DNA from: a virus
DNA: 64,000 nucleotides
Virus record (IMG/VR): IMGVR_UViG_3300031857_022279
Strand: one strand, 5' to 3'
A program made the position numbers and the translations under genes. Positions 1-64,000 of this stretch are shown in pieces (position 1 is the stretch's first letter; every line of letters begins with the position of its first letter). The notes under the pieces were generated by a model. That model had not been told where the DNA came from and made no database searches. It saw only the letters and a list, made by a program, of their open reading frames with translations.

Positions 1-270
1 ATTGAAGTCAACAAAGCTATAGCACACTTAATTGATCTTAAAGATGGAACTATTGAAATAACTGAACTTGGGGATAAGGCTATACAAATAGCGGATTCTG
101 CTCTTGAGACATCTGGTAAGATGATTGACGAGGCTAAAACTGGACTAGATAAAGGAGATGAAAGTATCGCAAAAATGTGCCTTAATTTGATGGAAAAAGG
201 TTCACAGTACGTATCAGCATTTTACAGTAAAATTCAAGATACCGAGACAGTAAAATTAACAATGAAATGA
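1..270 (+). CDS. Hypothetical protein, 5'-truncated by the window edge
   Basis: Frame 1 is open from base 1 (IEVNKAIAHL...TVKLTMK) to TGA at 268-270, with ATGA overlap into the next ORF. Confidence 0.75.
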   Translation: MEVNKAIAHLIDLKDGTIEITELGDKAIQIADSALETSGKMIDEAKTGLDKGDESIAKMCLNLMEKGSQYVSAFYSKIQDTETVKLTMK

Positions 271-863
271 TGAGTCAAATAGTTTTTCACGGAGATAAAT
301 TTGAGATTTCTCACGAAGAGTTAGACGATATTCTTAAAGAAATCACAGATGAGTTTTTTAATTTAGAATATGAAGTAGAAAGCTCATTACAATCATCTTT
401 AATATACGATGATGTAAACTCGTTTGTCGTATGTTTTAATGAAAAGATTGAAAATGATGAATATTCAAACGTTCTATACTATCTAGAACCTAAAATATTT
501 AACTTGATTGAATCAATAAATTCACAGTTAAAGGAATTCAATCTCTATATTTCAGCATCAGATTTTGGGCAAACTGACGCATTCTACGAATTAGTAATAA
601 CCAAAATTGGCACTACTCCAGTATTTCGACCAAGATATCAGAAGACATTAGAGAACTCTAGTGCAAGTGCCACATCCGGTGGTATGGGAGCAGTAGCAAG
701 TCCAGGTGTATCTTCAACATCAGTTGCATCGAGCACTTCCGGTAGTGGAGATGTAACTTTTACACTACTTTCAAAACCAAGTCAAAAAATGGGTGGACCG
801 AGTGAAGTGAGTGATTTGAGATATTTAAAAAAAGTTAAAATTAAAAGAGTCAAAGACTTTTAG
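267..863 (+). CDS. Hypothetical protein with a Gly/Ser/Ala-rich C-terminal segment (possible head-associated protein)
   Basis: 198 aa ORF. The C-terminal ENSSASATSGGMGAVAS...GSGDV motif recurs in ORF 56688..57521. Confidence 0.75.
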   Translation: MMSQIVFHGDKFEISHEELDDILKEITDEFFNLEYEVESSLQSSLIYDDVNSFVVCFNEKIENDEYSNVLYYLEPKIFNLIESINSQLKEFNLYISASDFGQTDAFYELVITKIGTTPVFRPRYQKTLENSSASATSGGMGAVASPGVSSTSVASSTSGSGDVTFTLLSKPSQKMGGPSEVSDLRYLKKVKIKRVKDF

Positions 864-1240
864 AGACTATTCTCAAAGTATTTAACTAATCTTGACGCAG
901 TTGAATAATTCGTCGCAATCGGAGTATCAGTAACATTACAAATTCTAAGTAACATTTGAACATCAACTTCGTGTGGATGTGAACTAAGTGGATCTATAAA
1001 GAATACGACACAATCAATCCTTTTTTCAACAATCATTGCCGCAATTTGTGCATCACCACCAAGTGGACCCGACTTAAATTTGTTAACATCACAACCAGCA
1101 AATTCAATGTGTTTACCAGTTGTGCCGGTTGCGAATATGTTTACGTTTTTGAAAAATTCTAATCTTTTCATTATAAAAGCAACCATATCTGCTTTCTTTT
1201 CATCGTGAGCAATTACTGCGAAATTTAATTTCTTTGACAT
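860..1240 (-). CDS. mgsA: Methylglyoxal synthase
   Basis: Motifs IAHDEKK, ATGTTG, SGPLGGDAQI, DPLSSHPHEVDV and ATNYSTA match the MgsA family. Confidence 0.95.
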   Translation of the reverse strand: MSKKLNFAVIAHDEKKADMVAFIMKRLEFFKNVNIFATGTTGKHIEFAGCDVNKFKSGPLGGDAQIAAMIVEKRIDCVVFFIDPLSSHPHEVDVQMLLRICNVTDTPIATNYSTASRLVKYFENSL

Positions 1241-1297
1241 ATTATACTTAGTTTGTTTATTGGCTTAAGTTTAAAAGAGAAAAAAAATTAAAAAAAA

Positions 1298-1328
1298 TTT
1301 GGTAATTAGAAACTTCACCTTATATTTG
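1298..1328 (+). promoter_or_regulatory. Bacteroidota-type housekeeping sigma promoter upstream of the tRNA
   Basis: TTTG (1298-1301), 19-nt spacer, TATATTTG (1321-1328); matches the TTTG-N19-21-TAnnTTTG consensus. Confidence 0.8.
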
Positions 1329-1377
1329 TAATAAGATAATGACACACACTAAGTCAATAGCTTAGTGGATAAAAAAT

Positions 1378-1454
1378 GGTCTCGTAGCTCAGCTGGATAG
1401 AGCAGCAGATTTCTAATCTGCGGGCCAGGGGTTCGAATCCCTTCGGGACTACCA
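1378..1454 (+). tRNA. tRNA-Arg(UCU) with encoded CCA
   Basis: Acceptor stem GGTCTCG/CGGGACT, D arm AGCTCAGCTGGATAGAGC, anticodon stem GCAGA-TT TCT AA-TCTGC, T loop GGTTCGAATCC, 3' ACCA. Confidence 0.97.
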
Positions 1455-1456
1455 AC

Positions 1457-1486
1457 AAAAAGAGACACTTATAAGTGTCTCTTTTT
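1457..1486. terminator. Bidirectional intrinsic terminator
   Basis: Perfect inverted repeat AAAAAGAGACACTT-at-AAGTGTCTCTTTTT between the tRNA and the convergent yegP-like gene. Confidence 0.85.
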
Positions 1487-1514
1487 CTTTTATCTCAAAA
1501 TGTATTAATTTATA

Positions 1515-1874
1515 TTAATCTAAATAATTTATACGTTCAGTTTGGCTAATATTTGAAATAGAATTTATTGTCTTAATTGCAGATTCTTTAGTTTCATATG
1601 TCTCACTTTTTCCGATTATTTCTCCGTTTTTAGCTTTCAATACAAAATAGGATTTGCCGTCTTTAGAGTCTCTTACTTCAAAGTTTGATGAGTCGCTAGC
1701 ATTTAATTTTACAGAATCAATTCCAGTTATAACTCCATTTTTATTTTTATACGATTCAGATATTAGTACAATTTCACCGTTTGCCGCTTTTAGTATAAAG
1801 TACCATTCACCGCTAACGTTCTTTTTTACTTCGTATTTGCTTCTTCCAAAAATTGATTTTAATGTTTCAAACAT
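1515..1874 (-). CDS. yegP: YegP/DUF1508 tandem-repeat protein
   Basis: Two repeats of the pattern (W/S)YF.LKA.NGEI...SE.Y. Confidence 0.85.
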   Translation of the reverse strand: MFETLKSIFGRSKYEVKKNVSGEWYFILKAANGEIVLISESYKNKNGVITGIDSVKLNASDSSNFEVRDSKDGKSYFVLKAKNGEIIGKSETYETKESAIKTINSISNISQTERINYLD

Positions 1875-1890
1875 GATTTTAATTTATTTT

Positions 1891-2217
1891 TTAATTTAAA
1901 ATTTCCTCTGCCCATACTTTTACGCTTTCGATATTCATATCGTGTTTAGCAGCTAGATTTCCTAATTTTATGCCTGTGAGTAAATGAAGTATTGCTCCCA
2001 CAAATGCCAAAGTCATTGCTGGTATCCATAAGATAATATTTGTCCACATAGAAATTGGAGAAGTTTCACCATCTATAACTGTATCCACAAAGGCAATTAA
2101 AAATGAAATCCCTAGAATCCACTTTATGGCTGGAATTATTTTTCTAAGTTTACTAAACTTATTGTATACTTTTAAGATCACAGATGATTTGATATCATTT
2201 TGAAGTTCAATACTCAT
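1891..2217 (-). CDS. Hypothetical membrane protein (about 2 TM segments)
   Basis: Hydrophobic segments WILGISFLIAFV and IILWIPAMTLAFVGAILHLL. Confidence 0.7.
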   Translation of the reverse strand: MSIELQNDIKSSVILKVYNKFSKLRKIIPAIKWILGISFLIAFVDTVIDGETSPISMWTNIILWIPAMTLAFVGAILHLLTGIKLGNLAAKHDMNIESVKVWAEEILN

Positions 2218-2281
2218 AAAATTTTGGTAATTTTACTGTATATATTCAAAATAAAACTCTTTATTGTCGATTTTTTAAAAA

Positions 2282-2809
2282 TTACTGGTATTTCTTAAAA
2301 GACTTTATTAAAGACTCTACATTAGTGTAGTTGTAACAATGTAAATAATTTTTAAAAGCATCAATTACTTTTTTTGGTTTTCTTGAAGTATCTTCCAGTA
2401 AATTAATGTAATACCCGATGTACAGAAAAAGTTCCTTTTCGTGTATTAGACCACTTTCAATATAGATTTGAAAGGTAGATATTCTGTCAAAAAACTTATC
2501 AAATATATCTCTAAGATTTGCCTCCCAGAGTTCATAGTTATTTTTCTCACCATGTGTTTTAAGGACTTCTGCAAGTTTTTCATCACTTACAATTACATCT
2601 TCTCCTCTGATGTTTATTTTTCTAACGTTCCAATCTAATATTTGATAAACTATTTTAGTGTCTGGATCGTTTTGAAAATCTTTAATTTCTTTCGCTAGAA
2701 ACTCTGATTTTTTCCACTTTAGACTTTGGATATATTCCCAAACTATTTTTATAAATGTTAAAAGTCCAACAAACGGCAAGAATTTTATTATAATCTCAAT
2801 CGTATTCAT
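2282..2809 (-). CDS. Hypothetical protein with an N-terminal TM helix
   Basis: The ORF track starts at 2854; ATG at 2809 (MNTIEIIIKFLPFVGLLTF) is preferred because an ATATATA motif lies 4 nt upstream. Confidence 0.65.
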   Translation of the reverse strand: MNTIEIIIKFLPFVGLLTFIKIVWEYIQSLKWKKSEFLAKEIKDFQNDPDTKIVYQILDWNVRKINIRGEDVIVSDEKLAEVLKTHGEKNNYELWEANLRDIFDKFFDRISTFQIYIESGLIHEKELFLYIGYYINLLEDTSRKPKKVIDAFKNYLHCYNYTNVESLIKSFKKYQ

Positions 2810-2918
2810 AGAGTATATATCTTTTTTAAATTTTTTTTCAAATTTTTTAAACAAATTATCTCACTTGGATATAATAATTCGTCAAACGATAAATTTTATT
2901 TAAAATCAAAAACAAAGT

Positions 2919-3194
2919 ATGGTAAATCAAATTAAACCCTTGGGTGACAGGGTTCTGGTGGAACCCGCCCCAACAGAAGAAAAAACATCAAGTGGTATCA
3001 TTATTCCTGATACTGCAAAAGAAAAACCACAACGTGGTCGAGTGGTAGCCGTAGGTGGTGGAAAGAAAGATGATCCTCTTACCGTAAAGACCGGAGACAG
3101 TGTACTGTTCGGAAAGTTTTCTGGAACAGAATTTAAATTCGAGGGAAAAGACTACCTCATTATGAAAGAGTCTGATATTTACGCAATCATCTAA
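2919..3194 (+). CDS. groES: Co-chaperonin GroES
   Basis: [10 protein letters not shown], mobile loop [31 protein letters not shown]. Confidence 0.98.
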
Positions 3195-3203
3195 AAAATC
3201 TAA

Positions 3204-4838
<1,635 letters not shown>

Positions 4839-4861
4839 GATTCTAACTTTACAAACTAAGA

Positions 4862-4892
4862 AAGAACCACCTAATGGTGGTTCTTTTTTTTT
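4862..4892 (+). terminator. Intrinsic terminator of the groES-groEL operon
   Basis: AAGAACCACC-taat-GGTGGTTCTT followed by a T-run. Confidence 0.9.
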
Positions 4893-4899
4893 ATAAACC

Positions 4900-4908
4900 T
4901 AATATATA
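4900..4908 (+). promoter_or_regulatory. TAATATATA motif (putative phage late promoter), representative copy
   Basis: Lies 5 nt before ATG 4914; the same motif precedes many other ATGs at 4-6 nt (see findings). Confidence 0.6.
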
Positions 4909-4913
4909 ATATT

Positions 4914-5399
4914 ATGAAATTTACAATTTTGAAAGGATCACACTATTCAGACCAATTTTTATATAAGTCTATTAATTTTTTAAATCTAAGTAGTATACTA
5001 ACCTTCAAAGTTAATTTTGATAAATCTTGTATCTACAATTTGAATTCACCAGATCAATTGGATATTAATAAACTATTTGGATTCTCAAATGGTTTTAATC
5101 ATCATAAGTACTCTGCTAGATTTGGTTGGAATTCAGAGGGTGACAAGATAAATATATTCTCTTATGTTTATGACAGCGGTAAGAGAAAATCAAATCTTAT
5201 ATCAAAGATTGAGACTGATAGATACTACAAGATGGCTATAATTGATGATAATACAAATTGGATTTTTGCAATTGATAATTATTGTACGATGGTTCCAAAA
5301 TCGGAGAAATTCAAGATAGGATATAAACTGTGGCCTTACTTCGGTGGTAATAACACTGCACCTCAGGATCTTTCAATTAATATGATAGGATTTGATTAA
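4914..5399 (+). CDS. Hypothetical protein, possibly a beta-jelly-roll (lyase- or lectin-like) fold
   Basis: Aromatic-rich beta-type sequence with NKLFGFS, SARFGW and a C-terminal PYFGGNNTAP; the fold assignment is inference. Confidence 0.6.
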   Translation: MKFTILKGSHYSDQFLYKSINFLNLSSILTFKVNFDKSCIYNLNSPDQLDINKLFGFSNGFNHHKYSARFGWNSEGDKINIFSYVYDSGKRKSNLISKIETDRYYKMAIIDDNTNWIFAIDNYCTMVPKSEKFKIGYKLWPYFGGNNTAPQDLSINMIGFD

Positions 5400-5411
5400 T
5401 ATATAGATAAG

Positions 5412-5834
5412 ATGAAACATCTTAAAAAGTTCAATGAATCTAAATATGATATAGAGTTGTTTGAAGAAATTCTTCAATACGTTAATGATCTATCTTTAGA
5501 TTTTGTAGATTTAGGTTTAGAATGTCAAGTCAAGAAATCTTCACTTCCAGGCTCTGTTTCACCAGAATTAAATCTAAATAGAAGAGCTATTTTACCTTAT
5601 ACAATCTTGGTGGAAATCATTGATACTAGTTATGGATTTTCAATAAATCGAGATGAATTTAATTCTATAGTAAAAGCTATCAAAGACTACGTTGAATCTC
5701 AAGGATGTAACTTTTTTGTCTCAAGATACGATGAGCATGAAAACTACTACCTAAATGATATAGGTTATACTACCTTTGATGATTATTTGAAAGAACAAGG
5801 AAACTTCTATGGTTTTGAAATTAGAATATTCTAA
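5412..5834 (+). CDS. Hypothetical protein with an N-terminal capsid-targeting-like peptide
   Basis: Starts MKHLKKFNES; TAATATATA at 5397-5405. Confidence 0.75.
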   Translation: MKHLKKFNESKYDIELFEEILQYVNDLSLDFVDLGLECQVKKSSLPGSVSPELNLNRRAILPYTILVEIIDTSYGFSINRDEFNSIVKAIKDYVESQGCNFFVSRYDEHENYYLNDIGYTTFDDYLKEQGNFYGFEIRIF

Positions 5835-6085
5835 TTACAAGTATCACACTCTTCAGAGTCATTTTCCTGTTCTGTATCAAAATCAAATCCTAGATTCACA
5901 AGTTCGGCCATTACTCCATCTATCATTGACAAGTCAGCTCCATTTTCTTTCATAAACATTTCGAAGTTAGAGGGTGATATCATTTCACCTGCAGCTCTTT
6001 TAGCTTGAAGTTTTGGTAGTAGATCATTTGCAATATCCACTGCTAGATCAAAATCAACCATTTCATTAAATCTTTTTATTCTCAT
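5831..6085 (-). CDS. Small acidic hypothetical protein with a capsid-targeting-like peptide
   Basis: Preferred start 6085 (MRIKRFNEMV), with ATGA coupling to the upstream stop at 6082-6084. Confidence 0.7.
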   Translation of the reverse strand: MRIKRFNEMVDFDLAVDIANDLLPKLQAKRAAGEMISPSNFEMFMKENGADLSMIDGVMAELVNLGFDFDTEQENDSEECDTCN

Positions 6086-6504
6086 TTTGTTATTTTTATT
6101 TTTATACCAGATGTTATAAAGTTCCACGAATCTAATTTCATGTGTATATCTCCCATTGAAGCTGAAAATCCTAATTTTCTAAATCTTACCATGTAGGGTA
6201 TTAATTTGTCTTTAATTTTATTTGTAAGAAAGTGAGCGGCGTCTCTATCGACTAGACTATCAGTCTGACCTATAGTTCTAATGTCTATGTGTGCTTCAAA
6301 TATCTTGCCTCTATAAGGATGTAATGTATTTAATCTAGAAGTCAAAGGTCCGGTCATCTCACTTGTAGATTTGACATCCTCTAAATTCAAATCATCAACA
6401 ATATCACGATATAAATCTTTGATATCATTTAACTCATCTTCGGCAAATGCCAAATCATTTTTTTCCTGACTTTCAAATGATTCATATTTTTTTATAAACT
6501 TCAT
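6082..6504 (-). CDS. Hypothetical protein with a capsid-targeting-like peptide
   Basis: Preferred start 6504 (MKFIKKYESFE), preceded by TTATATATACACT. Confidence 0.7.
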   Translation of the reverse strand: MKFIKKYESFESQEKNDLAFAEDELNDIKDLYRDIVDDLNLEDVKSTSEMTGPLTSRLNTLHPYRGKIFEAHIDIRTIGQTDSLVDRDAAHFLTNKIKDKLIPYMVRFRKLGFSASMGDIHMKLDSWNFITSGIKIKITK

Positions 6505-6527
6505 AGTGTATATATAAAATAATTTCA

Positions 6528-6535
6528 TATATTTG
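6528..6535 (+). promoter_or_regulatory. Bacteroidota-type -7 promoter element
   Basis: TATATTTG lies 6 nt before the uvsE ATG; no clear -33 TTTG was found. Confidence 0.55.
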
Positions 6536-6541
6536 TAATTA

Positions 6542-7465
6542 ATGAATAACATTGGATACTGTTGTATAAATATTTCGATTAATTCTAATCTAAGTAAGAA
6601 GGATCAAATTTCTGTTAATAGAGGAATGGTTAAAAAGACATTTGAATCTAAAGGTCTGAAATATGTTTCAGAATTAACAATTAAAAATATTGATGATCTC
6701 AAAAAGATACTAGAGTGGAATCTTAAAAATAATATTTATGTTTATAGGATGTCAAGTGACATGTTTCCATGTTTAGGATTCTATAAAATCAAAGATTTAC
6801 CAAACTATAATTTAATATGTAGAAAATTAAAAGAGTGTGGTGATTTTGCTAAGAAAAACTCATTCAGACTATCTTTTCACCCTTCACACTTTTGTATAAT
6901 AGCAAGTGAGAATCAAAGAGTCATTGATAATGCTATTGATGAACTTAATAAACATGCTGAAATCATGGACATAATGGGACTTGATCAGACCACATTTTAT
7001 CCAATTAATATACACATTGGTACTACAAAACCATCACTCACTGATGCTACCCGTAAGTTTTGTGAGAGTTTTCAACTACTTTCCGAATCTTGTAAGAAAA
7101 GGTTAACTGTTGAAAATGATGATAGTCCTAATCAATACTCTGTAAAGTTTCTATATGAAAATGTTTATAAAGTAATTGGTATTCCGATTGTATTTGATCA
7201 ACACCACTTTAACTACGGACCACAAGATCAAACTATGGAAGAAGCTTTAAAACTAGCACATTCAACTTGGAATACAAGATGTCTAACACATATGAGTTCT
7301 TCGAAACTAATTGAAGATGTTAAAGGTGTTGCAACTGCTCATGCTGATTATATCTACGAAGAAATAAAAACATTCGGATTGGATTTTGACATTGAAATTG
7401 AAGCAAAGGCCAAAGATCTAGCAGTATTGAAATATAGAAAAGAGTTCCAACTTGTAAAATCATAA
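6542..7465 (+). CDS. uvsE: UV DNA damage endonuclease (UvsE/UvdE family)
   Basis: IGYCCIN, YRMSSDMFP, RLSFHPSHF, INIHIG, LTVENDD, IPIVFDQHH, HADY and IEIEAKAKD motifs. Confidence 0.95.
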   Translation: MNNIGYCCINISINSNLSKKDQISVNRGMVKKTFESKGLKYVSELTIKNIDDLKKILEWNLKNNIYVYRMSSDMFPCLGFYKIKDLPNYNLICRKLKECGDFAKKNSFRLSFHPSHFCIIASENQRVIDNAIDELNKHAEIMDIMGLDQTTFYPINIHIGTTKPSLTDATRKFCESFQLLSESCKKRLTVENDDSPNQYSVKFLYENVYKVIGIPIVFDQHHFNYGPQDQTMEEALKLAHSTWNTRCLTHMSSSKLIEDVKGVATAHADYIYEEIKTFGLDFDIEIEAKAKDLAVLKYRKEFQLVKS

Positions 7466-7475
7466 ATACGATACA

Positions 7476-7694
7476 ATGAGTTCAGTATTAAACAATTGCA
7501 TTAATAATGCAAAATCAGATGGCAGTGAAAGAATCTTAAATACAGATGTCTGTATTAGAGTAGTTCATAATCTTTATAATAAGAGTATCGATTTACATCT
7601 AAACTATGATACTAATCTTCAACAGATTATTACACTTAATGAAGAACAGACAATTTTTTTGATAGATGAGTTATTAAAAGAAAAAGAGAGTTAA
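7476..7694 (+). CDS. Small hypothetical protein
   Basis: 72 aa ORF 10 nt downstream of uvsE on the same strand. Confidence 0.6.
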   Translation: MSSVLNNCINNAKSDGSERILNTDVCIRVVHNLYNKSIDLHLNYDTNLQQIITLNEEQTIFLIDELLKEKES

Positions 7695-7894
7695 AAACTC
7701 TCTTTTTTAATTTCTTCTAGAATCCCCTTGTATTCAGATAAAATTTTATCATACAAAGGTTCGTCAAAAGTTTTCATAAGATTAATCATTTTTCCAATTC
7801 CAGAGTCCTTCGGTAATAGTTGACGACTTTGGATTTGTTTCATCTTTGAATAGATTTCACGTTCTAGTTTAATGAGGTCTTTTTCACTGGCCAT
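7691..7894 (-). CDS. Small hypothetical protein
   Basis: 67 aa ORF with a minus-strand TATATTTG just upstream (about 7910-7917). Confidence 0.65.
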   Translation of the reverse strand: MASEKDLIKLEREIYSKMKQIQSRQLLPKDSGIGKMINLMKTFDEPLYDKILSEYKGILEEIKKESF

Positions 7895-7974
7895 GTTTTG
7901 TATTTTTTACAAATATAGTGAAAATAAACTTTGTTTCGAATTTTTGATATAAATAACTAAAAATAAATTATATT

Positions 7975-8328
7975 ATGATCAAAAATCTTTTTACTTTAAA
8001 AAACTTAGGTTGGCTTTTAACTGCAGTTGTTGTTTATATGCTTGGAATGGCCGGTGTATCTAAAGTTACTGGCTCAGAAGAAATGATACAGGTGTTTACA
8101 CTTTTCAATCTTCAAGATTATATGATGTGGGTAGGTGTTGCTGAAATCGTATCAGTGCTCTTACTTATCTATCCAAAAACATCTATGTTCGGCGCACTCG
8201 CAATTACTTCAATTATGTCTGCTGCGATTGGTCAACACCTTTCTTGTCTTGCTGGAGCAGGAGTTATAGCACCTACTGTGATTTCGGTCCTTGCTTGGTC
8301 AGCACATTGTTTGAGAAGATATTGTTAA
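7975..8328 (+). CDS. DoxX-family membrane protein
   Basis: About 4 TM segments with the pattern GMAGVSKV...WVGVAEIV..LLLIYPKT..FGA....IMSAAI..HL. Confidence 0.75.
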   Translation: MIKNLFTLKNLGWLLTAVVVYMLGMAGVSKVTGSEEMIQVFTLFNLQDYMMWVGVAEIVSVLLLIYPKTSMFGALAITSIMSAAIGQHLSCLAGAGVIAPTVISVLAWSAHCLRRYC

Positions 8329-8345
8329 TTAAAAAAGTTAAAAAC

Positions 8346-8918
8346 ATGAAATTAAAATTCTTAATTTTTATTGCTATCGTTTTAACGACTGTTTCTTGTA
8401 GTAAGAAAAAGAAGACTACCGAAACACAACCTAAACCGGTTGGTGAAGTTGTTATTAATGAGTATTGCTCAGGAGATCAATACTACAGTACAAAAGATGC
8501 ATTTCGCTCAACTGCAACTGGTGAGAGCCTAGATAGAGAAACTGCTAAGAAGAAAGCTCGTTCAAATGCTTCATCGGAACTTGCAAAAACAATAAGTGCT
8601 ACTCTTAAAATTGTCGGAGATAATTATGTCAATTCTACTGAATTCAACAACAAAGAAGAAGTGACAGAAACATTTCAAGAAATGGCTAGAACAGTTGTTG
8701 ATCAAGAGATCAGAGGATGTGTTGAGATTTGTGAGAAACTTACACAGCGTCCTGATGGTGTTTATGTGAGTTATGTTGCACTTGAACTTTCTGGTTCTAA
8801 AATTGCAGACTCCTATAGTAATTCACTTTCTCAAAATGAGAAGTTAAAGGCAGATTACAATTATGAAAAGTTCAAACAAACATTTGAACAGGAAATGGAA
8901 AAGACAACTAAACGTTAA
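8346..8918 (+). CDS. Lipoprotein (LPP20-like)
   Basis: Preferred start 8346 MKLKFLIFIAIVLTTVSC with a lipobox Cys; A..S.D...AKKKAR.NA..ELAK pattern. Confidence 0.75.
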   Translation: MKLKFLIFIAIVLTTVSCSKKKKTTETQPKPVGEVVINEYCSGDQYYSTKDAFRSTATGESLDRETAKKKARSNASSELAKTISATLKIVGDNYVNSTEFNNKEEVTETFQEMARTVVDQEIRGCVEICEKLTQRPDGVYVSYVALELSGSKIADSYSNSLSQNEKLKADYNYEKFKQTFEQEMEKTTKR

Positions 8919-8922
8919 TTTT

Positions 8923-8950
8923 AAAAACCTCTCAATTGAGAGGTTTTTTT
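8923..8950 (+). terminator. Intrinsic terminator
   Basis: AAAAACCTCTC-aatt-GAGAGGTTTTTTT. Confidence 0.9.
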
Positions 8951-8974
8951 ATTTATTTTTTAATATATAGATTT

Positions 8975-9514
8975 ATGGGTAAAATAAAGAAATTCTTAGA
9001 TTATATAACTGGATATACTAGTTATCAAAGTAAACTTAATAGAATGGTAAACAGAACTCGCGAGTACCAAGCTGGTCCTCAAGTAACTGGTAATGGTCAA
9101 ATGACCGCTGATGAGATTTTGGAAACTTTTTCAATGATTAAGGACTATCTTACTCTCCTAAGTGATACAGCTGGTGTTCAAGTAATCTGGCCAAGATATA
9201 AAAAAAATCCGACAGCTCTTTTGCAAGGCTTAGGGTTGTTTCAATTCGAAACCAATTACTTATCACATACAATCACTAGTTTAAACAATTTTATCATTCA
9301 TGCTCAACTCAAAATATCAAAAGATGTTGATATGAAACAATTTCAGTTAGATTTTGAATCTTGTAAATCACAATTAAAGGCTGAGGATTTTATTCTCGAA
9401 TGGCACAAACCAGAAAATCCGTATCACGTTCAGGAATTAATTGTTAGACATATTTCATGTCCAACATTTGATCAACTGTCAAAGACGGCTAAATTTACTC
9501 GTCGTTTTGCCTAA
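8975..9514 (+). CDS. Hypothetical protein
   Basis: Preferred start 8975 (MGKIKKFLDY), 5 nt after TAATATATA at 8961-8969. Confidence 0.7.
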   Translation: MGKIKKFLDYITGYTSYQSKLNRMVNRTREYQAGPQVTGNGQMTADEILETFSMIKDYLTLLSDTAGVQVIWPRYKKNPTALLQGLGLFQFETNYLSHTITSLNNFIIHAQLKISKDVDMKQFQLDFESCKSQLKAEDFILEWHKPENPYHVQELIVRHISCPTFDQLSKTAKFTRRFA

Positions 9515-9554
9515 TTATTTAACTTAAATCTACGATTATCGATAGTAAATTATT

Positions 9555-9908
9555 TTACTTAATTCTTTTCTTAATCTCAGACTTTATTTCAGAACATTTT
9601 TCATATTCTTCTAAAGACTCGTATTCTTTAATCATGTCTTTCAACTGATCTGAGTCGCTAAGTTTTAGTCTTAATTTGAATCTTACTTGATTTAAATCAT
9701 TTAAGTCATCACAATAAGAATCTATTATTTTTCCTATAACAAACTTATCGAACTTAGACGTTTCTATAAACTCAGTCCAAGTTTCAATCTCATTATCTTT
9801 TAAAAATGTTACGATTACATTTACGCAATCATCAACTCTATTTTGAGTATTTTCATTTTTTTGAAAGCTAAATAGTTCGTTAAAGTTTGCGAATTTTTTT
9901 AAAGACAT
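9555..9908 (-). CDS. Hypothetical protein with a C-terminal UvrB/UvrC-motif-like helix
   Basis: Starts MSLKKFANFNE; ends LKDMIKEYESLEEYEKCSEIK; TAATATATA 4 nt upstream. Confidence 0.7.
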   Translation of the reverse strand: MSLKKFANFNELFSFQKNENTQNRVDDCVNVIVTFLKDNEIETWTEFIETSKFDKFVIGKIIDSYCDDLNDLNQVRFKLRLKLSDSDQLKDMIKEYESLEEYEKCSEIKSEIKKRIK

Positions 9909-9931
9909 GTAATATATATTAATTTTTTTCC

Positions 9932-9939
9932 TATATTTG
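9932..9939 (+). promoter_or_regulatory. Bacteroidota-type -7 element ahead of a candidate ncRNA
   Basis: TATATTTG with no substantial downstream ORF before a terminator at 10188-10239. Confidence 0.5.
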
Positions 9940-9949
9940 TAGTGTCAAA

Positions 9950-10240
9950 TGGGAGCTGCCAAAAGCCGACTAGCCAAATGACCTTGAAATCTTTTTTAAA
10001 ATCTCAGATAAAACACTGTCCCTAACAGTCTGATTATAAACTGGGATTACCTTTTAGGGAAGGTTGGGCCAATTCAAAATATCTGTGGCACCGCAGAAAC
10101 TACAAAGTGACTGACACATAAACTGGTAGTTATAAACAAAGATGTGTTAAAAAGAGAGGTAAAGTAGTGTGAAACTTTTAATCTCAAAATCCGACGAAAG
10201 ACTTACTCACAATAAGTTTCATCGTCGGATTATTTTTTTC
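9950..10240 (+). ncRNA. Candidate structured non-coding RNA of unknown family (about 290 nt)
   Basis: Bounded by a promoter element and a terminator; no ATG-started plus-strand ORF longer than 15 codons found; several complementary segments, including two hairpins with complementary loops (CCCTA/TAGGG). Confidence 0.5.
10188..10239 (+). terminator. Long hairpin terminator
   Basis: AATCCGACGA (10188-10197) pairs with TCGTCGGATT (10222-10231), enclosing an inner AGACTTA/TAAGTTT stem; T-run follows. Confidence 0.75.
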
Positions 10241-10313
10241 ACTGATGTCAAAAATTATTAAAATTTACCAAAGTCAATAGGAATAAGGTTTTCCGAGTGT
10301 TATATATAACACT

Positions 10314-10787
10314 ATGAAAAATTTAATCACATCAATCCTAATACTGGTAAGTGTTTTGGGATTTTCTCAAGAGAAATACGATTTATTTCTTGATAAAGAT
10401 AGAGCAGCTACATTTAATCAACCAAATTCATTAGAAAGAGCTTGTCAAATTTATAACTATGAACAAGTTGACTCAGTTTCTTTTTTGATCTATAACGATT
10501 ATTTAAGATTTGAATTCAAAATAGACTCGATCTCACTCACTGAAACTGAAAATATTAAGGGCAATTGTAAGGTCTCATTCTGTGGTTCTGATGATGGTAC
10601 ATATAAAACCACACTTAATAAAATGGACCGCTATTGGTATATTATAAAATTTATTCAATCAGAAGAGATTTACCATTACTATTACTTTTATAGAAGATGG
10701 GATTTTTTAGAACCTTATTGGCCTGAGCATGAGAGAGTGATTATTGACGCCTCAGTTGTACCAACCACTGTAAGCGATTCTAACTGA
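10314..10787 (+). CDS. Secreted hypothetical protein (SPI signal peptide)
   Basis: MKNLITSILILVSVLGFS|QEK. Confidence 0.7.
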   Translation: MKNLITSILILVSVLGFSQEKYDLFLDKDRAATFNQPNSLERACQIYNYEQVDSVSFLIYNDYLRFEFKIDSISLTETENIKGNCKVSFCGSDDGTYKTTLNKMDRYWYIIKFIQSEEIYHYYYFYRRWDFLEPYWPEHERVIIDASVVPTTVSDSN

Positions 10788-11465
10788 TGTAACTCCTCTA
10801 TTTACATGTGATACATAGTGGAACTTTCCTTTTCCATCTGGAATGTGGAAAAGAGTAAGTGTGTTAAATGTTGGACTTTCACTATATTCAATTTCAGTAA
10901 CTTGATCATTAGTGAAGTGTAAAACACCACCCCAATGAGGCATCCATCTTTTGGTCAATTGTAAAACAAAACCCATCTTACCTAAAGATTCATCGTGATG
11001 AGGAGATAGAAAACAACCTTCTGAATATTTTGATGCAAAAAGAGTGTTATAATTTGATATCTCCTGTCCTGATACTCTACTTAGAAAGTTTAGTACTTCC
11101 TCAGATCTTAACCAAGTTCTAAAGTCACACTCTTTACACCAACATCCTTGTACGTGGTCTCCTGCTGTTCTATAAAAATGATATGAAAAACCTCCAGTAT
11201 TAAAAATACTATCAGAGTGGTTTCTTTCCATTAATATTCTTTCTTGATTTTCTGGAAAATCTCTGATAAAATCTACGGATCCGTTTGTTCCTGGTGAACT
11301 TACCGAGTACCACCAATTTTGTGCCATCTCGTCTGTAAAAAAGCTAGACAACTGATTTGCATAGTCATAATTTAGAAAGTTTCTAATTACAACAGATCCT
11401 TGATTTACGAATTGATCATGCAATTCTTCAGGGTTTATATCGGGATTGATACTAGGACTAAACAT
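10752..11465 (-). CDS. 2OG-Fe(II) oxygenase, prolyl-hydroxylase-like
   Basis: Y..G.FLSPHHD (HxD), W.PHWGG.L.F, PTFNTLTLF, HYVSHV and R.AYSGW motifs. Confidence 0.85.
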   Translation of the reverse strand: MFSPSINPDINPEELHDQFVNQGSVVIRNFLNYDYANQLSSFFTDEMAQNWWYSVSSPGTNGSVDFIRDFPENQERILMERNHSDSIFNTGGFSYHFYRTAGDHVQGCWCKECDFRTWLRSEEVLNFLSRVSGQEISNYNTLFASKYSEGCFLSPHHDESLGKMGFVLQLTKRWMPHWGGVLHFTNDQVTEIEYSESPTFNTLTLFHIPDGKGKFHYVSHVNRGVTSVRIAYSGWYN

Positions 11466-11495
11466 ATAATTTATAGTTTCTTTTTAATTTGAAGT

Positions 11496-11867
11496 TCAAA
11501 ATAATATTTGTGGATATTTATCAAGTAATTTATAACCCAATTTTATTTTACTATTTAATAGTGGTGTTGAATACTCTACTATTTCAAATACTATTTTAAT
11601 CTCATCATTTTTACTTATCTCTTTTCTAACAATTTTCATGTGAATTAAATCAACAGACTCAATTTCCTTTTTGAGATTAGTTTCTAAGAATTTGGTTTTT
11701 GTTGTAAATTCTTGAAGTTCTTTAACGAGTTTTTCGGTCCATAGTAAATAAGGACTTAATATATGATTTGAATAACTATCATCTACTGATTTTAAATATT
11801 GAAGAAGTAGATAATTCTTGTGTTCGAAATCTAACGGTGTTTGACAGTACCAATCTAAATTCAACAT
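11496..11867 (-). CDS. Hypothetical protein
   Basis: 123 aa ORF within a minus-strand gene run. Confidence 0.7.
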   Translation of the reverse strand: MLNLDWYCQTPLDFEHKNYLLLQYLKSVDDSYSNHILSPYLLWTEKLVKELQEFTTKTKFLETNLKKEIESVDLIHMKIVRKEISKNDEIKIVFEIVEYSTPLLNSKIKLGYKLLDKYPQILF

Positions 11868-11886
11868 ACTGTGAAAATAATTTTTA

Positions 11887-12552
11887 TTACCACAAATTCA
11901 TCTTTTGATATACATCTTTCCACTCATTCTCAATCTGTGGTCTATCTTGCTCATTTTGTAGATGATTGATTATACCAACAAGATTACTGTTAAAATCAAA
12001 AAACTTAATATTGTCTCCCATATCATCAACTTTGTAAATCTCACAATTAAGGCGATTTGACATATTCACCAAAAGTCCATCTATATTGATTTTATCATCC
12101 ACTCTTTTCATAATTGCCTTTGGTTCCATTTTTCTGAACTCAATAAATACACTATCATCTGAGTCGTAGTAAAAATATTTTTGAATTGCCTTTTCAACTA
12201 ATTCACTAGACCACTCTTTGTGAGTAGTATTATTTACTATCTCATAGTATTTATTCTCTGATGTTATGTTAACAAAAAGTTTTGCTCCTAACTTATTACA
12301 GAAATTCAAGAGCATATTTTTCTGAAAGTGATCTCTATCGGTTAAGATGTTACCCATTTTCGACTCGGGCTTGAATTTCTTTTCAATAATTACTTTAACG
12401 GAATCATTATCATATATTATGACATCTAAATCTACTAAGTAGTGCCAATTTTCTAAAAAACCACCAACTTTTTTACTTCTGTGACCATTTGAGAAAGGTG
12501 TCCCACCACCATATAGTCTCGACTGTGCTTCTAGAATTGAAAATCTCTTCAT
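11887..12552 (-). CDS. Hypothetical protein
   Basis: 221 aa; TAATATATA 4 nt upstream (plus-strand 12557-12565); starts MKRFSILE. Confidence 0.75.
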   Translation of the reverse strand: MKRFSILEAQSRLYGGGTPFSNGHRSKKVGGFLENWHYLVDLDVIIYDNDSVKVIIEKKFKPESKMGNILTDRDHFQKNMLLNFCNKLGAKLFVNITSENKYYEIVNNTTHKEWSSELVEKAIQKYFYYDSDDSVFIEFRKMEPKAIMKRVDDKINIDGLLVNMSNRLNCEIYKVDDMGDNIKFFDFNSNLVGIINHLQNEQDRPQIENEWKDVYQKMNLW

Positions 12553-12555
12553 ATC

Positions 12556-12801
12556 CTATATATTATTTAAATTTTGTGGTGGTTCATTACCATATTCTTT
12601 AATTCCTTCAATTAGTTCCGAATTTTTACAAGTTATCCGTTCTTCAACGCACTTACCATCTGCGAATTTGAACCCATCGATGAAAGATGTTATCGAAATT
12701 GATTTATTATAATCTTTAAATCTAAAGAGATTACCATCTATGTAAAGTGCCTCACATTCATCACCACCGTCTGAGAAATCAACAATAGTAAATCTTTTCA
12801 T
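12556..12801 (-). CDS. Small hypothetical protein
   Basis: 81 aa; TTATATATAATCT precedes the ATG. Confidence 0.65.
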   Translation of the reverse strand: MKRFTIVDFSDGGDECEALYIDGNLFRFKDYNKSISITSFIDGFKFADGKCVEERITCKNSELIEGIKEYGNEPPQNLNNI

Positions 12802-12818
12802 AGATTATATATAAAACA

Positions 12819-12844
12819 AAAAGAAGTCTTTTAAGACTTCTTTT
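12819..12844. terminator. Bidirectional intrinsic terminator
   Basis: AAAAGAAGTCT-ttta-AGACTTCTTTT. Confidence 0.85.
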
Positions 12845-12869
12845 AAATGGTTGATGATTCACCTAAAAA

Positions 12870-13199
12870 TTATTTACCGTAAGCAAATTTTTGTTTTTTT
12901 CTAAAAACTCTAACTTTTCCACCAGAACCTCTTTCACTTCTTGTTCTAGTATATCTGATGAATTCGTGCTCTCTTCTAGGAATAAACACCCATCCATTTT
13001 TTCCTTTGAAAAAGTAGGTGTGTCTTGTTCTCATTTTTCGGTTCTTAGAAAAAAGACCATCAGATACGGTTAGATTTCTGTGCTCAAAACTTTCTTTTTT
13101 AGTTTTTTTAGGTTTGTAAATTTCAACTTCTTTTTGAATTGAACATGATTCAAAAAACATGGGCATTGCCAAAAGTAATATGTAAATAAATTTTCTCAT
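12870..13199 (-). CDS. Basic lipoprotein
   Basis: MRKFIYILLLAMPMFFESC lipobox followed by an Arg/Lys-rich body. Confidence 0.65.
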   Translation of the reverse strand: MRKFIYILLLAMPMFFESCSIQKEVEIYKPKKTKKESFEHRNLTVSDGLFSKNRKMRTRHTYFFKGKNGWVFIPRREHEFIRYTRTRSERGSGGKVRVFRKKQKFAYGK

Positions 13200-13200
13200 A

Positions 13201-13264
13201 GATTATATATAATCGTCTGAAATCCTTATTGGATAAGGATTTGGGGAAATTCAATAATTTCCCT
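13201..13264. other. Cluster of three palindromes/hairpins
   Basis: GATTATATATAATC perfect palindrome (13201-13214); AAATCCTTAT-tgg-ATAAGGATTT (13220-13242); GGGAAAT-tcaata-ATTTCCC (13244-13263). Confidence 0.7.
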
Positions 13265-13283
13265 GCTATGAAGAAAATAATTT

Positions 13284-14204
13284 TTAAATTTTTTTTATGA
13301 GACCTTTAGACTCGGCTTCTAGAAATTTGAGAACGTAGTTTTTATCGTAAAAATTGATAATTTTAGACCAATTGTCAGTTGCAAATTCTCTGAACCAACC
13401 AGAACAAAGTGTGGTACAAATTCTCATAAGAGACCAATTAAATGCATCTTTTGATGATATTGGCTCAGAGATCCCATTAAGCATTGGTATTATCTTTCTT
13501 TCAAGAGCAATGACATATGATTCTTCTAAAACACATTTCACTTTCTTTTCAAATGAAAAATTATCCCATAGTGATTTCTCACACCAAGCATTTGATTCAT
13601 TATTTTGCATATCCTCATAAATTGGCCTTGAATAGTGAGCCATTACTTTATGAAGATCATCGTGAACATAGAAGTATTTAACTAACCCCTCTGATTGACC
13701 AAAGAAATTATCGGTAGATTTCTTTAGTGATGGTGTTTTCAATTTGCCGATTCTAACTTCAGTTTCAATAAAATTTGATTTTGTAATTTCTTTTAATTTA
13801 TCTTCTTTGAGTAAATCTAAAAGTAGATTGTAGTCTTTGATATGTTTTTCAAACTTTATGGGAAAATTAATGTGACTCTTCTTTAAAGAAAGTAAAACTT
13901 CTAAAGATGCAAATCTAAGACCATGTTCAATCTCTGAATTTTGGGAATCATATTCTAGGTATTTTTTTAAAGAATTAGATTCACTGGAATTTAAAATTTC
14001 AACATTATTCGTTGTGAAGAATTTATCTCTATTTTGAATATCAATTAAGGTAGTAATATTTTTCTGTGATTTTACTTTAGTCGGATTTAGAAAAGTAATA
14101 AGTCTTTCGATATCAGTATTTTCAGCAATGATATCGATATCTTTAACTTTCCTTTCTAGTTTAGGAAAGTGATATGTTAAAGCTTTTGAACCTACAACTA
14201 ACAT
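13284..14204 (-). CDS. Phage nucleotidyltransferase-like protein (Pol-beta superfamily, inferred)
   Basis: N-terminal VVGS.AL...KDIDII gives the hG[GS]...DxD signature; conserved-looking HDDLH in the C-terminal half. Confidence 0.6.
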   Translation of the reverse strand: MLVVGSKALTYHFPKLERKVKDIDIIAENTDIERLITFLNPTKVKSQKNITTLIDIQNRDKFFTTNNVEILNSSESNSLKKYLEYDSQNSEIEHGLRFASLEVLLSLKKSHINFPIKFEKHIKDYNLLLDLLKEDKLKEITKSNFIETEVRIGKLKTPSLKKSTDNFFGQSEGLVKYFYVHDDLHKVMAHYSRPIYEDMQNNESNAWCEKSLWDNFSFEKKVKCVLEESYVIALERKIIPMLNGISEPISSKDAFNWSLMRICTTLCSGWFREFATDNWSKIINFYDKNYVLKFLEAESKGLIKKI

Positions 14205-14205
14205 T

Positions 14206-14442
14206 TTAGTAACTTGAGTCTAAATATGAACTATCATCGGTGTCGGTGTATGAGACTGCACCATCTTCGTTAAAATCTACTCGGTTATCTTTGATTAAAT
14301 TTTTATCAATCTTTACTCCGAATTCATTTTTATTTAGTTCATCAATGATTTCTTCAAACTGCTCACGACCTATCTCTTCATTTGTGAATCTACTTATTGC
14401 ATCATCTAAAGATTGATAAAATTCAAGTAGTTTTTTATTCAT
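14206..14442 (-). CDS. Small acidic hypothetical protein
   Basis: 78 aa ORF, closely packed in an operon. Confidence 0.65.
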   Translation of the reverse strand: MNKKLLEFYQSLDDAISRFTNEEIGREQFEEIIDELNKNEFGVKIDKNLIKDNRVDFNEDGAVSYTDTDDSSYLDSSY

Positions 14443-14680
14443 TGTCTATAATTTTATTAATTTGAAAATCTCTAACTTCAGAAACTGATACAAACCTACC
14501 TACATTATAAACGCGGAAAGACCACTCTTCAAGAATGACTGATGCGAAGTTATTAGTTTCAACTTTTCCTTGAAATTTTTTAACTGTATATGTTTTACCG
14601 AATTCCAATTCAGAGTTACTTGGTAGTATACAAATAACTTTATCACCAGTTTCAAATATTTTATCAGTTGTGATTTTCAC
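14435..14680 (-). CDS. Small hypothetical protein with the C-terminal RDxxIxxII motif
   Basis: GTG start 4 nt after a minus-strand TATATTTG (14685-14692); F..GDKVIC N-terminus; ends VRDFQINKIIDNE. Confidence 0.7.
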   Translation of the reverse strand: MKITTDKIFETGDKVICILPSNSELEFGKTYTVKKFQGKVETNNFASVILEEWSFRVYNVGRFVSVSEVRDFQINKIIDNE

Positions 14681-14698
14681 TTTTCAAATATAAATAAA

Positions 14699-14905
14699 TT
14701 ATTCTAAAATAGAATTTATTTTATTATCTAATTTTAAAATTTCGTAAATTTTATCAGAAATGGAAAACACGAAATCATTGGAATTGTCTTTACAAGTTAT
14801 AAAATAAGTATCACCTATTTTATCTTCTTTTATTATCTCGAGACTACACATGAATCGATCATCAACTTGATAGTCAATACCTGCGATACAAATTGGATAT
14901 TCCAT
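14699..14905 (-). CDS. Small hypothetical protein
   Basis: 68 aa; ends LDNKINSILE. Confidence 0.65.
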   Translation of the reverse strand: MEYPICIAGIDYQVDDRFMCSLEIIKEDKIGDTYFITCKDNSNDFVFSISDKIYEILKLDNKINSILE

Positions 14906-14995
14906 ACATTTTTTACCAATTTTTACAAAAAAGTTTCAAGGCTTGAAAATGGTCTGTATAAAATAATATATAACGTTATAAATATTTTTTAAAGT

Positions 14996-16678
14996 ATGAA
15001 ATGGATTAAACCTAGAAATAGATTTGTAAATGAAGAGGCAAAACTTAGAGATGTAATTCTCCCAAAACAAGCTGAAGTAGTTGGTAAAACTTGGGGAGAG
15101 TCTTTTCTTGATTTAGAAGAAATCGAAGCAACTGAAAACATTAAACAAGGTAAATGGAAACTATCTGAAGAAGATAAAATCGAAGTTTTAGGTAAATTCT
15201 TTCAGGTAGATTTAAAATCTATTTATAATTCATTTGAATCACTTCCTGATAAATTTGCTGAAGTTTTTAATGAGTCAATAGACACTTCTTTAATAAAAGA
15301 AGATAAAGATAAATTCGAGAAAATATTAGATAACTTTAATATTAAAAAGCCATCAATTAATCAAATCGGTGTTTTGACAGATCCAGTATTTAGAAAGATA
15401 TCAGTTAGTGAAACACTTGCTTCTGAAATAATTGTAAGAGATGAAACTGGAAGACCTATAATGGGTGAAGATGGAAGACCACAAAAAGTTGGTAAAGAAC
15501 CTGGTGAAATCGTTTATTCAAAAAACTTAGTCAATATCAACGGGTTTGTAGAAGATTTTAATAGATGTTTTTCAGAATTTAAAATTGACAGCTCACTTTT
15601 TTCAAGAGGTGAAATTCAACGATTAATCAGTAGTTCAAAAGAAGATTTTGGAGGTGATAGATATGCAGTTGAAGTAGACCTTTACTCGAGAGATATGTTT
15701 TTGTCTATTCAACACAAAGCAAAAGATATATTGAATATCTCAATATCAAGATTTTATTCTTCTTGTCAACATTTGTATGGTGGTGGCTATAGAAGTCAAT
15801 TATTAGGAAATGTATTTGATCCAAACACAGTTCCAGCTTTTATAATTTTTGATACTCCTATTCATAATAACAGTGGCGTTTTGATTTCTGAACAATTGCC
15901 TCTTTGTAGAATGATGGTCAGAAACATCGAAAGATTTGATGATTCTAAATCTAAGAGTCCTAAAATATTTTTTGACAGAGCTTATCCAGATAGAATGGAA
16001 GAAATAATGGGTAAAATTATAGAAAAATATAGTGAGAATAAAGAAAATTTTGATTCTGGTGATGGTAACTACCTATTCACTCCTGATCTACCAACAGATC
16101 TAAAATTAAGAGAGCCTTATATGGATAGACTCGGTGTTCAAAGAGGCTACTATATTGGAGTAAATGCTAAGACGTTAAATTTCGGTGGCGATATTGATTG
16201 GTCTCAAACTAAAATTTCACCAAAAGCAAATATTGAAGAAGTAGTAATTGAGACTACTAATTTACCAGATAATTTCTTTAAAATACCACTTAAACCAAAT
16301 TGGATTAAATTCAAGTTTATAAAAATTAATAGTCTTGAACCGTTCAAAAAGATAGTCTCTGATTCTTTTGCGTTTGAGAAATGCTTGATCAGTGAAAAGT
16401 CTATTAAAGATTTACAGAAAATAAATAAGAATATAAAGAAACTACAATTTACCGCTTGTGAACTTCACAAAGTTGAACTAAAGAAGTTTGCGAATCTAGA
16501 GGAATTACAGCTTATTTATTCTATTGATCCAGAAGAATTAGAGAAGTTTATTGAAGGTGTTAATTTCAATAAGCTGATTATATCTGGTGATTTAGTTTCA
16601 GATTCTAAGAACAAGGAACTAATTCAAAATCTAAAAAAACAAAATAAAATCGTAGAGGTAAGAGGACCAGTTATATGA
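14996..16678 (+). CDS. Large hypothetical protein with an SSC...R...FDRAY domain and an LRR-like C-terminus
   Basis: 560 aa; RFYSSCQHL, LCRMMVR and IFFDRAYP motifs; Leu/Ile-periodic C-terminal region. Confidence 0.8.
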   Translation: MKWIKPRNRFVNEEAKLRDVILPKQAEVVGKTWGESFLDLEEIEATENIKQGKWKLSEEDKIEVLGKFFQVDLKSIYNSFESLPDKFAEVFNESIDTSLIKEDKDKFEKILDNFNIKKPSINQIGVLTDPVFRKISVSETLASEIIVRDETGRPIMGEDGRPQKVGKEPGEIVYSKNLVNINGFVEDFNRCFSEFKIDSSLFSRGEIQRLISSSKEDFGGDRYAVEVDLYSRDMFLSIQHKAKDILNISISRFYSSCQHLYGGGYRSQLLGNVFDPNTVPAFIIFDTPIHNNSGVLISEQLPLCRMMVRNIERFDDSKSKSPKIFFDRAYPDRMEEIMGKIIEKYSENKENFDSGDGNYLFTPDLPTDLKLREPYMDRLGVQRGYYIGVNAKTLNFGGDIDWSQTKISPKANIEEVVIETTNLPDNFFKIPLKPNWIKFKFIKINSLEPFKKIVSDSFAFEKCLISEKSIKDLQKINKNIKKLQFTACELHKVELKKFANLEELQLIYSIDPEELEKFIEGVNFNKLIISGDLVSDSKNKELIQNLKKQNKIVEVRGPVI

Positions 16679-18309
16679 AAAATTTAAAATATATTAAACT
16701 TTTTGAGGCATTTGAGTCCTCTAAGATTAGCAAGACTTTAGCTTTTATTAACAAGAGTTCAAGACAGACATTTATTGAAAAGTTGAATAATCTTGCAAAG
16801 TCGATAGATTTTCCAGTTTCTGAACTATCTGATAAGTTTTTACAGTATTTGCCTTTTAACAAGGCACTTGAATTAAATGCTAATATAGAAGACATTCCTT
16901 GTACTGCAACAAGTAAAGGTGAGTTTTCAGATTCAGGTATAGATGGTGAAAAGTGTGAATCTGGCATGATAAAAAGAAAGTGGGGAAGAAGCATAAGAAC
17001 AGTTGGTTGTCCGAATTGTCACGGTACTGGTATTGAGCCTAAAACTAATTTTCCTATTAAGTGGGTTAAGTTTTGGTTTGATAAAGACGGTGACTATGTT
17101 CAGACAAGTGTTACTGATGGGAAAGTCAGACCTCAATCGGATACTGTTTCAGATAAACTTTCTCAAAATCTAAGTGACTATGAGGTAGTGAAAGAATTAA
17201 CACTAGACGAACTTAAAAATCTAACAACTGGTGATTATGTTAAAATCACACTTACAGATGGTAGTGGAAGATCAGTAATAGGACGAGTATTCAAATATGA
17301 TAGAAACCTTAGATCAATTTATATCATACAAAATTTTTGTTCTGGTAGTGAGCCAGATTATAGTAGTGCTTGGAAAAAATTCGGTAGACTTAGCTGGGTT
17401 ATAGAATCTGGTAGTGAGTATACGGGTACCCCACTTTTACTTAAGCCCAGAGAGATAGAAAAAGATGAACGACCTAATCCATATACATGGAACGCACTAC
17501 TTGGTAGAAATAATGCAGTTGAATCAAATTTAGATATGAAGAGTAAACTATCTAAGGCTCATTTTGCAATAGTTCTTGATTATTTAGAACTGTCTCAGTC
17601 AGAATTTATAAAAAGAACTGATATACAAACAAAAAGAAAAGAGCAGACTACTGGTGCACTAGCACTTCAAAGTGATGAAGAAATTAGAAAGCAAAATATA
17701 AATAGGTATATTGAAGAAATAAACAAACGTGTTCAATTCTCTTCTGATTTTTCAAATGTTAAAAATTTAATATCTAGATTATTTGGACTAGGTAAATTCG
17801 GATATTATGTTCTAAGAGGTAGACACTTTAGTGAATTCGATAGTATAATTACATATATGTTCAGATTTCTGAAATCTGGAGATGATCAGCAAGAATTCTA
17901 CTATGAGAGAATCGTTGATAGCTTAAAACCACGTATAAAGTCTAATATTGAATTTAATAAAGAATCTGATGACGTTATGAAGTCAGTTTTTGCAAGTCAA
18001 CCAGATTATATTAAACCACTTCAGTCAAAATTTGAAGAATTAAACGCTGCAATTTACAATAGATTTAAAAGTTTTAATCTTGAAAGTATTGAAGATATCG
18101 AAATATTTTTTCAGAAAATGAAATCTCTTAGAAGTCTTTGGGGAAATTCTGAAAGATTTGATAATTTAAAAAATACAGTCTACTATCCAATTGAGAGCAT
18201 GTCAGATAAATGGAGATTTGAGAGATATCTTTCACAAATTGGAGATTCACAAGTGGATTCAATCATTGAAGATATTGATAGGTTTATTTCAGTTGTTAAT
18301 AAAATTTAA
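16675..18309 (+). CDS. Large hypothetical protein with a CxxCxGxG zinc-finger-like motif
   Basis: 544 aa; ATGA-coupled to the upstream gene; starts MKNLKYIKLFEAFE; contains CPNCHGTG. Confidence 0.8.
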   Translation: MKNLKYIKLFEAFESSKISKTLAFINKSSRQTFIEKLNNLAKSIDFPVSELSDKFLQYLPFNKALELNANIEDIPCTATSKGEFSDSGIDGEKCESGMIKRKWGRSIRTVGCPNCHGTGIEPKTNFPIKWVKFWFDKDGDYVQTSVTDGKVRPQSDTVSDKLSQNLSDYEVVKELTLDELKNLTTGDYVKITLTDGSGRSVIGRVFKYDRNLRSIYIIQNFCSGSEPDYSSAWKKFGRLSWVIESGSEYTGTPLLLKPREIEKDERPNPYTWNALLGRNNAVESNLDMKSKLSKAHFAIVLDYLELSQSEFIKRTDIQTKRKEQTTGALALQSDEEIRKQNINRYIEEINKRVQFSSDFSNVKNLISRLFGLGKFGYYVLRGRHFSEFDSIITYMFRFLKSGDDQQEFYYERIVDSLKPRIKSNIEFNKESDDVMKSVFASQPDYIKPLQSKFEELNAAIYNRFKSFNLESIEDIEIFFQKMKSLRSLWGNSERFDNLKNTVYYPIESMSDKWRFERYLSQIGDSQVDSIIEDIDRFISVVNKI

Positions 18310-18355
18310 ACTTTTAGATAGTTTATAACTATTATTTAAGTTAAATTTTTGACGA

Positions 18356-18877
18356 ATGACAGACCCAAAACAATACGGTAATTCTGAAAAAGATCCAGTC
18401 TATGGATATTTGGAAAATCCAAAAGAACTTATATTTATTGATATGGATGGAGTTCTTGCAGACGCTGAATCAAGAATGAAAATCTGGAGTGATAAACTTG
18501 ATATTTCAACTACCGAACTTTTTAAGAAAAAGTTATATCACATGCCTGGGTTCTATGCAAATCTTGATCCAATACCTGGGGCTATAGAGGCATTTCAATT
18601 ACTATGTGATCATTATGAAGTTTATATTTTAACAGCTCCATCTTGGGAAAATCCATCTTGTTACACCGATAAAAGACTTTGGGTAGAGAAGTATTTAGGT
18701 GAAAAGGCATTTAAACGACTTATCATAAGTAATGATAAATCACTTTTTAAAGGCAGAGCTATAATCGATGATAGAACAAAATATGGTGTAACAAAGTTTC
18801 AAGGTGAACATATTCACTTTGGAACCGATAAGTTCCCGAACTGGAATTCTGTATTAAAATACCTTAATGTAATATGA
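18356..18877 (+). CDS. 5'(3')-deoxyribonucleotidase (HAD superfamily, NT5C family)
   Basis: IFIDMDGVLAD, PIPGAIEA, ILTAP, DKRLWVEKYLG and IIDDR motifs. Confidence 0.92.
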   Translation: MTDPKQYGNSEKDPVYGYLENPKELIFIDMDGVLADAESRMKIWSDKLDISTTELFKKKLYHMPGFYANLDPIPGAIEAFQLLCDHYEVYILTAPSWENPSCYTDKRLWVEKYLGEKAFKRLIISNDKSLFKGRAIIDDRTKYGVTKFQGEHIHFGTDKFPNWNSVLKYLNVI

Positions 18878-18978
18878 AAAGAATTATAAAATTTTTTGAA
18901 ATCCACTTTGGTTGGTTTCTCACAAATGGAAATAAACAAGAAAAGTTTTCAAATTATTTGAAAAAAAAATATAAATAA
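18874..18978 (+). CDS. 34-aa small protein missing from the ORF track
   Basis: MKRIIKFFEIHFGWFLTNGNKQEKFSNYLKKKYK; its ATG overlaps the upstream TGA (ATGA). Confidence 0.5.
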   Translation: MKRIIKFFEIHFGWFLTNGNKQEKFSNYLKKKYK

Positions 18979-19015
18979 TTATTTCTTTTTTGATAATTTT
19001 TCTTATCTTTGTTGT

Positions 19016-19531
19016 ATGAAAAATACAATAATTCTTTTCACTGCAACTATTTTTTTGACATCTTGTATGTCTCGTGAGATTCTTTCAAAAGGTCTTATCT
19101 CATCTTACCAACTTGATCAAAATTCACTAGTTGGAACAGAAGTTTATGTTACAGACCCTATTCGAATGAAGTTTGATACACTTGAACAATCGACCCACAA
19201 TAAAAAAGGATTTATTCAAGTTCAACAAATTCAAACTATTGATAAAGTAACTGTTAAAGTTCAATCAAGGGGTATCATTGAAACAGTCAATGATGTTTCT
19301 AGTTCTAGTTCTAGATCGGTAGTTGGTGTTATGTTTGAAGACCGATCTGAACCTCTATATTTTCTTATGACAAAACGTGGGGTATTTGAACTTTTCTTGG
19401 ATGAAAACGGAAAAGTACCTTATGGTAAACATAACTATACACTTGTGTCTACACAAATACCACAACTTGAAGTAGTTATCAAGAAGAATAAAAATGTTTC
19501 TTCTAGTAAGATTGTTATGGACGGTTATTGA
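19016..19531 (+). CDS. Lipoprotein
   Basis: MKNTIILFTATIFLTSC lipobox; TATCTTTG -7 element at 19004-19011. Confidence 0.75.
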   Translation: MKNTIILFTATIFLTSCMSREILSKGLISSYQLDQNSLVGTEVYVTDPIRMKFDTLEQSTHNKKGFIQVQQIQTIDKVTVKVQSRGIIETVNDVSSSSSRSVVGVMFEDRSEPLYFLMTKRGVFELFLDENGKVPYGKHNYTLVSTQIPQLEVVIKKNKNVSSSKIVMDGY

Positions 19532-20336
19532 TATAATCAATCATCTTTTCTAATAATACATCAGCTCTATTTAGAAATTCATTTGTATTATCAAAGTCTA
19601 AATTTGCTTCATAATAGTCTTTACCTTTATTAATATAAAAAGATTCTATTAGATCTTCTGGTACAATTATACCTGAATATCTGCATTGATAAACTAGAGG
19701 CAAAACTGCATTTTTAACATCCCAAGATTTATCTCCCGTATCTGGTTGATTTCCGTCATAGTCATTTGCACCATCATCACCGTGAGCATAAAATCCGGCA
19801 AATTTTCCTTCTAAGTGATTTTTTAACAAAGATTTATACTCTCCACTGAGTTCGGCGTCCCCTGTAATTTCAGAATTTTTAATGTTACCTTCACCGAATA
19901 TTTCTAAAGCTTGTTCTTTTGTAATTGTTTGATTTGCACAAACTAACCTATCAAACATCGCCTTTACTTGAGTTGAAACAGAGTACCAGTGAATCGGAGT
20001 AATTACTATGAATCCATCACAGTTTTCTAACTTAGTATAGATATCAGCTTGATACATTAAGTCTGGCGTCTTTGACTCTTTTGAATAACACGAACATGTC
20101 CAGTGACAGTGCATTCCATTTGATGTTGAAATACAACCTTTGCAAGGTTGAATAGTTACTTTACCAACACTAAGATCAATTATTTCCAAGTTTGCAAAAG
20201 GTGACCATTTATCAATTAGATATTCAGCAACCTTTTGTGTTTTAGGGATCTGATTAGCACACCCTTTTTCACGTCTTGGAGATCCTTGAAAAACTAGGAT
20301 CTTTGGTTTATTGTCTGATATCTTTCTAATAATCAT
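19515..20336 (-). CDS. Flavodoxin-fold FMN reductase / iron-sulfur flavoprotein family protein
   Basis: FQGSPRR, IQPCKGC...CHWTCSC, TPIHWYSVSTQVKAMFDRL. Confidence 0.85.
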   Translation of the reverse strand: MIIRKISDNKPKILVFQGSPRREKGCANQIPKTQKVAEYLIDKWSPFANLEIIDLSVGKVTIQPCKGCISTSNGMHCHWTCSCYSKESKTPDLMYQADIYTKLENCDGFIVITPIHWYSVSTQVKAMFDRLVCANQTITKEQALEIFGEGNIKNSEITGDAELSGEYKSLLKNHLEGKFAGFYAHGDDGANDYDGNQPDTGDKSWDVKNAVLPLVYQCRYSGIIVPEDLIESFYINKGKDYYEANLDFDNTNEFLNRADVLLEKMIDYINNRP

Positions 20337-20519
20337 TAATTATATATTAAGAAATTACTATTTAAATAATTTAAATATTTTAGCGACTAGTCTATCAAGG
20401 GATTGACTAAATCTACAAAAAATTCGAGTTTTTTTAATCAATATATAAAATACAATCAAAATTTAAATAATTCAAACACATCAACAGAATTATTAAATAA
20501 AAAAAAATCAATTTCAAAA

Positions 20520-22790
20520 ATGAAAAAGTATATTCTATTTCTACTAACATTTTTATCATCACTTGGTGTTTATTCACAGGAAAGATTTGATCAAAATGTC
20601 TCTCAAAGAGTAATTGTTGTTCCTCAACCGGGTCAACAAAGAAACGCTGAAAAATTGTTCAAAGACAATAAAGCAAAAGTTATAAAAAAATGGGATGAAC
20701 TTGGTTGGTACCTTACTGAGCTACCTCCAGGACTTGCAAAAAAACAATTTGAAGATAAATGTCGGTCTGAAAATTCAATCATTAGTAGAATATATCAAGA
20801 CGAAGTTATGGAATATAATAGAGAATATATTCCTAACGACTCACTATTCAATGCATCTTGGCATCTAAGACAACTAAACGATAAAGATATAGATGCTGAT
20901 GAAGCTTGGGATTTAATTAATAATATAAACGGGTATGTTACAGTCGCGGTGTTTGATGGTGGATTTGAAACTACACACGAAGACTTAATAGGTTGTTTTA
21001 ATAATCCCTGGAATGCTGTTACAAATACTCCTGGAAATGCATTTGTAAATGATTTTGATAGGCACGGTGTTGCTTGTTGCGGTACAATAGCCGCTAAGGT
21101 AAATAATCAAAAGGGTGTTGCGGGTGTTGGTGGTAATAAAGTACAGGCACAACCAATTAATATAATGAGTAGTGTTTCAAGCACTGGTAGTTTTTCAACA
21201 ACATCCTCAATTCAGATTAATGCGATAAATGCTGCTATCGCAAATCCAACTTGTGTGGCAATATCCATGTCTTATGGTGGTACTAGTTTTAGCCAGGCAC
21301 TAAGTGACGCTTTTACTGCTGCTAGAACTACTGCAAGAGGTGGTAAGGGTATAATGATATTTGCGTCAACTGGAAATAATGGTTCTAATACGGCAGCTCA
21401 ATATCCCGCTCAATATCCAGCTGTATGGGGTGTTGGTTCAACAACCTCATCTGATTTACGATCATCCTTCTCAAACTATGGACCTATTGTTGATATATCA
21501 GCACCTGGGTCAGGTATTCAGTCTACTGATAGAAGTGGCGCGGTTGGGTACAATGCAACAAACTATGCATCAGTAAGTGGAACATCTTTTAGTTGTCCTA
21601 TCACTGCTGGTGTGGCTGCGATGCTTGCTTTTAAAAATCCAAATTTAACAGCTGTGGAATTATTCACAATTCTTTCTTCGACTTCTGAAAAAGTAGGTGG
21701 GTATGTTTACTCAAATGATCCAGCTTACCCTTATTCAACAAGATGTGTTGAGATTGGTTATGGTAGAATTAATGCTAAACTTGCTTTACAGGCAACTCCT
21801 AGTCCAGGTGGTGGAGGAACAACACAGCAACACAATTTAACAATTACGAATTTGTCTGTATCGCCAACATCAATAAATGTTGGCCAATCATTAAATATTA
21901 GTTGTGCTCAAAACACAAGTACATCAACTCTTACTCAAGTTAACAGTATTCTTCAATATAGATTTTCTACTGATAATGTTTGGGGAAATACTGACGATGT
22001 GATTATTGGTAGTGATACAACTACACTTGGTGGGGGTATTGCAACGGGTGGAGAGAATACAACTTATATTATTCCAAACTCAGTCGGTACAAGATATATA
22101 CTTGCTAAAGCTAACTTTAATGAAACTATTAGTGAGTCGAGTCTTACTGATAACGTTTCTAGTGTCTCTATTCAAGTATCTAATCCAATATCAACCAATA
22201 CAGACTTATCAATTCAGCTTGTGAGTCCAAATTCACCTTTTATGACTTCTTCAACGGCAACTGCCGTGTCGATGCAGTGGAAAGTAACGAATACCGGACA
22301 AACAACTATTACGAGCTTCAGATGGGGAAGAGGATGGGTTAATTGTCCAACTACACTAAGCTGTGAAAGTACAGTAAATTGGACTGGAACTTTATCACCT
22401 GGTCAAAGTGTATTTTTACCGAATGGTGCTAATAGTTATCTTTCAACATCTCTTTGTTTTAGTTCAACGAACTGTGCAGTTCCTGCAGGTGGTACTAACA
22501 CATATAGAGCTAGAATTATAAATGTGAATAATGTAACAGGTGATTCAAATTTATCAAATAATACCGCACTTTGTGTTATTAATAGACCATCAGTAGCAAC
22601 TTCAGTTGCAGAAATTGATGAATCGAACGTAGATCATTTAGATGTTTTTAACCTTCAAAATTTGTCGGAAAAACCAAAAAAGTTTAAAAAAGAGTCTCAG
22701 TTAAATTTACAACCTGGGTTTTATGCGATACATACATATCTAAAAGATGGTGGTGTGGAAATTAAAAAAATACTTGTAGTATCTGAATAA
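20520..22790 (+). CDS. Secreted subtilisin-like (S8) serine protease with CARDB/Ig-like domains and a T9SS-like C-terminal domain
   Basis: Preferred start 20520 with signal MKKYILFLLTFLSSLGVYS|Q; catalytic VAVFDGG (D), HGVACCG (H), STGN (oxyanion N), GTSFSCP (S); ends LNLQPGFYAIH...KKILVVSE. Confidence 0.92.
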   Translation: MKKYILFLLTFLSSLGVYSQERFDQNVSQRVIVVPQPGQQRNAEKLFKDNKAKVIKKWDELGWYLTELPPGLAKKQFEDKCRSENSIISRIYQDEVMEYNREYIPNDSLFNASWHLRQLNDKDIDADEAWDLINNINGYVTVAVFDGGFETTHEDLIGCFNNPWNAVTNTPGNAFVNDFDRHGVACCGTIAAKVNNQKGVAGVGGNKVQAQPINIMSSVSSTGSFSTTSSIQINAINAAIANPTCVAISMSYGGTSFSQALSDAFTAARTTARGGKGIMIFASTGNNGSNTAAQYPAQYPAVWGVGSTTSSDLRSSFSNYGPIVDISAPGSGIQSTDRSGAVGYNATNYASVSGTSFSCPITAGVAAMLAFKNPNLTAVELFTILSSTSEKVGGYVYSNDPAYPYSTRCVEIGYGRINAKLALQATPSPGGGGTTQQHNLTITNLSVSPTSINVGQSLNISCAQNTSTSTLTQVNSILQYRFSTDNVWGNTDDVIIGSDTTTLGGGIATGGENTTYIIPNSVGTRYILAKANFNETISESSLTDNVSSVSIQVSNPISTNTDLSIQLVSPNSPFMTSSTATAVSMQWKVTNTGQTTITSFRWGRGWVNCPTTLSCESTVNWTGTLSPGQSVFLPNGANSYLSTSLCFSSTNCAVPAGGTNTYRARIINVNNVTGDSNLSNNTALCVINRPSVATSVAEIDESNVDHLDVFNLQNLSEKPKKFKKESQLNLQPGFYAIHTYLKDGGVEIKKILVVSE

Positions 22791-22819
22791 GATACTAAGA
22801 TAAAACAAAAATAAATAAA

Positions 22820-23887
22820 ATGGCAAACACACAAAAAGCAATTGAACTCTTAGGAATCCCACAAGAGTGTGCGATCTATGAAGGTCAAATACAAACAAAA
22901 ACAAGCAGATCACTACGAGTTTACGAAGTTTCTGATTTTACCTCTGGTAAAAAGAAGGTATATTATGAGTATGAATTCGTGGAGAAAAATGAACTATTTG
23001 GGGCTTACCCATTCAACTTGATAAGTAATTATCTATATTCTTTCGGTCACACTCCTGAGAATTTTGAGGGTTCTACTTTTACGACAATTAGACCGGCTTC
23101 ATCTTTCACCGTCAACCTTGGTCCGATGATAGGAAAGACTTATCATAGTGGTTGGCAAAAGACGAAAATATCTCCAAATGATAAAGGTGGTTATTCGTTT
23201 GATATTTATACAGAACCATGGATGAATACAAACACCGATGGTACACCTGCTGATATGACAAATCCTTTTCCTCTACCTGGAACTTGTGCTAAGTATGCAA
23301 GATCAAAAACTAAAAGTTCAACAACAGGTGAGATAAAAATTTGGACATCTAGATATCCTGTAACTCAAACTTTGAGAAAAAGTGATATCTTAGGACTTAT
23401 CAATTTGTCAGAAGAAGAATACGCCTCTAAAGTTGGTTGGACATTTAACATTGTAACAGTATCAAACAAAACACACATCACCTCTATTGCTATGGATGTA
23501 GTTGATGTTGACTTAAATAAGAAAAAAGGGATCTTCTATATTAATGGTGAAGATACTCAATCTGTTTCGGCGTCTGGTTTGATAACCAGCTTTAATAAAA
23601 CTAATCCTGGTTACATCTTCCAGTGGAGACTTTATAATGGTGATGAACAAGGTGCCTATGGTTGTACTTTAGTTGCACCATTCACTCAAACTCAAGATAA
23701 TACAATTAATATTGCGGTTGGTAGTACAAACTCTTGGAATGCTACAACTAAGACAATTACTTATAACTTTGCAAGACCGGAAGTTGCTAAGATCTTGGCC
23801 TATGCTGAGTTTCTACCTGCTCAAGGTAAAAATGAGTGTATTGGTAGAATGTATAATCTTGAAACTGGTGAAGAATATAATTGGTAA
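22820..23887 (+). CDS. Hypothetical beta-rich protein
   Basis: 355 aa ORF 29 nt downstream of the protease gene; no recognised motif. Confidence 0.8.
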   Translation: MANTQKAIELLGIPQECAIYEGQIQTKTSRSLRVYEVSDFTSGKKKVYYEYEFVEKNELFGAYPFNLISNYLYSFGHTPENFEGSTFTTIRPASSFTVNLGPMIGKTYHSGWQKTKISPNDKGGYSFDIYTEPWMNTNTDGTPADMTNPFPLPGTCAKYARSKTKSSTTGEIKIWTSRYPVTQTLRKSDILGLINLSEEEYASKVGWTFNIVTVSNKTHITSIAMDVVDVDLNKKKGIFYINGEDTQSVSASGLITSFNKTNPGYIFQWRLYNGDEQGAYGCTLVAPFTQTQDNTINIAVGSTNSWNATTKTITYNFARPEVAKILAYAEFLPAQGKNECIGRMYNLETGEEYNW

Positions 23888-23905
23888 TATTAAATTAGAT
23901 TATTT

Positions 23906-23933
23906 AAAAATCCCACCAAATGTGGGATTTTTT
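23906..23933 (+). terminator. Intrinsic terminator
   Basis: AAAAATCCCAC-caaat-GTGGGATTTTTT. Confidence 0.9.
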
Positions 23934-23985
23934 CATTTTAAACTAATCAGTGAATTCAAGTATAAATAAAAAATAAAATATAATC

Positions 23986-24684
23986 ATGCCTAAAGCAATT
24001 GTGGTTAATAAAGAAAATGAATTAAACCGTGAAACACACTACTTGTTGATTGTAGACGCCTCATCATCTATGAGTCCACTGACTAAATCAACTATAAGTG
24101 GTGTTAACGAGCAAATAGATTCAATAAAACAACTTGAGAAAGAACATCCAAATCAATCATATTATATGTCTTTTATTCACTTTAATAATGTTGTTACGGT
24201 TGAATATACTGACAGACCTGCAGGTGCTCTAGAAAACATCTCAGAAAAGAATTATAATTGTAATGGAATGACTGCACTACTTGATGCCATCGGTGTTGGA
24301 GTCAGAGATTTGAATCAAAAGATATCTGATAAGGTTTCTTCTGGACTCGCTACTGCAGTAGTTGTAATAATTACCGATGGTGAAGAAAATAGCTCAATTG
24401 AGTTCGATGGTAAAAAGGTTAAGTCAATGATTGAAGAGTTGCAAGAAACTAAAAACTGGACATTTACTTTTGTCGGTGCTAACATCGATTCTATATCAAC
24501 TGCTAAAAATTATGGAATCAATGTTAATAACGTAATGCAGTTTAGTGCTGATGAAATTTCAAATCAAAAAGTATATAGATCGATGTCTAAGTCATTCAAA
24601 ACACGTGCGATGTCGATGGATGATGGTTCATATAAATCTGATGTATTTTTGTCAGACGATGATAAAGATGTTACATCTAAATAG
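23986..24684 (+). CDS. von Willebrand factor A domain protein
   Basis: MIDAS motif LIVDASSSMS, GMTALLDAIG, IITDGEENSS, WTFTFVGAN. Confidence 0.9.
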   Translation: MPKAIVVNKENELNRETHYLLIVDASSSMSPLTKSTISGVNEQIDSIKQLEKEHPNQSYYMSFIHFNNVVTVEYTDRPAGALENISEKNYNCNGMTALLDAIGVGVRDLNQKISDKVSSGLATAVVVIITDGEENSSIEFDGKKVKSMIEELQETKNWTFTFVGANIDSISTAKNYGINVNNVMQFSADEISNQKVYRSMSKSFKTRAMSMDDGSYKSDVFLSDDDKDVTSK

Positions 24685-24694
24685 TATCTTTTTA

Positions 24695-24735
24695 AAACAA
24701 AAAGTGAGTTACCTAAAGTGACTCACTTTTTGTTT
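24695..24735. terminator. Bidirectional intrinsic terminator
   Basis: AAACAAAAAGTGAGTTAC-ctaaa-GTGACTCACTTTTTGTTT. Confidence 0.9.
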
Positions 24736-24751
24736 AAATATATAACAGACT

Positions 24752-25057
24752 GTGATTAAATTAAAACAAGAAATACAAAAATTCAATCTTTTTATAGTTG
24801 ATTTTCTTAAAAGAATTAAAGCTGAAGGTGTAGAAACTTCAGAAGCTGCTCAAATTTTAGCAAGATATGCAAAAGGTGGTGAAGTTTCTAAAGAAGAAAT
24901 GGAAAAATTTAGAAGCCAAATGATTGATGTTATCAAAGTTATTGGAATTGGAATACCATTTACAATTATACCGGGTTCTAGTCTTTTACTTCCTCTAGTA
25001 GTTGCTATTGCTAAAAAGTATAAAATTGATATTCTGCCATCATCATTTAAAGATTAG
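24752..25057 (+). CDS. Small membrane protein, LETM1-motif-like
   Basis: D.IKVIGIGIPFTIIPGSSLLLPLVV...DILPSSF resembles the LETM1 TM-proximal motif; GTG start after AAATATATA. Confidence 0.55.
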   Translation: MIKLKQEIQKFNLFIVDFLKRIKAEGVETSEAAQILARYAKGGEVSKEEMEKFRSQMIDVIKVIGIGIPFTIIPGSSLLLPLVVAIAKKYKIDILPSSFKD

Positions 25058-25088
25058 AAAATAATATATAATTAAACCAATTAGTTTA

Positions 25089-26834
25089 ATGTTATTAAAA
25101 TTCAATGATTTTTCGGACTACAAATTATTTGAGAATTTAGTTTCTGAATCTATTGTTTACTTCTCTCCTAATTTTAGAAATAAACTAAAGTCAATTACTG
25201 ATGATATTTCTAAAGACCTTCTTAGTATTGAAATGAAAGATGTTAAGCCAGACATCACATTTATTGATTTGGATAAGAATGATTTTTTAACATTCACAAC
25301 TATGCAGAATGTTGAAAAGGAGTTCAAAGAAAAACATCCACACTTAGATATCTTCACACGTCCGTATGGAGGTATTGCTGATATACTTTACAATTTACAA
25401 AATGATAGAGAAATTGCTCAGGTTTATTCAAAGTCAAGAAATCAAATTAAAATTGGTAGACTTATAAATAAATTTTTTCCGAATAAATATTCATCTAAAG
25501 AAGTTGAGCAGTTTGTAAATAAGTTTAAATCTACCGAAGTAAAGGCAGGTGAAAACTTTAAATTAGTAGAAGGTGATGAAATTGATTTTTGGTATGATTC
25601 AAATAATTACGCAGAACTCTCAGGATCTTTAGGAAACTCTTGTATGAGAAATATTAAAGGTGTATTTGAGATGTATACTAAAAATCCAGATGTTTGTAAA
25701 ATGCTTATTCTCGTAGAAAACCATAAATTACTAGGCAGAGCTCTTGTGTGGAAAATTGTAGAGTCAGATGGCATTAATTTTACTTGGTTTATGGATCGAC
25801 AATATACAATAAAAGACTCTGATGTTTTAAAATTTAGAAAGTATGCAATTGAAAACAACTGGGCATTTAAAACTAAAAACACTCACACATTATTGAAGGG
25901 TGTAACATACAAAGACGAGGAACTTCAACTTGACATGAAAGTTCAATTAGATAAAAATATAGAATATGACAAATATCCATATTTAGATACTTTTAGAAGA
26001 TTTGATCCAGAAAATAAAGTACTTTATAATAATACAGATAGTAAAGCTATTGGTGATTATATTTTAGATCAAACTGATGGGGATTTCATAGTTATAGAAG
26101 ATGGTGAATGGTCAGAGTATTACCAAGAAAGAATACCATCAAACCTTGCTATATGGTCTGAACCTTTACAGGATTGGCTTAATATTAATTCAAGTATAAC
26201 TGTTAGTAGTGGTCAAAGAAGAAATCAAGGAGTTTACCCTGAAGATTTTGATGATATAGTTTGGTGTGATAATGTGAGTGAATATTACTACGTAGATGAC
26301 GTAGTTTATTCTGAAGAGTATCAAACTTATATACCTGAAAATGAAAGTATAAGTGTCATAAATGAGATTGAATCTGATTGCACAGTCAACGCAGATGCTT
26401 ACTATGTTGATAAAGACGATGATATTTGGATCGGACTCTCAAAATTCTCTAAAGATCTCTGGTATGTTGAATGTTGTGAACATGATGAAGATTGGAAAAC
26501 TGGTTGGACACACTTAGGCATTCTTAAAGAATTAATGGTCAGAAACTATCAAAATAAACTTATTCCAAAAAAGTTTTCAACTGTAGCTTACCAAAACCTA
26601 TCAGGACCAGAAGGTGTAGAGTTTCTTACTGAATTAGATGCTTTTATTTTAGATAAACAAATTGATAAGTCTAAAGAATTTAAAGTTGATAAGTTTGAAT
26701 ATAATAAACTACTACTTAATATTGAAGATGAGTTGAGAAAAAAGAGTTCTGAAAAGATTCAGCAAGGAATTGATTCAGAAAAAATATCAAACAGAATGAC
26801 TGATTCAAAAATTTGGAACTATTTCAAAGATTAA
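25089..26834 (+). CDS. Large hypothetical protein with an NSCMR...GRALVW...MDRQY domain and an acidic Cys/Tyr-rich repeat region
   Basis: 581 aa; starts MLLKFNDF; motifs read directly from the translation. Confidence 0.85.
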   Translation: MLLKFNDFSDYKLFENLVSESIVYFSPNFRNKLKSITDDISKDLLSIEMKDVKPDITFIDLDKNDFLTFTTMQNVEKEFKEKHPHLDIFTRPYGGIADILYNLQNDREIAQVYSKSRNQIKIGRLINKFFPNKYSSKEVEQFVNKFKSTEVKAGENFKLVEGDEIDFWYDSNNYAELSGSLGNSCMRNIKGVFEMYTKNPDVCKMLILVENHKLLGRALVWKIVESDGINFTWFMDRQYTIKDSDVLKFRKYAIENNWAFKTKNTHTLLKGVTYKDEELQLDMKVQLDKNIEYDKYPYLDTFRRFDPENKVLYNNTDSKAIGDYILDQTDGDFIVIEDGEWSEYYQERIPSNLAIWSEPLQDWLNINSSITVSSGQRRNQGVYPEDFDDIVWCDNVSEYYYVDDVVYSEEYQTYIPENESISVINEIESDCTVNADAYYVDKDDDIWIGLSKFSKDLWYVECCEHDEDWKTGWTHLGILKELMVRNYQNKLIPKKFSTVAYQNLSGPEGVEFLTELDAFILDKQIDKSKEFKVDKFEYNKLLLNIEDELRKKSSEKIQQGIDSEKISNRMTDSKIWNYFKD

Positions 26835-27612
26835 TTGATCCTAGTGAGGCCAGAAACATCTCACTTTCTTTTTCTCTTCTTTTTACTAATCCTGGAAACT
26901 TCTTACTTATTCTAAATTCTTTTATACTGTCTCCAGCAGCTCTATATTCTGACTTTTTCAGATTATCAGCAACTTTTGAATTTCTTAGTCCACTAACACC
27001 TGAGTTGAACGCGAGTGATACGAGTGAATCAAACATACTTTGTGTAACTGGAACGACAACCCCTTGTGACTCCCAGTCTCTAAACATTCTTCTCACACCA
27101 TCTGCTGCAACTTTTAAGTCTTGTTTTAGCAAACTTTCAGCTTCTTCTTTAGAAATTTCTTGGCCTAACTTATATTTTGAATCACCTACTCTTTCAGCAT
27201 GTCCGTATCCAACAGTTATCATACCATCACCAATTTGATATGCTTTAAGTTTTAATTTCTCTTCATTTTTAATGTGATTCCATCCTTCATCTGATAAAGT
27301 TAACTCTTTTGCATTTTTGAATTGACTTTCTTGAACTACCTCAACTGCAACCTGTTTTGTCTCATCATCAGTTTTTGAGTTATTAATAATTTGAACAACA
27401 TTAGTAATTGTATTAAAAGCTAATAGTGAACCTATAGCATATTTAATTATCCTTCTTTTAGATGACTTAGAGAGTCCTTTTATTTTCTCAAGTACATTGT
27501 TCCAAATAGATTTTATATCTACTGATTCATTTATAGAGTAGTCGATATACTCTATTATTTGTTTTACTTTTAGTTCTTCGTTATATCTTTCGAAGCTTGA
27601 TAAATGATGCAT
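26824..27612 (-). CDS. GH24 lysozyme with an N-terminal extension and a TM segment
   Basis: IKNEEKLKLKAY..GDGMITVGYGH, TQSMFDSLVSLAFNSG and GLVKRREKE motifs; TM IIKYAIGSLLAFNTITNVVQII. Confidence 0.9.
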   Translation of the reverse strand: MHHLSSFERYNEELKVKQIIEYIDYSINESVDIKSIWNNVLEKIKGLSKSSKRRIIKYAIGSLLAFNTITNVVQIINNSKTDDETKQVAVEVVQESQFKNAKELTLSDEGWNHIKNEEKLKLKAYQIGDGMITVGYGHAERVGDSKYKLGQEISKEEAESLLKQDLKVAADGVRRMFRDWESQGVVVPVTQSMFDSLVSLAFNSGVSGLRNSKVADNLKKSEYRAAGDSIKEFRISKKFPGLVKRREKESEMFLASLGSINL

Positions 27613-27656
27613 ATAGTTATATATAAAAAGATAAATTTTATTTTAATATATAACTT

Positions 27657-27845
27657 ATGAAGAAAATTAAAACATACAAAGAGTTTAAAGAACCAACAGT
27701 CTCTTGGGAAGAATTAGCAAAAGATTTTCGTGAAGATAAAAGACACGATAAAAATTCTGTAGCTGCTGATACTTTTAATGCAAGTCAAATTGAAGAAGTT
27801 CAACCTGCTAATATGGTTATTAAAGACGAAAAGAAGAAAGACTAA
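27657..27845 (+). CDS. Small protein with a T4 internal-protein-like N-terminus
   Basis: MKKIKTYKEF; TAATATATA at 27644-27652. Confidence 0.7.
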   Translation: MKKIKTYKEFKEPTVSWEELAKDFREDKRHDKNSVAADTFNASQIEEVQPANMVIKDEKKKD

Positions 27846-28036
27846 TTTTCTTTTCTTAAAGATCCAATACACACAGTATTTTCTTTTGGTTCGTTCCAAA
27901 CGTTTCCGATCATATGACAAGTGTGTGTTCTATTTTTTATAGAACCAGAATTGAACATTTTGTCGACATAATTTGGAAAATTATTATTATGTTGAGACTT
28001 TACTTTATATGGGCACTCTTTACAAGACTTTCTCAT
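27842..28036 (-). CDS. Small Cys/His-rich putative zinc-binding protein
   Basis: CKECP...HTCH...CIG. Confidence 0.65.
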   Translation of the reverse strand: MRKSCKECPYKVKSQHNNNFPNYVDKMFNSGSIKNRTHTCHMIGNVWNEPKENTVCIGSLRKEN

Positions 28037-28308
28037 TCTAATACTATTTTAATTCGTTCATCTCGCTCATCTTCCGCGGTCACAATTTTGTAAATTGAAT
28101 TTAAAGTTCTAAATTCTCTATCGCTAATTATTTCTGTAACTTGTGTTGTTCTTAGTTCGGTAGTCCAATCATTCCAAAGTTGAAATGATTTACCAATTTC
28201 TGGCCAAGTATTAAAGCTTCCGTGAAATATATCTCCTGACTTTATATACATATTTTTTTCTTCTTTATCAGGAAGAGTCTGTATTTTAATAACTTTAGCT
28301 TTTATCAT
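28033..28308 (-). CDS. Small hypothetical protein with the C-terminal RDxxI motif
   Basis: Preferred start 28308 (MIKAKVIKIQ); ends ERDERIKIVLE. Confidence 0.65.
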   Translation of the reverse strand: MIKAKVIKIQTLPDKEEKNMYIKSGDIFHGSFNTWPEIGKSFQLWNDWTTELRTTQVTEIISDREFRTLNSIYKIVTAEDERDERIKIVLE

Positions 28309-28319
28309 TTTGAAAGTTG

Positions 28320-28327
28320 TATATATA
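28320..28327. promoter_or_regulatory. Palindromic TATATATA motif shared by two divergent genes
   Basis: 5 nt before ATG 28333 (+) and 11 nt before ATG 28308 (-). Confidence 0.5.
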
Positions 28328-28332
28328 CTTAT

Positions 28333-28626
28333 ATGAAAAGTAGTGAACCGAAACAAAAAAAAGAGCCTGGTTTCTTTGATGAAGTCATTATGACTTTTTC
28401 AAATAATAAATCAATGCTTAGTTCTAAAAAGATTGAAAGATTCATTGTTTTCAACTGTTTTTTAGTTTTGACATTTTATTATGTCTTTATAAATATAGAC
28501 GAAATAGACGCTAGATCATTTATCGAGATTATTGGAGTTTGGTTATTTTATGGTGGTTACAATTCATTTATGAGTTTGAGAGATAAAAAACTTTCAAATC
28601 AAAATGGTGACGAGCCAACTCAATAA
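28333..28626 (+). CDS. Small membrane protein (2 TM segments)
   Basis: FIVFNCFLVLTFYYVFI and FIEIIGVWLFYGGY. Confidence 0.65.
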   Translation: MKSSEPKQKKEPGFFDEVIMTFSNNKSMLSSKKIERFIVFNCFLVLTFYYVFINIDEIDARSFIEIIGVWLFYGGYNSFMSLRDKKLSNQNGDEPTQ

Positions 28627-29010
28627 TTATTTGTCAGGTATTACTCGATATAAAAAAGCGTAGTCACTATATTCAATCATGTGGAAAACTGAGGCTTCGT
28701 CATAACCGATATAGTAGAAACATTGCTTACCATTTTGATCAACTGCAAACCATTTAGAAGCAGTTTCGATTTCTGTTGCCAGTGAGATAATTCTAAATTC
28801 TTGAATTTCACTTGAATAAATAGTAACTCTTTCTGGTTTGGTGATGATTAAAATGTCAACATCAGTAGCTTGACTTGACCAAGTAATTGGTGAGTTGTTA
28901 TCACTTTTAAATCCAAGAAAAAGGTTGTATGCTTTTGCAAAAGTTGCTTCTTGAGAGAAAGAGACAAGTGAGATAATTGAAAAGAATAGTGTGATTATTA
29001 GTTTTTTCAT
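28627..29010 (-). CDS. Secreted hypothetical protein (SPI signal peptide)
   Basis: MKKLIITLFFSIISLVSFS|QEA; minus-strand TATATTTG at 29025-29032. Confidence 0.75.
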   Translation of the reverse strand: MKKLIITLFFSIISLVSFSQEATFAKAYNLFLGFKSDNNSPITWSSQATDVDILIITKPERVTIYSSEIQEFRIISLATEIETASKWFAVDQNGKQCFYYIGYDEASVFHMIEYSDYAFLYRVIPDK

Positions 29011-29071
29011 ATTGTATATTTTGTCAAATATAAAGAAGATGATTCAAATAAAAAAATTAATATATAATTTT

Positions 29072-29881
29072 ATGAAACATTTACAAACATTTAATTCTTA
29101 TGAACCAATTAATGAGGGTTGGAAAGAAAACTTACTTGCTGGATTACTAGCCTTGGTTGGGACTTATGCGCAAGGACAAAAAGAACCTGAGAGAATTGTA
29201 AGAAAGGTTAAAACTGAAAAGCAAGTTCAAAGTCTAATCGAGATGGGATATACTCTTGACTCAACTCAGGTTGATACAGTTTGGAAAGAATTAATTACAA
29301 GTGCTCCTGAAAGTGAAGTTGTATCAATTAGATATACACTTGATAAAGGTCAATATTTTGAATCCGGTAAATTTGAATTAACTGAAGATATGAAATCAGG
29401 AATAGACAGTGTACTTTCCGAAATATTAGAAGATGGTGGAATACTTACAAATATAGATATAGAATCATCTACAGATAAACAACCACTTAGTTCATCACTT
29501 AAAGCAAAGTTAAAGTCTTTAGGATATAGTGAAGATAATTCTGGATTATCTGAAGCTAGATGTGGATCAATTAAAAACTACTTAGTTCAGAAAAGAGTTG
29601 ATACAACTTTGATTTCTACAGAAACAAAATCTGAATTAGGAGAGACAGAAGTTGATCCTAGTTCGAGGTATGTAAATGTTGATTTTTATTATGTTATACC
29701 AGTTGCTGTATTGCCATTTGAAGCTGAGAAAGAAGTACAAAGAGTTAAAACAACTTATTACTTATCAAAGCAAAAAGAACCAGTTAAGATTGTTAAAATA
29801 AAACACAAAGGTATTAAAGTGAAGAAGATGGGTACTGTCAGAAAAACTGGTAGCACACCACCTTTGAAGTGTTGGAACTAA
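29072..29881 (+). CDS. OmpA-like peptidoglycan-binding domain protein with a capsid-targeting-like N-terminus
   Basis: Preferred start 29072 MKHLQTFNSYEPINE followed by a hydrophobic helix; YFESGKFEL, IESSTD, N.GLSEARCGSIKNYL and RYVNV fit the OmpA-C pattern. Confidence 0.65.
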   Translation: MKHLQTFNSYEPINEGWKENLLAGLLALVGTYAQGQKEPERIVRKVKTEKQVQSLIEMGYTLDSTQVDTVWKELITSAPESEVVSIRYTLDKGQYFESGKFELTEDMKSGIDSVLSEILEDGGILTNIDIESSTDKQPLSSSLKAKLKSLGYSEDNSGLSEARCGSIKNYLVQKRVDTTLISTETKSELGETEVDPSSRYVNVDFYYVIPVAVLPFEAEKEVQRVKTTYYLSKQKEPVKIVKIKHKGIKVKKMGTVRKTGSTPPLKCWN

Positions 29882-30387
29882 GGATTGTAAATAACAAGAG
29901 TTGCCCAGATTAAATAGTTTGTGAAACCTTCTATTCCGGTAGGTTGTTTTTGAATTACTGTAGAGACACCACCGAGTCTACATTCATTTAACATTGTTTT
30001 ATTATGGCCTGGTGAGTTTTTCCAAGACTCAAAAACACCAGTAGAAATTTCCGAATTAATATTCTCTTTTGATTCAGAGTCTTCGAAGTTCATACTTAAA
30101 AGAAGAACATTCTCAGAGATTCTTGAACAGTTTGATCCATATTTCCAGAGTCTATCTTGTGGATTTACTAAAATAGATTCATGGTGTGATATTGTCATAT
30201 CGCAACTATCTTTTAAGTAATTCGAGTGATGATTTGAGGCTTTGAAGGCGATATCATTCCAAATAAATTCATTTTTTGAAAATGATTTTCTATACTTGTT
30301 GATTTTTTCGAAACACAATTTATCTAAATTGGTCTGTGACAAAGAGACTTGTGTAAATAGGAGGAATAGAATAGTTAGAAATTTCAT
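29878..30387 (-). CDS. CAP/SCP domain secreted protein
   Basis: Signal MKFLTILFLLFTQVSLS|Q; INKYR, A..HS.Y, HHE, SENV and W.NSPGH..TML motifs. Confidence 0.85.
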   Translation of the reverse strand: MKFLTILFLLFTQVSLSQTNLDKLCFEKINKYRKSFSKNEFIWNDIAFKASNHHSNYLKDSCDMTISHHESILVNPQDRLWKYGSNCSRISENVLLLSMNFEDSESKENINSEISTGVFESWKNSPGHNKTMLNECRLGGVSTVIQKQPTGIEGFTNYLIWATLVIYNP

Positions 30388-30391
30388 GAAT

Positions 30392-30422
30392 CAAATATAG
30401 TAAAATATTAATATTTTCCAAA
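30392..30422 (-). promoter_or_regulatory. Bacteroidota-type promoter for the CAP gene
   Basis: Minus strand: TTTG (30422-30419), 19-nt spacer, TATATTTG (30399-30392). Confidence 0.8.
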
Positions 30423-30492
30423 ATTTTTAGAATATATTTTCTTGAGATCTAAATCACTTGGTTTAATATATAAAATAAACTTGAGACTTTAA

Positions 30493-33400
30493 GTGGCTTT
30501 AATTCTTTTCGAAGAACCGGTTCCAGTAGAGAATGGTGATGTAAACTTTAGAGTAGACTCCAATAATTGGGCAGTTCCTGGTCAATCAGTACTTGTAAGC
30601 TATCCAGATGGTAGCTACTTGGGATATTTCATCGTGACTGATGTTTATATACTTGTAGAGCCTGATGGAACTGAGTATTTATATATTACTTGTCGGAATG
30701 TCACACTTTATTTTCCAGCAAATCCTGCTCCTTTATCTCAGATACCTCAGTTTTCAATAATTGGCCCAGGCATGCCTCCAAGTGGACCTCAAGGTGAATC
30801 AGGACCTCAAGGTTTACAAGGTCCAACAGGTCCACAAGGTCTACAAGGTCCGACCGGTCCACAAGGTCTTCAAGGTCCGACTGGTCCACAAGGTTTACAA
30901 GGTCCAACAGGTCCACAAGGTTTGCAAGGTCCGACCGGTCCACAGGGTCTACAAGGCCCAACAGGTCCACAAGGTTTTCAAGGACCAACTGGTCCACAAG
31001 GTCCTCAGGGTCCTACCGGACCACAAGGTCCTCAAGGTTTACAAGGTCCAACAGGCCCTCAGGGTTTTCAGGGACCAAGTGGTCCACAAGGTCTTCAAGG
31101 ACCAACCGGTCCAACTGGAGTTCAAGGTTTTCAAGGACCCTGTTGTGCTGGTCCAACCGGTGCGACTGGTCTTACTTTGACATCCGATTCTTGTTACATT
31201 TTTGACTATGATGATTCGACTACTCAGTCTTATCCAGGTAACGGTAGATTTAGACTTAATAACTCAGATATGGGTTCTGCAAATCAGATGTTTGTTTCTT
31301 ACCAAGACACAACATCGAATGATTTGTCTAATTATTTTGAGGCATTAAATAATTATGGCACAACTCTTAGAAGAGGATTTTTGAAAATTCAACTTTCAAC
31401 AGATCAGTCTTGGTTTCATGTATTTGAAATAACTGGTACGATTACATCTAGTGGTTCTGGTGTGACTAAATACTATTTAATACCAATTTCAAATATAGTT
31501 TCAGATAATGATTTTACTAATAATTCCAACAGCTATTTGTGTTTTACTCCTGCTGGTAATTCAACTACTGGTCCCCAAGGAGCTACTGGTCCTTCATTAG
31601 GACCTGCGGGTGCTCAAGGTCCAACTGGTCCACTAGCTAATACAGTAACTGGTCCTCAAGGACCAACAGGCCTGTCAGGAGATGCTGGACCACAAGGTCC
31701 AACTGGACCTGCTGGATCCGGTGATGGAAATACTGGACCACAAGGACCAACAGGCCTGTCAGGAGATGCTGGACCACAAGGTCCAACTGGACCTGCTGGA
31801 TCCGGTGATGGGAATACTGGACCTCAGGGTCCAACCGGTCTATCAGGAGATGTTGGTGCACAAGGTCCAACTGGACCTGCTGGATTAGGTGATGGTAATA
31901 CTGGGTCTCAAGGACCAACTGGACCGTTAGGTATGACTGGTTCACAAGGTTCAACTGGTAGCTCTATAACTGGTCCACAAGGATCAACAGGTATAATAGG
32001 TCCCCAAGGTCATACAGGACCTCCCGGTAATCCAGGTGGTGATCAGGGACCAACGGGTTTTCAAGGTAATACAGGAGTTCAAGGTATAACTGGACCATCA
32101 GCTACAGGACCGCAGGGTAATACAGGTATTATTGGTCCTCAAGGTCACACTGGTCCTCCCGGTAATCCTGGTGGAGATCAAGGTCCAACTGGTTTTCAAG
32201 GAAACACTGGTGTTCAGGGTCTTACTGGACCTCAAGGTTTTACAGGAATCGGTACGACAGGATCTCAAGGATCTACTGGTTCTCAAGGCGCAACTGGTAG
32301 TCAAGGTTTAACAGGAACTCAAGGAGTGACTGGTACTCAAGGTTCTACCGGTATTCAAGGATTGACTGGACCACAAGGTTCTACCGGTTCTCAAGGTCAG
32401 ACAGGAGCTTCTATAACTGGCCCGCAAGGAAACACAGGTGTAGGTATACAAGGCCCAACTGGACCTCCCGGTAATCCTGGTGGAGATCAAGGTCCAACAG
32501 GTTTTCAAGGTAATACAGGAGTTCAAGGTATAACGGGACCATCAATAACTGGTAATCAAGGACCTACTGGAATACCTGGTCCTCAAGGTGATACCGGTCC
32601 TGCCGGTCCTGCAGGTGGTCCTTCTGGTCCACAAGGAAACACCGGAATACAAGGTTTGACGGGATTACAAGGTCCAACTGGTTTTCAAGGATTTACTGGT
32701 TTACAGGGTCTTACTGGTCCACAAGGTTTGACTGGACTACAGGGATTAACTGGTCCACAGGGTGTAACTGGAACTCAAGGGTTTACAGGCACACAAGGAA
32801 TTACTGGATCACAGGGTCCAACTGGTATTCAGGGTATGACTGGCACAAAGGGAGAAACTGGACCTTCAATAACAGGACCACAAGGTCCAACTGGTGTAGA
32901 TGGTCTACAAGGTCCAACAGGACCACCAAATGGTTTTCAAGGACCAACCGGACTTCAAGGTATGACCGGTCCAAAAGGTGACCCGGGTGGCTTTCAAGGA
33001 CCAACAGGTCCAGAGGGTTCTACTGGTGTTCAAGGAACTACAGGTATATCTATAACTGGACCTCAGGGATTTACCGGTAATCAAGGAACAACGGGCTCTC
33101 AAGGATTAACTGGTACTCAAGGTATAACAGGTTCTCAAGGTTTCACTGGTTCGCAGGGGGTGACAGGGTCTCAAGGATTTACTGGATTTCAAGGAAATAC
33201 AGGATCTCAGGGAAATACAGGGTCTCAAGGTGTTACTGGATTTCAAGGTAATACTGGTATTCAAGGACCCACAGGTAATTCTATTACAGGACCACAGGGT
33301 GTCACTGGTATAGATGGTAATCAAGGTCCAACAGGACCTGCTGGTACACCTGGTGGACCTCAAGGATTCACTGGATTTCAAGGACCAACTGGGCCAAAAG

Positions 33401-36400
33401 GTGATCCGGGAGGTCTTCAGGGACCAACTGGAACAACAGGAGTTGATGGTCCAACTGGTACTCAAGGACCAACTGGTAATCAGGGTAATACAGGTCCACA
33501 AGGCACAACTGGGAGTCAGGGTATTACTGGGCATCAAGGAACTACAGGAAATCAAGGTTCAACTGGTGTTCAAGGTTCTACAGGAATACAAGGACTCACT
33601 GGACCGAAAGGTGAAACTGGAACTTCTGTAACAGGTGCTCAAGGTCCAACTGGTGTTGGTCTTCAGGGTCCAACTGGACCACCGAATGGTTTTCAAGGAC
33701 CAACTGGCTTCCAAGGTGCAACTGGTCCTAAGGGTGATCCTGGTGGATTTCAAGGTCCGACTGGACCAACCGGTCCTTCCGCAAATTACTATGTTCAAGA
33801 ACCACCAGCACCACCGTCACCGGTACAAGGTGATAGATGGTATGACTTATCAACGGGTCAAGAATTTGTTTATATAAACGATAATACCAGCTCTCAGTGG
33901 GTTACTCCAATTAATTTTTACAATGGTTCATCTACCGGTGGTAATACAGGTCCGCAAGGAACCACTGGTCCTCAAGGAATCACTGGAAGTCAAGGTCCAA
34001 CTGGTCCTAGCAGTATCACAATAACTGACCCTGCTGGTAGAATATTCTTTAGTAGTGGTAGTTCACTTACAAGCTCAAGTTGTTTAAGTATAAACGTATC
34101 AGATCTAAATTTAATTATTGGTTCAACTGGTAGTTCTATTCTGGGCTACCTTGGTAACCCAGCCTCTGTCTATTGTAGTCGTAGAAATTCTATAATAAGC
34201 AGTTTTGATTCTGAGATTTCTGCTATTAGCCGTGGTAACACTATAATTTCTGGTGAGTGTAATAGACAATGTGTTTCATGTAATTCAACAATAATTTCAA
34301 GTAAATGTAGTTGCATGGACCCCGCTGGTGGTATTTTTGGCAATGTACATTTTCACAGTTCGATAATAGCAGGATTCAATAGTTGTATAATAAGTTCTGG
34401 AGCAGTTACTGTCAAATATTCGTCAATAGTGGGTGATTGTCAGTCTAGAATCCAATCTGGATGCACATCTTTGATAGGTGGGGGTTTTAAAAATGTAATT
34501 TGTACTAGTTTACAATCATCAATTCTTGGTGGATCGTGTAATGTTATTACAAATTCAACTTGTAATAGTTCTATTATAGGCAGTTACAGATCATGTATCA
34601 GTTGCTCAAAACAAACTGCAATAATTGCAGGTGGAACTGGTAGTTTTATCAATTGTGCAAGTTGTAATTCATCACTTATTGGCGGATATAGAAATACATT
34701 AACGGCATCTTGTTTTAGTTCAATTATTAGTGGTCAAAGAAACTGTATTAGTAACGGTGCAAACTCTATAATAATTGGTGGTTCTGGAAGTTTTATAAGC
34801 TCTACTGCTTCTAATAGTGTTATAGTAGGTGGTAATTCACTCACTTTAACAGCCTCTAATACCGTACTTGTGCCAAATTTAAGAGTTGCTGGTAATTTAA
34901 TTCCTAACGCTGATCAGACTTATGACCTTGGTGCAACTCCATCTGGAAGATGGAGAGATCTATGGCTTAGTGGTAACACAATATATCTTGGTGATTTAAC
35001 TATCTCGGCATCTGGTTCATCAGTTGCAGTTCCAAATCTATTAGTTACCGGTGGCTCGACGTTTAGAGGTAGTCTATCTACAGGAACAGCTTCAGTATTG
35101 GGTAATATATCTGCAACTGGTTCATTATCAGTAACGAATACAATCACAGCTGGTACTATTTCCGCAACTAACCAGGTAGATTCCAGTTCGTTCAATGCTG
35201 CTACTTATAAAATAGCTACTTTTAAAGCACTTGATGGACCAGCTTTTTCAGCTTATGGAAGTGTAGCTACGACGCTAAATAACGGTGTAGTAACTAAAAT
35301 AACTTTGGATACTGAGGAATTTGATACTGACAATGTATTCAACACTTCAACATATCGATTCACACCAAATTTAGCTGGATATTATCTGTTCCATGGTCAC
35401 ATAAGTGTTGTCACATACGCATCAAACACTAGCTCACAAATTATGTCATTATATAAAAATGGATATGAATATAAAAGAGGAGTTAGAGTTCCTTGCAATA
35501 CTGCTGGTGTTGGGACCATGATTAGTGCAATGATTTTCATGGATGGAATCACTGACTATATCGAAATGTATGGTCTACAGAGTTCTGGTGGTAATGTTAC
35601 AACTGAGACTGGTCAACAATTTGGTTCATATTTACAAGGTAATTTTGTGAAACCACCAATTTACTTATACGTTTCGGTTCAATATCTAGTCATCGGAGGG
35701 GGTGGCGGAGGCGGATGTAACTGGGGTGGAGGTGGAGGTGGAGGTGCCTTTGTTGAAGGAACTTCTGGATTTGCTAGAGGATTTGTTTATGATATTATTG
35801 TTGGAACTGGTGGGGATGGTGCAACCACTGCGGGCTCCGGTGGTAATGGTGGTTCATCAACCATAACAGGTGTTAAATATACTCCTAGTACTTTTACTAT
35901 TGATGCTTCTGGCGGTGGCGGTGGTGGATATAACATAAGTGGATCAAGTGCAGCTGCAGGAAATTCAAATGGCAACGGGTCTGGTGGTGGTGCTGGGTAT
36001 CCAGGTTCTGGTGGAACAGTTGCTGGTGGGTCTGGTGTCAATAACGTAACTATAGAATTTCAAACTGTTAATTCATTCAACAGTGGGGGACAATCACAAG
36101 GTTTAAATTCTAGAGCATCTGGTGGTGGAGGTGGTGCTGGTGCTGTTGGACAAGAAGGTCAAACATCAACCACTGGTGGTAATGGTGGTGCTGGTAAAAC
36201 AAGTTCAATAACTGGTGCTTCTGTATACTATTCAGCTGGAGGTGGAGGCGGTGGTAATGCCGGAACAGTACAATCTTCAGGTGGGACTGGTAATACAGGT
36301 GGCAAAGGTGGAAATACAAATGGAGGCGCTGGTACAAGTGGCGCGGGTGGATATGGTATGGGCGGTGGTGGAGGTGCTACTAATGGTGGCCAAGGTGGTA

Positions 36401-36534
36401 ATGGTAGTAAAGGTGTTGTTATTTTACGTGTTTTAACTTCTCAAAATAGTTCGGGAACTGGCACCTATACAACAACAACTGATGGTCTATACACAATTTT
36501 CACATTTACTGGCGATGGCCAGTTTATACCCTGA
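30493..36534 (+). CDS. Collagen-like tail fibre/adhesin (2013 aa): Gly-X-Y repeats, Cys-rich IIGG beta-repeats, C1q-like domain, C-terminal Gly-rich domain
   Basis: GTG start after TAATATATA (30464-30472); long GPQGPT/GxQGxT tracts; C1q-like AFSAY...[24 protein letters not shown]; [11 protein letters not shown]...GSKGVVILR terminus. Confidence 0.88.
31657..31908 (+). repeat. 84-nt tandem repeat, three copies, in frame (28 codons)
   Basis: Copies start at 31657, 31741 and 31825; the first two are nearly identical and the third has diverged. Confidence 0.9.
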
Positions 36535-36561
36535 TAAAATAGATAAATAAATAAATAGAAT

Positions 36562-39500
36562 ATGCCAGTAAATTTTCCATCATTTCCCTCAACAAACGAG
36601 ACCTACACTTTTAGTTCAACAGTGTGGACATATAATGGATATGCATGGGTTGTATCTTCATCGGCTCAATCAACTGGTGCTACAGGTCCTCAAGGTCCTA
36701 CTGGACAGGCAGGATCAGGTTCCGGGGTAACAGGTCCTCAAGGTCCGACTGGTATAGATGGTGTTCAGGGTCCGACTGGACCAGCAGGTGGTGGATCTGG
36801 CACAACCGGTCCTCAAGGCCCAACTGGCCTACAGGGTATAACAGGTCCTCAAGGTTCAACAGGACCGGGTATTTCGGTTGATAGACCATTCACTGAAGTA
36901 TTCTTTAGTGATGGTAATTTAGGCATAACGAGTTCAGAAAACTTCACATTCAATCCAACTTACTCGAACTTAGTTTCCGGACTTTCTAATAGTATAATCG
37001 CTGGAGTCTATGGACCTACTGATAGTATTTCATCAGCTATAATTGGTGGTAAAGAAAATACTATATCTAATAGATCAAGTTATTCTACAATTTTAGGCGG
37101 ATCTTGTAATTTAATTACTGGTACATCCGCTTCATCAGCCGCTTCATCAGCTATAATTGGTGGTAAAGAAAATACTATATCTGATAGATCAAGTTATTCT
37201 ACAATTTTAGCTGGATCTTGCAATTTAATTACTGGTACATCCGCGTACGGATTTGTAAGTGGTGTTTGTAATAAAATTATAAACAGTTCAAAATCTCATA
37301 TAATAGGAGGTGAGAAGAATTCTATTTGTAATTACGACGGTCTCTACCAAAATGCTAATCTATTGAATCTTGATAGCTCTTTAATAATTGGAGGATGTCA
37401 GAATACAATTATGAACAACAGTTATGTTTCAAATTTCTCATCAATTATAGGTGGATTTACAAACTCGATATGTGATTCTCAACGTTCCTCTATCTTATTT
37501 TCATCTTGTTCAGTAAATCGTATATCCTGTTGTGGTATTATATTAAATTCATATAAATCTATACAATGTTGGGACTGTAACAGTTTAATATTAGGTGGTT
37601 CATATAATTGGATTATTGGAAATTATCTGGGACAACCAGAATACAACGTAATAGTTGGTGGTAAACATAATTGCATGTTCCAATTTAACTCATATACTGG
37701 TTACACCGGAGTCTCTTCCTATAGTGCTATACTATCATCTACTGGTTCAAGTATCAATTGGTCTATTTCAGGAGTGATTGTAGGTGGATCCGGAAATATT
37801 CTTGCAGGTCGACCGTATGACATCAAAAATCTAACTTCTACAATAATAGGAGGTAGATGTAACATTATTTTGATAGATGCTTTTGCTGCTGGTACATCGT
37901 CAGACAATTCAATTATGGGTGGATTCTGTAACAGAATTGTAAATTCTGATAGAAGTGCAATAATTGGTGGCAGTCAGCTCACCCTCACTCAATCGGATAC
38001 AGTACTTGTACCTCAATTAAAATTAAACGAGCCTACAAATTCTGTAATATTATCTGCAACAAATGGGACTTTAAATATTGGAATAGGAACTTACTCTTAC
38101 AGATTACCAAAGACTGATGGGTTACCAGGTCAGTTATTATCAACTGATGGATTGGCATCTTCTGGTGGTACCCTTTCTTGGGTTACTGCTTCTGGTGTTG
38201 GTAGTCAGGGAGTGACTGGACCACAGGGTTTGACAGGTGTTCAAGGTCTAACAGGTCCTCAAGGTTTTACAGGAGATCAAGGTACAACTGGTTCTCAAGG
38301 ATTTACAGGTAATCAAGGTCTGACTGGATCACAAGGAACCACTGGTAATCAAGGATTTACAGGTAATCAGGGTGTGACCGGACTACAAGGTTCGACTGGT
38401 GTTCAAGGATTTACCGGACCACAAGGATTTACAGGTAATCAGGGTGTGACCGGACTACAAGGTTCGACTGGTGTTCAAGGATTTACCGGACCACAAGGGT
38501 TTACAGGTGATCAAGGATCAACAGGACCACAAGGTTTTACTGGTTTACAAGGATTTACTGGTCCACAAGGTCAACCCGGTCAAGCAGCTTCATACTATAA
38601 TTACAAAGCTAAAACGGCAAGTCAGAGTGGTGATCCAGGATCAACATATATCCTCTGGAATAATGCTACACAAATAAGTTCAACACAAATAAACATAAGT
38701 CACATCAATAGAGATTCAGTGGATATAGATTTCTTACTTGCTACAATTATCCCAGGCAACACAATAATAATACAAGCTGATGATAATTCAAATAACTATC
38801 AAAAATGGGTAGTTAGTGCCACGATTTCAATAATCCCGAACTCTTATGTGCAAATACCAGTTACATTCGTAGAATATGGTGGTACTGGTAATTCATTTAA
38901 TAATGATGATAATATTATAGTTATAGTTCAAACAGCTGGTTCTACTGGTCCACAAGGAAGTGTTGGTGTAACTGGACCACAAGGTCAAACTGGTATACAA
39001 GGATTTACTGGACCACAAGGTGCTACTGGTTCAGGAATTTCAATCACTAGTCCAACTGGTGAAATATTCTTCAGCAGTGGTAGTTCACTAACTAGTTCTA
39101 GTTGTTTTAATATAGATTCATCAAGACTGAATTTGATTATAGGTTCTACCGGTTCTAGTTTTGACAACACACCAAAAAATAATCGTAGAAACTCAATAAT
39201 TAGTAGTGGGAATTCAAAAATATGCTATGGTAGTTGTGAGAGCGGAATCGCTTTTGGTCAGAATAATTTAATATACTCATCTATAAATTCATCAATAATA
39301 TCAAGTCAAAATAGTTGTATTTGTAATCCCTTGTCTAAATTTGTTTATAATAGTTCAATAATTGGAGGAGTAGATCATAAAATTATAGGAGCATCTTTTT
39401 TATCTTCTTATTCTTTGATTTTGGGTGGTACATCCTCAACAATTTGTTCTGCATATAGAACAGTAATAATTGGTGGTGGTGGCAACATAGCTTATGGTAC

Positions 39501-40929
39501 AAATAGATCAGTAATTTCCGGGGGTATTCAAAACACGCAATGTAATGCTTATAACTCGAACATTCTTGGTGGTGGTAGTAATTATATTGGTGTAAAATCC
39601 GGTTCCGTTGTATCAAGTTTGATAGCTGGTGGTTATAAAAATAGAATTTGTGGTGATGATTCCGATAGTGATATAATAATTGGTGGTAGAAGTAACTGTA
39701 TTTGTAAATCTACTAATTCTGTAATAATCGGAGCAAGTGGTAGTGCTATTTGCCAGGGAGCTGTAAATTCAGTGATAATTGGTGGTAATGGTCTTACACT
39801 TACAGCTTCAAATACTGTTTTAGTACCTAACTTACAAATAGATGGTGTTTTAAATGGTAAGTTTATTAACCAGCAAACAAACACTGGTCCATATTATTTA
39901 GCCGAATTTAGAGGTAATGGTGGTGCGAGATTTAAAATAGGCGTGAGTGATGACTTAAATTTTGGAATAGCGAATGATGTTCTAAATAGCACCGATAATG
40001 GTTATGCTGATTACAACCTAAATGCTAAAGAAATTACCTTTGGAATAAACGACGATCCAGTAGTTGGACCGGGTCTACCAAACGCATTTGTGATTCACAA
40101 TCAAGGAGCATGGGTTGAAATTACATACGGATTAACTGTTAGTCAAGTTTTTAGTGTTAATGGTACAATCGGAAGTAATTTAATTCCTGATATAGATGCC
40201 TACTATGATTTAGGAGCAAGTCCTTCATCTAGATGGAAAGACTTATGGTTAAGTGGAAATACTATCTATTTGGGAGATGCTAAATTAAGCTCAACTGGTT
40301 CATCAGTTCAAATAGAAACTCTTTATATAGGCACAACTAATCCAGTTCAGATCTCTGCAACTGGTAACTCACTGGTTTTTGGATCAACACAGTCTTATGC
40401 ACTTCCAAACTACGATGGTGGTCCTGGTCAAGTTCTTTACACAGACGGACTAGGCCAACTTGGTTGGACTAATTCTGGAGGCGGTGCAGGTACACAAGGC
40501 CCAACTGGACCAGCTGGTAATGCCGGTTCACAGGGTCCAACCGGTCCGCAGGGTCCTACTGGACCAGCGCCAACAACTACCAATTCTTTTGGTATTACAA
40601 TCGATGGCCAAGGTGGTACAATAACAACTGGAGTTAAGGGTTATGTAAGTATACCTTATGATTGTACTATCACAGGATGGACTATAATAGCAAACGCAAC
40701 AGGATCAGTTGTAATAGACGTATGGAAGGCGGCAAGTTCAATACCGACTGTTTCGAATAGTATCGCTGGATCTGAGAAACCGACACTATCATCAGCTCAA
40801 TATAATCAAGATCTTACACTCTCAACTTGGACTGTTTCTGTGGATGCTAATGATGTAATTGCGTTCAACGTCGATTCAGCAACTACAGTTTCAAGTGTGT
40901 CATTAACTATTGCAGTCAGTAAGACATAA
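36562..40929 (+). CDS. Second collagen-like tail fibre/adhesin (1455 aa)
   Basis: N-terminal FPS.P....YTF....WTYNG..W; Gly-X-Y tracts; IIGG/Cys repeats; shares [14 protein letters not shown] and [22 protein letters not shown] modules with the first fibre. Confidence 0.88.
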   Translation: MPVNFPSFPSTNETYTFSSTVWTYNGYAWVVSSSAQSTGATGPQGPTGQAGSGSGVTGPQGPTGIDGVQGPTGPAGGGSGTTGPQGPTGLQGITGPQGSTGPGISVDRPFTEVFFSDGNLGITSSENFTFNPTYSNLVSGLSNSIIAGVYGPTDSISSAIIGGKENTISNRSSYSTILGGSCNLITGTSASSAASSAIIGGKENTISDRSSYSTILAGSCNLITGTSAYGFVSGVCNKIINSSKSHIIGGEKNSICNYDGLYQNANLLNLDSSLIIGGCQNTIMNNSYVSNFSSIIGGFTNSICDSQRSSILFSSCSVNRISCCGIILNSYKSIQCWDCNSLILGGSYNWIIGNYLGQPEYNVIVGGKHNCMFQFNSYTGYTGVSSYSAILSSTGSSINWSISGVIVGGSGNILAGRPYDIKNLTSTIIGGRCNIILIDAFAAGTSSDNSIMGGFCNRIVNSDRSAIIGGSQLTLTQSDTVLVPQLKLNEPTNSVILSATNGTLNIGIGTYSYRLPKTDGLPGQLLSTDGLASSGGTLSWVTASGVGSQGVTGPQGLTGVQGLTGPQGFTGDQGTTGSQGFTGNQGLTGSQGTTGNQGFTGNQGVTGLQGSTGVQGFTGPQGFTGNQGVTGLQGSTGVQGFTGPQGFTGDQGSTGPQGFTGLQGFTGPQGQPGQAASYYNYKAKTASQSGDPGSTYILWNNATQISSTQINISHINRDSVDIDFLLATIIPGNTIIIQADDNSNNYQKWVVSATISIIPNSYVQIPVTFVEYGGTGNSFNNDDNIIVIVQTAGSTGPQGSVGVTGPQGQTGIQGFTGPQGATGSGISITSPTGEIFFSSGSSLTSSSCFNIDSSRLNLIIGSTGSSFDNTPKNNRRNSIISSGNSKICYGSCESGIAFGQNNLIYSSINSSIISSQNSCICNPLSKFVYNSSIIGGVDHKIIGASFLSSYSLILGGTSSTICSAYRTVIIGGGGNIAYGTNRSVISGGIQNTQCNAYNSNILGGGSNYIGVKSGSVVSSLIAGGYKNRICGDDSDSDIIIGGRSNCICKSTNSVIIGASGSAICQGAVNSVIIGGNGLTLTASNTVLVPNLQIDGVLNGKFINQQTNTGPYYLAEFRGNGGARFKIGVSDDLNFGIANDVLNSTDNGYADYNLNAKEITFGINDDPVVGPGLPNAFVIHNQGAWVEITYGLTVSQVFSVNGTIGSNLIPDIDAYYDLGASPSSRWKDLWLSGNTIYLGDAKLSSTGSSVQIETLYIGTTNPVQISATGNSLVFGSTQSYALPNYDGGPGQVLYTDGLGQLGWTNSGGGAGTQGPTGPAGNAGSQGPTGPQGPTGPAPTTTNSFGITIDGQGGTITTGVKGYVSIPYDCTITGWTIIANATGSVVIDVWKAASSIPTVSNSIAGSEKPTLSSAQYNQDLTLSTWTVSVDANDVIAFNVDSATTVSSVSLTIAVSKT
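37029..37244 (+). repeat. Near-exact direct repeat of about 100 nt at 114-nt spacing
   Basis: TTCATCAGCTATAATTGGTGGTAAAGAAAATACTATATCT... at 37029 and 37143, with only a few substitutions. Confidence 0.9.
38350..38493 (+). repeat. Exact 72-nt tandem duplication within a collagen tract
   Basis: Identical copies at 38350-38421 and 38422-38493. Confidence 0.92.
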
Positions 40930-40945
40930 AAAATAAATATTAATT

Positions 40946-41185
40946 ATGACTTATAGTATTTTAGAAAGAAGAGAAGAAACTTATCAATCTGAGGCTCAGA
41001 TTAGCGAGACTGAGACTATTATTATGGATCAAACAACTGTTTTCACAACCGTTCAGTATGACTTTGATGGTACAATAGTGACAGTCGAAATTCCACACTT
41101 TATGCCAGCAGATGAGGCATATATAACTTTAGGTATAGAAAATAGAGCAATAACAGAACAAAGAAAACTCGGGCTTATTCCATAA
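40946..41185 (+). CDS. Small fibre-associated protein
   Basis: 79 aa ORF between the fibre genes and the beta-helix genes; its stop overlaps the next ATG. Confidence 0.7.
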   Translation: MTYSILERREETYQSEAQISETETIIMDQTTVFTTVQYDFDGTIVTVEIPHFMPADEAYITLGIENRAITEQRKLGLIP

Positions 41186-42756
41186 TGGCAACTATAACTA
41201 TAAGTAATACAGGTGGAAACTGGAATTCTACTTCTACTTGGGTAGGAGGAGTCGTTCCTACAGTAGCGGATGATGTGGTAGCTACTGCAACTTCCGGAAA
41301 TCTTACTGTGACTGCGACTGCTGCGGCTTTGAGTATCAACTTCACCAATTACGTTGGGACTTTCGTAGTCAATTCTGGAGTTACTCTTACTATTGGCAAC
41401 GGCACAACAAATACTGGAGGCACTTTTACTATGGTAGCTGGAATGAATGTTGGTGCGACTAGTACTGGAACTCTCTCTTTTGCAGCGACAGCAACTTTAA
41501 ACTCAGGAGGAAAAACCTGGCCAGGTAATATAACATTAATTGTCAGTCCTAATGTAGGTGGTCAAACTAGAACATTCACTTTAGGTAGTCCCTGGTCAGT
41601 CGATGGAAACCTATCAATAACTTTTGCTGCAACTTCTCAGTTTGTGACCCTAAATTCAAATTCGATGACTGTTCGTGGTAATTTCACCATGGGAACAGCT
41701 GCTGCTGTTCATAATTCTGGTTTTACTGGTACTACTAATTTGATATTAGGAACCACGACAACCCAGACTGTAACAACTAATATATCCGCGGGAATAGCAT
41801 TCGTCGATATTTTAGTTCCTGTTACTTTCAATTCGAGTGGTACTATAATCATCACTACTCCTTCCTCCAAGTTGCGTTTTGGCGCATTGACATGGACAGC
41901 TGGTATTGTAACAACTACTGGAGCCACGCTTTACAATGTAGGAAATATTACACTCACTACCGGAGGAATGACCTGGGATTGTGATTGGATTCTTCAAGGT
42001 CAAGGTAGAACTTTTACACTAGTAAGTGATTTTAATGTATCAAGTCTAGGATCTTTAACAACTCGTCAAACACAAAATATGACATTTAATGGAAGTAATA
42101 TCAATCTAAATTGTAATTATACACAAGTAGTAGTTACTATAGTTGGTAATTTGATTGGTACTACAGTGATGAATTTACTCGGAAATTCTACAATATCACA
42201 ATCTGCTGGCCTTTCATTTCGACTTCCAACTATTATAAACTCAACAGGCACAGTCACATTTACATCAAATTTTAGTCACGGTGCATCACTAACATATACT
42301 GCCGGCACATTTTCAATGTCAAACTCGTTGACTTGGACTAATGTAGCCACTGCCACATATACTTTAAATGCTCCAAATTTTAATTTTCCAAATTTTATAT
42401 CTACCACCAACGTAACATTCGCAGGATCAGAAGGTTGTAATTTCTATTCATATACAGTGACAACTGCGGGAGTAACTAACACACTTCAAATAAATGAGAC
42501 TTATACAATCCTCTCTGCAATTACTGTGACCGGGACACTCGCATCAAGAGTATCTTTTGTATCTTCTTCTGCTAATACTAATGCCATATTAACTGTCTTA
42601 CAAGGTGCTTCTATGGATGTAGGATATGCAAACGCAACAGATATTGACTCGTCTCTTGGTCAGACTATTTGGAGTTACAGAGGAACTTTACTTAGAAGTA
42701 CTAACTGGCAACAACTTCCAGTTCAGCCAAAAACAGTCGCTAACTTCAATATATAA
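41185..42756 (+). CDS. Thr/Gly/Asn-rich beta-helix virion protein (paralog 1)
   Basis: GGNWNSTSTWVGGVVPTVADDV N-terminus; C-terminal block shared with the next ORF. Confidence 0.8.
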   Translation: MATITISNTGGNWNSTSTWVGGVVPTVADDVVATATSGNLTVTATAAALSINFTNYVGTFVVNSGVTLTIGNGTTNTGGTFTMVAGMNVGATSTGTLSFAATATLNSGGKTWPGNITLIVSPNVGGQTRTFTLGSPWSVDGNLSITFAATSQFVTLNSNSMTVRGNFTMGTAAAVHNSGFTGTTNLILGTTTTQTVTTNISAGIAFVDILVPVTFNSSGTIIITTPSSKLRFGALTWTAGIVTTTGATLYNVGNITLTTGGMTWDCDWILQGQGRTFTLVSDFNVSSLGSLTTRQTQNMTFNGSNINLNCNYTQVVVTIVGNLIGTTVMNLLGNSTISQSAGLSFRLPTIINSTGTVTFTSNFSHGASLTYTAGTFSMSNSLTWTNVATATYTLNAPNFNFPNFISTTNVTFAGSEGCNFYSYTVTTAGVTNTLQINETYTILSAITVTGTLASRVSFVSSSANTNAILTVLQGASMDVGYANATDIDSSLGQTIWSYRGTLLRSTNWQQLPVQPKTVANFNI

Positions 42757-42759
42757 ATT

Positions 42760-44286
42760 ATGGCTACCTATTATTTTAGAAGTACTGGAACAAACTGGGG
42801 AACTGCTGGTGACTGGAGTGCTACACCGTCTCCAACTTATTCAGCTGGAGCTGTACCAACCACGGCTGATAATGCAGTTTTTGAAGCAGCTAGTGCTAAC
42901 TGTATAATCAATACTGGTGCTACACGCAACTGTGTGAATCTCACTTGTACAAGCTATGTCGGAACTCTTACCTTCAACACCAACTTAGCGGTCACTGGTA
43001 ACGTAGCACTTGGTTCGTCAGCTATGAGTATGACCGGATCTTCTACTCTTGCTCTTACGGTACCGGGTTCAACTTTGTCTCTATCGTCTGCAGGATGTAC
43101 TTGTTCGGTTCCGATGCAGATTTTAAAAGCCTCTGGTGCTTTAACCGTAACTTGGGGAAGCAATTGGACTCAATCAGGATCGTTTACAATGACTGGAACA
43201 TCATGGATTTGGAATGGTAACACAGTTACTTTTAAAAATTCTGTTGCTTGGAATGTCTCAAATCTTTCTGGTACTACTGCTATTATTCTCGCTCCTGACA
43301 TTTCAACGACTATGAACATAACAAGTACTGGAAGTCCTGTATGGGGATTATCCTCAGTAACAATAAACGGTGCGGGTACAGTAAATTTAACAGTATCTTT
43401 CTTTTTTTCCGGCACATTTACTTGGACCGCTGGATCTGTTACTCACACCGGTACTATTACTTTTAACCCTGGAACTAGTACTATGAATACTTCAGGAATG
43501 TCATTTCAAAACGGACAAAATAGTACCTCTGCTACAAGCGCTGTAGTTCTTACATCAGACCTTACATTCACAGGAGATTACGCATATAACAGATCTGCAA
43601 CTAGCTTCAACCCGGCTGGTCGAACCGTGTTTGTTGGTGGTAATTTGACGATTGGTGTTGGTGTAATTAATATCAACACAGTTCTCGGAGCAGCTACTAT
43701 AGTTATGAACGGAACTGGTACTATCAGCGGATCTGCTCCGAATGCAATGACCGTGCCTTTAACTATAAGCACATCTGGGACTATCACTTTTTCAGGAAAC
43801 ATTAACTGGTTGAGAACACTCACTTTTACTTCAGGTACTATAGTCTCGAATGCTACAATAACTTGTAACAGTGCTAGTACATTTACTCTGAATGCTCCTG
43901 GTTTCTCTTTTGCAACTTTCAGCACGAGTGCTAACTCAACTTTCACTGGATCTGAAGGATGCACTTTTGTGACTTTCACATCACAGACTGCTGGAACAAC
44001 ACACACATTCCAGTCTACTGACACATACACAATTACTTCTGCTTTAAACTTGCTTGGTACAGCTGCCTCTGCACTTACTTTTAGATCAAGTTCTGCTGGA
44101 AGTTTGGCAACTGTCACGATACCATATGGGGCTAGTTTAGATGTGGGTCACGTTACTGCAACTGATATCAACTCTTCAAATGGAAGAACAATTTGGGTTT
44201 ATAAAGGAACTATAGGAGCTGGAACTCTTAACTGGCAACAATTACCAACAGTTCCGAAAACAGTTGGTGTAGCTTGGGTTAGATAA
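42760..44286 (+). CDS. Thr/Gly/Ser-rich beta-helix virion protein (paralog 2)
   Basis: TNWGTAGDW...GAVPTTADNA; GSEGC.F, ATDI.SS.G.TIW.Y.GT and NWQQLP..PKTV shared with paralog 1. Confidence 0.8.
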   Translation: MATYYFRSTGTNWGTAGDWSATPSPTYSAGAVPTTADNAVFEAASANCIINTGATRNCVNLTCTSYVGTLTFNTNLAVTGNVALGSSAMSMTGSSTLALTVPGSTLSLSSAGCTCSVPMQILKASGALTVTWGSNWTQSGSFTMTGTSWIWNGNTVTFKNSVAWNVSNLSGTTAIILAPDISTTMNITSTGSPVWGLSSVTINGAGTVNLTVSFFFSGTFTWTAGSVTHTGTITFNPGTSTMNTSGMSFQNGQNSTSATSAVVLTSDLTFTGDYAYNRSATSFNPAGRTVFVGGNLTIGVGVININTVLGAATIVMNGTGTISGSAPNAMTVPLTISTSGTITFSGNINWLRTLTFTSGTIVSNATITCNSASTFTLNAPGFSFATFSTSANSTFTGSEGCTFVTFTSQTAGTTHTFQSTDTYTITSALNLLGTAASALTFRSSSAGSLATVTIPYGASLDVGHVTATDINSSNGRTIWVYKGTIGAGTLNWQQLPTVPKTVGVAWVR

Positions 44287-44291
44287 CTATC

Positions 44292-44792
44292 CTATTTTCT
44301 AGGACCAAAAAGATAAGAAACACTAAAAGTATATTGTGGGATTTTCCACTCCTTATCTTGAGTCGTAATTCTGTAATCAAAGCATAGTCTATCTAAATCT
44401 AGACCTACTCCTACTACTGGTGTTCCAAAAGTTGATTCAGATGTGTATGTTAGTGAGTTCAATCCCATATTATTTTGACCTTGAAAAATTAACCTTGAAC
44501 GAAGTTCACCACCGATATTCACTCTAACAGTTCTGAAAAAACGAGCACCAAAAACAAAAGGAATACGCATCTCAGTTAGTTTTCTGTTTCTAACATCCCA
44601 GAGTAAATTAACTTCTGGTTGAGCATAAATGAATTTATTTATTCTACGAACTGAGAATCCAATCTGAAATTCAGTAGAACTAAATCTTTCAGAATTACTA
44701 ATCCAACCAACATTAGGTCCATAATTAGAACGTGGTTGTGCAAATCCCACAGATGAAAAAACAATTAAAATTAAAATTAAAACTTTATTCAT
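44292..44792 (-). CDS. Small outer-membrane beta-barrel protein (Bacteroidota type)
   Basis: Signal MNKVLILILIVFSSVGFA|Q; alternating amphipathic strands; C-terminal YTFSVSYLF. Confidence 0.75.
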   Translation of the reverse strand: MNKVLILILIVFSSVGFAQPRSNYGPNVGWISNSERFSSTEFQIGFSVRRINKFIYAQPEVNLLWDVRNRKLTEMRIPFVFGARFFRTVRVNIGGELRSRLIFQGQNNMGLNSLTYTSESTFGTPVVGVGLDLDRLCFDYRITTQDKEWKIPQYTFSVSYLFGPRK

Positions 44793-44867
44793 ATTGTAAA
44801 TATAAAAAATATTTTTTAAGAAATCAACTTTTATAAGACAAAAAAGAATATTTTATATATAATCCAT

Positions 44868-45215
44868 ATGATTTTTGAAATTTTTTGGGTAGTTTTTATA
44901 CTCTTTATCTGGTTTGAAACAGATGCATTTATACAATATTCAAAGTTATTTAGACTCACTAAAATAACTAAAATTGAATCATGGGAAAACTATAAGTTGA
45001 CAAATTCTCAAATAAGTTACCTAGACTATATACTTATTAAACATAAAGGATTTTTCTCTAAACTTATTTGTTGCCAACCTTGTTTAACTTTTTGGTTAAC
45101 TTTCATCGTTAAATTATTCTTTATCTCAGAGTTTGAATTTTTCGTTGCTACTTTTCCAATTACATACATCTTATCCTATGTAATATACAAATTAATTAAG
45201 AAATATGTCAACTAA
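44868..45215 (+). CDS. Membrane protein with a CCQPC motif
   Basis: Several TM segments; KLICCQPCLTFW. Confidence 0.7.
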   Translation: MIFEIFWVVFILFIWFETDAFIQYSKLFRLTKITKIESWENYKLTNSQISYLDYILIKHKGFFSKLICCQPCLTFWLTFIVKLFFISEFEFFVATFPITYILSYVIYKLIKKYVN

Positions 45216-45498
45216 TGGTTATGGACTCGAGATTACTCGCAGTATTTTAATAAATACTCCTCAAGAATTTTATAGACTTCTAACTGATATTCAATATAGA
45301 ACACCACAATTTATCCCATTTATGGATAGAGTTGATATTTATACAAATGGTTGTACTTGTCAAGCCGAGAATAATTTTAAGCAAGTGGTTGCAGAATATA
45401 GAAAATTTATTAACTTCGATATGACTGAATTAAAAGAAAAGGCAAGATGCGCAACAATACAGTTTTATCTAGATGGTGAATTACTTTTCAGTCTGTAA
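45205..45498 (+). CDS. Small hypothetical protein (CxC motif)
   Basis: 97 aa; overlaps the end of the preceding gene; GCTCQ. Confidence 0.65.
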   Translation: MSTNGYGLEITRSILINTPQEFYRLLTDIQYRTPQFIPFMDRVDIYTNGCTCQAENNFKQVVAEYRKFINFDMTELKEKARCATIQFYLDGELLFSL

Positions 45499-46437
45499 TA
45501 TTTGTTCTAATTCTTTTAGAGTTTTTGCTTGAATTTTTTCTATTTGATAAATTAAATCCTCGCAGGAATTTCTCCAGTCTTCAATAAAAGTATCCAAAGA
45601 TGATATTACTGTTGATATAACCATATTTCTTATTTCAGGTTCTTTATATGACTTTTTCAAACCCCATACGTGTTTAATGTTCCAAGTAAGATACTGATTT
45701 TCAAGATTGAATCCGATTTTGGGTTCCCACTCACTACCAAGATGATCAGATGTTATATGAGGTAAATAAATATTCGGGATTAATTTACCAACCTTCATTT
45801 TTAAAGTATAAGCGATCGCTGATAATAATCTTTGTTCTATGAATATAGTATCAGCGGATAAATTAAATATTGGTTCATTTTTATTTAACTCAATTGTTCT
45901 TAGAACCCATTTATACCATTCATCAACTAAATGACTAGAATTTAAATATAAAAACGCACAATTAATTGGATTCATAGACCAGTCAATTAGTGAACTCTCA
46001 GTCGATTTAAGAAACGTTTCTGGATGTAAATAAGGATTTTTAAGATCATCGATTACATCTTCTTCATGATATCCAATAAATTGAAATTTATTATCAATGT
46101 TAATTGGTTCTTGAATCCAAAGATCTGTGTCTAATACTACAAATTCTTTATAACTTTCAGATATTTTTTTAATCGCGTGTATTTTACAAAAACTCCAATA
46201 TTTTTCTAAATGTTCAGAATAAGGTATATCTTGCAGACAATTTAGATTTATACTATCATATAATTTATCTATACCCCACAGTTTTAGTGATTCGAGATGG
46301 TTTTCGTTACAATATAAATGTATTGGTCCTTGATTTTTTTTCCAGAATTTTATAGACGCCACTTGGACCAATAAGTTTATTAGGTCAAACTTTGGAATAT
46401 CTCGCTCTTTTTGGTAATAAATATGAAAAGCGTTCAT
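45481..46437 (-). CDS. Putative GT-A glycosyltransferase (DUF6734-like)
   Basis: SIKFWKK, IHLYCN, YWSFCKIHAI, FVVLDTDLWI (DxD) and INCAFL motifs. Confidence 0.6.
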   Translation of the reverse strand: MNAFHIYYQKERDIPKFDLINLLVQVASIKFWKKNQGPIHLYCNENHLESLKLWGIDKLYDSINLNCLQDIPYSEHLEKYWSFCKIHAIKKISESYKEFVVLDTDLWIQEPINIDNKFQFIGYHEEDVIDDLKNPYLHPETFLKSTESSLIDWSMNPINCAFLYLNSSHLVDEWYKWVLRTIELNKNEPIFNLSADTIFIEQRLLSAIAYTLKMKVGKLIPNIYLPHITSDHLGSEWEPKIGFNLENQYLTWNIKHVWGLKKSYKEPEIRNMVISTVISSLDTFIEDWRNSCEDLIYQIEKIQAKTLKELEQILQTEK

Positions 46438-46473
46438 ATAAAACTTATATAAAAAAAATTAATATCAGTTTAT

Positions 46474-47184
46474 ATGGATATTAATAAGTATTTTGATAAA
46501 ATATATTTACTCAATCTTCACAGAAGAAAAGATAGACTAAATAAATCGTTAGAGAAATTACAACAATTTGATATTGAAGTTGAAGTTTTTGGAGCAGCCG
46601 ATGGGTCTGTATTAAATCATCTTTTTAAGAAATTAGATAACCCACGTTTTTTAAACACTGGATACTTAGGGTCAACAATTTCTCACCTCTCAATTTATAG
46701 AGATGCTCTTTCAAATGGATATGAAAGGATTTTAATATTAGAAGATGATAATTTAATTAATAAAAACATTCATCAGATATTCGAATCACAAGAAATACCT
46801 GAGTGGGAAGATTTATTCTATCTTGGATACATCCCATTAAGTGATGACCTTGTAATGTGGACTTATGGTATTACCATGTTAAAAGACCAAATGTTAACTG
46901 ATAAAATTTTCAAGTGTCATAATCTCTGGGGTCTATATGCCTATGGAATAACATCAAAAGTTATGAGAGAAATGATAGATGTTTATAACAGTGAATTTCC
47001 GATGGAGATCGATAGATATTTTGTAAACTCTATTCAAAAAAGAAATGGTTCTATTGCGATAGGTCCTCAACTTTTTTGTTGCGATTATGATAATTTTAGT
47101 GACAATCAAGGATTTGCACCAGACAATCACATTACAATCAAGTCAATCGATAGTAGATTTGCAAGCATTCAAGATTATATTTAA
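46474..47184 (+). CDS. Glycosyltransferase family 25
   Basis: KIYLLNLHRRKDR, FGAADG, GYLGSTISHLSIY and ILILEDD motifs. Confidence 0.88.
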   Translation: MDINKYFDKIYLLNLHRRKDRLNKSLEKLQQFDIEVEVFGAADGSVLNHLFKKLDNPRFLNTGYLGSTISHLSIYRDALSNGYERILILEDDNLINKNIHQIFESQEIPEWEDLFYLGYIPLSDDLVMWTYGITMLKDQMLTDKIFKCHNLWGLYAYGITSKVMREMIDVYNSEFPMEIDRYFVNSIQKRNGSIAIGPQLFCCDYDNFSDNQGFAPDNHITIKSIDSRFASIQDYI

Positions 47185-47585
47185 TCAAGTAGATTTTTAA
47201 GATTCGCACTTCTGTTCACTTGAGAATTACCTCCAAGATATTTCAAAATATTTGAAGGCGGGAATTTAAATTGACGACCATCAACTTTTCTTCTGCCTAT
47301 AATTGGATACTTACGATTCTTAGTCATGAAACTTTCAACCACAAAAACACCATTAGAACAGGTAAATTCCATTCCAATAATGTTTTGTGTAAAACCATAT
47401 CGTTTAGAAAGTGCTAAATTAGCCTTATCATCAACTACCGTGTCTTTTGTAGATATTGACATTTTCATTTGTGATGTTGAAAATGATATATTTGAGACTT
47501 GAAATTCGATACCTTCTTCCTCTTGTATTTTAAGAAGTGCTGACTTAATCTTTTCTGACAAGTAAATTGCTTTTTCTCTGTTCAT
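47181..47585 (-). CDS. Hypothetical protein
   Basis: 134 aa; ends NRSANLKNLLD. Confidence 0.7.
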   Translation of the reverse strand: MNREKAIYLSEKIKSALLKIQEEEGIEFQVSNISFSTSQMKMSISTKDTVVDDKANLALSKRYGFTQNIIGMEFTCSNGVFVVESFMTKNRKYPIIGRRKVDGRQFKFPPSNILKYLGGNSQVNRSANLKNLLD

Positions 47586-47586
47586 A

Positions 47587-48009
47587 TTATTTTGTGTAGA
47601 TTAATTGACCGTTAAAAAACCCATAAGCATCATCCATTTTTGAAATTCTCTTTTCAATTCTAAACATATAGTTAATAAAAAGCTGCCGGATGTTTTTATT
47701 ACCACTTGTGTTGTCTGAGTGTACGAACCAATCAGGTAAGATCTTATTATTATCAATACAATAATTTACTAACCAATCTGCTGCATCTTTACCAGTCAGT
47801 TCATTTCCAGAAACATCCCAAGAGTCAATATCGTGATCAAAAGAAATAAATTGTATTTTATCAAAATTATTTTTAACGACACTAATAAAATCTTGATAGT
47901 TTCTAACTATTGTCCAGTTTTTAGAATTTCCAAATTCTTTTCCTAAACCACGATCAGAGTTGTGAACAACTCGTGGTGAAATTCTAATATCATCTAAGAA
48001 TATTAACAT
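47587..48009 (-). CDS. Cyclic-phosphate processing receiver-like domain protein
   Basis: IFLDDIR, W..VRNY, ISFDHDI, GKDAADWL and HSDN..G motifs; minus-strand TATATTTG at 48015-48022. Confidence 0.8.
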   Translation of the reverse strand: MLIFLDDIRISPRVVHNSDRGLGKEFGNSKNWTIVRNYQDFISVVKNNFDKIQFISFDHDIDSWDVSGNELTGKDAADWLVNYCIDNNKILPDWFVHSDNTSGNKNIRQLFINYMFRIEKRISKMDDAYGFFNGQLIYTK

Positions 48010-48067
48010 AATTACAAATATAAGGTATGAATCTAAACTATAGAAATTATTTTTAATATAATTTTTG

Positions 48068-48427
48068 ATGATTTTTATATCCCCTAAAATTAAAGTAGAA
48101 AAATCTCCTATTCATGGATATGGAGTTTTCGCAAAAGAGTTTATCCCATCTGGTGAAATTCTCGAAACTTGTCATTTCTGGATACTTGAAGAAAAAGATT
48201 TTCAGAAACTAGACAAAACTATTCAACAAATATCATTTGCCTATCCAATTTTCACAAGTGACTCACACGCTATTGTACTTGGATGGGGTAGTATTTATAA
48301 CCACAGCACAGAAAACAATGCAGCTTGGGCAACTGATACAGAAAACCAATTGTTTAAATTTTTCACTGTAAAAGATATTAATCCAGGTGAAGAAATTCTC
48401 ACTAATTATCTTAAAACCACAATTTAA
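48068..48427 (+). CDS. SET domain protein-lysine methyltransferase
   Basis: SPIHGYGVFA...I..GE, GSIYNHS (NHS motif) and DINPGEEILTNY; ATG at 48068 (track uses TTG at 48065). Confidence 0.9.
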   Translation: MIFISPKIKVEKSPIHGYGVFAKEFIPSGEILETCHFWILEEKDFQKLDKTIQQISFAYPIFTSDSHAIVLGWGSIYNHSTENNAAWATDTENQLFKFFTVKDINPGEEILTNYLKTTI

Positions 48428-48430
48428 AAA

Positions 48431-48673
48431 ATGAGTAATCAAACAACAAATACTGGAATAAGTGTTTATACTACAATATTTTTAATATTTTTAGTATTGA
48501 AACTAACTGGAAATATAAGCTGGTCTTGGTGGTGGGTTACTTCTCCACTTTGGATTCCACTACTTCTAGTACTTTCTATAATGGCATTGATTTTTATTTT
48601 TGGACTAGTATACATTGCCACAACAGGCAAAAATATCGATCAGTTAATCAAAAAAATTCAAAAAAAAGATTAA
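48431..48673 (+). CDS. Small membrane protein
   Basis: IFLIFLVLKLTGNISWSWWWVTSPLWIP. Confidence 0.75.
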   Translation: MSNQTTNTGISVYTTIFLIFLVLKLTGNISWSWWWVTSPLWIPLLLVLSIMALIFIFGLVYIATTGKNIDQLIKKIQKKD

Positions 48674-48747
48674 ACTTTTTAAAACCTAAGCTGATTCACG
48701 AATATAACTATTAATGAAGAAATTCATAGAAAAAACAAGTTAAATAA

Positions 48748-49023
48748 ATGAACAAAGCAGATTTAGTAAATGAAATCTCTTCTAAGACAGGTTTAACAAA
48801 GACCAAATCAAATGAAGTTATTGATTCAATTGTTTCATCAATCCAATCAGCTCTTGCTGGTGGTGACAAAGTTACTCTTGTTGGATTTGGTACTTTTGAC
48901 ACTATAACTCGTCAGAGCCGTAGAGGTCGTAATCCTAAAACAGGAGCTGAATTAACAATTCCTGAGAAGAAGGTTGCTCGTTTCAAGGCTGGTAGTGGTC
49001 TATCTAATGTTGTAAATTCATAA
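48748..49023 (+). CDS. hup: HU-family DNA-binding protein
   Basis: MNKADLV, VTLVGFGTF, GRNPKTG and FKAG motifs. Confidence 0.95.
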   Translation: MNKADLVNEISSKTGLTKTKSNEVIDSIVSSIQSALAGGDKVTLVGFGTFDTITRQSRRGRNPKTGAELTIPEKKVARFKAGSGLSNVVNS

Positions 49024-49046
49024 TTTAGAATTAGATAATATACCTT

Positions 49047-49086
49047 TAACCCTCGACAATTAATTTTGATCGAGGGTTATTTTTTT
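49047..49086 (+). terminator. Intrinsic terminator after HU
   Basis: TAACCCTCGA...TCGAGGGTTA followed by a T-run. Confidence 0.85.
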
Positions 49087-49109
49087 ATATATTTACAAAA
49101 AATAAAATT

Positions 49110-49313
49110 ATGAAAAAAGTACTTTTCTTAACTTCACTGATAATTTCAATTACATCTTGTGATTACAATGAAGGTGTACCTGTAATTGTTAATAAGCAAC
49201 AATCATTTATTCCAGGTAAATGTCTCTATACTTATGAAGGATTTGGTCGAGAAGAAACCTTTGATGACGATTGTAATAAATATCAAGTTGGAGATACTCT
49301 TAGAGGTCAGTAA
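49110..49313 (+). CDS. Small lipoprotein
   Basis: MKKVLFLTSLIISITSC lipobox; ends YQVGDTL. Confidence 0.7.
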   Translation: MKKVLFLTSLIISITSCDYNEGVPVIVNKQQSFIPGKCLYTYEGFGREETFDDDCNKYQVGDTLRGQ

Positions 49314-49845
49314 AATTGTCCTTTGAGTCTAAAAATTTTAAATCACTAGGTGTGACTTTTATTCCGTCAAAGTGATTAAAAAACCGACAAAGATCCTCAA
49401 GACTTTCTCTTGTGAGAGCAAATACTGTATTACTTGGATCCATTTTTGAATGATACGAAGTATATTGATAAGGCTCTACAATATTAGGTGATTTTATATT
49501 AAACCCTGAAGCTATAAAATTACCAAGTGTGATCTCGACATTTAAGTGAAAGTCTTTTTCTTCAGCATTATGAATCGGTCCTAAATCAATTTCAAGTGTA
49601 TCTGGAATACCGTCTATATCAAAATCGCGGTCATATGTAATTTGATAAACAGCATCTGACATAATATTTCCAAGTTTGTATCTACAAGAAATATTTGTTG
49701 ACATGCCAGTTTTTGGATCTATCAACATTCCGTTAATATCTGTGATATCACCACTTATAATTGTAAGATATTTAGGAGTGATATTTCTTATATCATATTC
49801 GAAAATATCAGTTAGTGCTTCATTGAATCTTCTTATTTTGACCAT
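49300..49845 (-). CDS. Hypothetical protein with a capsid-targeting-like peptide
   Basis: MVKIRRFNEA; TAATATATA 4 nt upstream (plus-strand 49850-49858). Confidence 0.75.
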   Translation of the reverse strand: MVKIRRFNEALTDIFEYDIRNITPKYLTIISGDITDINGMLIDPKTGMSTNISCRYKLGNIMSDAVYQITYDRDFDIDGIPDTLEIDLGPIHNAEEKDFHLNVEITLGNFIASGFNIKSPNIVEPYQYTSYHSKMDPSNTVFALTRESLEDLCRFFNHFDGIKVTPSDLKFLDSKDNFTDL

Positions 49846-49855
49846 AAGGTATATA

Positions 49856-50002
49856 TTATAGTCTAGTTCTTAAATCTCTAACAACTCTCAGGCAAAAGTC
49901 ACAGATTATCACTGGTCCGTCTTTAGTCATTATAGATTTTCTGTCACAATTTGCTTGGCAATCTTTTTTACCAAATTCTGCGTATTTATTTAAATTTTCC
50001 AT
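49856..50002 (-). CDS. 48-aa putative zinc-finger protein missing from the ORF track
   Basis: MENLNKYAEFGKKDCQANCDRKSIMTKDGPVIICDFCLRVVRDLRTRL (CxxxC...CxxC). Confidence 0.6.
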   Translation of the reverse strand: MENLNKYAEFGKKDCQANCDRKSIMTKDGPVIICDFCLRVVRDLRTRL

Positions 50003-50025
50003 ATATTTACAAATAATTAAAAGAG

Positions 50026-50193
50026 GTGAAAAAACTTATATCATTTATAGAAATACTTGTAATTTTAGCATTTGTCGTTTATACCTTCTACACAAATGAT
50101 AAACCAACTGATAAAGTATTTTTCTTTTTACTTGAATTAAGTGCTGTTTCAATTTGGCACCTTTATGACAAGTACAAACATCCTGAGAATTAG
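50026..50193 (+). CDS. 55-aa two-TM membrane protein missing from the ORF track
   Basis: GTG start; MKKLISFIEILVILAFVVYTFYTNDKPTDKVFFFLLELSAVSIWHLYDKYKHPEN. Confidence 0.55.
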   Translation: MKKLISFIEILVILAFVVYTFYTNDKPTDKVFFFLLELSAVSIWHLYDKYKHPEN

Positions 50194-50194
50194 A

Positions 50195-50560
50195 TCACTC
50201 ACACACCTTTCTAAAAGGTTCGTCATCTTGTAGATCAGGATTCATAGTATCAATCGGAATTTTATTTTTAGGTTGCTCAGACGATCTTTGGAGAAAAGTT
50301 GCTACAAATACTTCATCGACTTTTTTAGTCACAAAATTCGGACTTTGTTTTTTGATAAGCTTTTGAAAATCTTTGCTCAAAAGTGTGGTTGTGATCATGT
50401 TTGTTGTAATCCAGTAGTCTACACTTTTGTCAAATACTTTATAATCCTCAATTAGATAGTCGTGAATAAGATATTCTAATTTTGATTTTGTATTACTATT
50501 ATCATTAAGTAATACTTTAATAATAGCATTAAGCTTTTCTATGTTCGGAAAATAATTCAT
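50195..50560 (-). CDS. Hypothetical protein
   Basis: 121 aa ORF directly downstream of purA. Confidence 0.65.
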   Translation of the reverse strand: MNYFPNIEKLNAIIKVLLNDNSNTKSKLEYLIHDYLIEDYKVFDKSVDYWITTNMITTTLLSKDFQKLIKKQSPNFVTKKVDEVFVATFLQRSSEQPKNKIPIDTMNPDLQDDEPFRKVCE

Positions 50561-50566
50561 CTTTTT

Positions 50567-51811
<1,245 letters not shown>

Positions 51812-51863
51812 TTAACTTATATTTTAGATTAATTTTAGGTAAAAGTTTGTAGAAAATGGTTGT

Positions 51864-52199
51864 TTAAATAGAGAAACTTTCACCACAACCACAAACTTTT
51901 GAGGCCTGTGGATTCTTCCATTCAAATCCTTTACCATTTAGACCATCTGAGTAGTCTAATTCTGTTCCTATTAGGTACAGAAGAGATTTTTTATTTGTGA
52001 TTATTTTGATATCGAATTGTTCAAAGACTTGCTCGTCTTCGAAATGTTCATTTGAGAAATCCATATTGTATTTTAAGCCTGAGCAGCCACCTCCGACTAT
52101 TTCAACTTTAAGAAAATAATCATCAGAATGACCAGCATCATTCATTAGTTCTTTTACTTTCTGATACGCTTTTTCAGATAGTGTTATCATACAATTCAA
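51864..52199 (-). CDS. iscA: Fe-S cluster assembly A-type carrier (IscA/HesB family)
   Basis: GGGCSGLKY, LDYSDGLNGKGF and NPQASKVCGCGESF motifs. Confidence 0.95.
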   Translation of the reverse strand: MNCMITLSEKAYQKVKELMNDAGHSDDYFLKVEIVGGGCSGLKYNMDFSNEHFEDEQVFEQFDIKIITNKKSLLYLIGTELDYSDGLNGKGFEWKNPQASKVCGCGESFSI

Positions 52200-52202
52200 A
52201 AA

Positions 52203-52826
52203 TTACTTACTTAGAAGTTTAATTAGATCTTCGGTGATTTTGGTAATTAATTTTTTACCAGGTTCTATCTCAACATTTGGAATGTTTTTAATACTAGAGA
52301 ACTCTTCAGCCCCACCTACTTCAATTGATTCAATAAGATTTGACATTTCAGCACTATCTTTATATTGGTTCAAATAAAAGGTCTTCAATTCTAAGACAAA
52401 CTTTGCCATATCAAAACCTTTCTTATTATTATACTTAACCATTTGAAGCTCATTATCTTGTTTTTCAACAAGTATATACCAAATAGAATTTTTTGAAATT
52501 TTTACATTTTCTAAGAAATTATAGGCCTTTGAAGCTTTAACTTTTTTTGGAAATTTTGCAACTTTACCGAAAAAATTTACATTAGATTCATTAGCCTCAG
52601 GATCATTTTCAGAGTCTGATGGTAATTCAATATTTTGGTCTTGTGGTATCAAATTTTTTCTTGATGGCATTTTTTGAATCTTAGAAGATTTATATGGCAA
52701 ATTTGGATTAGCAGGTCTATCTGAATCTGTCATTGGTTGAGCACTTGGTGAAACTTCTTTAAGTTCCTTTTCGCCTTTCATTTCCGTGAATTTCTTAAAT
52801 CCGGATATCTTTTTATTATCTGCCAT
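52203..52826 (-). CDS. Hypothetical protein
   Basis: 207 aa; N-terminal FKKFTE; TAATATATA upstream. Confidence 0.75.
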   Translation of the reverse strand: MADNKKISGFKKFTEMKGEKELKEVSPSAQPMTDSDRPANPNLPYKSSKIQKMPSRKNLIPQDQNIELPSDSENDPEANESNVNFFGKVAKFPKKVKASKAYNFLENVKISKNSIWYILVEKQDNELQMVKYNNKKGFDMAKFVLELKTFYLNQYKDSAEMSNLIESIEVGGAEEFSSIKNIPNVEIEPGKKLITKITEDLIKLLSK

Positions 52827-52875
52827 ATCTTTTAATTTCTTTGTCTATTATATATTATAATTAAATATTGTTTTT

Positions 52876-53130
52876 TTACCTACTGTGTTTATAATGGTAC
52901 TTGTCTACAATATAGTTTTTAAAGTTTTTCATCACATTCATTTGGTCGAATAAAAGAGAAACTAATGGTTGCATTTTATTTAACCAACTATTCATCATAT
53001 CATTTTCATACATATATGGTGACAGTGATGAGTTGAGTATCTGTTTCTCATAATCAACATAATCTTTAAAGTCATCATGACGATGCTTTAAGAAGTATAA
53101 CTCAGGTATTTCTTTTCTTTCAATTAGCAT
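52876..53130 (-). CDS. Small baseplate-region protein
   Basis: 84 aa ORF 1 nt downstream of the wedge gene. Confidence 0.65.
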   Translation of the reverse strand: MLIERKEIPELYFLKHRHDDFKDYVDYEKQILNSSLSPYMYENDMMNSWLNKMQPLVSLLFDQMNVMKNFKNYIVDKYHYKHSR

Positions 53131-53131
53131 T

Positions 53132-54895
53132 TTAAACTACATTATTTCTTAGTTTTGAATCTACAACACCTTTTTTGATAATGTTAATAGACTTCAAAGT
53201 TGTAGAGGCCATGTCATCTGAAAAGTAAATACCATTTCTATCATACCAACCACCTCTGATAATTGGAATTTCTTTTGGTTCAAAAATAATATCTCCAAGA
53301 ACCGGATCAAGACCTAGTGTTGTATTTGGTTTATAATCAGGATTCCGTTTTACTGGATCGAATTCCGATTCAACCATTATGTCTTTATTTTTATTAGCAC
53401 TAATATTAGTCTCGAATTTGGTTTTATTTTTTCTTAGATTTTCTTTTCTACTAATTTCTTCTCTGTGATATTCTTCATTTTTCTTACATATAAATTGAAC
53501 ATCAACTGAATGAATATCATTTATCCCAGAAAGTACTTTAACTAAATCTGATTTAGGAATTCTATCAATTCTACTGAAGTTCAAAAAATACTCAGAGACA
53601 GCATCTTGCACTTGAGACTGAACTGAATCATCATTCGAATCTGAATATCTTATCACAAATACATTCATTATATAATATGAAAGTACCGGTGAGTCTATTC
53701 TATATTTTTTTGTTATTTGTATATTACCAGTTGTTCTAAGATACTTATCTATTTTAGATTTTTCGTATCTATCGAGTTCAAATGCTCTTGTACTAACTGC
53801 AAAATAATCAGCATTTTGGTTTTTAAATAGTCTTATATTAGGAGTAGCAACTATGTAAACTATTCCTAAATCCTCATACGCATTGACGTGTGAGAAGACA
53901 CCTAATTTTTTTATTTCATAGGCATATTGCTGTGGTAAACCTAGAACAAAATTATTAGAAACAATAGGTAATATATTTTTTGTAAAAACAACATTCTCTT
54001 TATTTGCTCCAAAGTTTATATCATTAAATATTTGAACTGTGAATATCTTTGCAGCATCAACACCATTACCTTCGCCGTCAATCGCCTCGTCTACAAATTT
54101 CCAGTCATTTACAGTTCTTCTAAATATATTTCCATTTGCACCATCTGAAACTAAATATGTAATTGCAATACTCGATCCGATTTCTGGTATTGCACCAAAA
54201 CCACCATTTCCGAATATTATATCAATACCACCATTGAATCCGGTTTTAACAACACACGCATTCTCATTTGGTAAAAGATCATATAAATGTCTTTTTATTG
54301 ACCAGTAGTTACCATTTACTGTGACTTCAACATTGAAATTTTCTATATCTTGTTGACCACTTAATGTCACTTGGTAAGTCTGATTTGAATTACCGGTACC
54401 TGTATATGTAGTTGTTGTGAATTTACCTTGTATAAGTGGTAAAAATATTTGAGTTGAGTTTATCACTTTAAATACTAACTTATCTTGACCAAGATAAATT
54501 GAGTAATCAAGACCATTCGTCTTATTTTTTAAAACTTGTCTATTAAGGAAAGTTATTTTACCACCTTTTAATTCTTTATCTAGTTCAGTTCCTGGTTTCA
54601 CAGTTAATCTTAAATTACCAGTTGCTGAGATGTTTCTACCTGGATTATGACCCGCAAATATTGCAGCATTTCTAACAATTATGGGATTTACTGAATTTGG
54701 TTCACTTAAATCGAATTGATTGATAGAGTTTTTTAAGTATAGAAATGATAATTGATGTAGATTTTGAAGAACATTTAAAATTTGACCATAAGGTGAAGCA
54801 GGAGAGTATAATATCTGAGCCTTGTTATGTTCAAGTCTAAGAAATCTTTCGATCTCACCTTTGATTAGATTAAATGAAATTTCAACAAACTTCAT
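53132..54895 (-). CDS. Baseplate wedge subunit (T4 gp6-like)
   Basis: S....QILNVL...L.FLY, ..RNAA..AG.NP.R..SATG.L, FGNG.FG.IP..G..I.I.YL.SDG..GN and FG...E patterns typical of gp6-like wedges. Confidence 0.8.
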   Translation of the reverse strand: MKFVEISFNLIKGEIERFLRLEHNKAQILYSPASPYGQILNVLQNLHQLSFLYLKNSINQFDLSEPNSVNPIIVRNAAIFAGHNPGRNISATGNLRLTVKPGTELDKELKGGKITFLNRQVLKNKTNGLDYSIYLGQDKLVFKVINSTQIFLPLIQGKFTTTTYTGTGNSNQTYQVTLSGQQDIENFNVEVTVNGNYWSIKRHLYDLLPNENACVVKTGFNGGIDIIFGNGGFGAIPEIGSSIAITYLVSDGANGNIFRRTVNDWKFVDEAIDGEGNGVDAAKIFTVQIFNDINFGANKENVVFTKNILPIVSNNFVLGLPQQYAYEIKKLGVFSHVNAYEDLGIVYIVATPNIRLFKNQNADYFAVSTRAFELDRYEKSKIDKYLRTTGNIQITKKYRIDSPVLSYYIMNVFVIRYSDSNDDSVQSQVQDAVSEYFLNFSRIDRIPKSDLVKVLSGINDIHSVDVQFICKKNEEYHREEISRKENLRKNKTKFETNISANKNKDIMVESEFDPVKRNPDYKPNTTLGLDPVLGDIIFEPKEIPIIRGGWYDRNGIYFSDDMASTTLKSINIIKKGVVDSKLRNNVV

Positions 54896-54902
54896 ACTTT
54901 AT

Positions 54903-55220
54903 TTAGATTTTTATATAGTCTTCTGAGAATCTATTGTTCTGGAATATATCTTCAGTTAAAAACACTATATTCTCACTATTTGTATCTCTTGATATTAGCT
55001 CTGAATTTTCAACTAGTGGATTACTAAAATACTTGACTTCAAAATTAGATTTACCATCTATGTTACTAAAAGGAACAATCATTTTTAAAATCTTTGACTC
55101 ATTTATAGTGATTTCAAAATATTTTCCGAATTCTTTAGAAGCCTTTTCTGTTATTTGAACATCATTATATTTGTCCGATAAGTTTACATGAATTCTATTA
55201 ATATTATAACGAATATCCAT
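54903..55220 (-). CDS. Hypothetical protein
   Basis: 105 aa ORF upstream of the wedge gene; TAATATATA upstream. Confidence 0.7.
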   Translation of the reverse strand: MDIRYNINRIHVNLSDKYNDVQITEKASKEFGKYFEITINESKILKMIVPFSNIDGKSNFEVKYFSNPLVENSELISRDTNSENIVFLTEDIFQNNRFSEDYIKI

Positions 55221-55290
55221 TGAATAGGTAATTTTTAATTATATATTAATTTAGTGTCTGACCTAATTAATATATAAAATATATTTTTTT

Positions 55291-55368
55291 AGACGGCTTA
55301 GGACCGTCATGTTGTTACGACACATGTTTAAATCCAGGAAACTCGCTCCTTCCTGGATTTTTCTTTTT
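55291..55368 (+). ncRNA. Candidate small three-hairpin RNA
   Basis: Follows TAATATATA (55268-55276): GACGG-cttagga-CCGTC; CATGT...ACATG; AAATCCAGGAA-actcgctcc-TTCCTGGATTT plus a T-run. Confidence 0.5.
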
Positions 55369-55381
55369 AATATATACCACT

Positions 55382-56104
55382 ATGGGCGTTGAAGAACTAA
55401 TAATGATGTTGCAGAAGTACGGGTTGAAAGGTCTCTTCCTAGGAATAGTTTATATTGTAATACGTAGTATGATCAAAAGTGAATGGTTTGGTAAATGGTG
55501 GTCACAATTCACTGATAAGTTCATAGAGTTTTTTATGAAAAAAAAGGTAAAAGAAATACCACACGAAGTTACAGAATCCGATATTTCAAACCATGATATT
55601 TTTAACTATATAGACTTTTGGACCTATTCTAAAGTTCCAACTTTTCAATTTTCTACGGAGTACAGAACTGTTGTTTTTAAAAAATATTTATCTGTATTTC
55701 TGAAATCATACAAAAGAGGTCTACAGGAATTTGTACAATCTAAAGATTATCAGAAAATGGATCAATCTGAATTATGGAAAAGTTTATTATCACTTTTAAA
55801 TAAAATAATTATGGAATATGAAAGAGAATGTGAAGAGTTAGGCATACCTAAAATTGTTGTGTTGAAAATGAAATCTAAAAATAACGATACAATTACACTA
55901 ACAATAGATATTATAGAGAGTATTACTAATTCTCAATTTTATGAGAGTGAACAAAATTTCTTGAAGATGTATTCAATATTAAACATACTTCTTTCAATCT
56001 TAGAAAACACCATATCAAACTCGATTTCAGTTTGTAATTCAATAAATGGTCAATTGAAAGGTTTGTCTATAATTGATAATGGTAAGACCTATACAGAACC
56101 TTAG
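55382..56104 (+). CDS. Membrane protein with an N-terminal TM and a large soluble domain (possible holin-like)
   Basis: GLKGLFLGIVYIVI TM; TAATATATA at 55368-55376; the holin role is inference only. Confidence 0.6.
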   Translation: MGVEELIMMLQKYGLKGLFLGIVYIVIRSMIKSEWFGKWWSQFTDKFIEFFMKKKVKEIPHEVTESDISNHDIFNYIDFWTYSKVPTFQFSTEYRTVVFKKYLSVFLKSYKRGLQEFVQSKDYQKMDQSELWKSLLSLLNKIIMEYERECEELGIPKIVVLKMKSKNNDTITLTIDIIESITNSQFYESEQNFLKMYSILNILLSILENTISNSISVCNSINGQLKGLSIIDNGKTYTEP

Positions 56105-56643
56105 TCCATAAGTTCATAAACCTCATTTGCCGTAAATTCAGGATCAGTTATTTTGAGGTCATAATCCTTAAAGTTTAAGAAATCAAGCTCATCAGCATCT
56201 AATCTTCTTTTAATAGAATCATTTTGATCTTTTCTAAAAGAAAGTCTTTGCTCTCTTACTTTTCTATCTATATCAAGATAAACAACAAAACACTTTTTTC
56301 TATCTGACTCTTCTATTTGTGATAATTCACCAGGTGTCATAATGAAAACCTGAGCACTAGTAAATTCTTCTTTTGTTATTCCGTAATACCACTTCTGAGG
56401 TTCTTTATTTTGCGGAGTGACCATAAATGTTTGGTGACATAAAAACTTACTGTCGGTTAGTAGACTTTCAAATTTAGAATCGTCTACAAAATTATAGGTG
56501 ACATTCTGAGTCTCATTAATTCTCATTGGTCTTGTGGTTGTCTTAATGCAAGGTTTTAGACCCTTTTCTACCAATTTTCGAAGTAGGTGATCTTTTCCTG
56601 CTCCAGAAGATCCGAGTATTATTACTTTCTCTTGTTTATTCAA
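56101..56643 (-). CDS. gmk: Guanylate kinase-like protein
   Basis: P-loop ILGSSGAGKD, TTTRPMR.NE, YNFV and WYYG motifs. Confidence 0.88.
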   Translation of the reverse strand: MNKQEKVIILGSSGAGKDHLLRKLVEKGLKPCIKTTTRPMRINETQNVTYNFVDDSKFESLLTDSKFLCHQTFMVTPQNKEPQKWYYGITKEEFTSAQVFIMTPGELSQIEESDRKKCFVVYLDIDRKVREQRLSFRKDQNDSIKRRLDADELDFLNFKDYDLKITDPEFTANEVYELMD

Positions 56644-56687
56644 AATAAATATAGTTTACATGGTATATTTATTTTGTGAAAAAATGT

Positions 56688-57521
56688 TTATTTTTGAGAT
56701 TTTATTATATCGGTTATTTCAGATTTAATCTTACCGAGTTCAGTATATTCAAACTCTTTTGGAAATTTATTTTCCTCTTTTTTTACTCCAATATAATCTT
56801 CTCTAAACATAACTTGAGCGATATGTTTTTTATTTAAATGAATTTCAAAATCTGAACCAACTTGCTTTATAGTGCAGTCCAGTGATTTTATATGTGATTT
56901 GATAGTATCTTGAAATTTTGAAATATCTACCGCTTCTTTTTTACTTTTCTTAGAAACATCAAAAGTCTTTCCCTCTTTGACCTTTGTTACTTTAGTAGTG
57001 ACATCTTTTTTCTCAAAGTCACTAAAATTCATTACTTTACCAGAAGGCTTTTTATCTTTTAAAAGTTCTTTTAAGGTTTTAATATTAAGTGGTTTGACTC
57101 TTGATTTTTTAGTAATCACGTTAGGGTCACTTTCTTTTCTTGTTTTATTTTGACCAGGTGCTGCGATTTTTTGAAACACTCTGTTTGCACCACTTGGGTT
57201 GTATGGAACTGCAATATCTCCACTGCCTTCTCTTCCTCCACCTGTTATCCATGCTGTACCAGTTAAAGCACCTGGAAAATGTGACGGTGTTGAAGATGCT
57301 ACTCCACCCATACCAGCGGTTGTTGCATTTGCAAGAGCTACTCCAGCACTACCAACACCTACACTCGAAGCACCGGCCGAACCTGCTGGTCCTCCTGTAG
57401 CTGAAGTATTTTCTAATAGACTTTCCTTCTCTTGAATAAGATTTTTAATTTGGTTAATTTCTATTTCAGAATTTGTCTTTTTCAAAAGATTATAAAGTTC
57501 GTATAGTGAAAGTTCTTCCAT
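56688..57521 (-). CDS. Hypothetical protein with a Gly/Ala/Ser-rich segment
   Basis: LLENTSATGG...AGMGGVAS...GSGDI, shared with ORF 267..863; TAATATATA upstream. Confidence 0.75.
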   Translation of the reverse strand: MEELSLYELYNLLKKTNSEIEINQIKNLIQEKESLLENTSATGGPAGSAGASSVGVGSAGVALANATTAGMGGVASSTPSHFPGALTGTAWITGGGREGSGDIAVPYNPSGANRVFQKIAAPGQNKTRKESDPNVITKKSRVKPLNIKTLKELLKDKKPSGKVMNFSDFEKKDVTTKVTKVKEGKTFDVSKKSKKEAVDISKFQDTIKSHIKSLDCTIKQVGSDFEIHLNKKHIAQVMFREDYIGVKKEENKFPKEFEYTELGKIKSEITDIIKSQK

Positions 57522-57581
57522 ACCAGTCTTAATTTTTATTATATATTAAAACATCACTACAATAATTTAATATTAATAAAG

Positions 57582-58151
57582 ATGAATAGCCTAAAGAGTC
57601 TGGAGTTACAAAGACTTATTAAAGAATTACAATTTGTTGAATCAGACTATATCTATCAATCTGAAGTAGTTAGACAATCTAATCAGTACTTTCTTGAGTC
57701 TGTAGATTCACTTTTAAATGACTATCCAGACTTGAAGAGAATCTGGACCGAAAAAAATACCAAGCAGTCTGAGGTAAATATTCAAGATTTACCGACTGAA
57801 ATTGAAAAGACAAAATTGAATGTTGATACAAAGGTAAAAAAGATATACCGAGAGATTGTAAAATCAACTCATCCTGATAAAATTAAAAACTCAAAGCTTA
57901 ATGAACTTTATCTTGAAGCAACGTTCGCATATGAAACTAATGATATTGTTACTCTTTACAAAGTTTGCTCTGAACTAATGATAGATTTTAAATTTGATGA
58001 TTCAGAAATTGAAACTATTAAAAGTAGAATAAATGAAATAAAAAGTCAGATAAATTTCTTAGAATCAACTTATACGTTTAAATGGTTGAAGTCATCTGAG
58101 GTTGAGAAAACTAAAGTGGTACTTAGATTTATTGAAGAGAGACTTAAATAA
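57582..58151 (+). CDS. J-domain (HPD) co-chaperone-like protein
   Basis: KVKKIYREIVKSTHPDK followed by ...AYE, flanked by coiled-coil segments. Confidence 0.75.
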   Translation: MNSLKSLELQRLIKELQFVESDYIYQSEVVRQSNQYFLESVDSLLNDYPDLKRIWTEKNTKQSEVNIQDLPTEIEKTKLNVDTKVKKIYREIVKSTHPDKIKNSKLNELYLEATFAYETNDIVTLYKVCSELMIDFKFDDSEIETIKSRINEIKSQINFLESTYTFKWLKSSEVEKTKVVLRFIEERLK

Positions 58152-58773
58152 TATTTACTTTAACCTTTCTTTCGTCTATTATCTTTTGTAAATCCTCTTT
58201 AGTAACATCTCTTTTATAAATATCACTTTGACTTTCTATATTTTGTAAAATCCAATCGTTACCGTTTGAAGTTGTATAGATATAATTTGTATCACCTTCT
58301 ATAATCTCAATTGTCTTGCTTGCTAGTTTATCATAGAATTTTTTTATATCATCATTTACTTTATATAAACTAGCATCTTCCCATTTTTGTATAGTTGAAT
58401 TATAGGTTTGAAAAATAATATATTCTGGATTTTCTAATTCATTTGAGTTGAAGTCATAGAGAAACATAAACCTACAAGGCTTATTTAAAAAGGTTTGAAA
58501 GTCGTCAGTATTTTGGAGAGCAGATTTCTTTAAACCAATTGATGAGAGTGAATTTACAAATTCTATATTATTAGATAACTCATCTAGATTCATTTTTTCT
58601 TTAAATTCATCAGACAAGTTAAGTGTTTTAAATATATCTACATTTTGTGCAGAGATAGAAGATAAAAGAACGTCTCCCCATATGTTTAAGGATTCCATCA
58701 AGTCAATAGTATTAAAAGTCAAGTCTACAACTATAGACTCTTTAAATTGACTAAACTTTTTTATCCATTTCAT
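58144..58773 (-). CDS. Hypothetical protein with a capsid-targeting-like peptide
   Basis: MKWIKKFSQFKES; TAATATATA 4 nt upstream (plus-strand 58778-58786). Confidence 0.75.
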   Translation of the reverse strand: MKWIKKFSQFKESIVVDLTFNTIDLMESLNIWGDVLLSSISAQNVDIFKTLNLSDEFKEKMNLDELSNNIEFVNSLSSIGLKKSALQNTDDFQTFLNKPCRFMFLYDFNSNELENPEYIIFQTYNSTIQKWEDASLYKVNDDIKKFYDKLASKTIEIIEGDTNYIYTTSNGNDWILQNIESQSDIYKRDVTKEDLQKIIDERKVKVNII

Positions 58774-58786
58774 AAAGTATATATTA

Positions 58787-61700
58787 TTACCATCTGTTGG
58801 TTTTTAAGAACTGTACGAATCTAGGTGTTGGTGCGGCATCTACTTTACCTGATGTTATCGAACCATGTGTGAAATATCCTGGTAAATCTTTTTTCCACTG
58901 TTTACCATCACCAAACATCGTGTAGAAATTACTTTCATTTAGTCCGTTCCAAGCTGGCAGAGTTGGAATTCTTTGTCTTAGATACTTTAATAGTTTTAAT
59001 AGTGATACTAATTGTGCCTCACTAACTTCTTGACCTCTTTTTATACCACGCCATTTTTGTGAATTAAGATTGATATCACAATAGTCAACATAATTTTCAA
59101 TAAGTCTATAATCTCCGGTTCTATTTTTGTAAGTTGAACTATTTTCAATACCACTTGTAGACCCTAAGCATGCCATTGATATACCAATTGAGGTATCATT
59201 TGCTTGTTTAGCATGGTATGCTTTATACTCTGGTGGTACTAAATTCTCTATGTGTCCAGTTACGTCAATTATATAGTGATAGCTGAGTCCTCTATCAAAG
59301 AGTGTTTTAATAGTCGCCTCGTTTTTATCTGTTTTTTGCCACCCGGCACTGTAGTGGAAAATAACTTGAGTCTTTTTCGATGAATTTTTCGAGTAGGCTC
59401 CGCCTTTAATAGGGAATCCAGATGGTGTGGACTTTGTTGGTGACTCAGGTGCCTCTGGTATTTCTGATGCCATATCACCATACTCACCAGTAGGATAAGC
59501 TTCTTGAGACGATGGATTTGGAGTTGTGCCAGTCGTATTTGTATTATTTGGAGTTGGTTCAGGAGAGGCTTGATCATTTGGTGATAGTTCATTACTTTGT
59601 GACTTCTGATTATCTTCACCACTATTTGCTTTTGATTTCGATTCAGATTCCTCACCTTTAATCAAAGAAAGTTCTCTAAGTATTGCAGTAACTATTTGAT
59701 ACTGTTTTCCCGAAATAAAAGACATTTCAATACCTGTGATTAACCAATCACCAGTCAATCTTTTTAATACTCCTTCTGGAGCTGATGGTGTTGGCTTTGT
59801 AAGTGTAAAAAATACAGGCACCTTCTGGTAAAGATATAAATTATGGTTTGGATTTGGTAAATAAAATTTAGCAGAGAACTTAGCTATATCATCTAAGTTT
59901 TGTCGATTTTGTGAAATCGAGTAATTATAGTTTTTATGTACGTTTCCTTGACCATCTTCAAAAGAGTCTATTTTACCTGAATAATAGAAGTTTGTATTAT
60001 TCTCAAAAAAACTATTATCGTCAGGATCACCTTTTAAAATAATTGATTTTGAACCATCTGAAGTCTGTGATTCTACGTCGAATATTAAAAGTTCTTTTTT
60101 CACAGTATCATAATACTTAGTTTTTGTTCTATAAGATTTTTTTATTGAAACCTTAGTTGACTTATTCATCAACTCGAATTTTTCTATGTATGATGTACTT
60201 GCTTTTATTGCCTTATCAGTAGATAAAAGTAAGTCAACGACCTTTTCATCAATTTCTTGATCATCCTCACCATTTTTGTATTTCCAACCATATGCGCTAA
60301 TCATCTTATCTTGACTAACGTCTCTTAAAAGTTCTTTACTAACATCCACATAACAAAGATTGTAATAAAAATCTATATAGCACAGTTGAAATGATTGATC
60401 AGAAACATATGAGTTTAACATAATATTATCTACAAACTCCATATTTCTAAAACCTGTATTTATCCAAGTCATTTTATCATCACTATTCTGTATATTAGAA
60501 CAAAATCCGATACCACATTGTCTCGCTACTTCCTGTAAAGCCTCGTGTGATGTTTTTGATCCAAAACTTGCAAATCTTCTAATATACATTTCTGGTATGT
60601 TACATATACCAACTATTGTATATGACCCCTGACCATTGTCTCGGAAATTAAATATCTTAAAGTCCATGTGAATTGATCTAAGATTCTTAGACCTTGAGTT
60701 TATATAGATTGTTATTTTGCCGTCATCTTTAGGTATACCATCATTTTTTAAAAGTCCCAATGAGTCTATAAATGTTGTCTCTATTACCGGTAATATGCCT
60801 TTATGATATAATTTAAATTTTTCTAAATCTGTGACTTTAATTTCATAATTATTGATGTAAACAAGTGGCATATAACCAAGCTCAGATGAAACCTTTTTCT
60901 TTGATGATTCACTCATATCAGCGAGATTTATCGTAATATCAGTTGGAACTATTGTCGGTTTGAAAAACTGTGTCAGGTTTGTTACTGGCGCACCTGACGA
61001 GTTATTACTAGTATTATTCGATGAGCCATCACCGCCTGTTTGATCCTGATCTTGTATTTCATTTTGTTGTTGTGTTTGTGCGTCTCCAGTAGCTCCAGCT
61101 GATGATGGATTTTCTGGAGGAGATGTCGTACCTTCTGGATTTTTTTCTAGATAGTCAATTAAAAAAGAGTGACATAGTTTAGCTTTGTCGTAATTTTTCC
61201 TAACACTATCATTAGTTGTAGATTTACCAAACCCAGCTGTCATGTTTATTATACACAAGAGAGCTTGATCCCAGTTATTAAAGTCATTCACTGACTCTAC
61301 GTTAAATTTTGACTTTATTTTTTTCTTACTATTAAAATCCCCATCCACATAAAATGCAACACATGCTATTGCTGCATTTTTTGGATCGTTTAATAGATCT
61401 GGATTATTCACAAGACCCGGGATGTATGCCTCCTTTTTTTTGTATCCAGACTTAAATGTTATCTGATTGAATCCCCTACCTCTATACCTCCAGCCATCCC
61501 CTTGATCAGTATTTCCGTATCTTCCAATTTTATATTTACCATTTTCCCAAACACCACCATAAATGTAATTTGCGATTTTCTCAGGTTTTTTGGCATAATC
61601 AGCTGGATTAGCTCGACCGCTTTGAAAATAGCTACCAAAAGTATTTCTTAAACCTGATTCACTATAATTTAAATTTTCATTTTGAGGTACGAATCCTGAC

Positions 61701-61864
61701 TCTTTTGAAACGGTTGCTAATATTCCGGCAATAATGTACTTATTGGTCACTCCTCTTCTTTTACATTCACCAATTATCGCGTCTATCGCTGTTTTTGAAA
61801 ATTTTCTAGTTGTTCCTTTAGTATCTTTTGCAACTAAATTTCCATTTTTAATTTCATAAGCCAT
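58787..61864 (-). CDS. Baseplate hub-like protein fused to an N-terminal GH19-type muramidase and a C-terminal Amidase_2 domain
   Basis: N-terminal ENLNYS, ANYIYG and YRGRGFNQIT (GH19); central phage late-control/hub-like region; C-terminal IFHYSAG, SYHYIID, AYHA...SIGI and HG...KVD (zinc amidase). Confidence 0.8.
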   Translation of the reverse strand: MAYEIKNGNLVAKDTKGTTRKFSKTAIDAIIGECKRRGVTNKYIIAGILATVSKESGFVPQNENLNYSESGLRNTFGSYFQSGRANPADYAKKPEKIANYIYGGVWENGKYKIGRYGNTDQGDGWRYRGRGFNQITFKSGYKKKEAYIPGLVNNPDLLNDPKNAAIACVAFYVDGDFNSKKKIKSKFNVESVNDFNNWDQALLCIINMTAGFGKSTTNDSVRKNYDKAKLCHSFLIDYLEKNPEGTTSPPENPSSAGATGDAQTQQQNEIQDQDQTGGDGSSNNTSNNSSGAPVTNLTQFFKPTIVPTDITINLADMSESSKKKVSSELGYMPLVYINNYEIKVTDLEKFKLYHKGILPVIETTFIDSLGLLKNDGIPKDDGKITIYINSRSKNLRSIHMDFKIFNFRDNGQGSYTIVGICNIPEMYIRRFASFGSKTSHEALQEVARQCGIGFCSNIQNSDDKMTWINTGFRNMEFVDNIMLNSYVSDQSFQLCYIDFYYNLCYVDVSKELLRDVSQDKMISAYGWKYKNGEDDQEIDEKVVDLLLSTDKAIKASTSYIEKFELMNKSTKVSIKKSYRTKTKYYDTVKKELLIFDVESQTSDGSKSIILKGDPDDNSFFENNTNFYYSGKIDSFEDGQGNVHKNYNYSISQNRQNLDDIAKFSAKFYLPNPNHNLYLYQKVPVFFTLTKPTPSAPEGVLKRLTGDWLITGIEMSFISGKQYQIVTAILRELSLIKGEESESKSKANSGEDNQKSQSNELSPNDQASPEPTPNNTNTTGTTPNPSSQEAYPTGEYGDMASEIPEAPESPTKSTPSGFPIKGGAYSKNSSKKTQVIFHYSAGWQKTDKNEATIKTLFDRGLSYHYIIDVTGHIENLVPPEYKAYHAKQANDTSIGISMACLGSTSGIENSSTYKNRTGDYRLIENYVDYCDINLNSQKWRGIKRGQEVSEAQLVSLLKLLKYLRQRIPTLPAWNGLNESNFYTMFGDGKQWKKDLPGYFTHGSITSGKVDAAPTPRFVQFLKTNRW

Positions 61865-61875
61865 AATAAATATAT

Positions 61876-62355
61876 TTATTTATTAAATAGCCCTGTTCCA
61901 ACTCTAATATTATTACCAGCAACTTTTATCTGTTGAGTTGGTGTGTCCATTACTGTCGGTGGTAGATTAAAGTTTTGTTCAACGTAAGCTTGTCTTGATG
62001 GATCAACTTTAGTTGACTTATCTTTATTAGCAAGTAACTTTTGAGTGTTTTCTACTGCGACTTCTTGTGGTCTTAGTTTTTCTATTTGTTCTATATTCGG
62101 ATATATTATAGTTGTACCTTCTTTTATATTCAGTGGATTGCTAATATTATTAACACTTAAAATTATATCAATGTGTTCTAAATTACCATAAATTGAGTTA
62201 CAAACTAAATCTATTCTCATCTCTTCTCCCTTTTTTACTCTGTATGAATTGTAATTCACACCTTGCCAGGTAGCCTGGAAAGTAACTGTTGTTAGATTAA
62301 ACAAATTTTCATTTTCTTCGTTTCTTTTAAGTTTATCAATATCAGCTATTTTCAT
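61876..62355 (-). CDS. Baseplate wedge protein (T4 gp53-like, LysM-like fold)
   Basis: YRV..GEEMRIDLV..SIYGN......IL.VNNI.NP pattern. Confidence 0.7.
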   Translation of the reverse strand: MKIADIDKLKRNEENENLFNLTTVTFQATWQGVNYNSYRVKKGEEMRIDLVCNSIYGNLEHIDIILSVNNISNPLNIKEGTTIIYPNIEQIEKLRPQEVAVENTQKLLANKDKSTKVDPSRQAYVEQNFNLPPTVMDTPTQQIKVAGNNIRVGTGLFNK

Positions 62356-62357
62356 AA

Positions 62358-64000
62358 TTAAATAAATAATTTATCTCCCGGTTTTATAAAGTCTGGGTCT
62401 GATTGTGAATTTGTATTAACTATACCATCAACTTCAAGTGGATTCTTGTTCTTATTAAGTGAAATAATTCTCTTTGTCTCTGCAAGTATTTCAGAATTTG
62501 AAGCGTTTGGTCCAAGTTTATTTCTTGCTATTTTGGAAATACTATCACCAGCTTTAACTGTATATTCATCACCTGGTAGGTTTTCAACTTTTCCAAGAAG
62601 AGCCTCTACACTATTAGGATCTGGATTTATAGATTGACCGTTTGCTGCAATATCATTTCCTATTTTTGTTTGAGTTGCGAGTTCTAATGCTCCTTCTTGT
62701 GACAGTACACCTTGGCCGTCTTGCGTCTCCATATTATCTAGAACCTCTGGCGCATAAGGACCAATTAAACCCTCTGTCTCATTAGGTTCGGGAGTTGCGG
62801 ATGTAGTAGTCGATGCTGTAGTACCAGGTGTATCTTTACTTGTACTCTCTGGATTTGGCTTTGGTGGGTCTTCAAGGAAATTCCAAAATGATGGTACTTC
62901 TTCATGAACTCTGATACTACCGCAGTTTAATTTTTCCATAATTTCATCAATACCCAGATTTCTTGCACTCTTTAAAGTAAACTCGCATTCTATGTATGAT
63001 GGTAAATCATTGAAGCTTAGCTGAGGACCAAGATTTACTTGAACTTCACTACATTCCATATCACCACTTGATAAAATTGGACGAAGAGGATTTCCTATAG
63101 TTACGTGCCAAGGTGTAGAAGGAGCACCTGTAAGAGCGGATACAATCCCTAATACTCTAACTCTATATTTTTTTACTAATGAGTCTACAAGTCCTTGTAC
63201 TATTTTATCAACCACTGCAGTTGCTGCATTTAGTTGGTCTTGTCTTTCTTTTTCGGCTTTTTGATTAGCTTCATCTGCCTTCTTCTTTGCATCATCAACA
63301 GCTTGTTGATTTTCAGGATCAACTTCTTCATCTTTTGCTGGGTTTTCACCATTGAACAGTTTCGTAATTTCTGATTTAATTTGACCCACTACTTTATCTA
63401 ACTCCTCCTTAAAAGCTTGAACCAATTGTTTTATTTTAGCAATAGCACCACCTGGTCTTGAAAACTCATCTAAAAATTTCCCTAAACCGGTAAGATTAGA
63501 TTTTTTACCTAAATAAAAAACAGCTTGAGAACCACCAAATGAAAGTATTGTTTGTAAAATCTCATAATAGATAATAGTTGGATCTACTCCAGATATAAAC
63601 TTTTGCTCCCATGCGCACTTTACTTTAATATTAAATTTACCTATTAATCCAGATCCAGGAGTATCATCTTTCATCAACTTTCTTTGTCTTGCTTCTTTGA
63701 TTAAGTTTGGCGTACCAGATGGTAGAATTTCTGCTGTTGCTGGATCACCTATAACACCAAGTTTTGCCAGAATTTTTCTTTGAAACAGTTCAGTCGCACC
63801 TGGTGCTGGTATAAAATCAAGTCCTCTAGCTAAAATATCACCTAATTTTGCAAACTTCATACCCATATCATCACCAAGTTCATTTAATAAATCTACAAAA
63901 CTTACACCGGCATCTACCCACTCTTCTCCAAAATTGAATTCTAAAATATTTGATGCATCATCTATCCAAGTAACTAAAGTGGAAACGGCAGAACCCTTTA
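62358..64000 (-). CDS. Tail/baseplate protein with a C-terminal LysM domain, 5'-truncated by the window edge
   Basis: The frame stays open from the track start at 63866 to the window end (KGSAVSTLVTW...); PWHVTIGNPLRPI..G motif; LysM YTVKAGDSISKIA...IKPGDKL. Confidence 0.75.
   Translation of the reverse strand, partial: KGSAVSTLVTWIDDASNILEFNFGEEWVDAGVSFVDLLNELGDDMGMKFAKLGDILARGLDFIPAPGATELFQRKILAKLGVIGDPATAEILPSGTPNLIKEARQRKLMKDDTPGSGLIGKFNIKVKCAWEQKFISGVDPTIIYYEILQTILSFGGSQAVFYLGKKSNLTGLGKFLDEFSRPGGAIAKIKQLVQAFKEELDKVVGQIKSEITKLFNGENPAKDEEVDPENQQAVDDAKKKADEANQKAEKERQDQLNAATAVVDKIVQGLVDSLVKKYRVRVLGIVSALTGAPSTPWHVTIGNPLRPILSSGDMECSEVQVNLGPQLSFNDLPSYIECEFTLKSARNLGIDEIMEKLNCGSIRVHEEVPSFWNFLEDPPKPNPESTSKDTPGTTASTTTSATPEPNETEGLIGPYAPEVLDNMETQDGQGVLSQEGALELATQTKIGNDIAANGQSINPDPNSVEALLGKVENLPGDEYTVKAGDSISKIARNKLGPNASNSEILAETKRIISLNKNKNPLEVDGIVNTNSQSDPDFIKPGDKLFI

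Follow-up and report, generated by a model that had tools for sequence, protein, structure and literature searches.

About one gene in six of a freshwater giant phage window (here the whole 64-kb stretch of DNA that was analyzed) carries a short N-terminal tag (Table 1). The tag spans 8–15 residues of the form M-(K)-x-[IL]-[KR]-[KRT]-[FY]-x-x-[FY]-(x)-x-E, with the motif beginning 1–3 residues past the initiator Met. All 14 N-termini that the initial annotation had grouped under this tag were recovered from the window, in position and in sequence. For five of these genes (140, 84, 140, 179, and 117 aa), whose counterparts were recognized by ORF length and order, the same starts appear in public gene calls on independent metagenome contigs, including an 84-aa ORF called at the same position as the gene at 5831..6085. 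Genes are referred to below by the first nucleotide of their start codon.

Table 1. Tagged genes of the window, with the score of each tag against a matrix derived from LR756502 and the features found upstream of the start codon.
Position	Strand	Length (aa)	Score (bits)	Description	Upstream of ATG
5412..5834	+	140	15.5	Short-form tag ending F-N-E at residue 9	WATATATA ends 6 nt ahead
5831..6085	-	84	9.0	Tagged gene	Translationally coupled to upstream gene 6082-6504; no WATATATA or promoter of its own
6082..6504	-	140	19.7	Strongest tag of the window; aromatic pair at residues 7 and 10	TTATATATA ends 4 nt ahead
8975..9514	+	179	7.1	Possible member; basic-aromatic core, Asp at residue 9, no Glu	WATATATA ends 5 nt ahead
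9555..9908	-	117	10.6	Tagged gene	
14996..16678	+	560	Weak	Conserved protein; variant tag ending F-V-N-E-E	
16675..18309	+	544	13.9	Tagged gene	Start overlaps stop of 14996-16678 (operon-internal); no promoter motif
25089..26834	+	581	8.5	Tagged gene	
26824..27612	-	262	4.8	Tagged T4-type lysozyme (Pfam Phage_lysozyme, E 4e-26)	Promoter motif back-to-back with that of 27657
27657..27845	+	62	18.7	Tagged gene, divergent from 27612	WATATATA ends 4 nt ahead
29072..29881	+	269	8.3	Tagged OmpA-like protein (Pfam OmpA, E 6e-6); tag ending I-N-E at residue 15	
49300..49845	-	181	10.4	Short-form tag	
52203..52826	-	207	6.6	Doubtful member within baseplate gene cluster; motif at residues 10-15	
58144..58773	-	209	15.9	Tagged gene just downstream of a 1025-aa amidase-domain protein	WATATATA ends 4 nt ahead

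The scoring matrix has nine columns and was trained solely on LR756502, the nearest public Mahaphage and a different genome. It assigns at least 9 bits to eight of the 14 starts (5412, 6085, 6504, 9908, 16675, 27657, 49845, and 58773), 7–8.5 bits to three (8975, 25089, and 29072), and weak scores to three (14996, 27612, and 52826). By comparison, a score of 9 bits is attained at only 2 of the 373 remaining window ATG starts that open ORFs of 40 codons or more (binomial P ~1e-8), and the enrichment of the motif at real starts, which the initial annotation had proposed as a check, exceeds 50-fold. The strict core [IL]-[KR]-[KRT]-[FY] occurs 13 times in the ~20,000 residues of window proteins, six of them no more than four residues from a start Met. 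A hydrophobic-x-Glu site closes 12 of the 14 tags, ending at residues 8–15, and an aromatic pair at i and i+3 was found in 10 by reading of the N-termini, the second aromatic being missing from the short-form tags. The bodies of the tagged proteins are unrelated, as had been claimed: all-against-all BLASTP of those in the window returned a single weak pair (5412/6504, E 1e-4), and 142 tagged proteins of LR756502 fall into 132 BLAST clusters. Paralogy was accordingly rejected as the source of the shared N-terminus.

Known domains are rare among these proteins. Pfam and PHROG searches (PHROGs being run on 10 proteins) returned nothing for 12 of the 14, the 5412 product among them, and an Atlas search matched only viral hypothetical clusters, with virus clusters again the sole matches of 25089. 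This last gene belongs to a paralogue family with seven copies in LR756502, five of which have tag-like N-termini. The 27612 lysozyme is laid out as a tag, an extension of ~110 aa, and a lysozyme domain at residues 115–249; the tag of its orthologue is a clearer match to the motif (5.4 bits), and LR756502 encodes the tagged long lysozyme alongside an untagged 153-aa lysozyme paralogue. The 29072 product belongs by its OmpA-like domain to a peptidoglycan-binding domain family. The 14996 protein has 991 homologues, and its gene pair with 16675 is also kept in LR756502. Across 35 homologues the N-terminus of the family is near-invariant and ends F-[LIV]-x-E-A. In an AlphaFold model of the protein (mean pLDDT 84.8), values below 50 occur only at residues 1–3 and 5–13, and the tag is thus predicted to be its sole disordered part. 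A fold search of this model against the PDB matched the C-terminal region only to leucine-rich-repeat proteins, and weakly, while the N-terminal region had no recognized match.

Relatives lend support to the weak tags of 27612 and 14996. The orthologue of 49845 has a tag of 14.7 bits, and the LR756502 orthologue of 9908 bears a tag of different sequence that still fits the motif (16.9 bits). On sequence grounds the membership of 52826 and 8975 appears doubtful: a 62%-identical orthologue of 52826 has Asp in place of Glu (1.3 bits), and 8975 itself carries an Asp. In the T4 capsid-targeting sequence (CTS), Asp at position 10 allows targeting and blocks cleavage (PMC9026906).

In LR756502 the tag is found on 142 proteins, or ~15% of genes. 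Scores of at least 10 bits are reached by 133 of 965 genes, against 0.08–0.25% of internal-Met, off-frame, and shuffled decoys. Consensus tags particular to their lineages occur on 6.4% of genes in LR756501 and 4.7% in LR756500, so that among relatives overall 5–15% of genes are tagged, each lineage with its own consensus. An aromatic-x-x-aromatic arrangement is present in 70% of LR756502 tags compared with 19% of other N-termini, and a hydrophobic-x-Glu in 90%; a stricter search finds the latter in 121 of 142 tags, ending mainly at residue 9, 11, or 12. This predicted processing site has F, I, Y, or L at P3 and mostly Ser at P1′. The tagged proteins are soluble and mostly acidic. One in LR756502 has a PQ-loop membrane domain, which makes it an unlikely cargo and counts against a reading in which tagged proteins are packaged. 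The initial annotation described the set as exchangeable, for which there is no specific support: tagged genes are at least as well conserved as their neighbors (LR756502 homologues exist for 7 of 12 tagged and 17 of 64 other window genes).

As the initial annotation had suggested, the tag travels with the promoter-like motif WATATATA, which lies within 25 nt upstream of 12 of 14 tagged and 16 of 64 untagged window genes (Fisher P 4e-5). Among genes with an upstream region of their own, the corresponding counts are 45 of 53 tagged and 117 of 348 untagged (P 1e-12). The motif also precedes portal, protease-scaffold, capsid, baseplate, and fiber genes. This association raises the question of whether the shared N-terminus carries any protein signal or instead reflects a constraint on translation initiation, such as leaderless or very short-leader mRNAs or the A-rich starts of Bacteroidota, or an AT-rich codon bias. 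Tagged genes make up 52 of the 121 genes with a motif ending 4–11 nt before the ATG but ~10% of those without a motif, and the tag contains many Lys, Asn, Phe, and Glu residues, whose codons are AT-rich. However, 60 genes with a promoter at short spacing have no tag, and 50 of the 142 LR756502 tagged genes are operon-internal (gap of at most 5 nt and no promoter) and therefore cannot be leaderless. With such operon-internal genes making up 35% of the tagged set, a constraint from leaderless mRNAs was rejected as the principal cause. Codon bias, which the initial annotation had named as a possible refutation, was rejected on codon use, on shuffled controls, and on relatives that are equally AT-rich and tagless: the tag is near-absent from Lak-A1 (26% GC), pT24, and PTm1 (0–2 hits). 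Shuffled N-termini score at 0.16%, and residues interchange by class (I/L, K/R, F/Y). Because codon usage inside the tag is that of ordinary, untagged N-termini, with Ser and Leu drawing on both of their codon families, the tag is under selection at the amino-acid level. We therefore regard an origin in initiation or codon bias as very unlikely, although the over-representation of tags where the promoter motif ends 4–8 nt from the ATG leaves some room for a link to translation.

The frequent pairing of promoter motif and tag might also be explained if the tag were a functionless relic, left by a shared 5′ cassette of promoter and first codons that recombination spread as genes were acquired, and the clustering of LR756502 tagged genes in small-gene arrays (0–120 kb) would fit such a history. 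A relic would not be expected to behave as the tag does, however: orthologues at 40–47% identity keep the motif while the tag sequence changes, the 14996 family retains its tag throughout the 35 homologues, each lineage has a consensus of its own, and operon-internal genes are tagged with no promoter at all. This explanation seems to us extremely improbable.

The likeness to the T4 CTS that the initial annotation had pointed out is supported by a ranking of T4 ORFs. A matrix built from the Mahaphage (LR756502) tags alone gives its four highest scores among 274 T4 ORFs to ipI, 61.1, ipIII, and ipII; by a hypergeometric calculation, the three T4 internal proteins would all rank that high by chance with a probability of ~1e-6. 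T4 genetics assigns CTS targeting to positions 4 and 7 and processing to positions 8 and 10 (PMC9026906), and the tag keeps these four residues as an aromatic pair (Tyr4 and Phe7 of T4) and a hydrophobic-x-Glu site. The relatives LR756502, LR756501, and LR756500 also have T4-type head genes (portal PF07230, E 1e-57; gp23, E 4.5e-28), together with a gp21-like Peptidase_S77 domain fused to a scaffold with 11–13 aromatic-[IL]-A-E repeats. The S77 match falls below the Pfam cut-off in LR756502 and LR756501 (20–24 bits) and passes it in LR756500, PTm1, pT24, and Lak-A1. LR756502 and LR756501 share this scaffold repeat, which is degenerate in LR756500, and no co-variation between tag consensus and scaffold repeat was seen across lineages.

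Two further possibilities accept the tag as a protein signal and place its function elsewhere. It could be a propeptide that holds proteins inactive or times their activity and is removed by the prohead protease or another enzyme such as an S8 subtilase, with most tagged proteins never packaged; the conserved hydrophobic-x-Glu site at its end, the very large number of tagged species, and an S8 subtilase gene in the window (20403-22790) are consistent with this. Yet cleavage after Glu is not typical of subtilases. The conserved basic-aromatic part would be superfluous in a mere cleavage site and nonetheless matches the T4 targeting residues, and T4-type proteases work inside the prohead (PMC9026906). 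We consider the propeptide explanation unlikely. Alternatively, the tag could address proteins to another destination or partner (a phage-built compartment, tail or baseplate assembly, or the GroES and GroEL encoded in the window at 2919-4838), a role that would suit a linear signal found at the N-termini of unrelated soluble proteins and differing in consensus between lineages. Here too the specific retrieval of T4 internal proteins and the matching sites in the scaffold point to the head, and no other receptor candidate was found, making a different address improbable.

Taken together, we hypothesize that the tag serves capsid targeting and processing in the manner of T4 and that its use has been greatly expanded in the Mahaphage clade, a reading we hold to be probable. 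Late in infection, the aromatic pair equivalent to Tyr4 and Phe7 of T4 would mediate binding of the tag to the scaffold core as the prohead assembles. The scaffold-fused gp21-like protease would then cut after the Glu of the hydrophobic-x-Glu site, as well as at the scaffold's own repeated aromatic-[IL]-A-E sites, and the mature proteins would remain associated with the DNA and be injected into the host along with it. Cargo from the window would include the lysozyme, the OmpA-like protein, and the conserved protein with a possible leucine-rich-repeat region.

More tentatively, megaphages of the Mahaphage clade may devote 5–15% of their genes, up to ~140 proteins, to cargo that is tagged in the T4 manner, enters the head, and is injected together with the DNA. 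This cargo might comprise cell-wall enzymes, possible leucine-rich-repeat, ankyrin, and SET proteins, and nucleotide-cleaving enzymes (2H/Acb1-like and NUDIX) that could disarm host defenses before phage gene expression, and the tag would then be a readout of the injected proteome from sequence alone. Anti-defense roles are only suggested by a few such domains. Should the tag function as it does in T4, a sizeable share of the 'dark' genes in the largest known phages would be accounted for as encoding proteins delivered at time zero, and the injected proteome of uncultivated phages would become predictable. The tag would also provide a candidate list of host-takeover and anti-defense effectors and a natural set of tag variants for loading proteins into phage heads. 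Literature searches pairing the CTS with jumbo, huge, or mega-phages or with metagenomes returned no paper linking it to huge phages or megaphages.

Several features align these tags with T4. As in IPI, IPII, and IPIII, a peptide of ~10 residues sits at the extreme N-terminus of unrelated proteins; as in the CTS, it combines a basic residue, aromatics at i and i+3, and a terminal hydrophobic-x-Glu; and in relatives it accompanies a T4-type portal, gp23 capsid protein, and S77 protease. Such proteins number three or four in T4 and 30 to ~140 in these phages. In the latter the T4-like part is preceded by 2–3 additional residues (M-K-x-[IL]), the tag exists in short, medium, and long versions, the protease is fused to the repeat-bearing scaffold, and the acidic character of most tagged proteins contrasts with the basic T4 internal proteins II and III. 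A single head with ~140 cargo species would be far beyond any studied phage that we know of, which counts against packaging. Encapsulins offer a parallel, in which a short linear cargo-loading peptide is enough to bring unrelated enzymes inside a shell of HK97 fold. Like the tag, these peptides are common to unrelated proteins, but they are usually C-terminal, are not removed by a protease, and involve neither DNA nor injection. Another precedent is found in phiKZ, 201phi2-1, and SPN3US, where the DNA shares the head with many packaged proteins (SPN3US has ~50 head proteins) and cleavage after Glu is carried out by a gp21-related protease (PMC5694885). Only ~8 of the SPN3US head proteins are processed. 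The propeptides of phiKZ-like phages differ in following the motif A/S/G-x-E, in being mostly long (often more than 100 residues), and in sharing no short tag.

The initial annotation had described a short N-terminal peptide common to about 13-15 mostly unrelated proteins of the window (GC ~31%), listed 14 of these and likened it to the T4 capsid-targeting sequence (CTS). All 14 N-termini were found at their claimed positions, and all-against-all BLASTP bore out that the tagged bodies are unrelated, with a weak 5412/6504 pair as the sole exception (genes are named by their start coordinates). Across all proteins of the window the core [IL]-[KR]-[KRT]-[FY] has 13 occurrences, six of them directly after a start Met. 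A nine-column scoring matrix, started from the annotated peptides and then retrained on LR756502 (the nearest public Mahaphage genome) alone, scored eight of the 14 starts at ≥9 bits, three at 7-8.5 bits and three weakly, an enrichment over other ATG starts (2/373) with P ~1e-8. Start positions of five tagged genes agree with public gene calls on other contigs, as judged by ORF length and order. Relatives rescued two weak cases: the motif is clearer in the orthologue of 27612, a T4-type lysozyme gene, and the family of 14996, a conserved 560-aa protein, keeps a near-invariant N-terminus ending F-[LIV]-x-E-A (991 homologues). Membership is doubtful for 52826, whose motif is internal and whose orthologue has Asp for Glu, and for 8975, which lacks the Glu. 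Two adjacent genes that begin M-K-R-F-x-I-[LV]-[ED] (table) may be diverged members that the matrix missed.

Besides the tagged set, the window encodes GroES/GroEL and a baseplate wedge protein and has very long genes that are probably for fibres. The wedge protein shares 63-66% identity with the 'uncultured phage' genomes LR756502 and LR745206 (635-642 kb, unannotated) and 31-41% with LR756504, LR756501/3 (735 kb) and LR756500, huge-phage records that presumably represent the Mahaphage group described by Al-Shayeb et al. 2020; more distant kin are Lak megaphages and jumbo phages of Tenacibaculum, Flavobacterium, Chryseobacterium and Sphingomonas. The comparison covered LR756502 whole and LR756501, LR756500, Lak-A1, pT24, PTm1 and T4 in large part. 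In LR756502, 133 of 965 genes score ≥10 bits from their annotated start, as do 2/2,551 internal Met, 4/1,618 off-frame ATG ORFs and 30/19,300 shuffled N-termini, and alternative starts bring the set to 142 proteins. These form 132 BLAST clusters once the first 20 residues are removed, have a median length of 160 aa and a pI below 6 in 76% of cases, and include only one with a membrane-like segment. Pfam domains occur in only about 12 of them: RNA ligase, NUDIX, methyltransferase, ankyrin, SET, GNAT, HNH, RNase T, 2H/Acb1-like and, the odd one out, PQ-loop. Tags were also found on 42 of 656 genes of LR756501 (400 kb covered) and 30 of 633 of LR756500, each lineage having its own consensus.

A promoter-like motif, WATATATA, had been reported on most tagged genes, and this association held: it lies within 25 nt upstream of 12/14 tagged and 16/64 other window genes (P 4e-5) and, among LR756502 genes with their own upstream region, precedes 45/53 tagged versus 117/348 untagged (P 1e-12). 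For the host-type motif TA-n-n-TTTG the corresponding counts are 3/53 and 50/348. Spacing from WATATATA to the start codon is bimodal across the window (4-8 nt or 18-29 nt); structural genes have the long form, with the motif 18-26 nt upstream of portal, protease-scaffold, capsid, baseplate and fibre genes, and most tagged genes the short one, 4-8 nt from the ATG. We infer that WATATATA is a late promoter, comparable to T4's TATAAATA, and that its short spacing would yield leaderless or near-leaderless mRNAs.

The excess of tags on genes with a short-spacing promoter counts against a T4-type reading and would suit a translation constraint on the start region. Leaderless translation is no explanation for 50 of the 142 tagged LR756502 genes, because these start at most 5 nt from the upstream gene's stop and lack the promoter motif; window genes 6085 and 16675, each starting at the upstream gene's stop, are of the same type. 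AT-rich codon bias, the alternative named in the initial annotation, does not account for the tag either, which reads as a signal in the peptide and not as a product of RNA or base composition: synonymous codon use is the same in the tag as over codons 1-12 of genes without it (AAA/AAG 0.69 versus 0.71; GAA/GAG 0.68 versus 0.72), both codon families are used for Leu and Ser, and variation follows residue class (I/L, K/R, F/Y). Among AT-rich relatives, all with a Peptidase_S77 (S77, gp21-type prohead protease), the matrix finds no match in Lak-A1 (26% GC) or pT24 (29% GC) and two in PTm1.

Applied to 274 ORFs of T4, which was absent from the training data, the Mahaphage matrix ranks ipI, 61.1, ipIII and ipII as the best four; by our own arithmetic, the chance of all three internal protein genes falling there is ~1e-6. 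The second-ranked 61.1 may, from its N-terminus, be an unrecognised packaged protein. T4 Lys2, Thr3 and Tyr4 align with the basic-basic/Thr-aromatic core of the tag, and Phe7 with its second aromatic. In the T4 CTS, residues 4 and 7 serve targeting and residues 8 and 10 processing, and the 10-residue peptide loads foreign proteins (PMC9026906, PMC7697877). Aromatic-x-x-aromatic occurs in 70% of LR756502 tags versus 19% of other N-termini, and hydrophobic-x-Glu in 90% versus 26%; a stricter search places the latter in 121/142 tags, in most with its end at residue 9, 11 or 12 and mostly followed by Ser. The site is present in 12 of the 14 window tags, where its last residue is at positions 8-15. 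In an AlphaFold model of 14996 (35 homologues, mean pLDDT 84.8), pLDDT falls below 50 only at residues 1-3 and 5-13, the stretch of the tag before the predicted cleavage; a PDB search with the model recognised only, and weakly, a possible C-terminal leucine-rich-repeat region. A propeptide removed without packaging would share the cut site, and the short tag form, which lacks the second aromatic, weighs against the T4-type reading; the aromatic pair of most tags matches the T4 targeting positions.

The head genes of LR756502 stand in T4 order: portal, protease-scaffold, capsid. The S77 domain, below cut-off there, is above it in LR756500, PTm1, pT24 and Lak-A1. In LR756502 it is followed by 11 tandem repeats of 14 residues; each contains aromatic-[IL]-A-E, a four-residue pattern that also closes the T4 tag. 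LR756501 has ~13 such repeats, LR756500 degenerate ones, and Lak-A1 none, its protease fusion having an acidic linker in their place. A conserved L-I-V-E at the N-terminus of the fusion resembles L-I-E near that of T4 gp21. By analogy with T4, the tag is rather likely to be a targeting and processing peptide. Several features of the cargo tell against this: the number of species is unprecedented, the proteins are mostly acidic and one is of membrane type. The rivals named above, and likewise an address for another destination or a relic cassette, are each unlikely; the matching scaffold repeats speak for the head over another destination.

Features of the window and of compared genomes
Feature	Location	Strand	Observation
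Phage-encoded GroES (Cpn10) and GroEL (Cpn60)	2919-4838	+	gene between GroEL and tagged 5412 strain-variable on public contigs (161 aa or 119 aa)
Tagged gene	9908	-	short WATATATA spacing, 4 nt
Possible tag-set member	11887-12552	-	starts M-K-R-F-x-I-[LV]-[ED]; short-spacing WATATATA; I-L-E-A, conserved in LR756502 orthologue
Possible tag-set member	12556-12801	-	starts M-K-R-F-x-I-[LV]-[ED]; short-spacing WATATATA
Subtilase (Peptidase_S8) domain	20403-22790	+	795-aa protein, E 4.5e-35
Tagged gene	25089	+	long WATATATA spacing, 18-25 nt
Spacer between two diverging tagged genes	27612-27657		44 nt; two WATATATA back-to-back
Tagged gene	27657	+	short spacing, 4 nt
Very long ORFs	30493-44286		2013, 1455, 523, 508 aa; GC 38-43% vs ~30% elsewhere; probably fibre proteins
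Gene start	30493	+	long spacing, 18-25 nt
Gene start	55220	-	long spacing, 18-25 nt
Tagged gene	58773	-	short spacing, 4 nt
C-terminal Amidase_2 domain	58787-61864	-	1025 aa; adjoins baseplate genes; probably tail-associated cell-wall enzyme
LysM motif	62358-63866	-	502 aa; adjoins baseplate genes; probably tail-associated cell-wall enzyme
gp20-type portal	LR756502		PF07230, E 1e-57
S77 protease-scaffold, 699 aa	LR756502 225272-227371		residues 1-140 match Peptidase_S77, 20-23 bits, below cut-off
gp23 capsid protein	LR756502		PF07068, E 4.5e-28
T4 61.1	NC_000866 18966-19130	-	hypothetical, 54 aa; N-terminal peptide almost identical to internal-protein targeting sequence

The literature searched held no account of a clade with 5-15% of its genes CTS-tagged and a protease fused to a scaffold that carries many matching sites. 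T4 already exemplifies the principle of a targeting tag, and in T-even phages a few variable proteins also carry CTS-like peptides (PMC9026906). Among the lineages compared here, the consensus of LR756500, with -Y-E-E-F-[IL]-N-E, is the nearest to that of T4.
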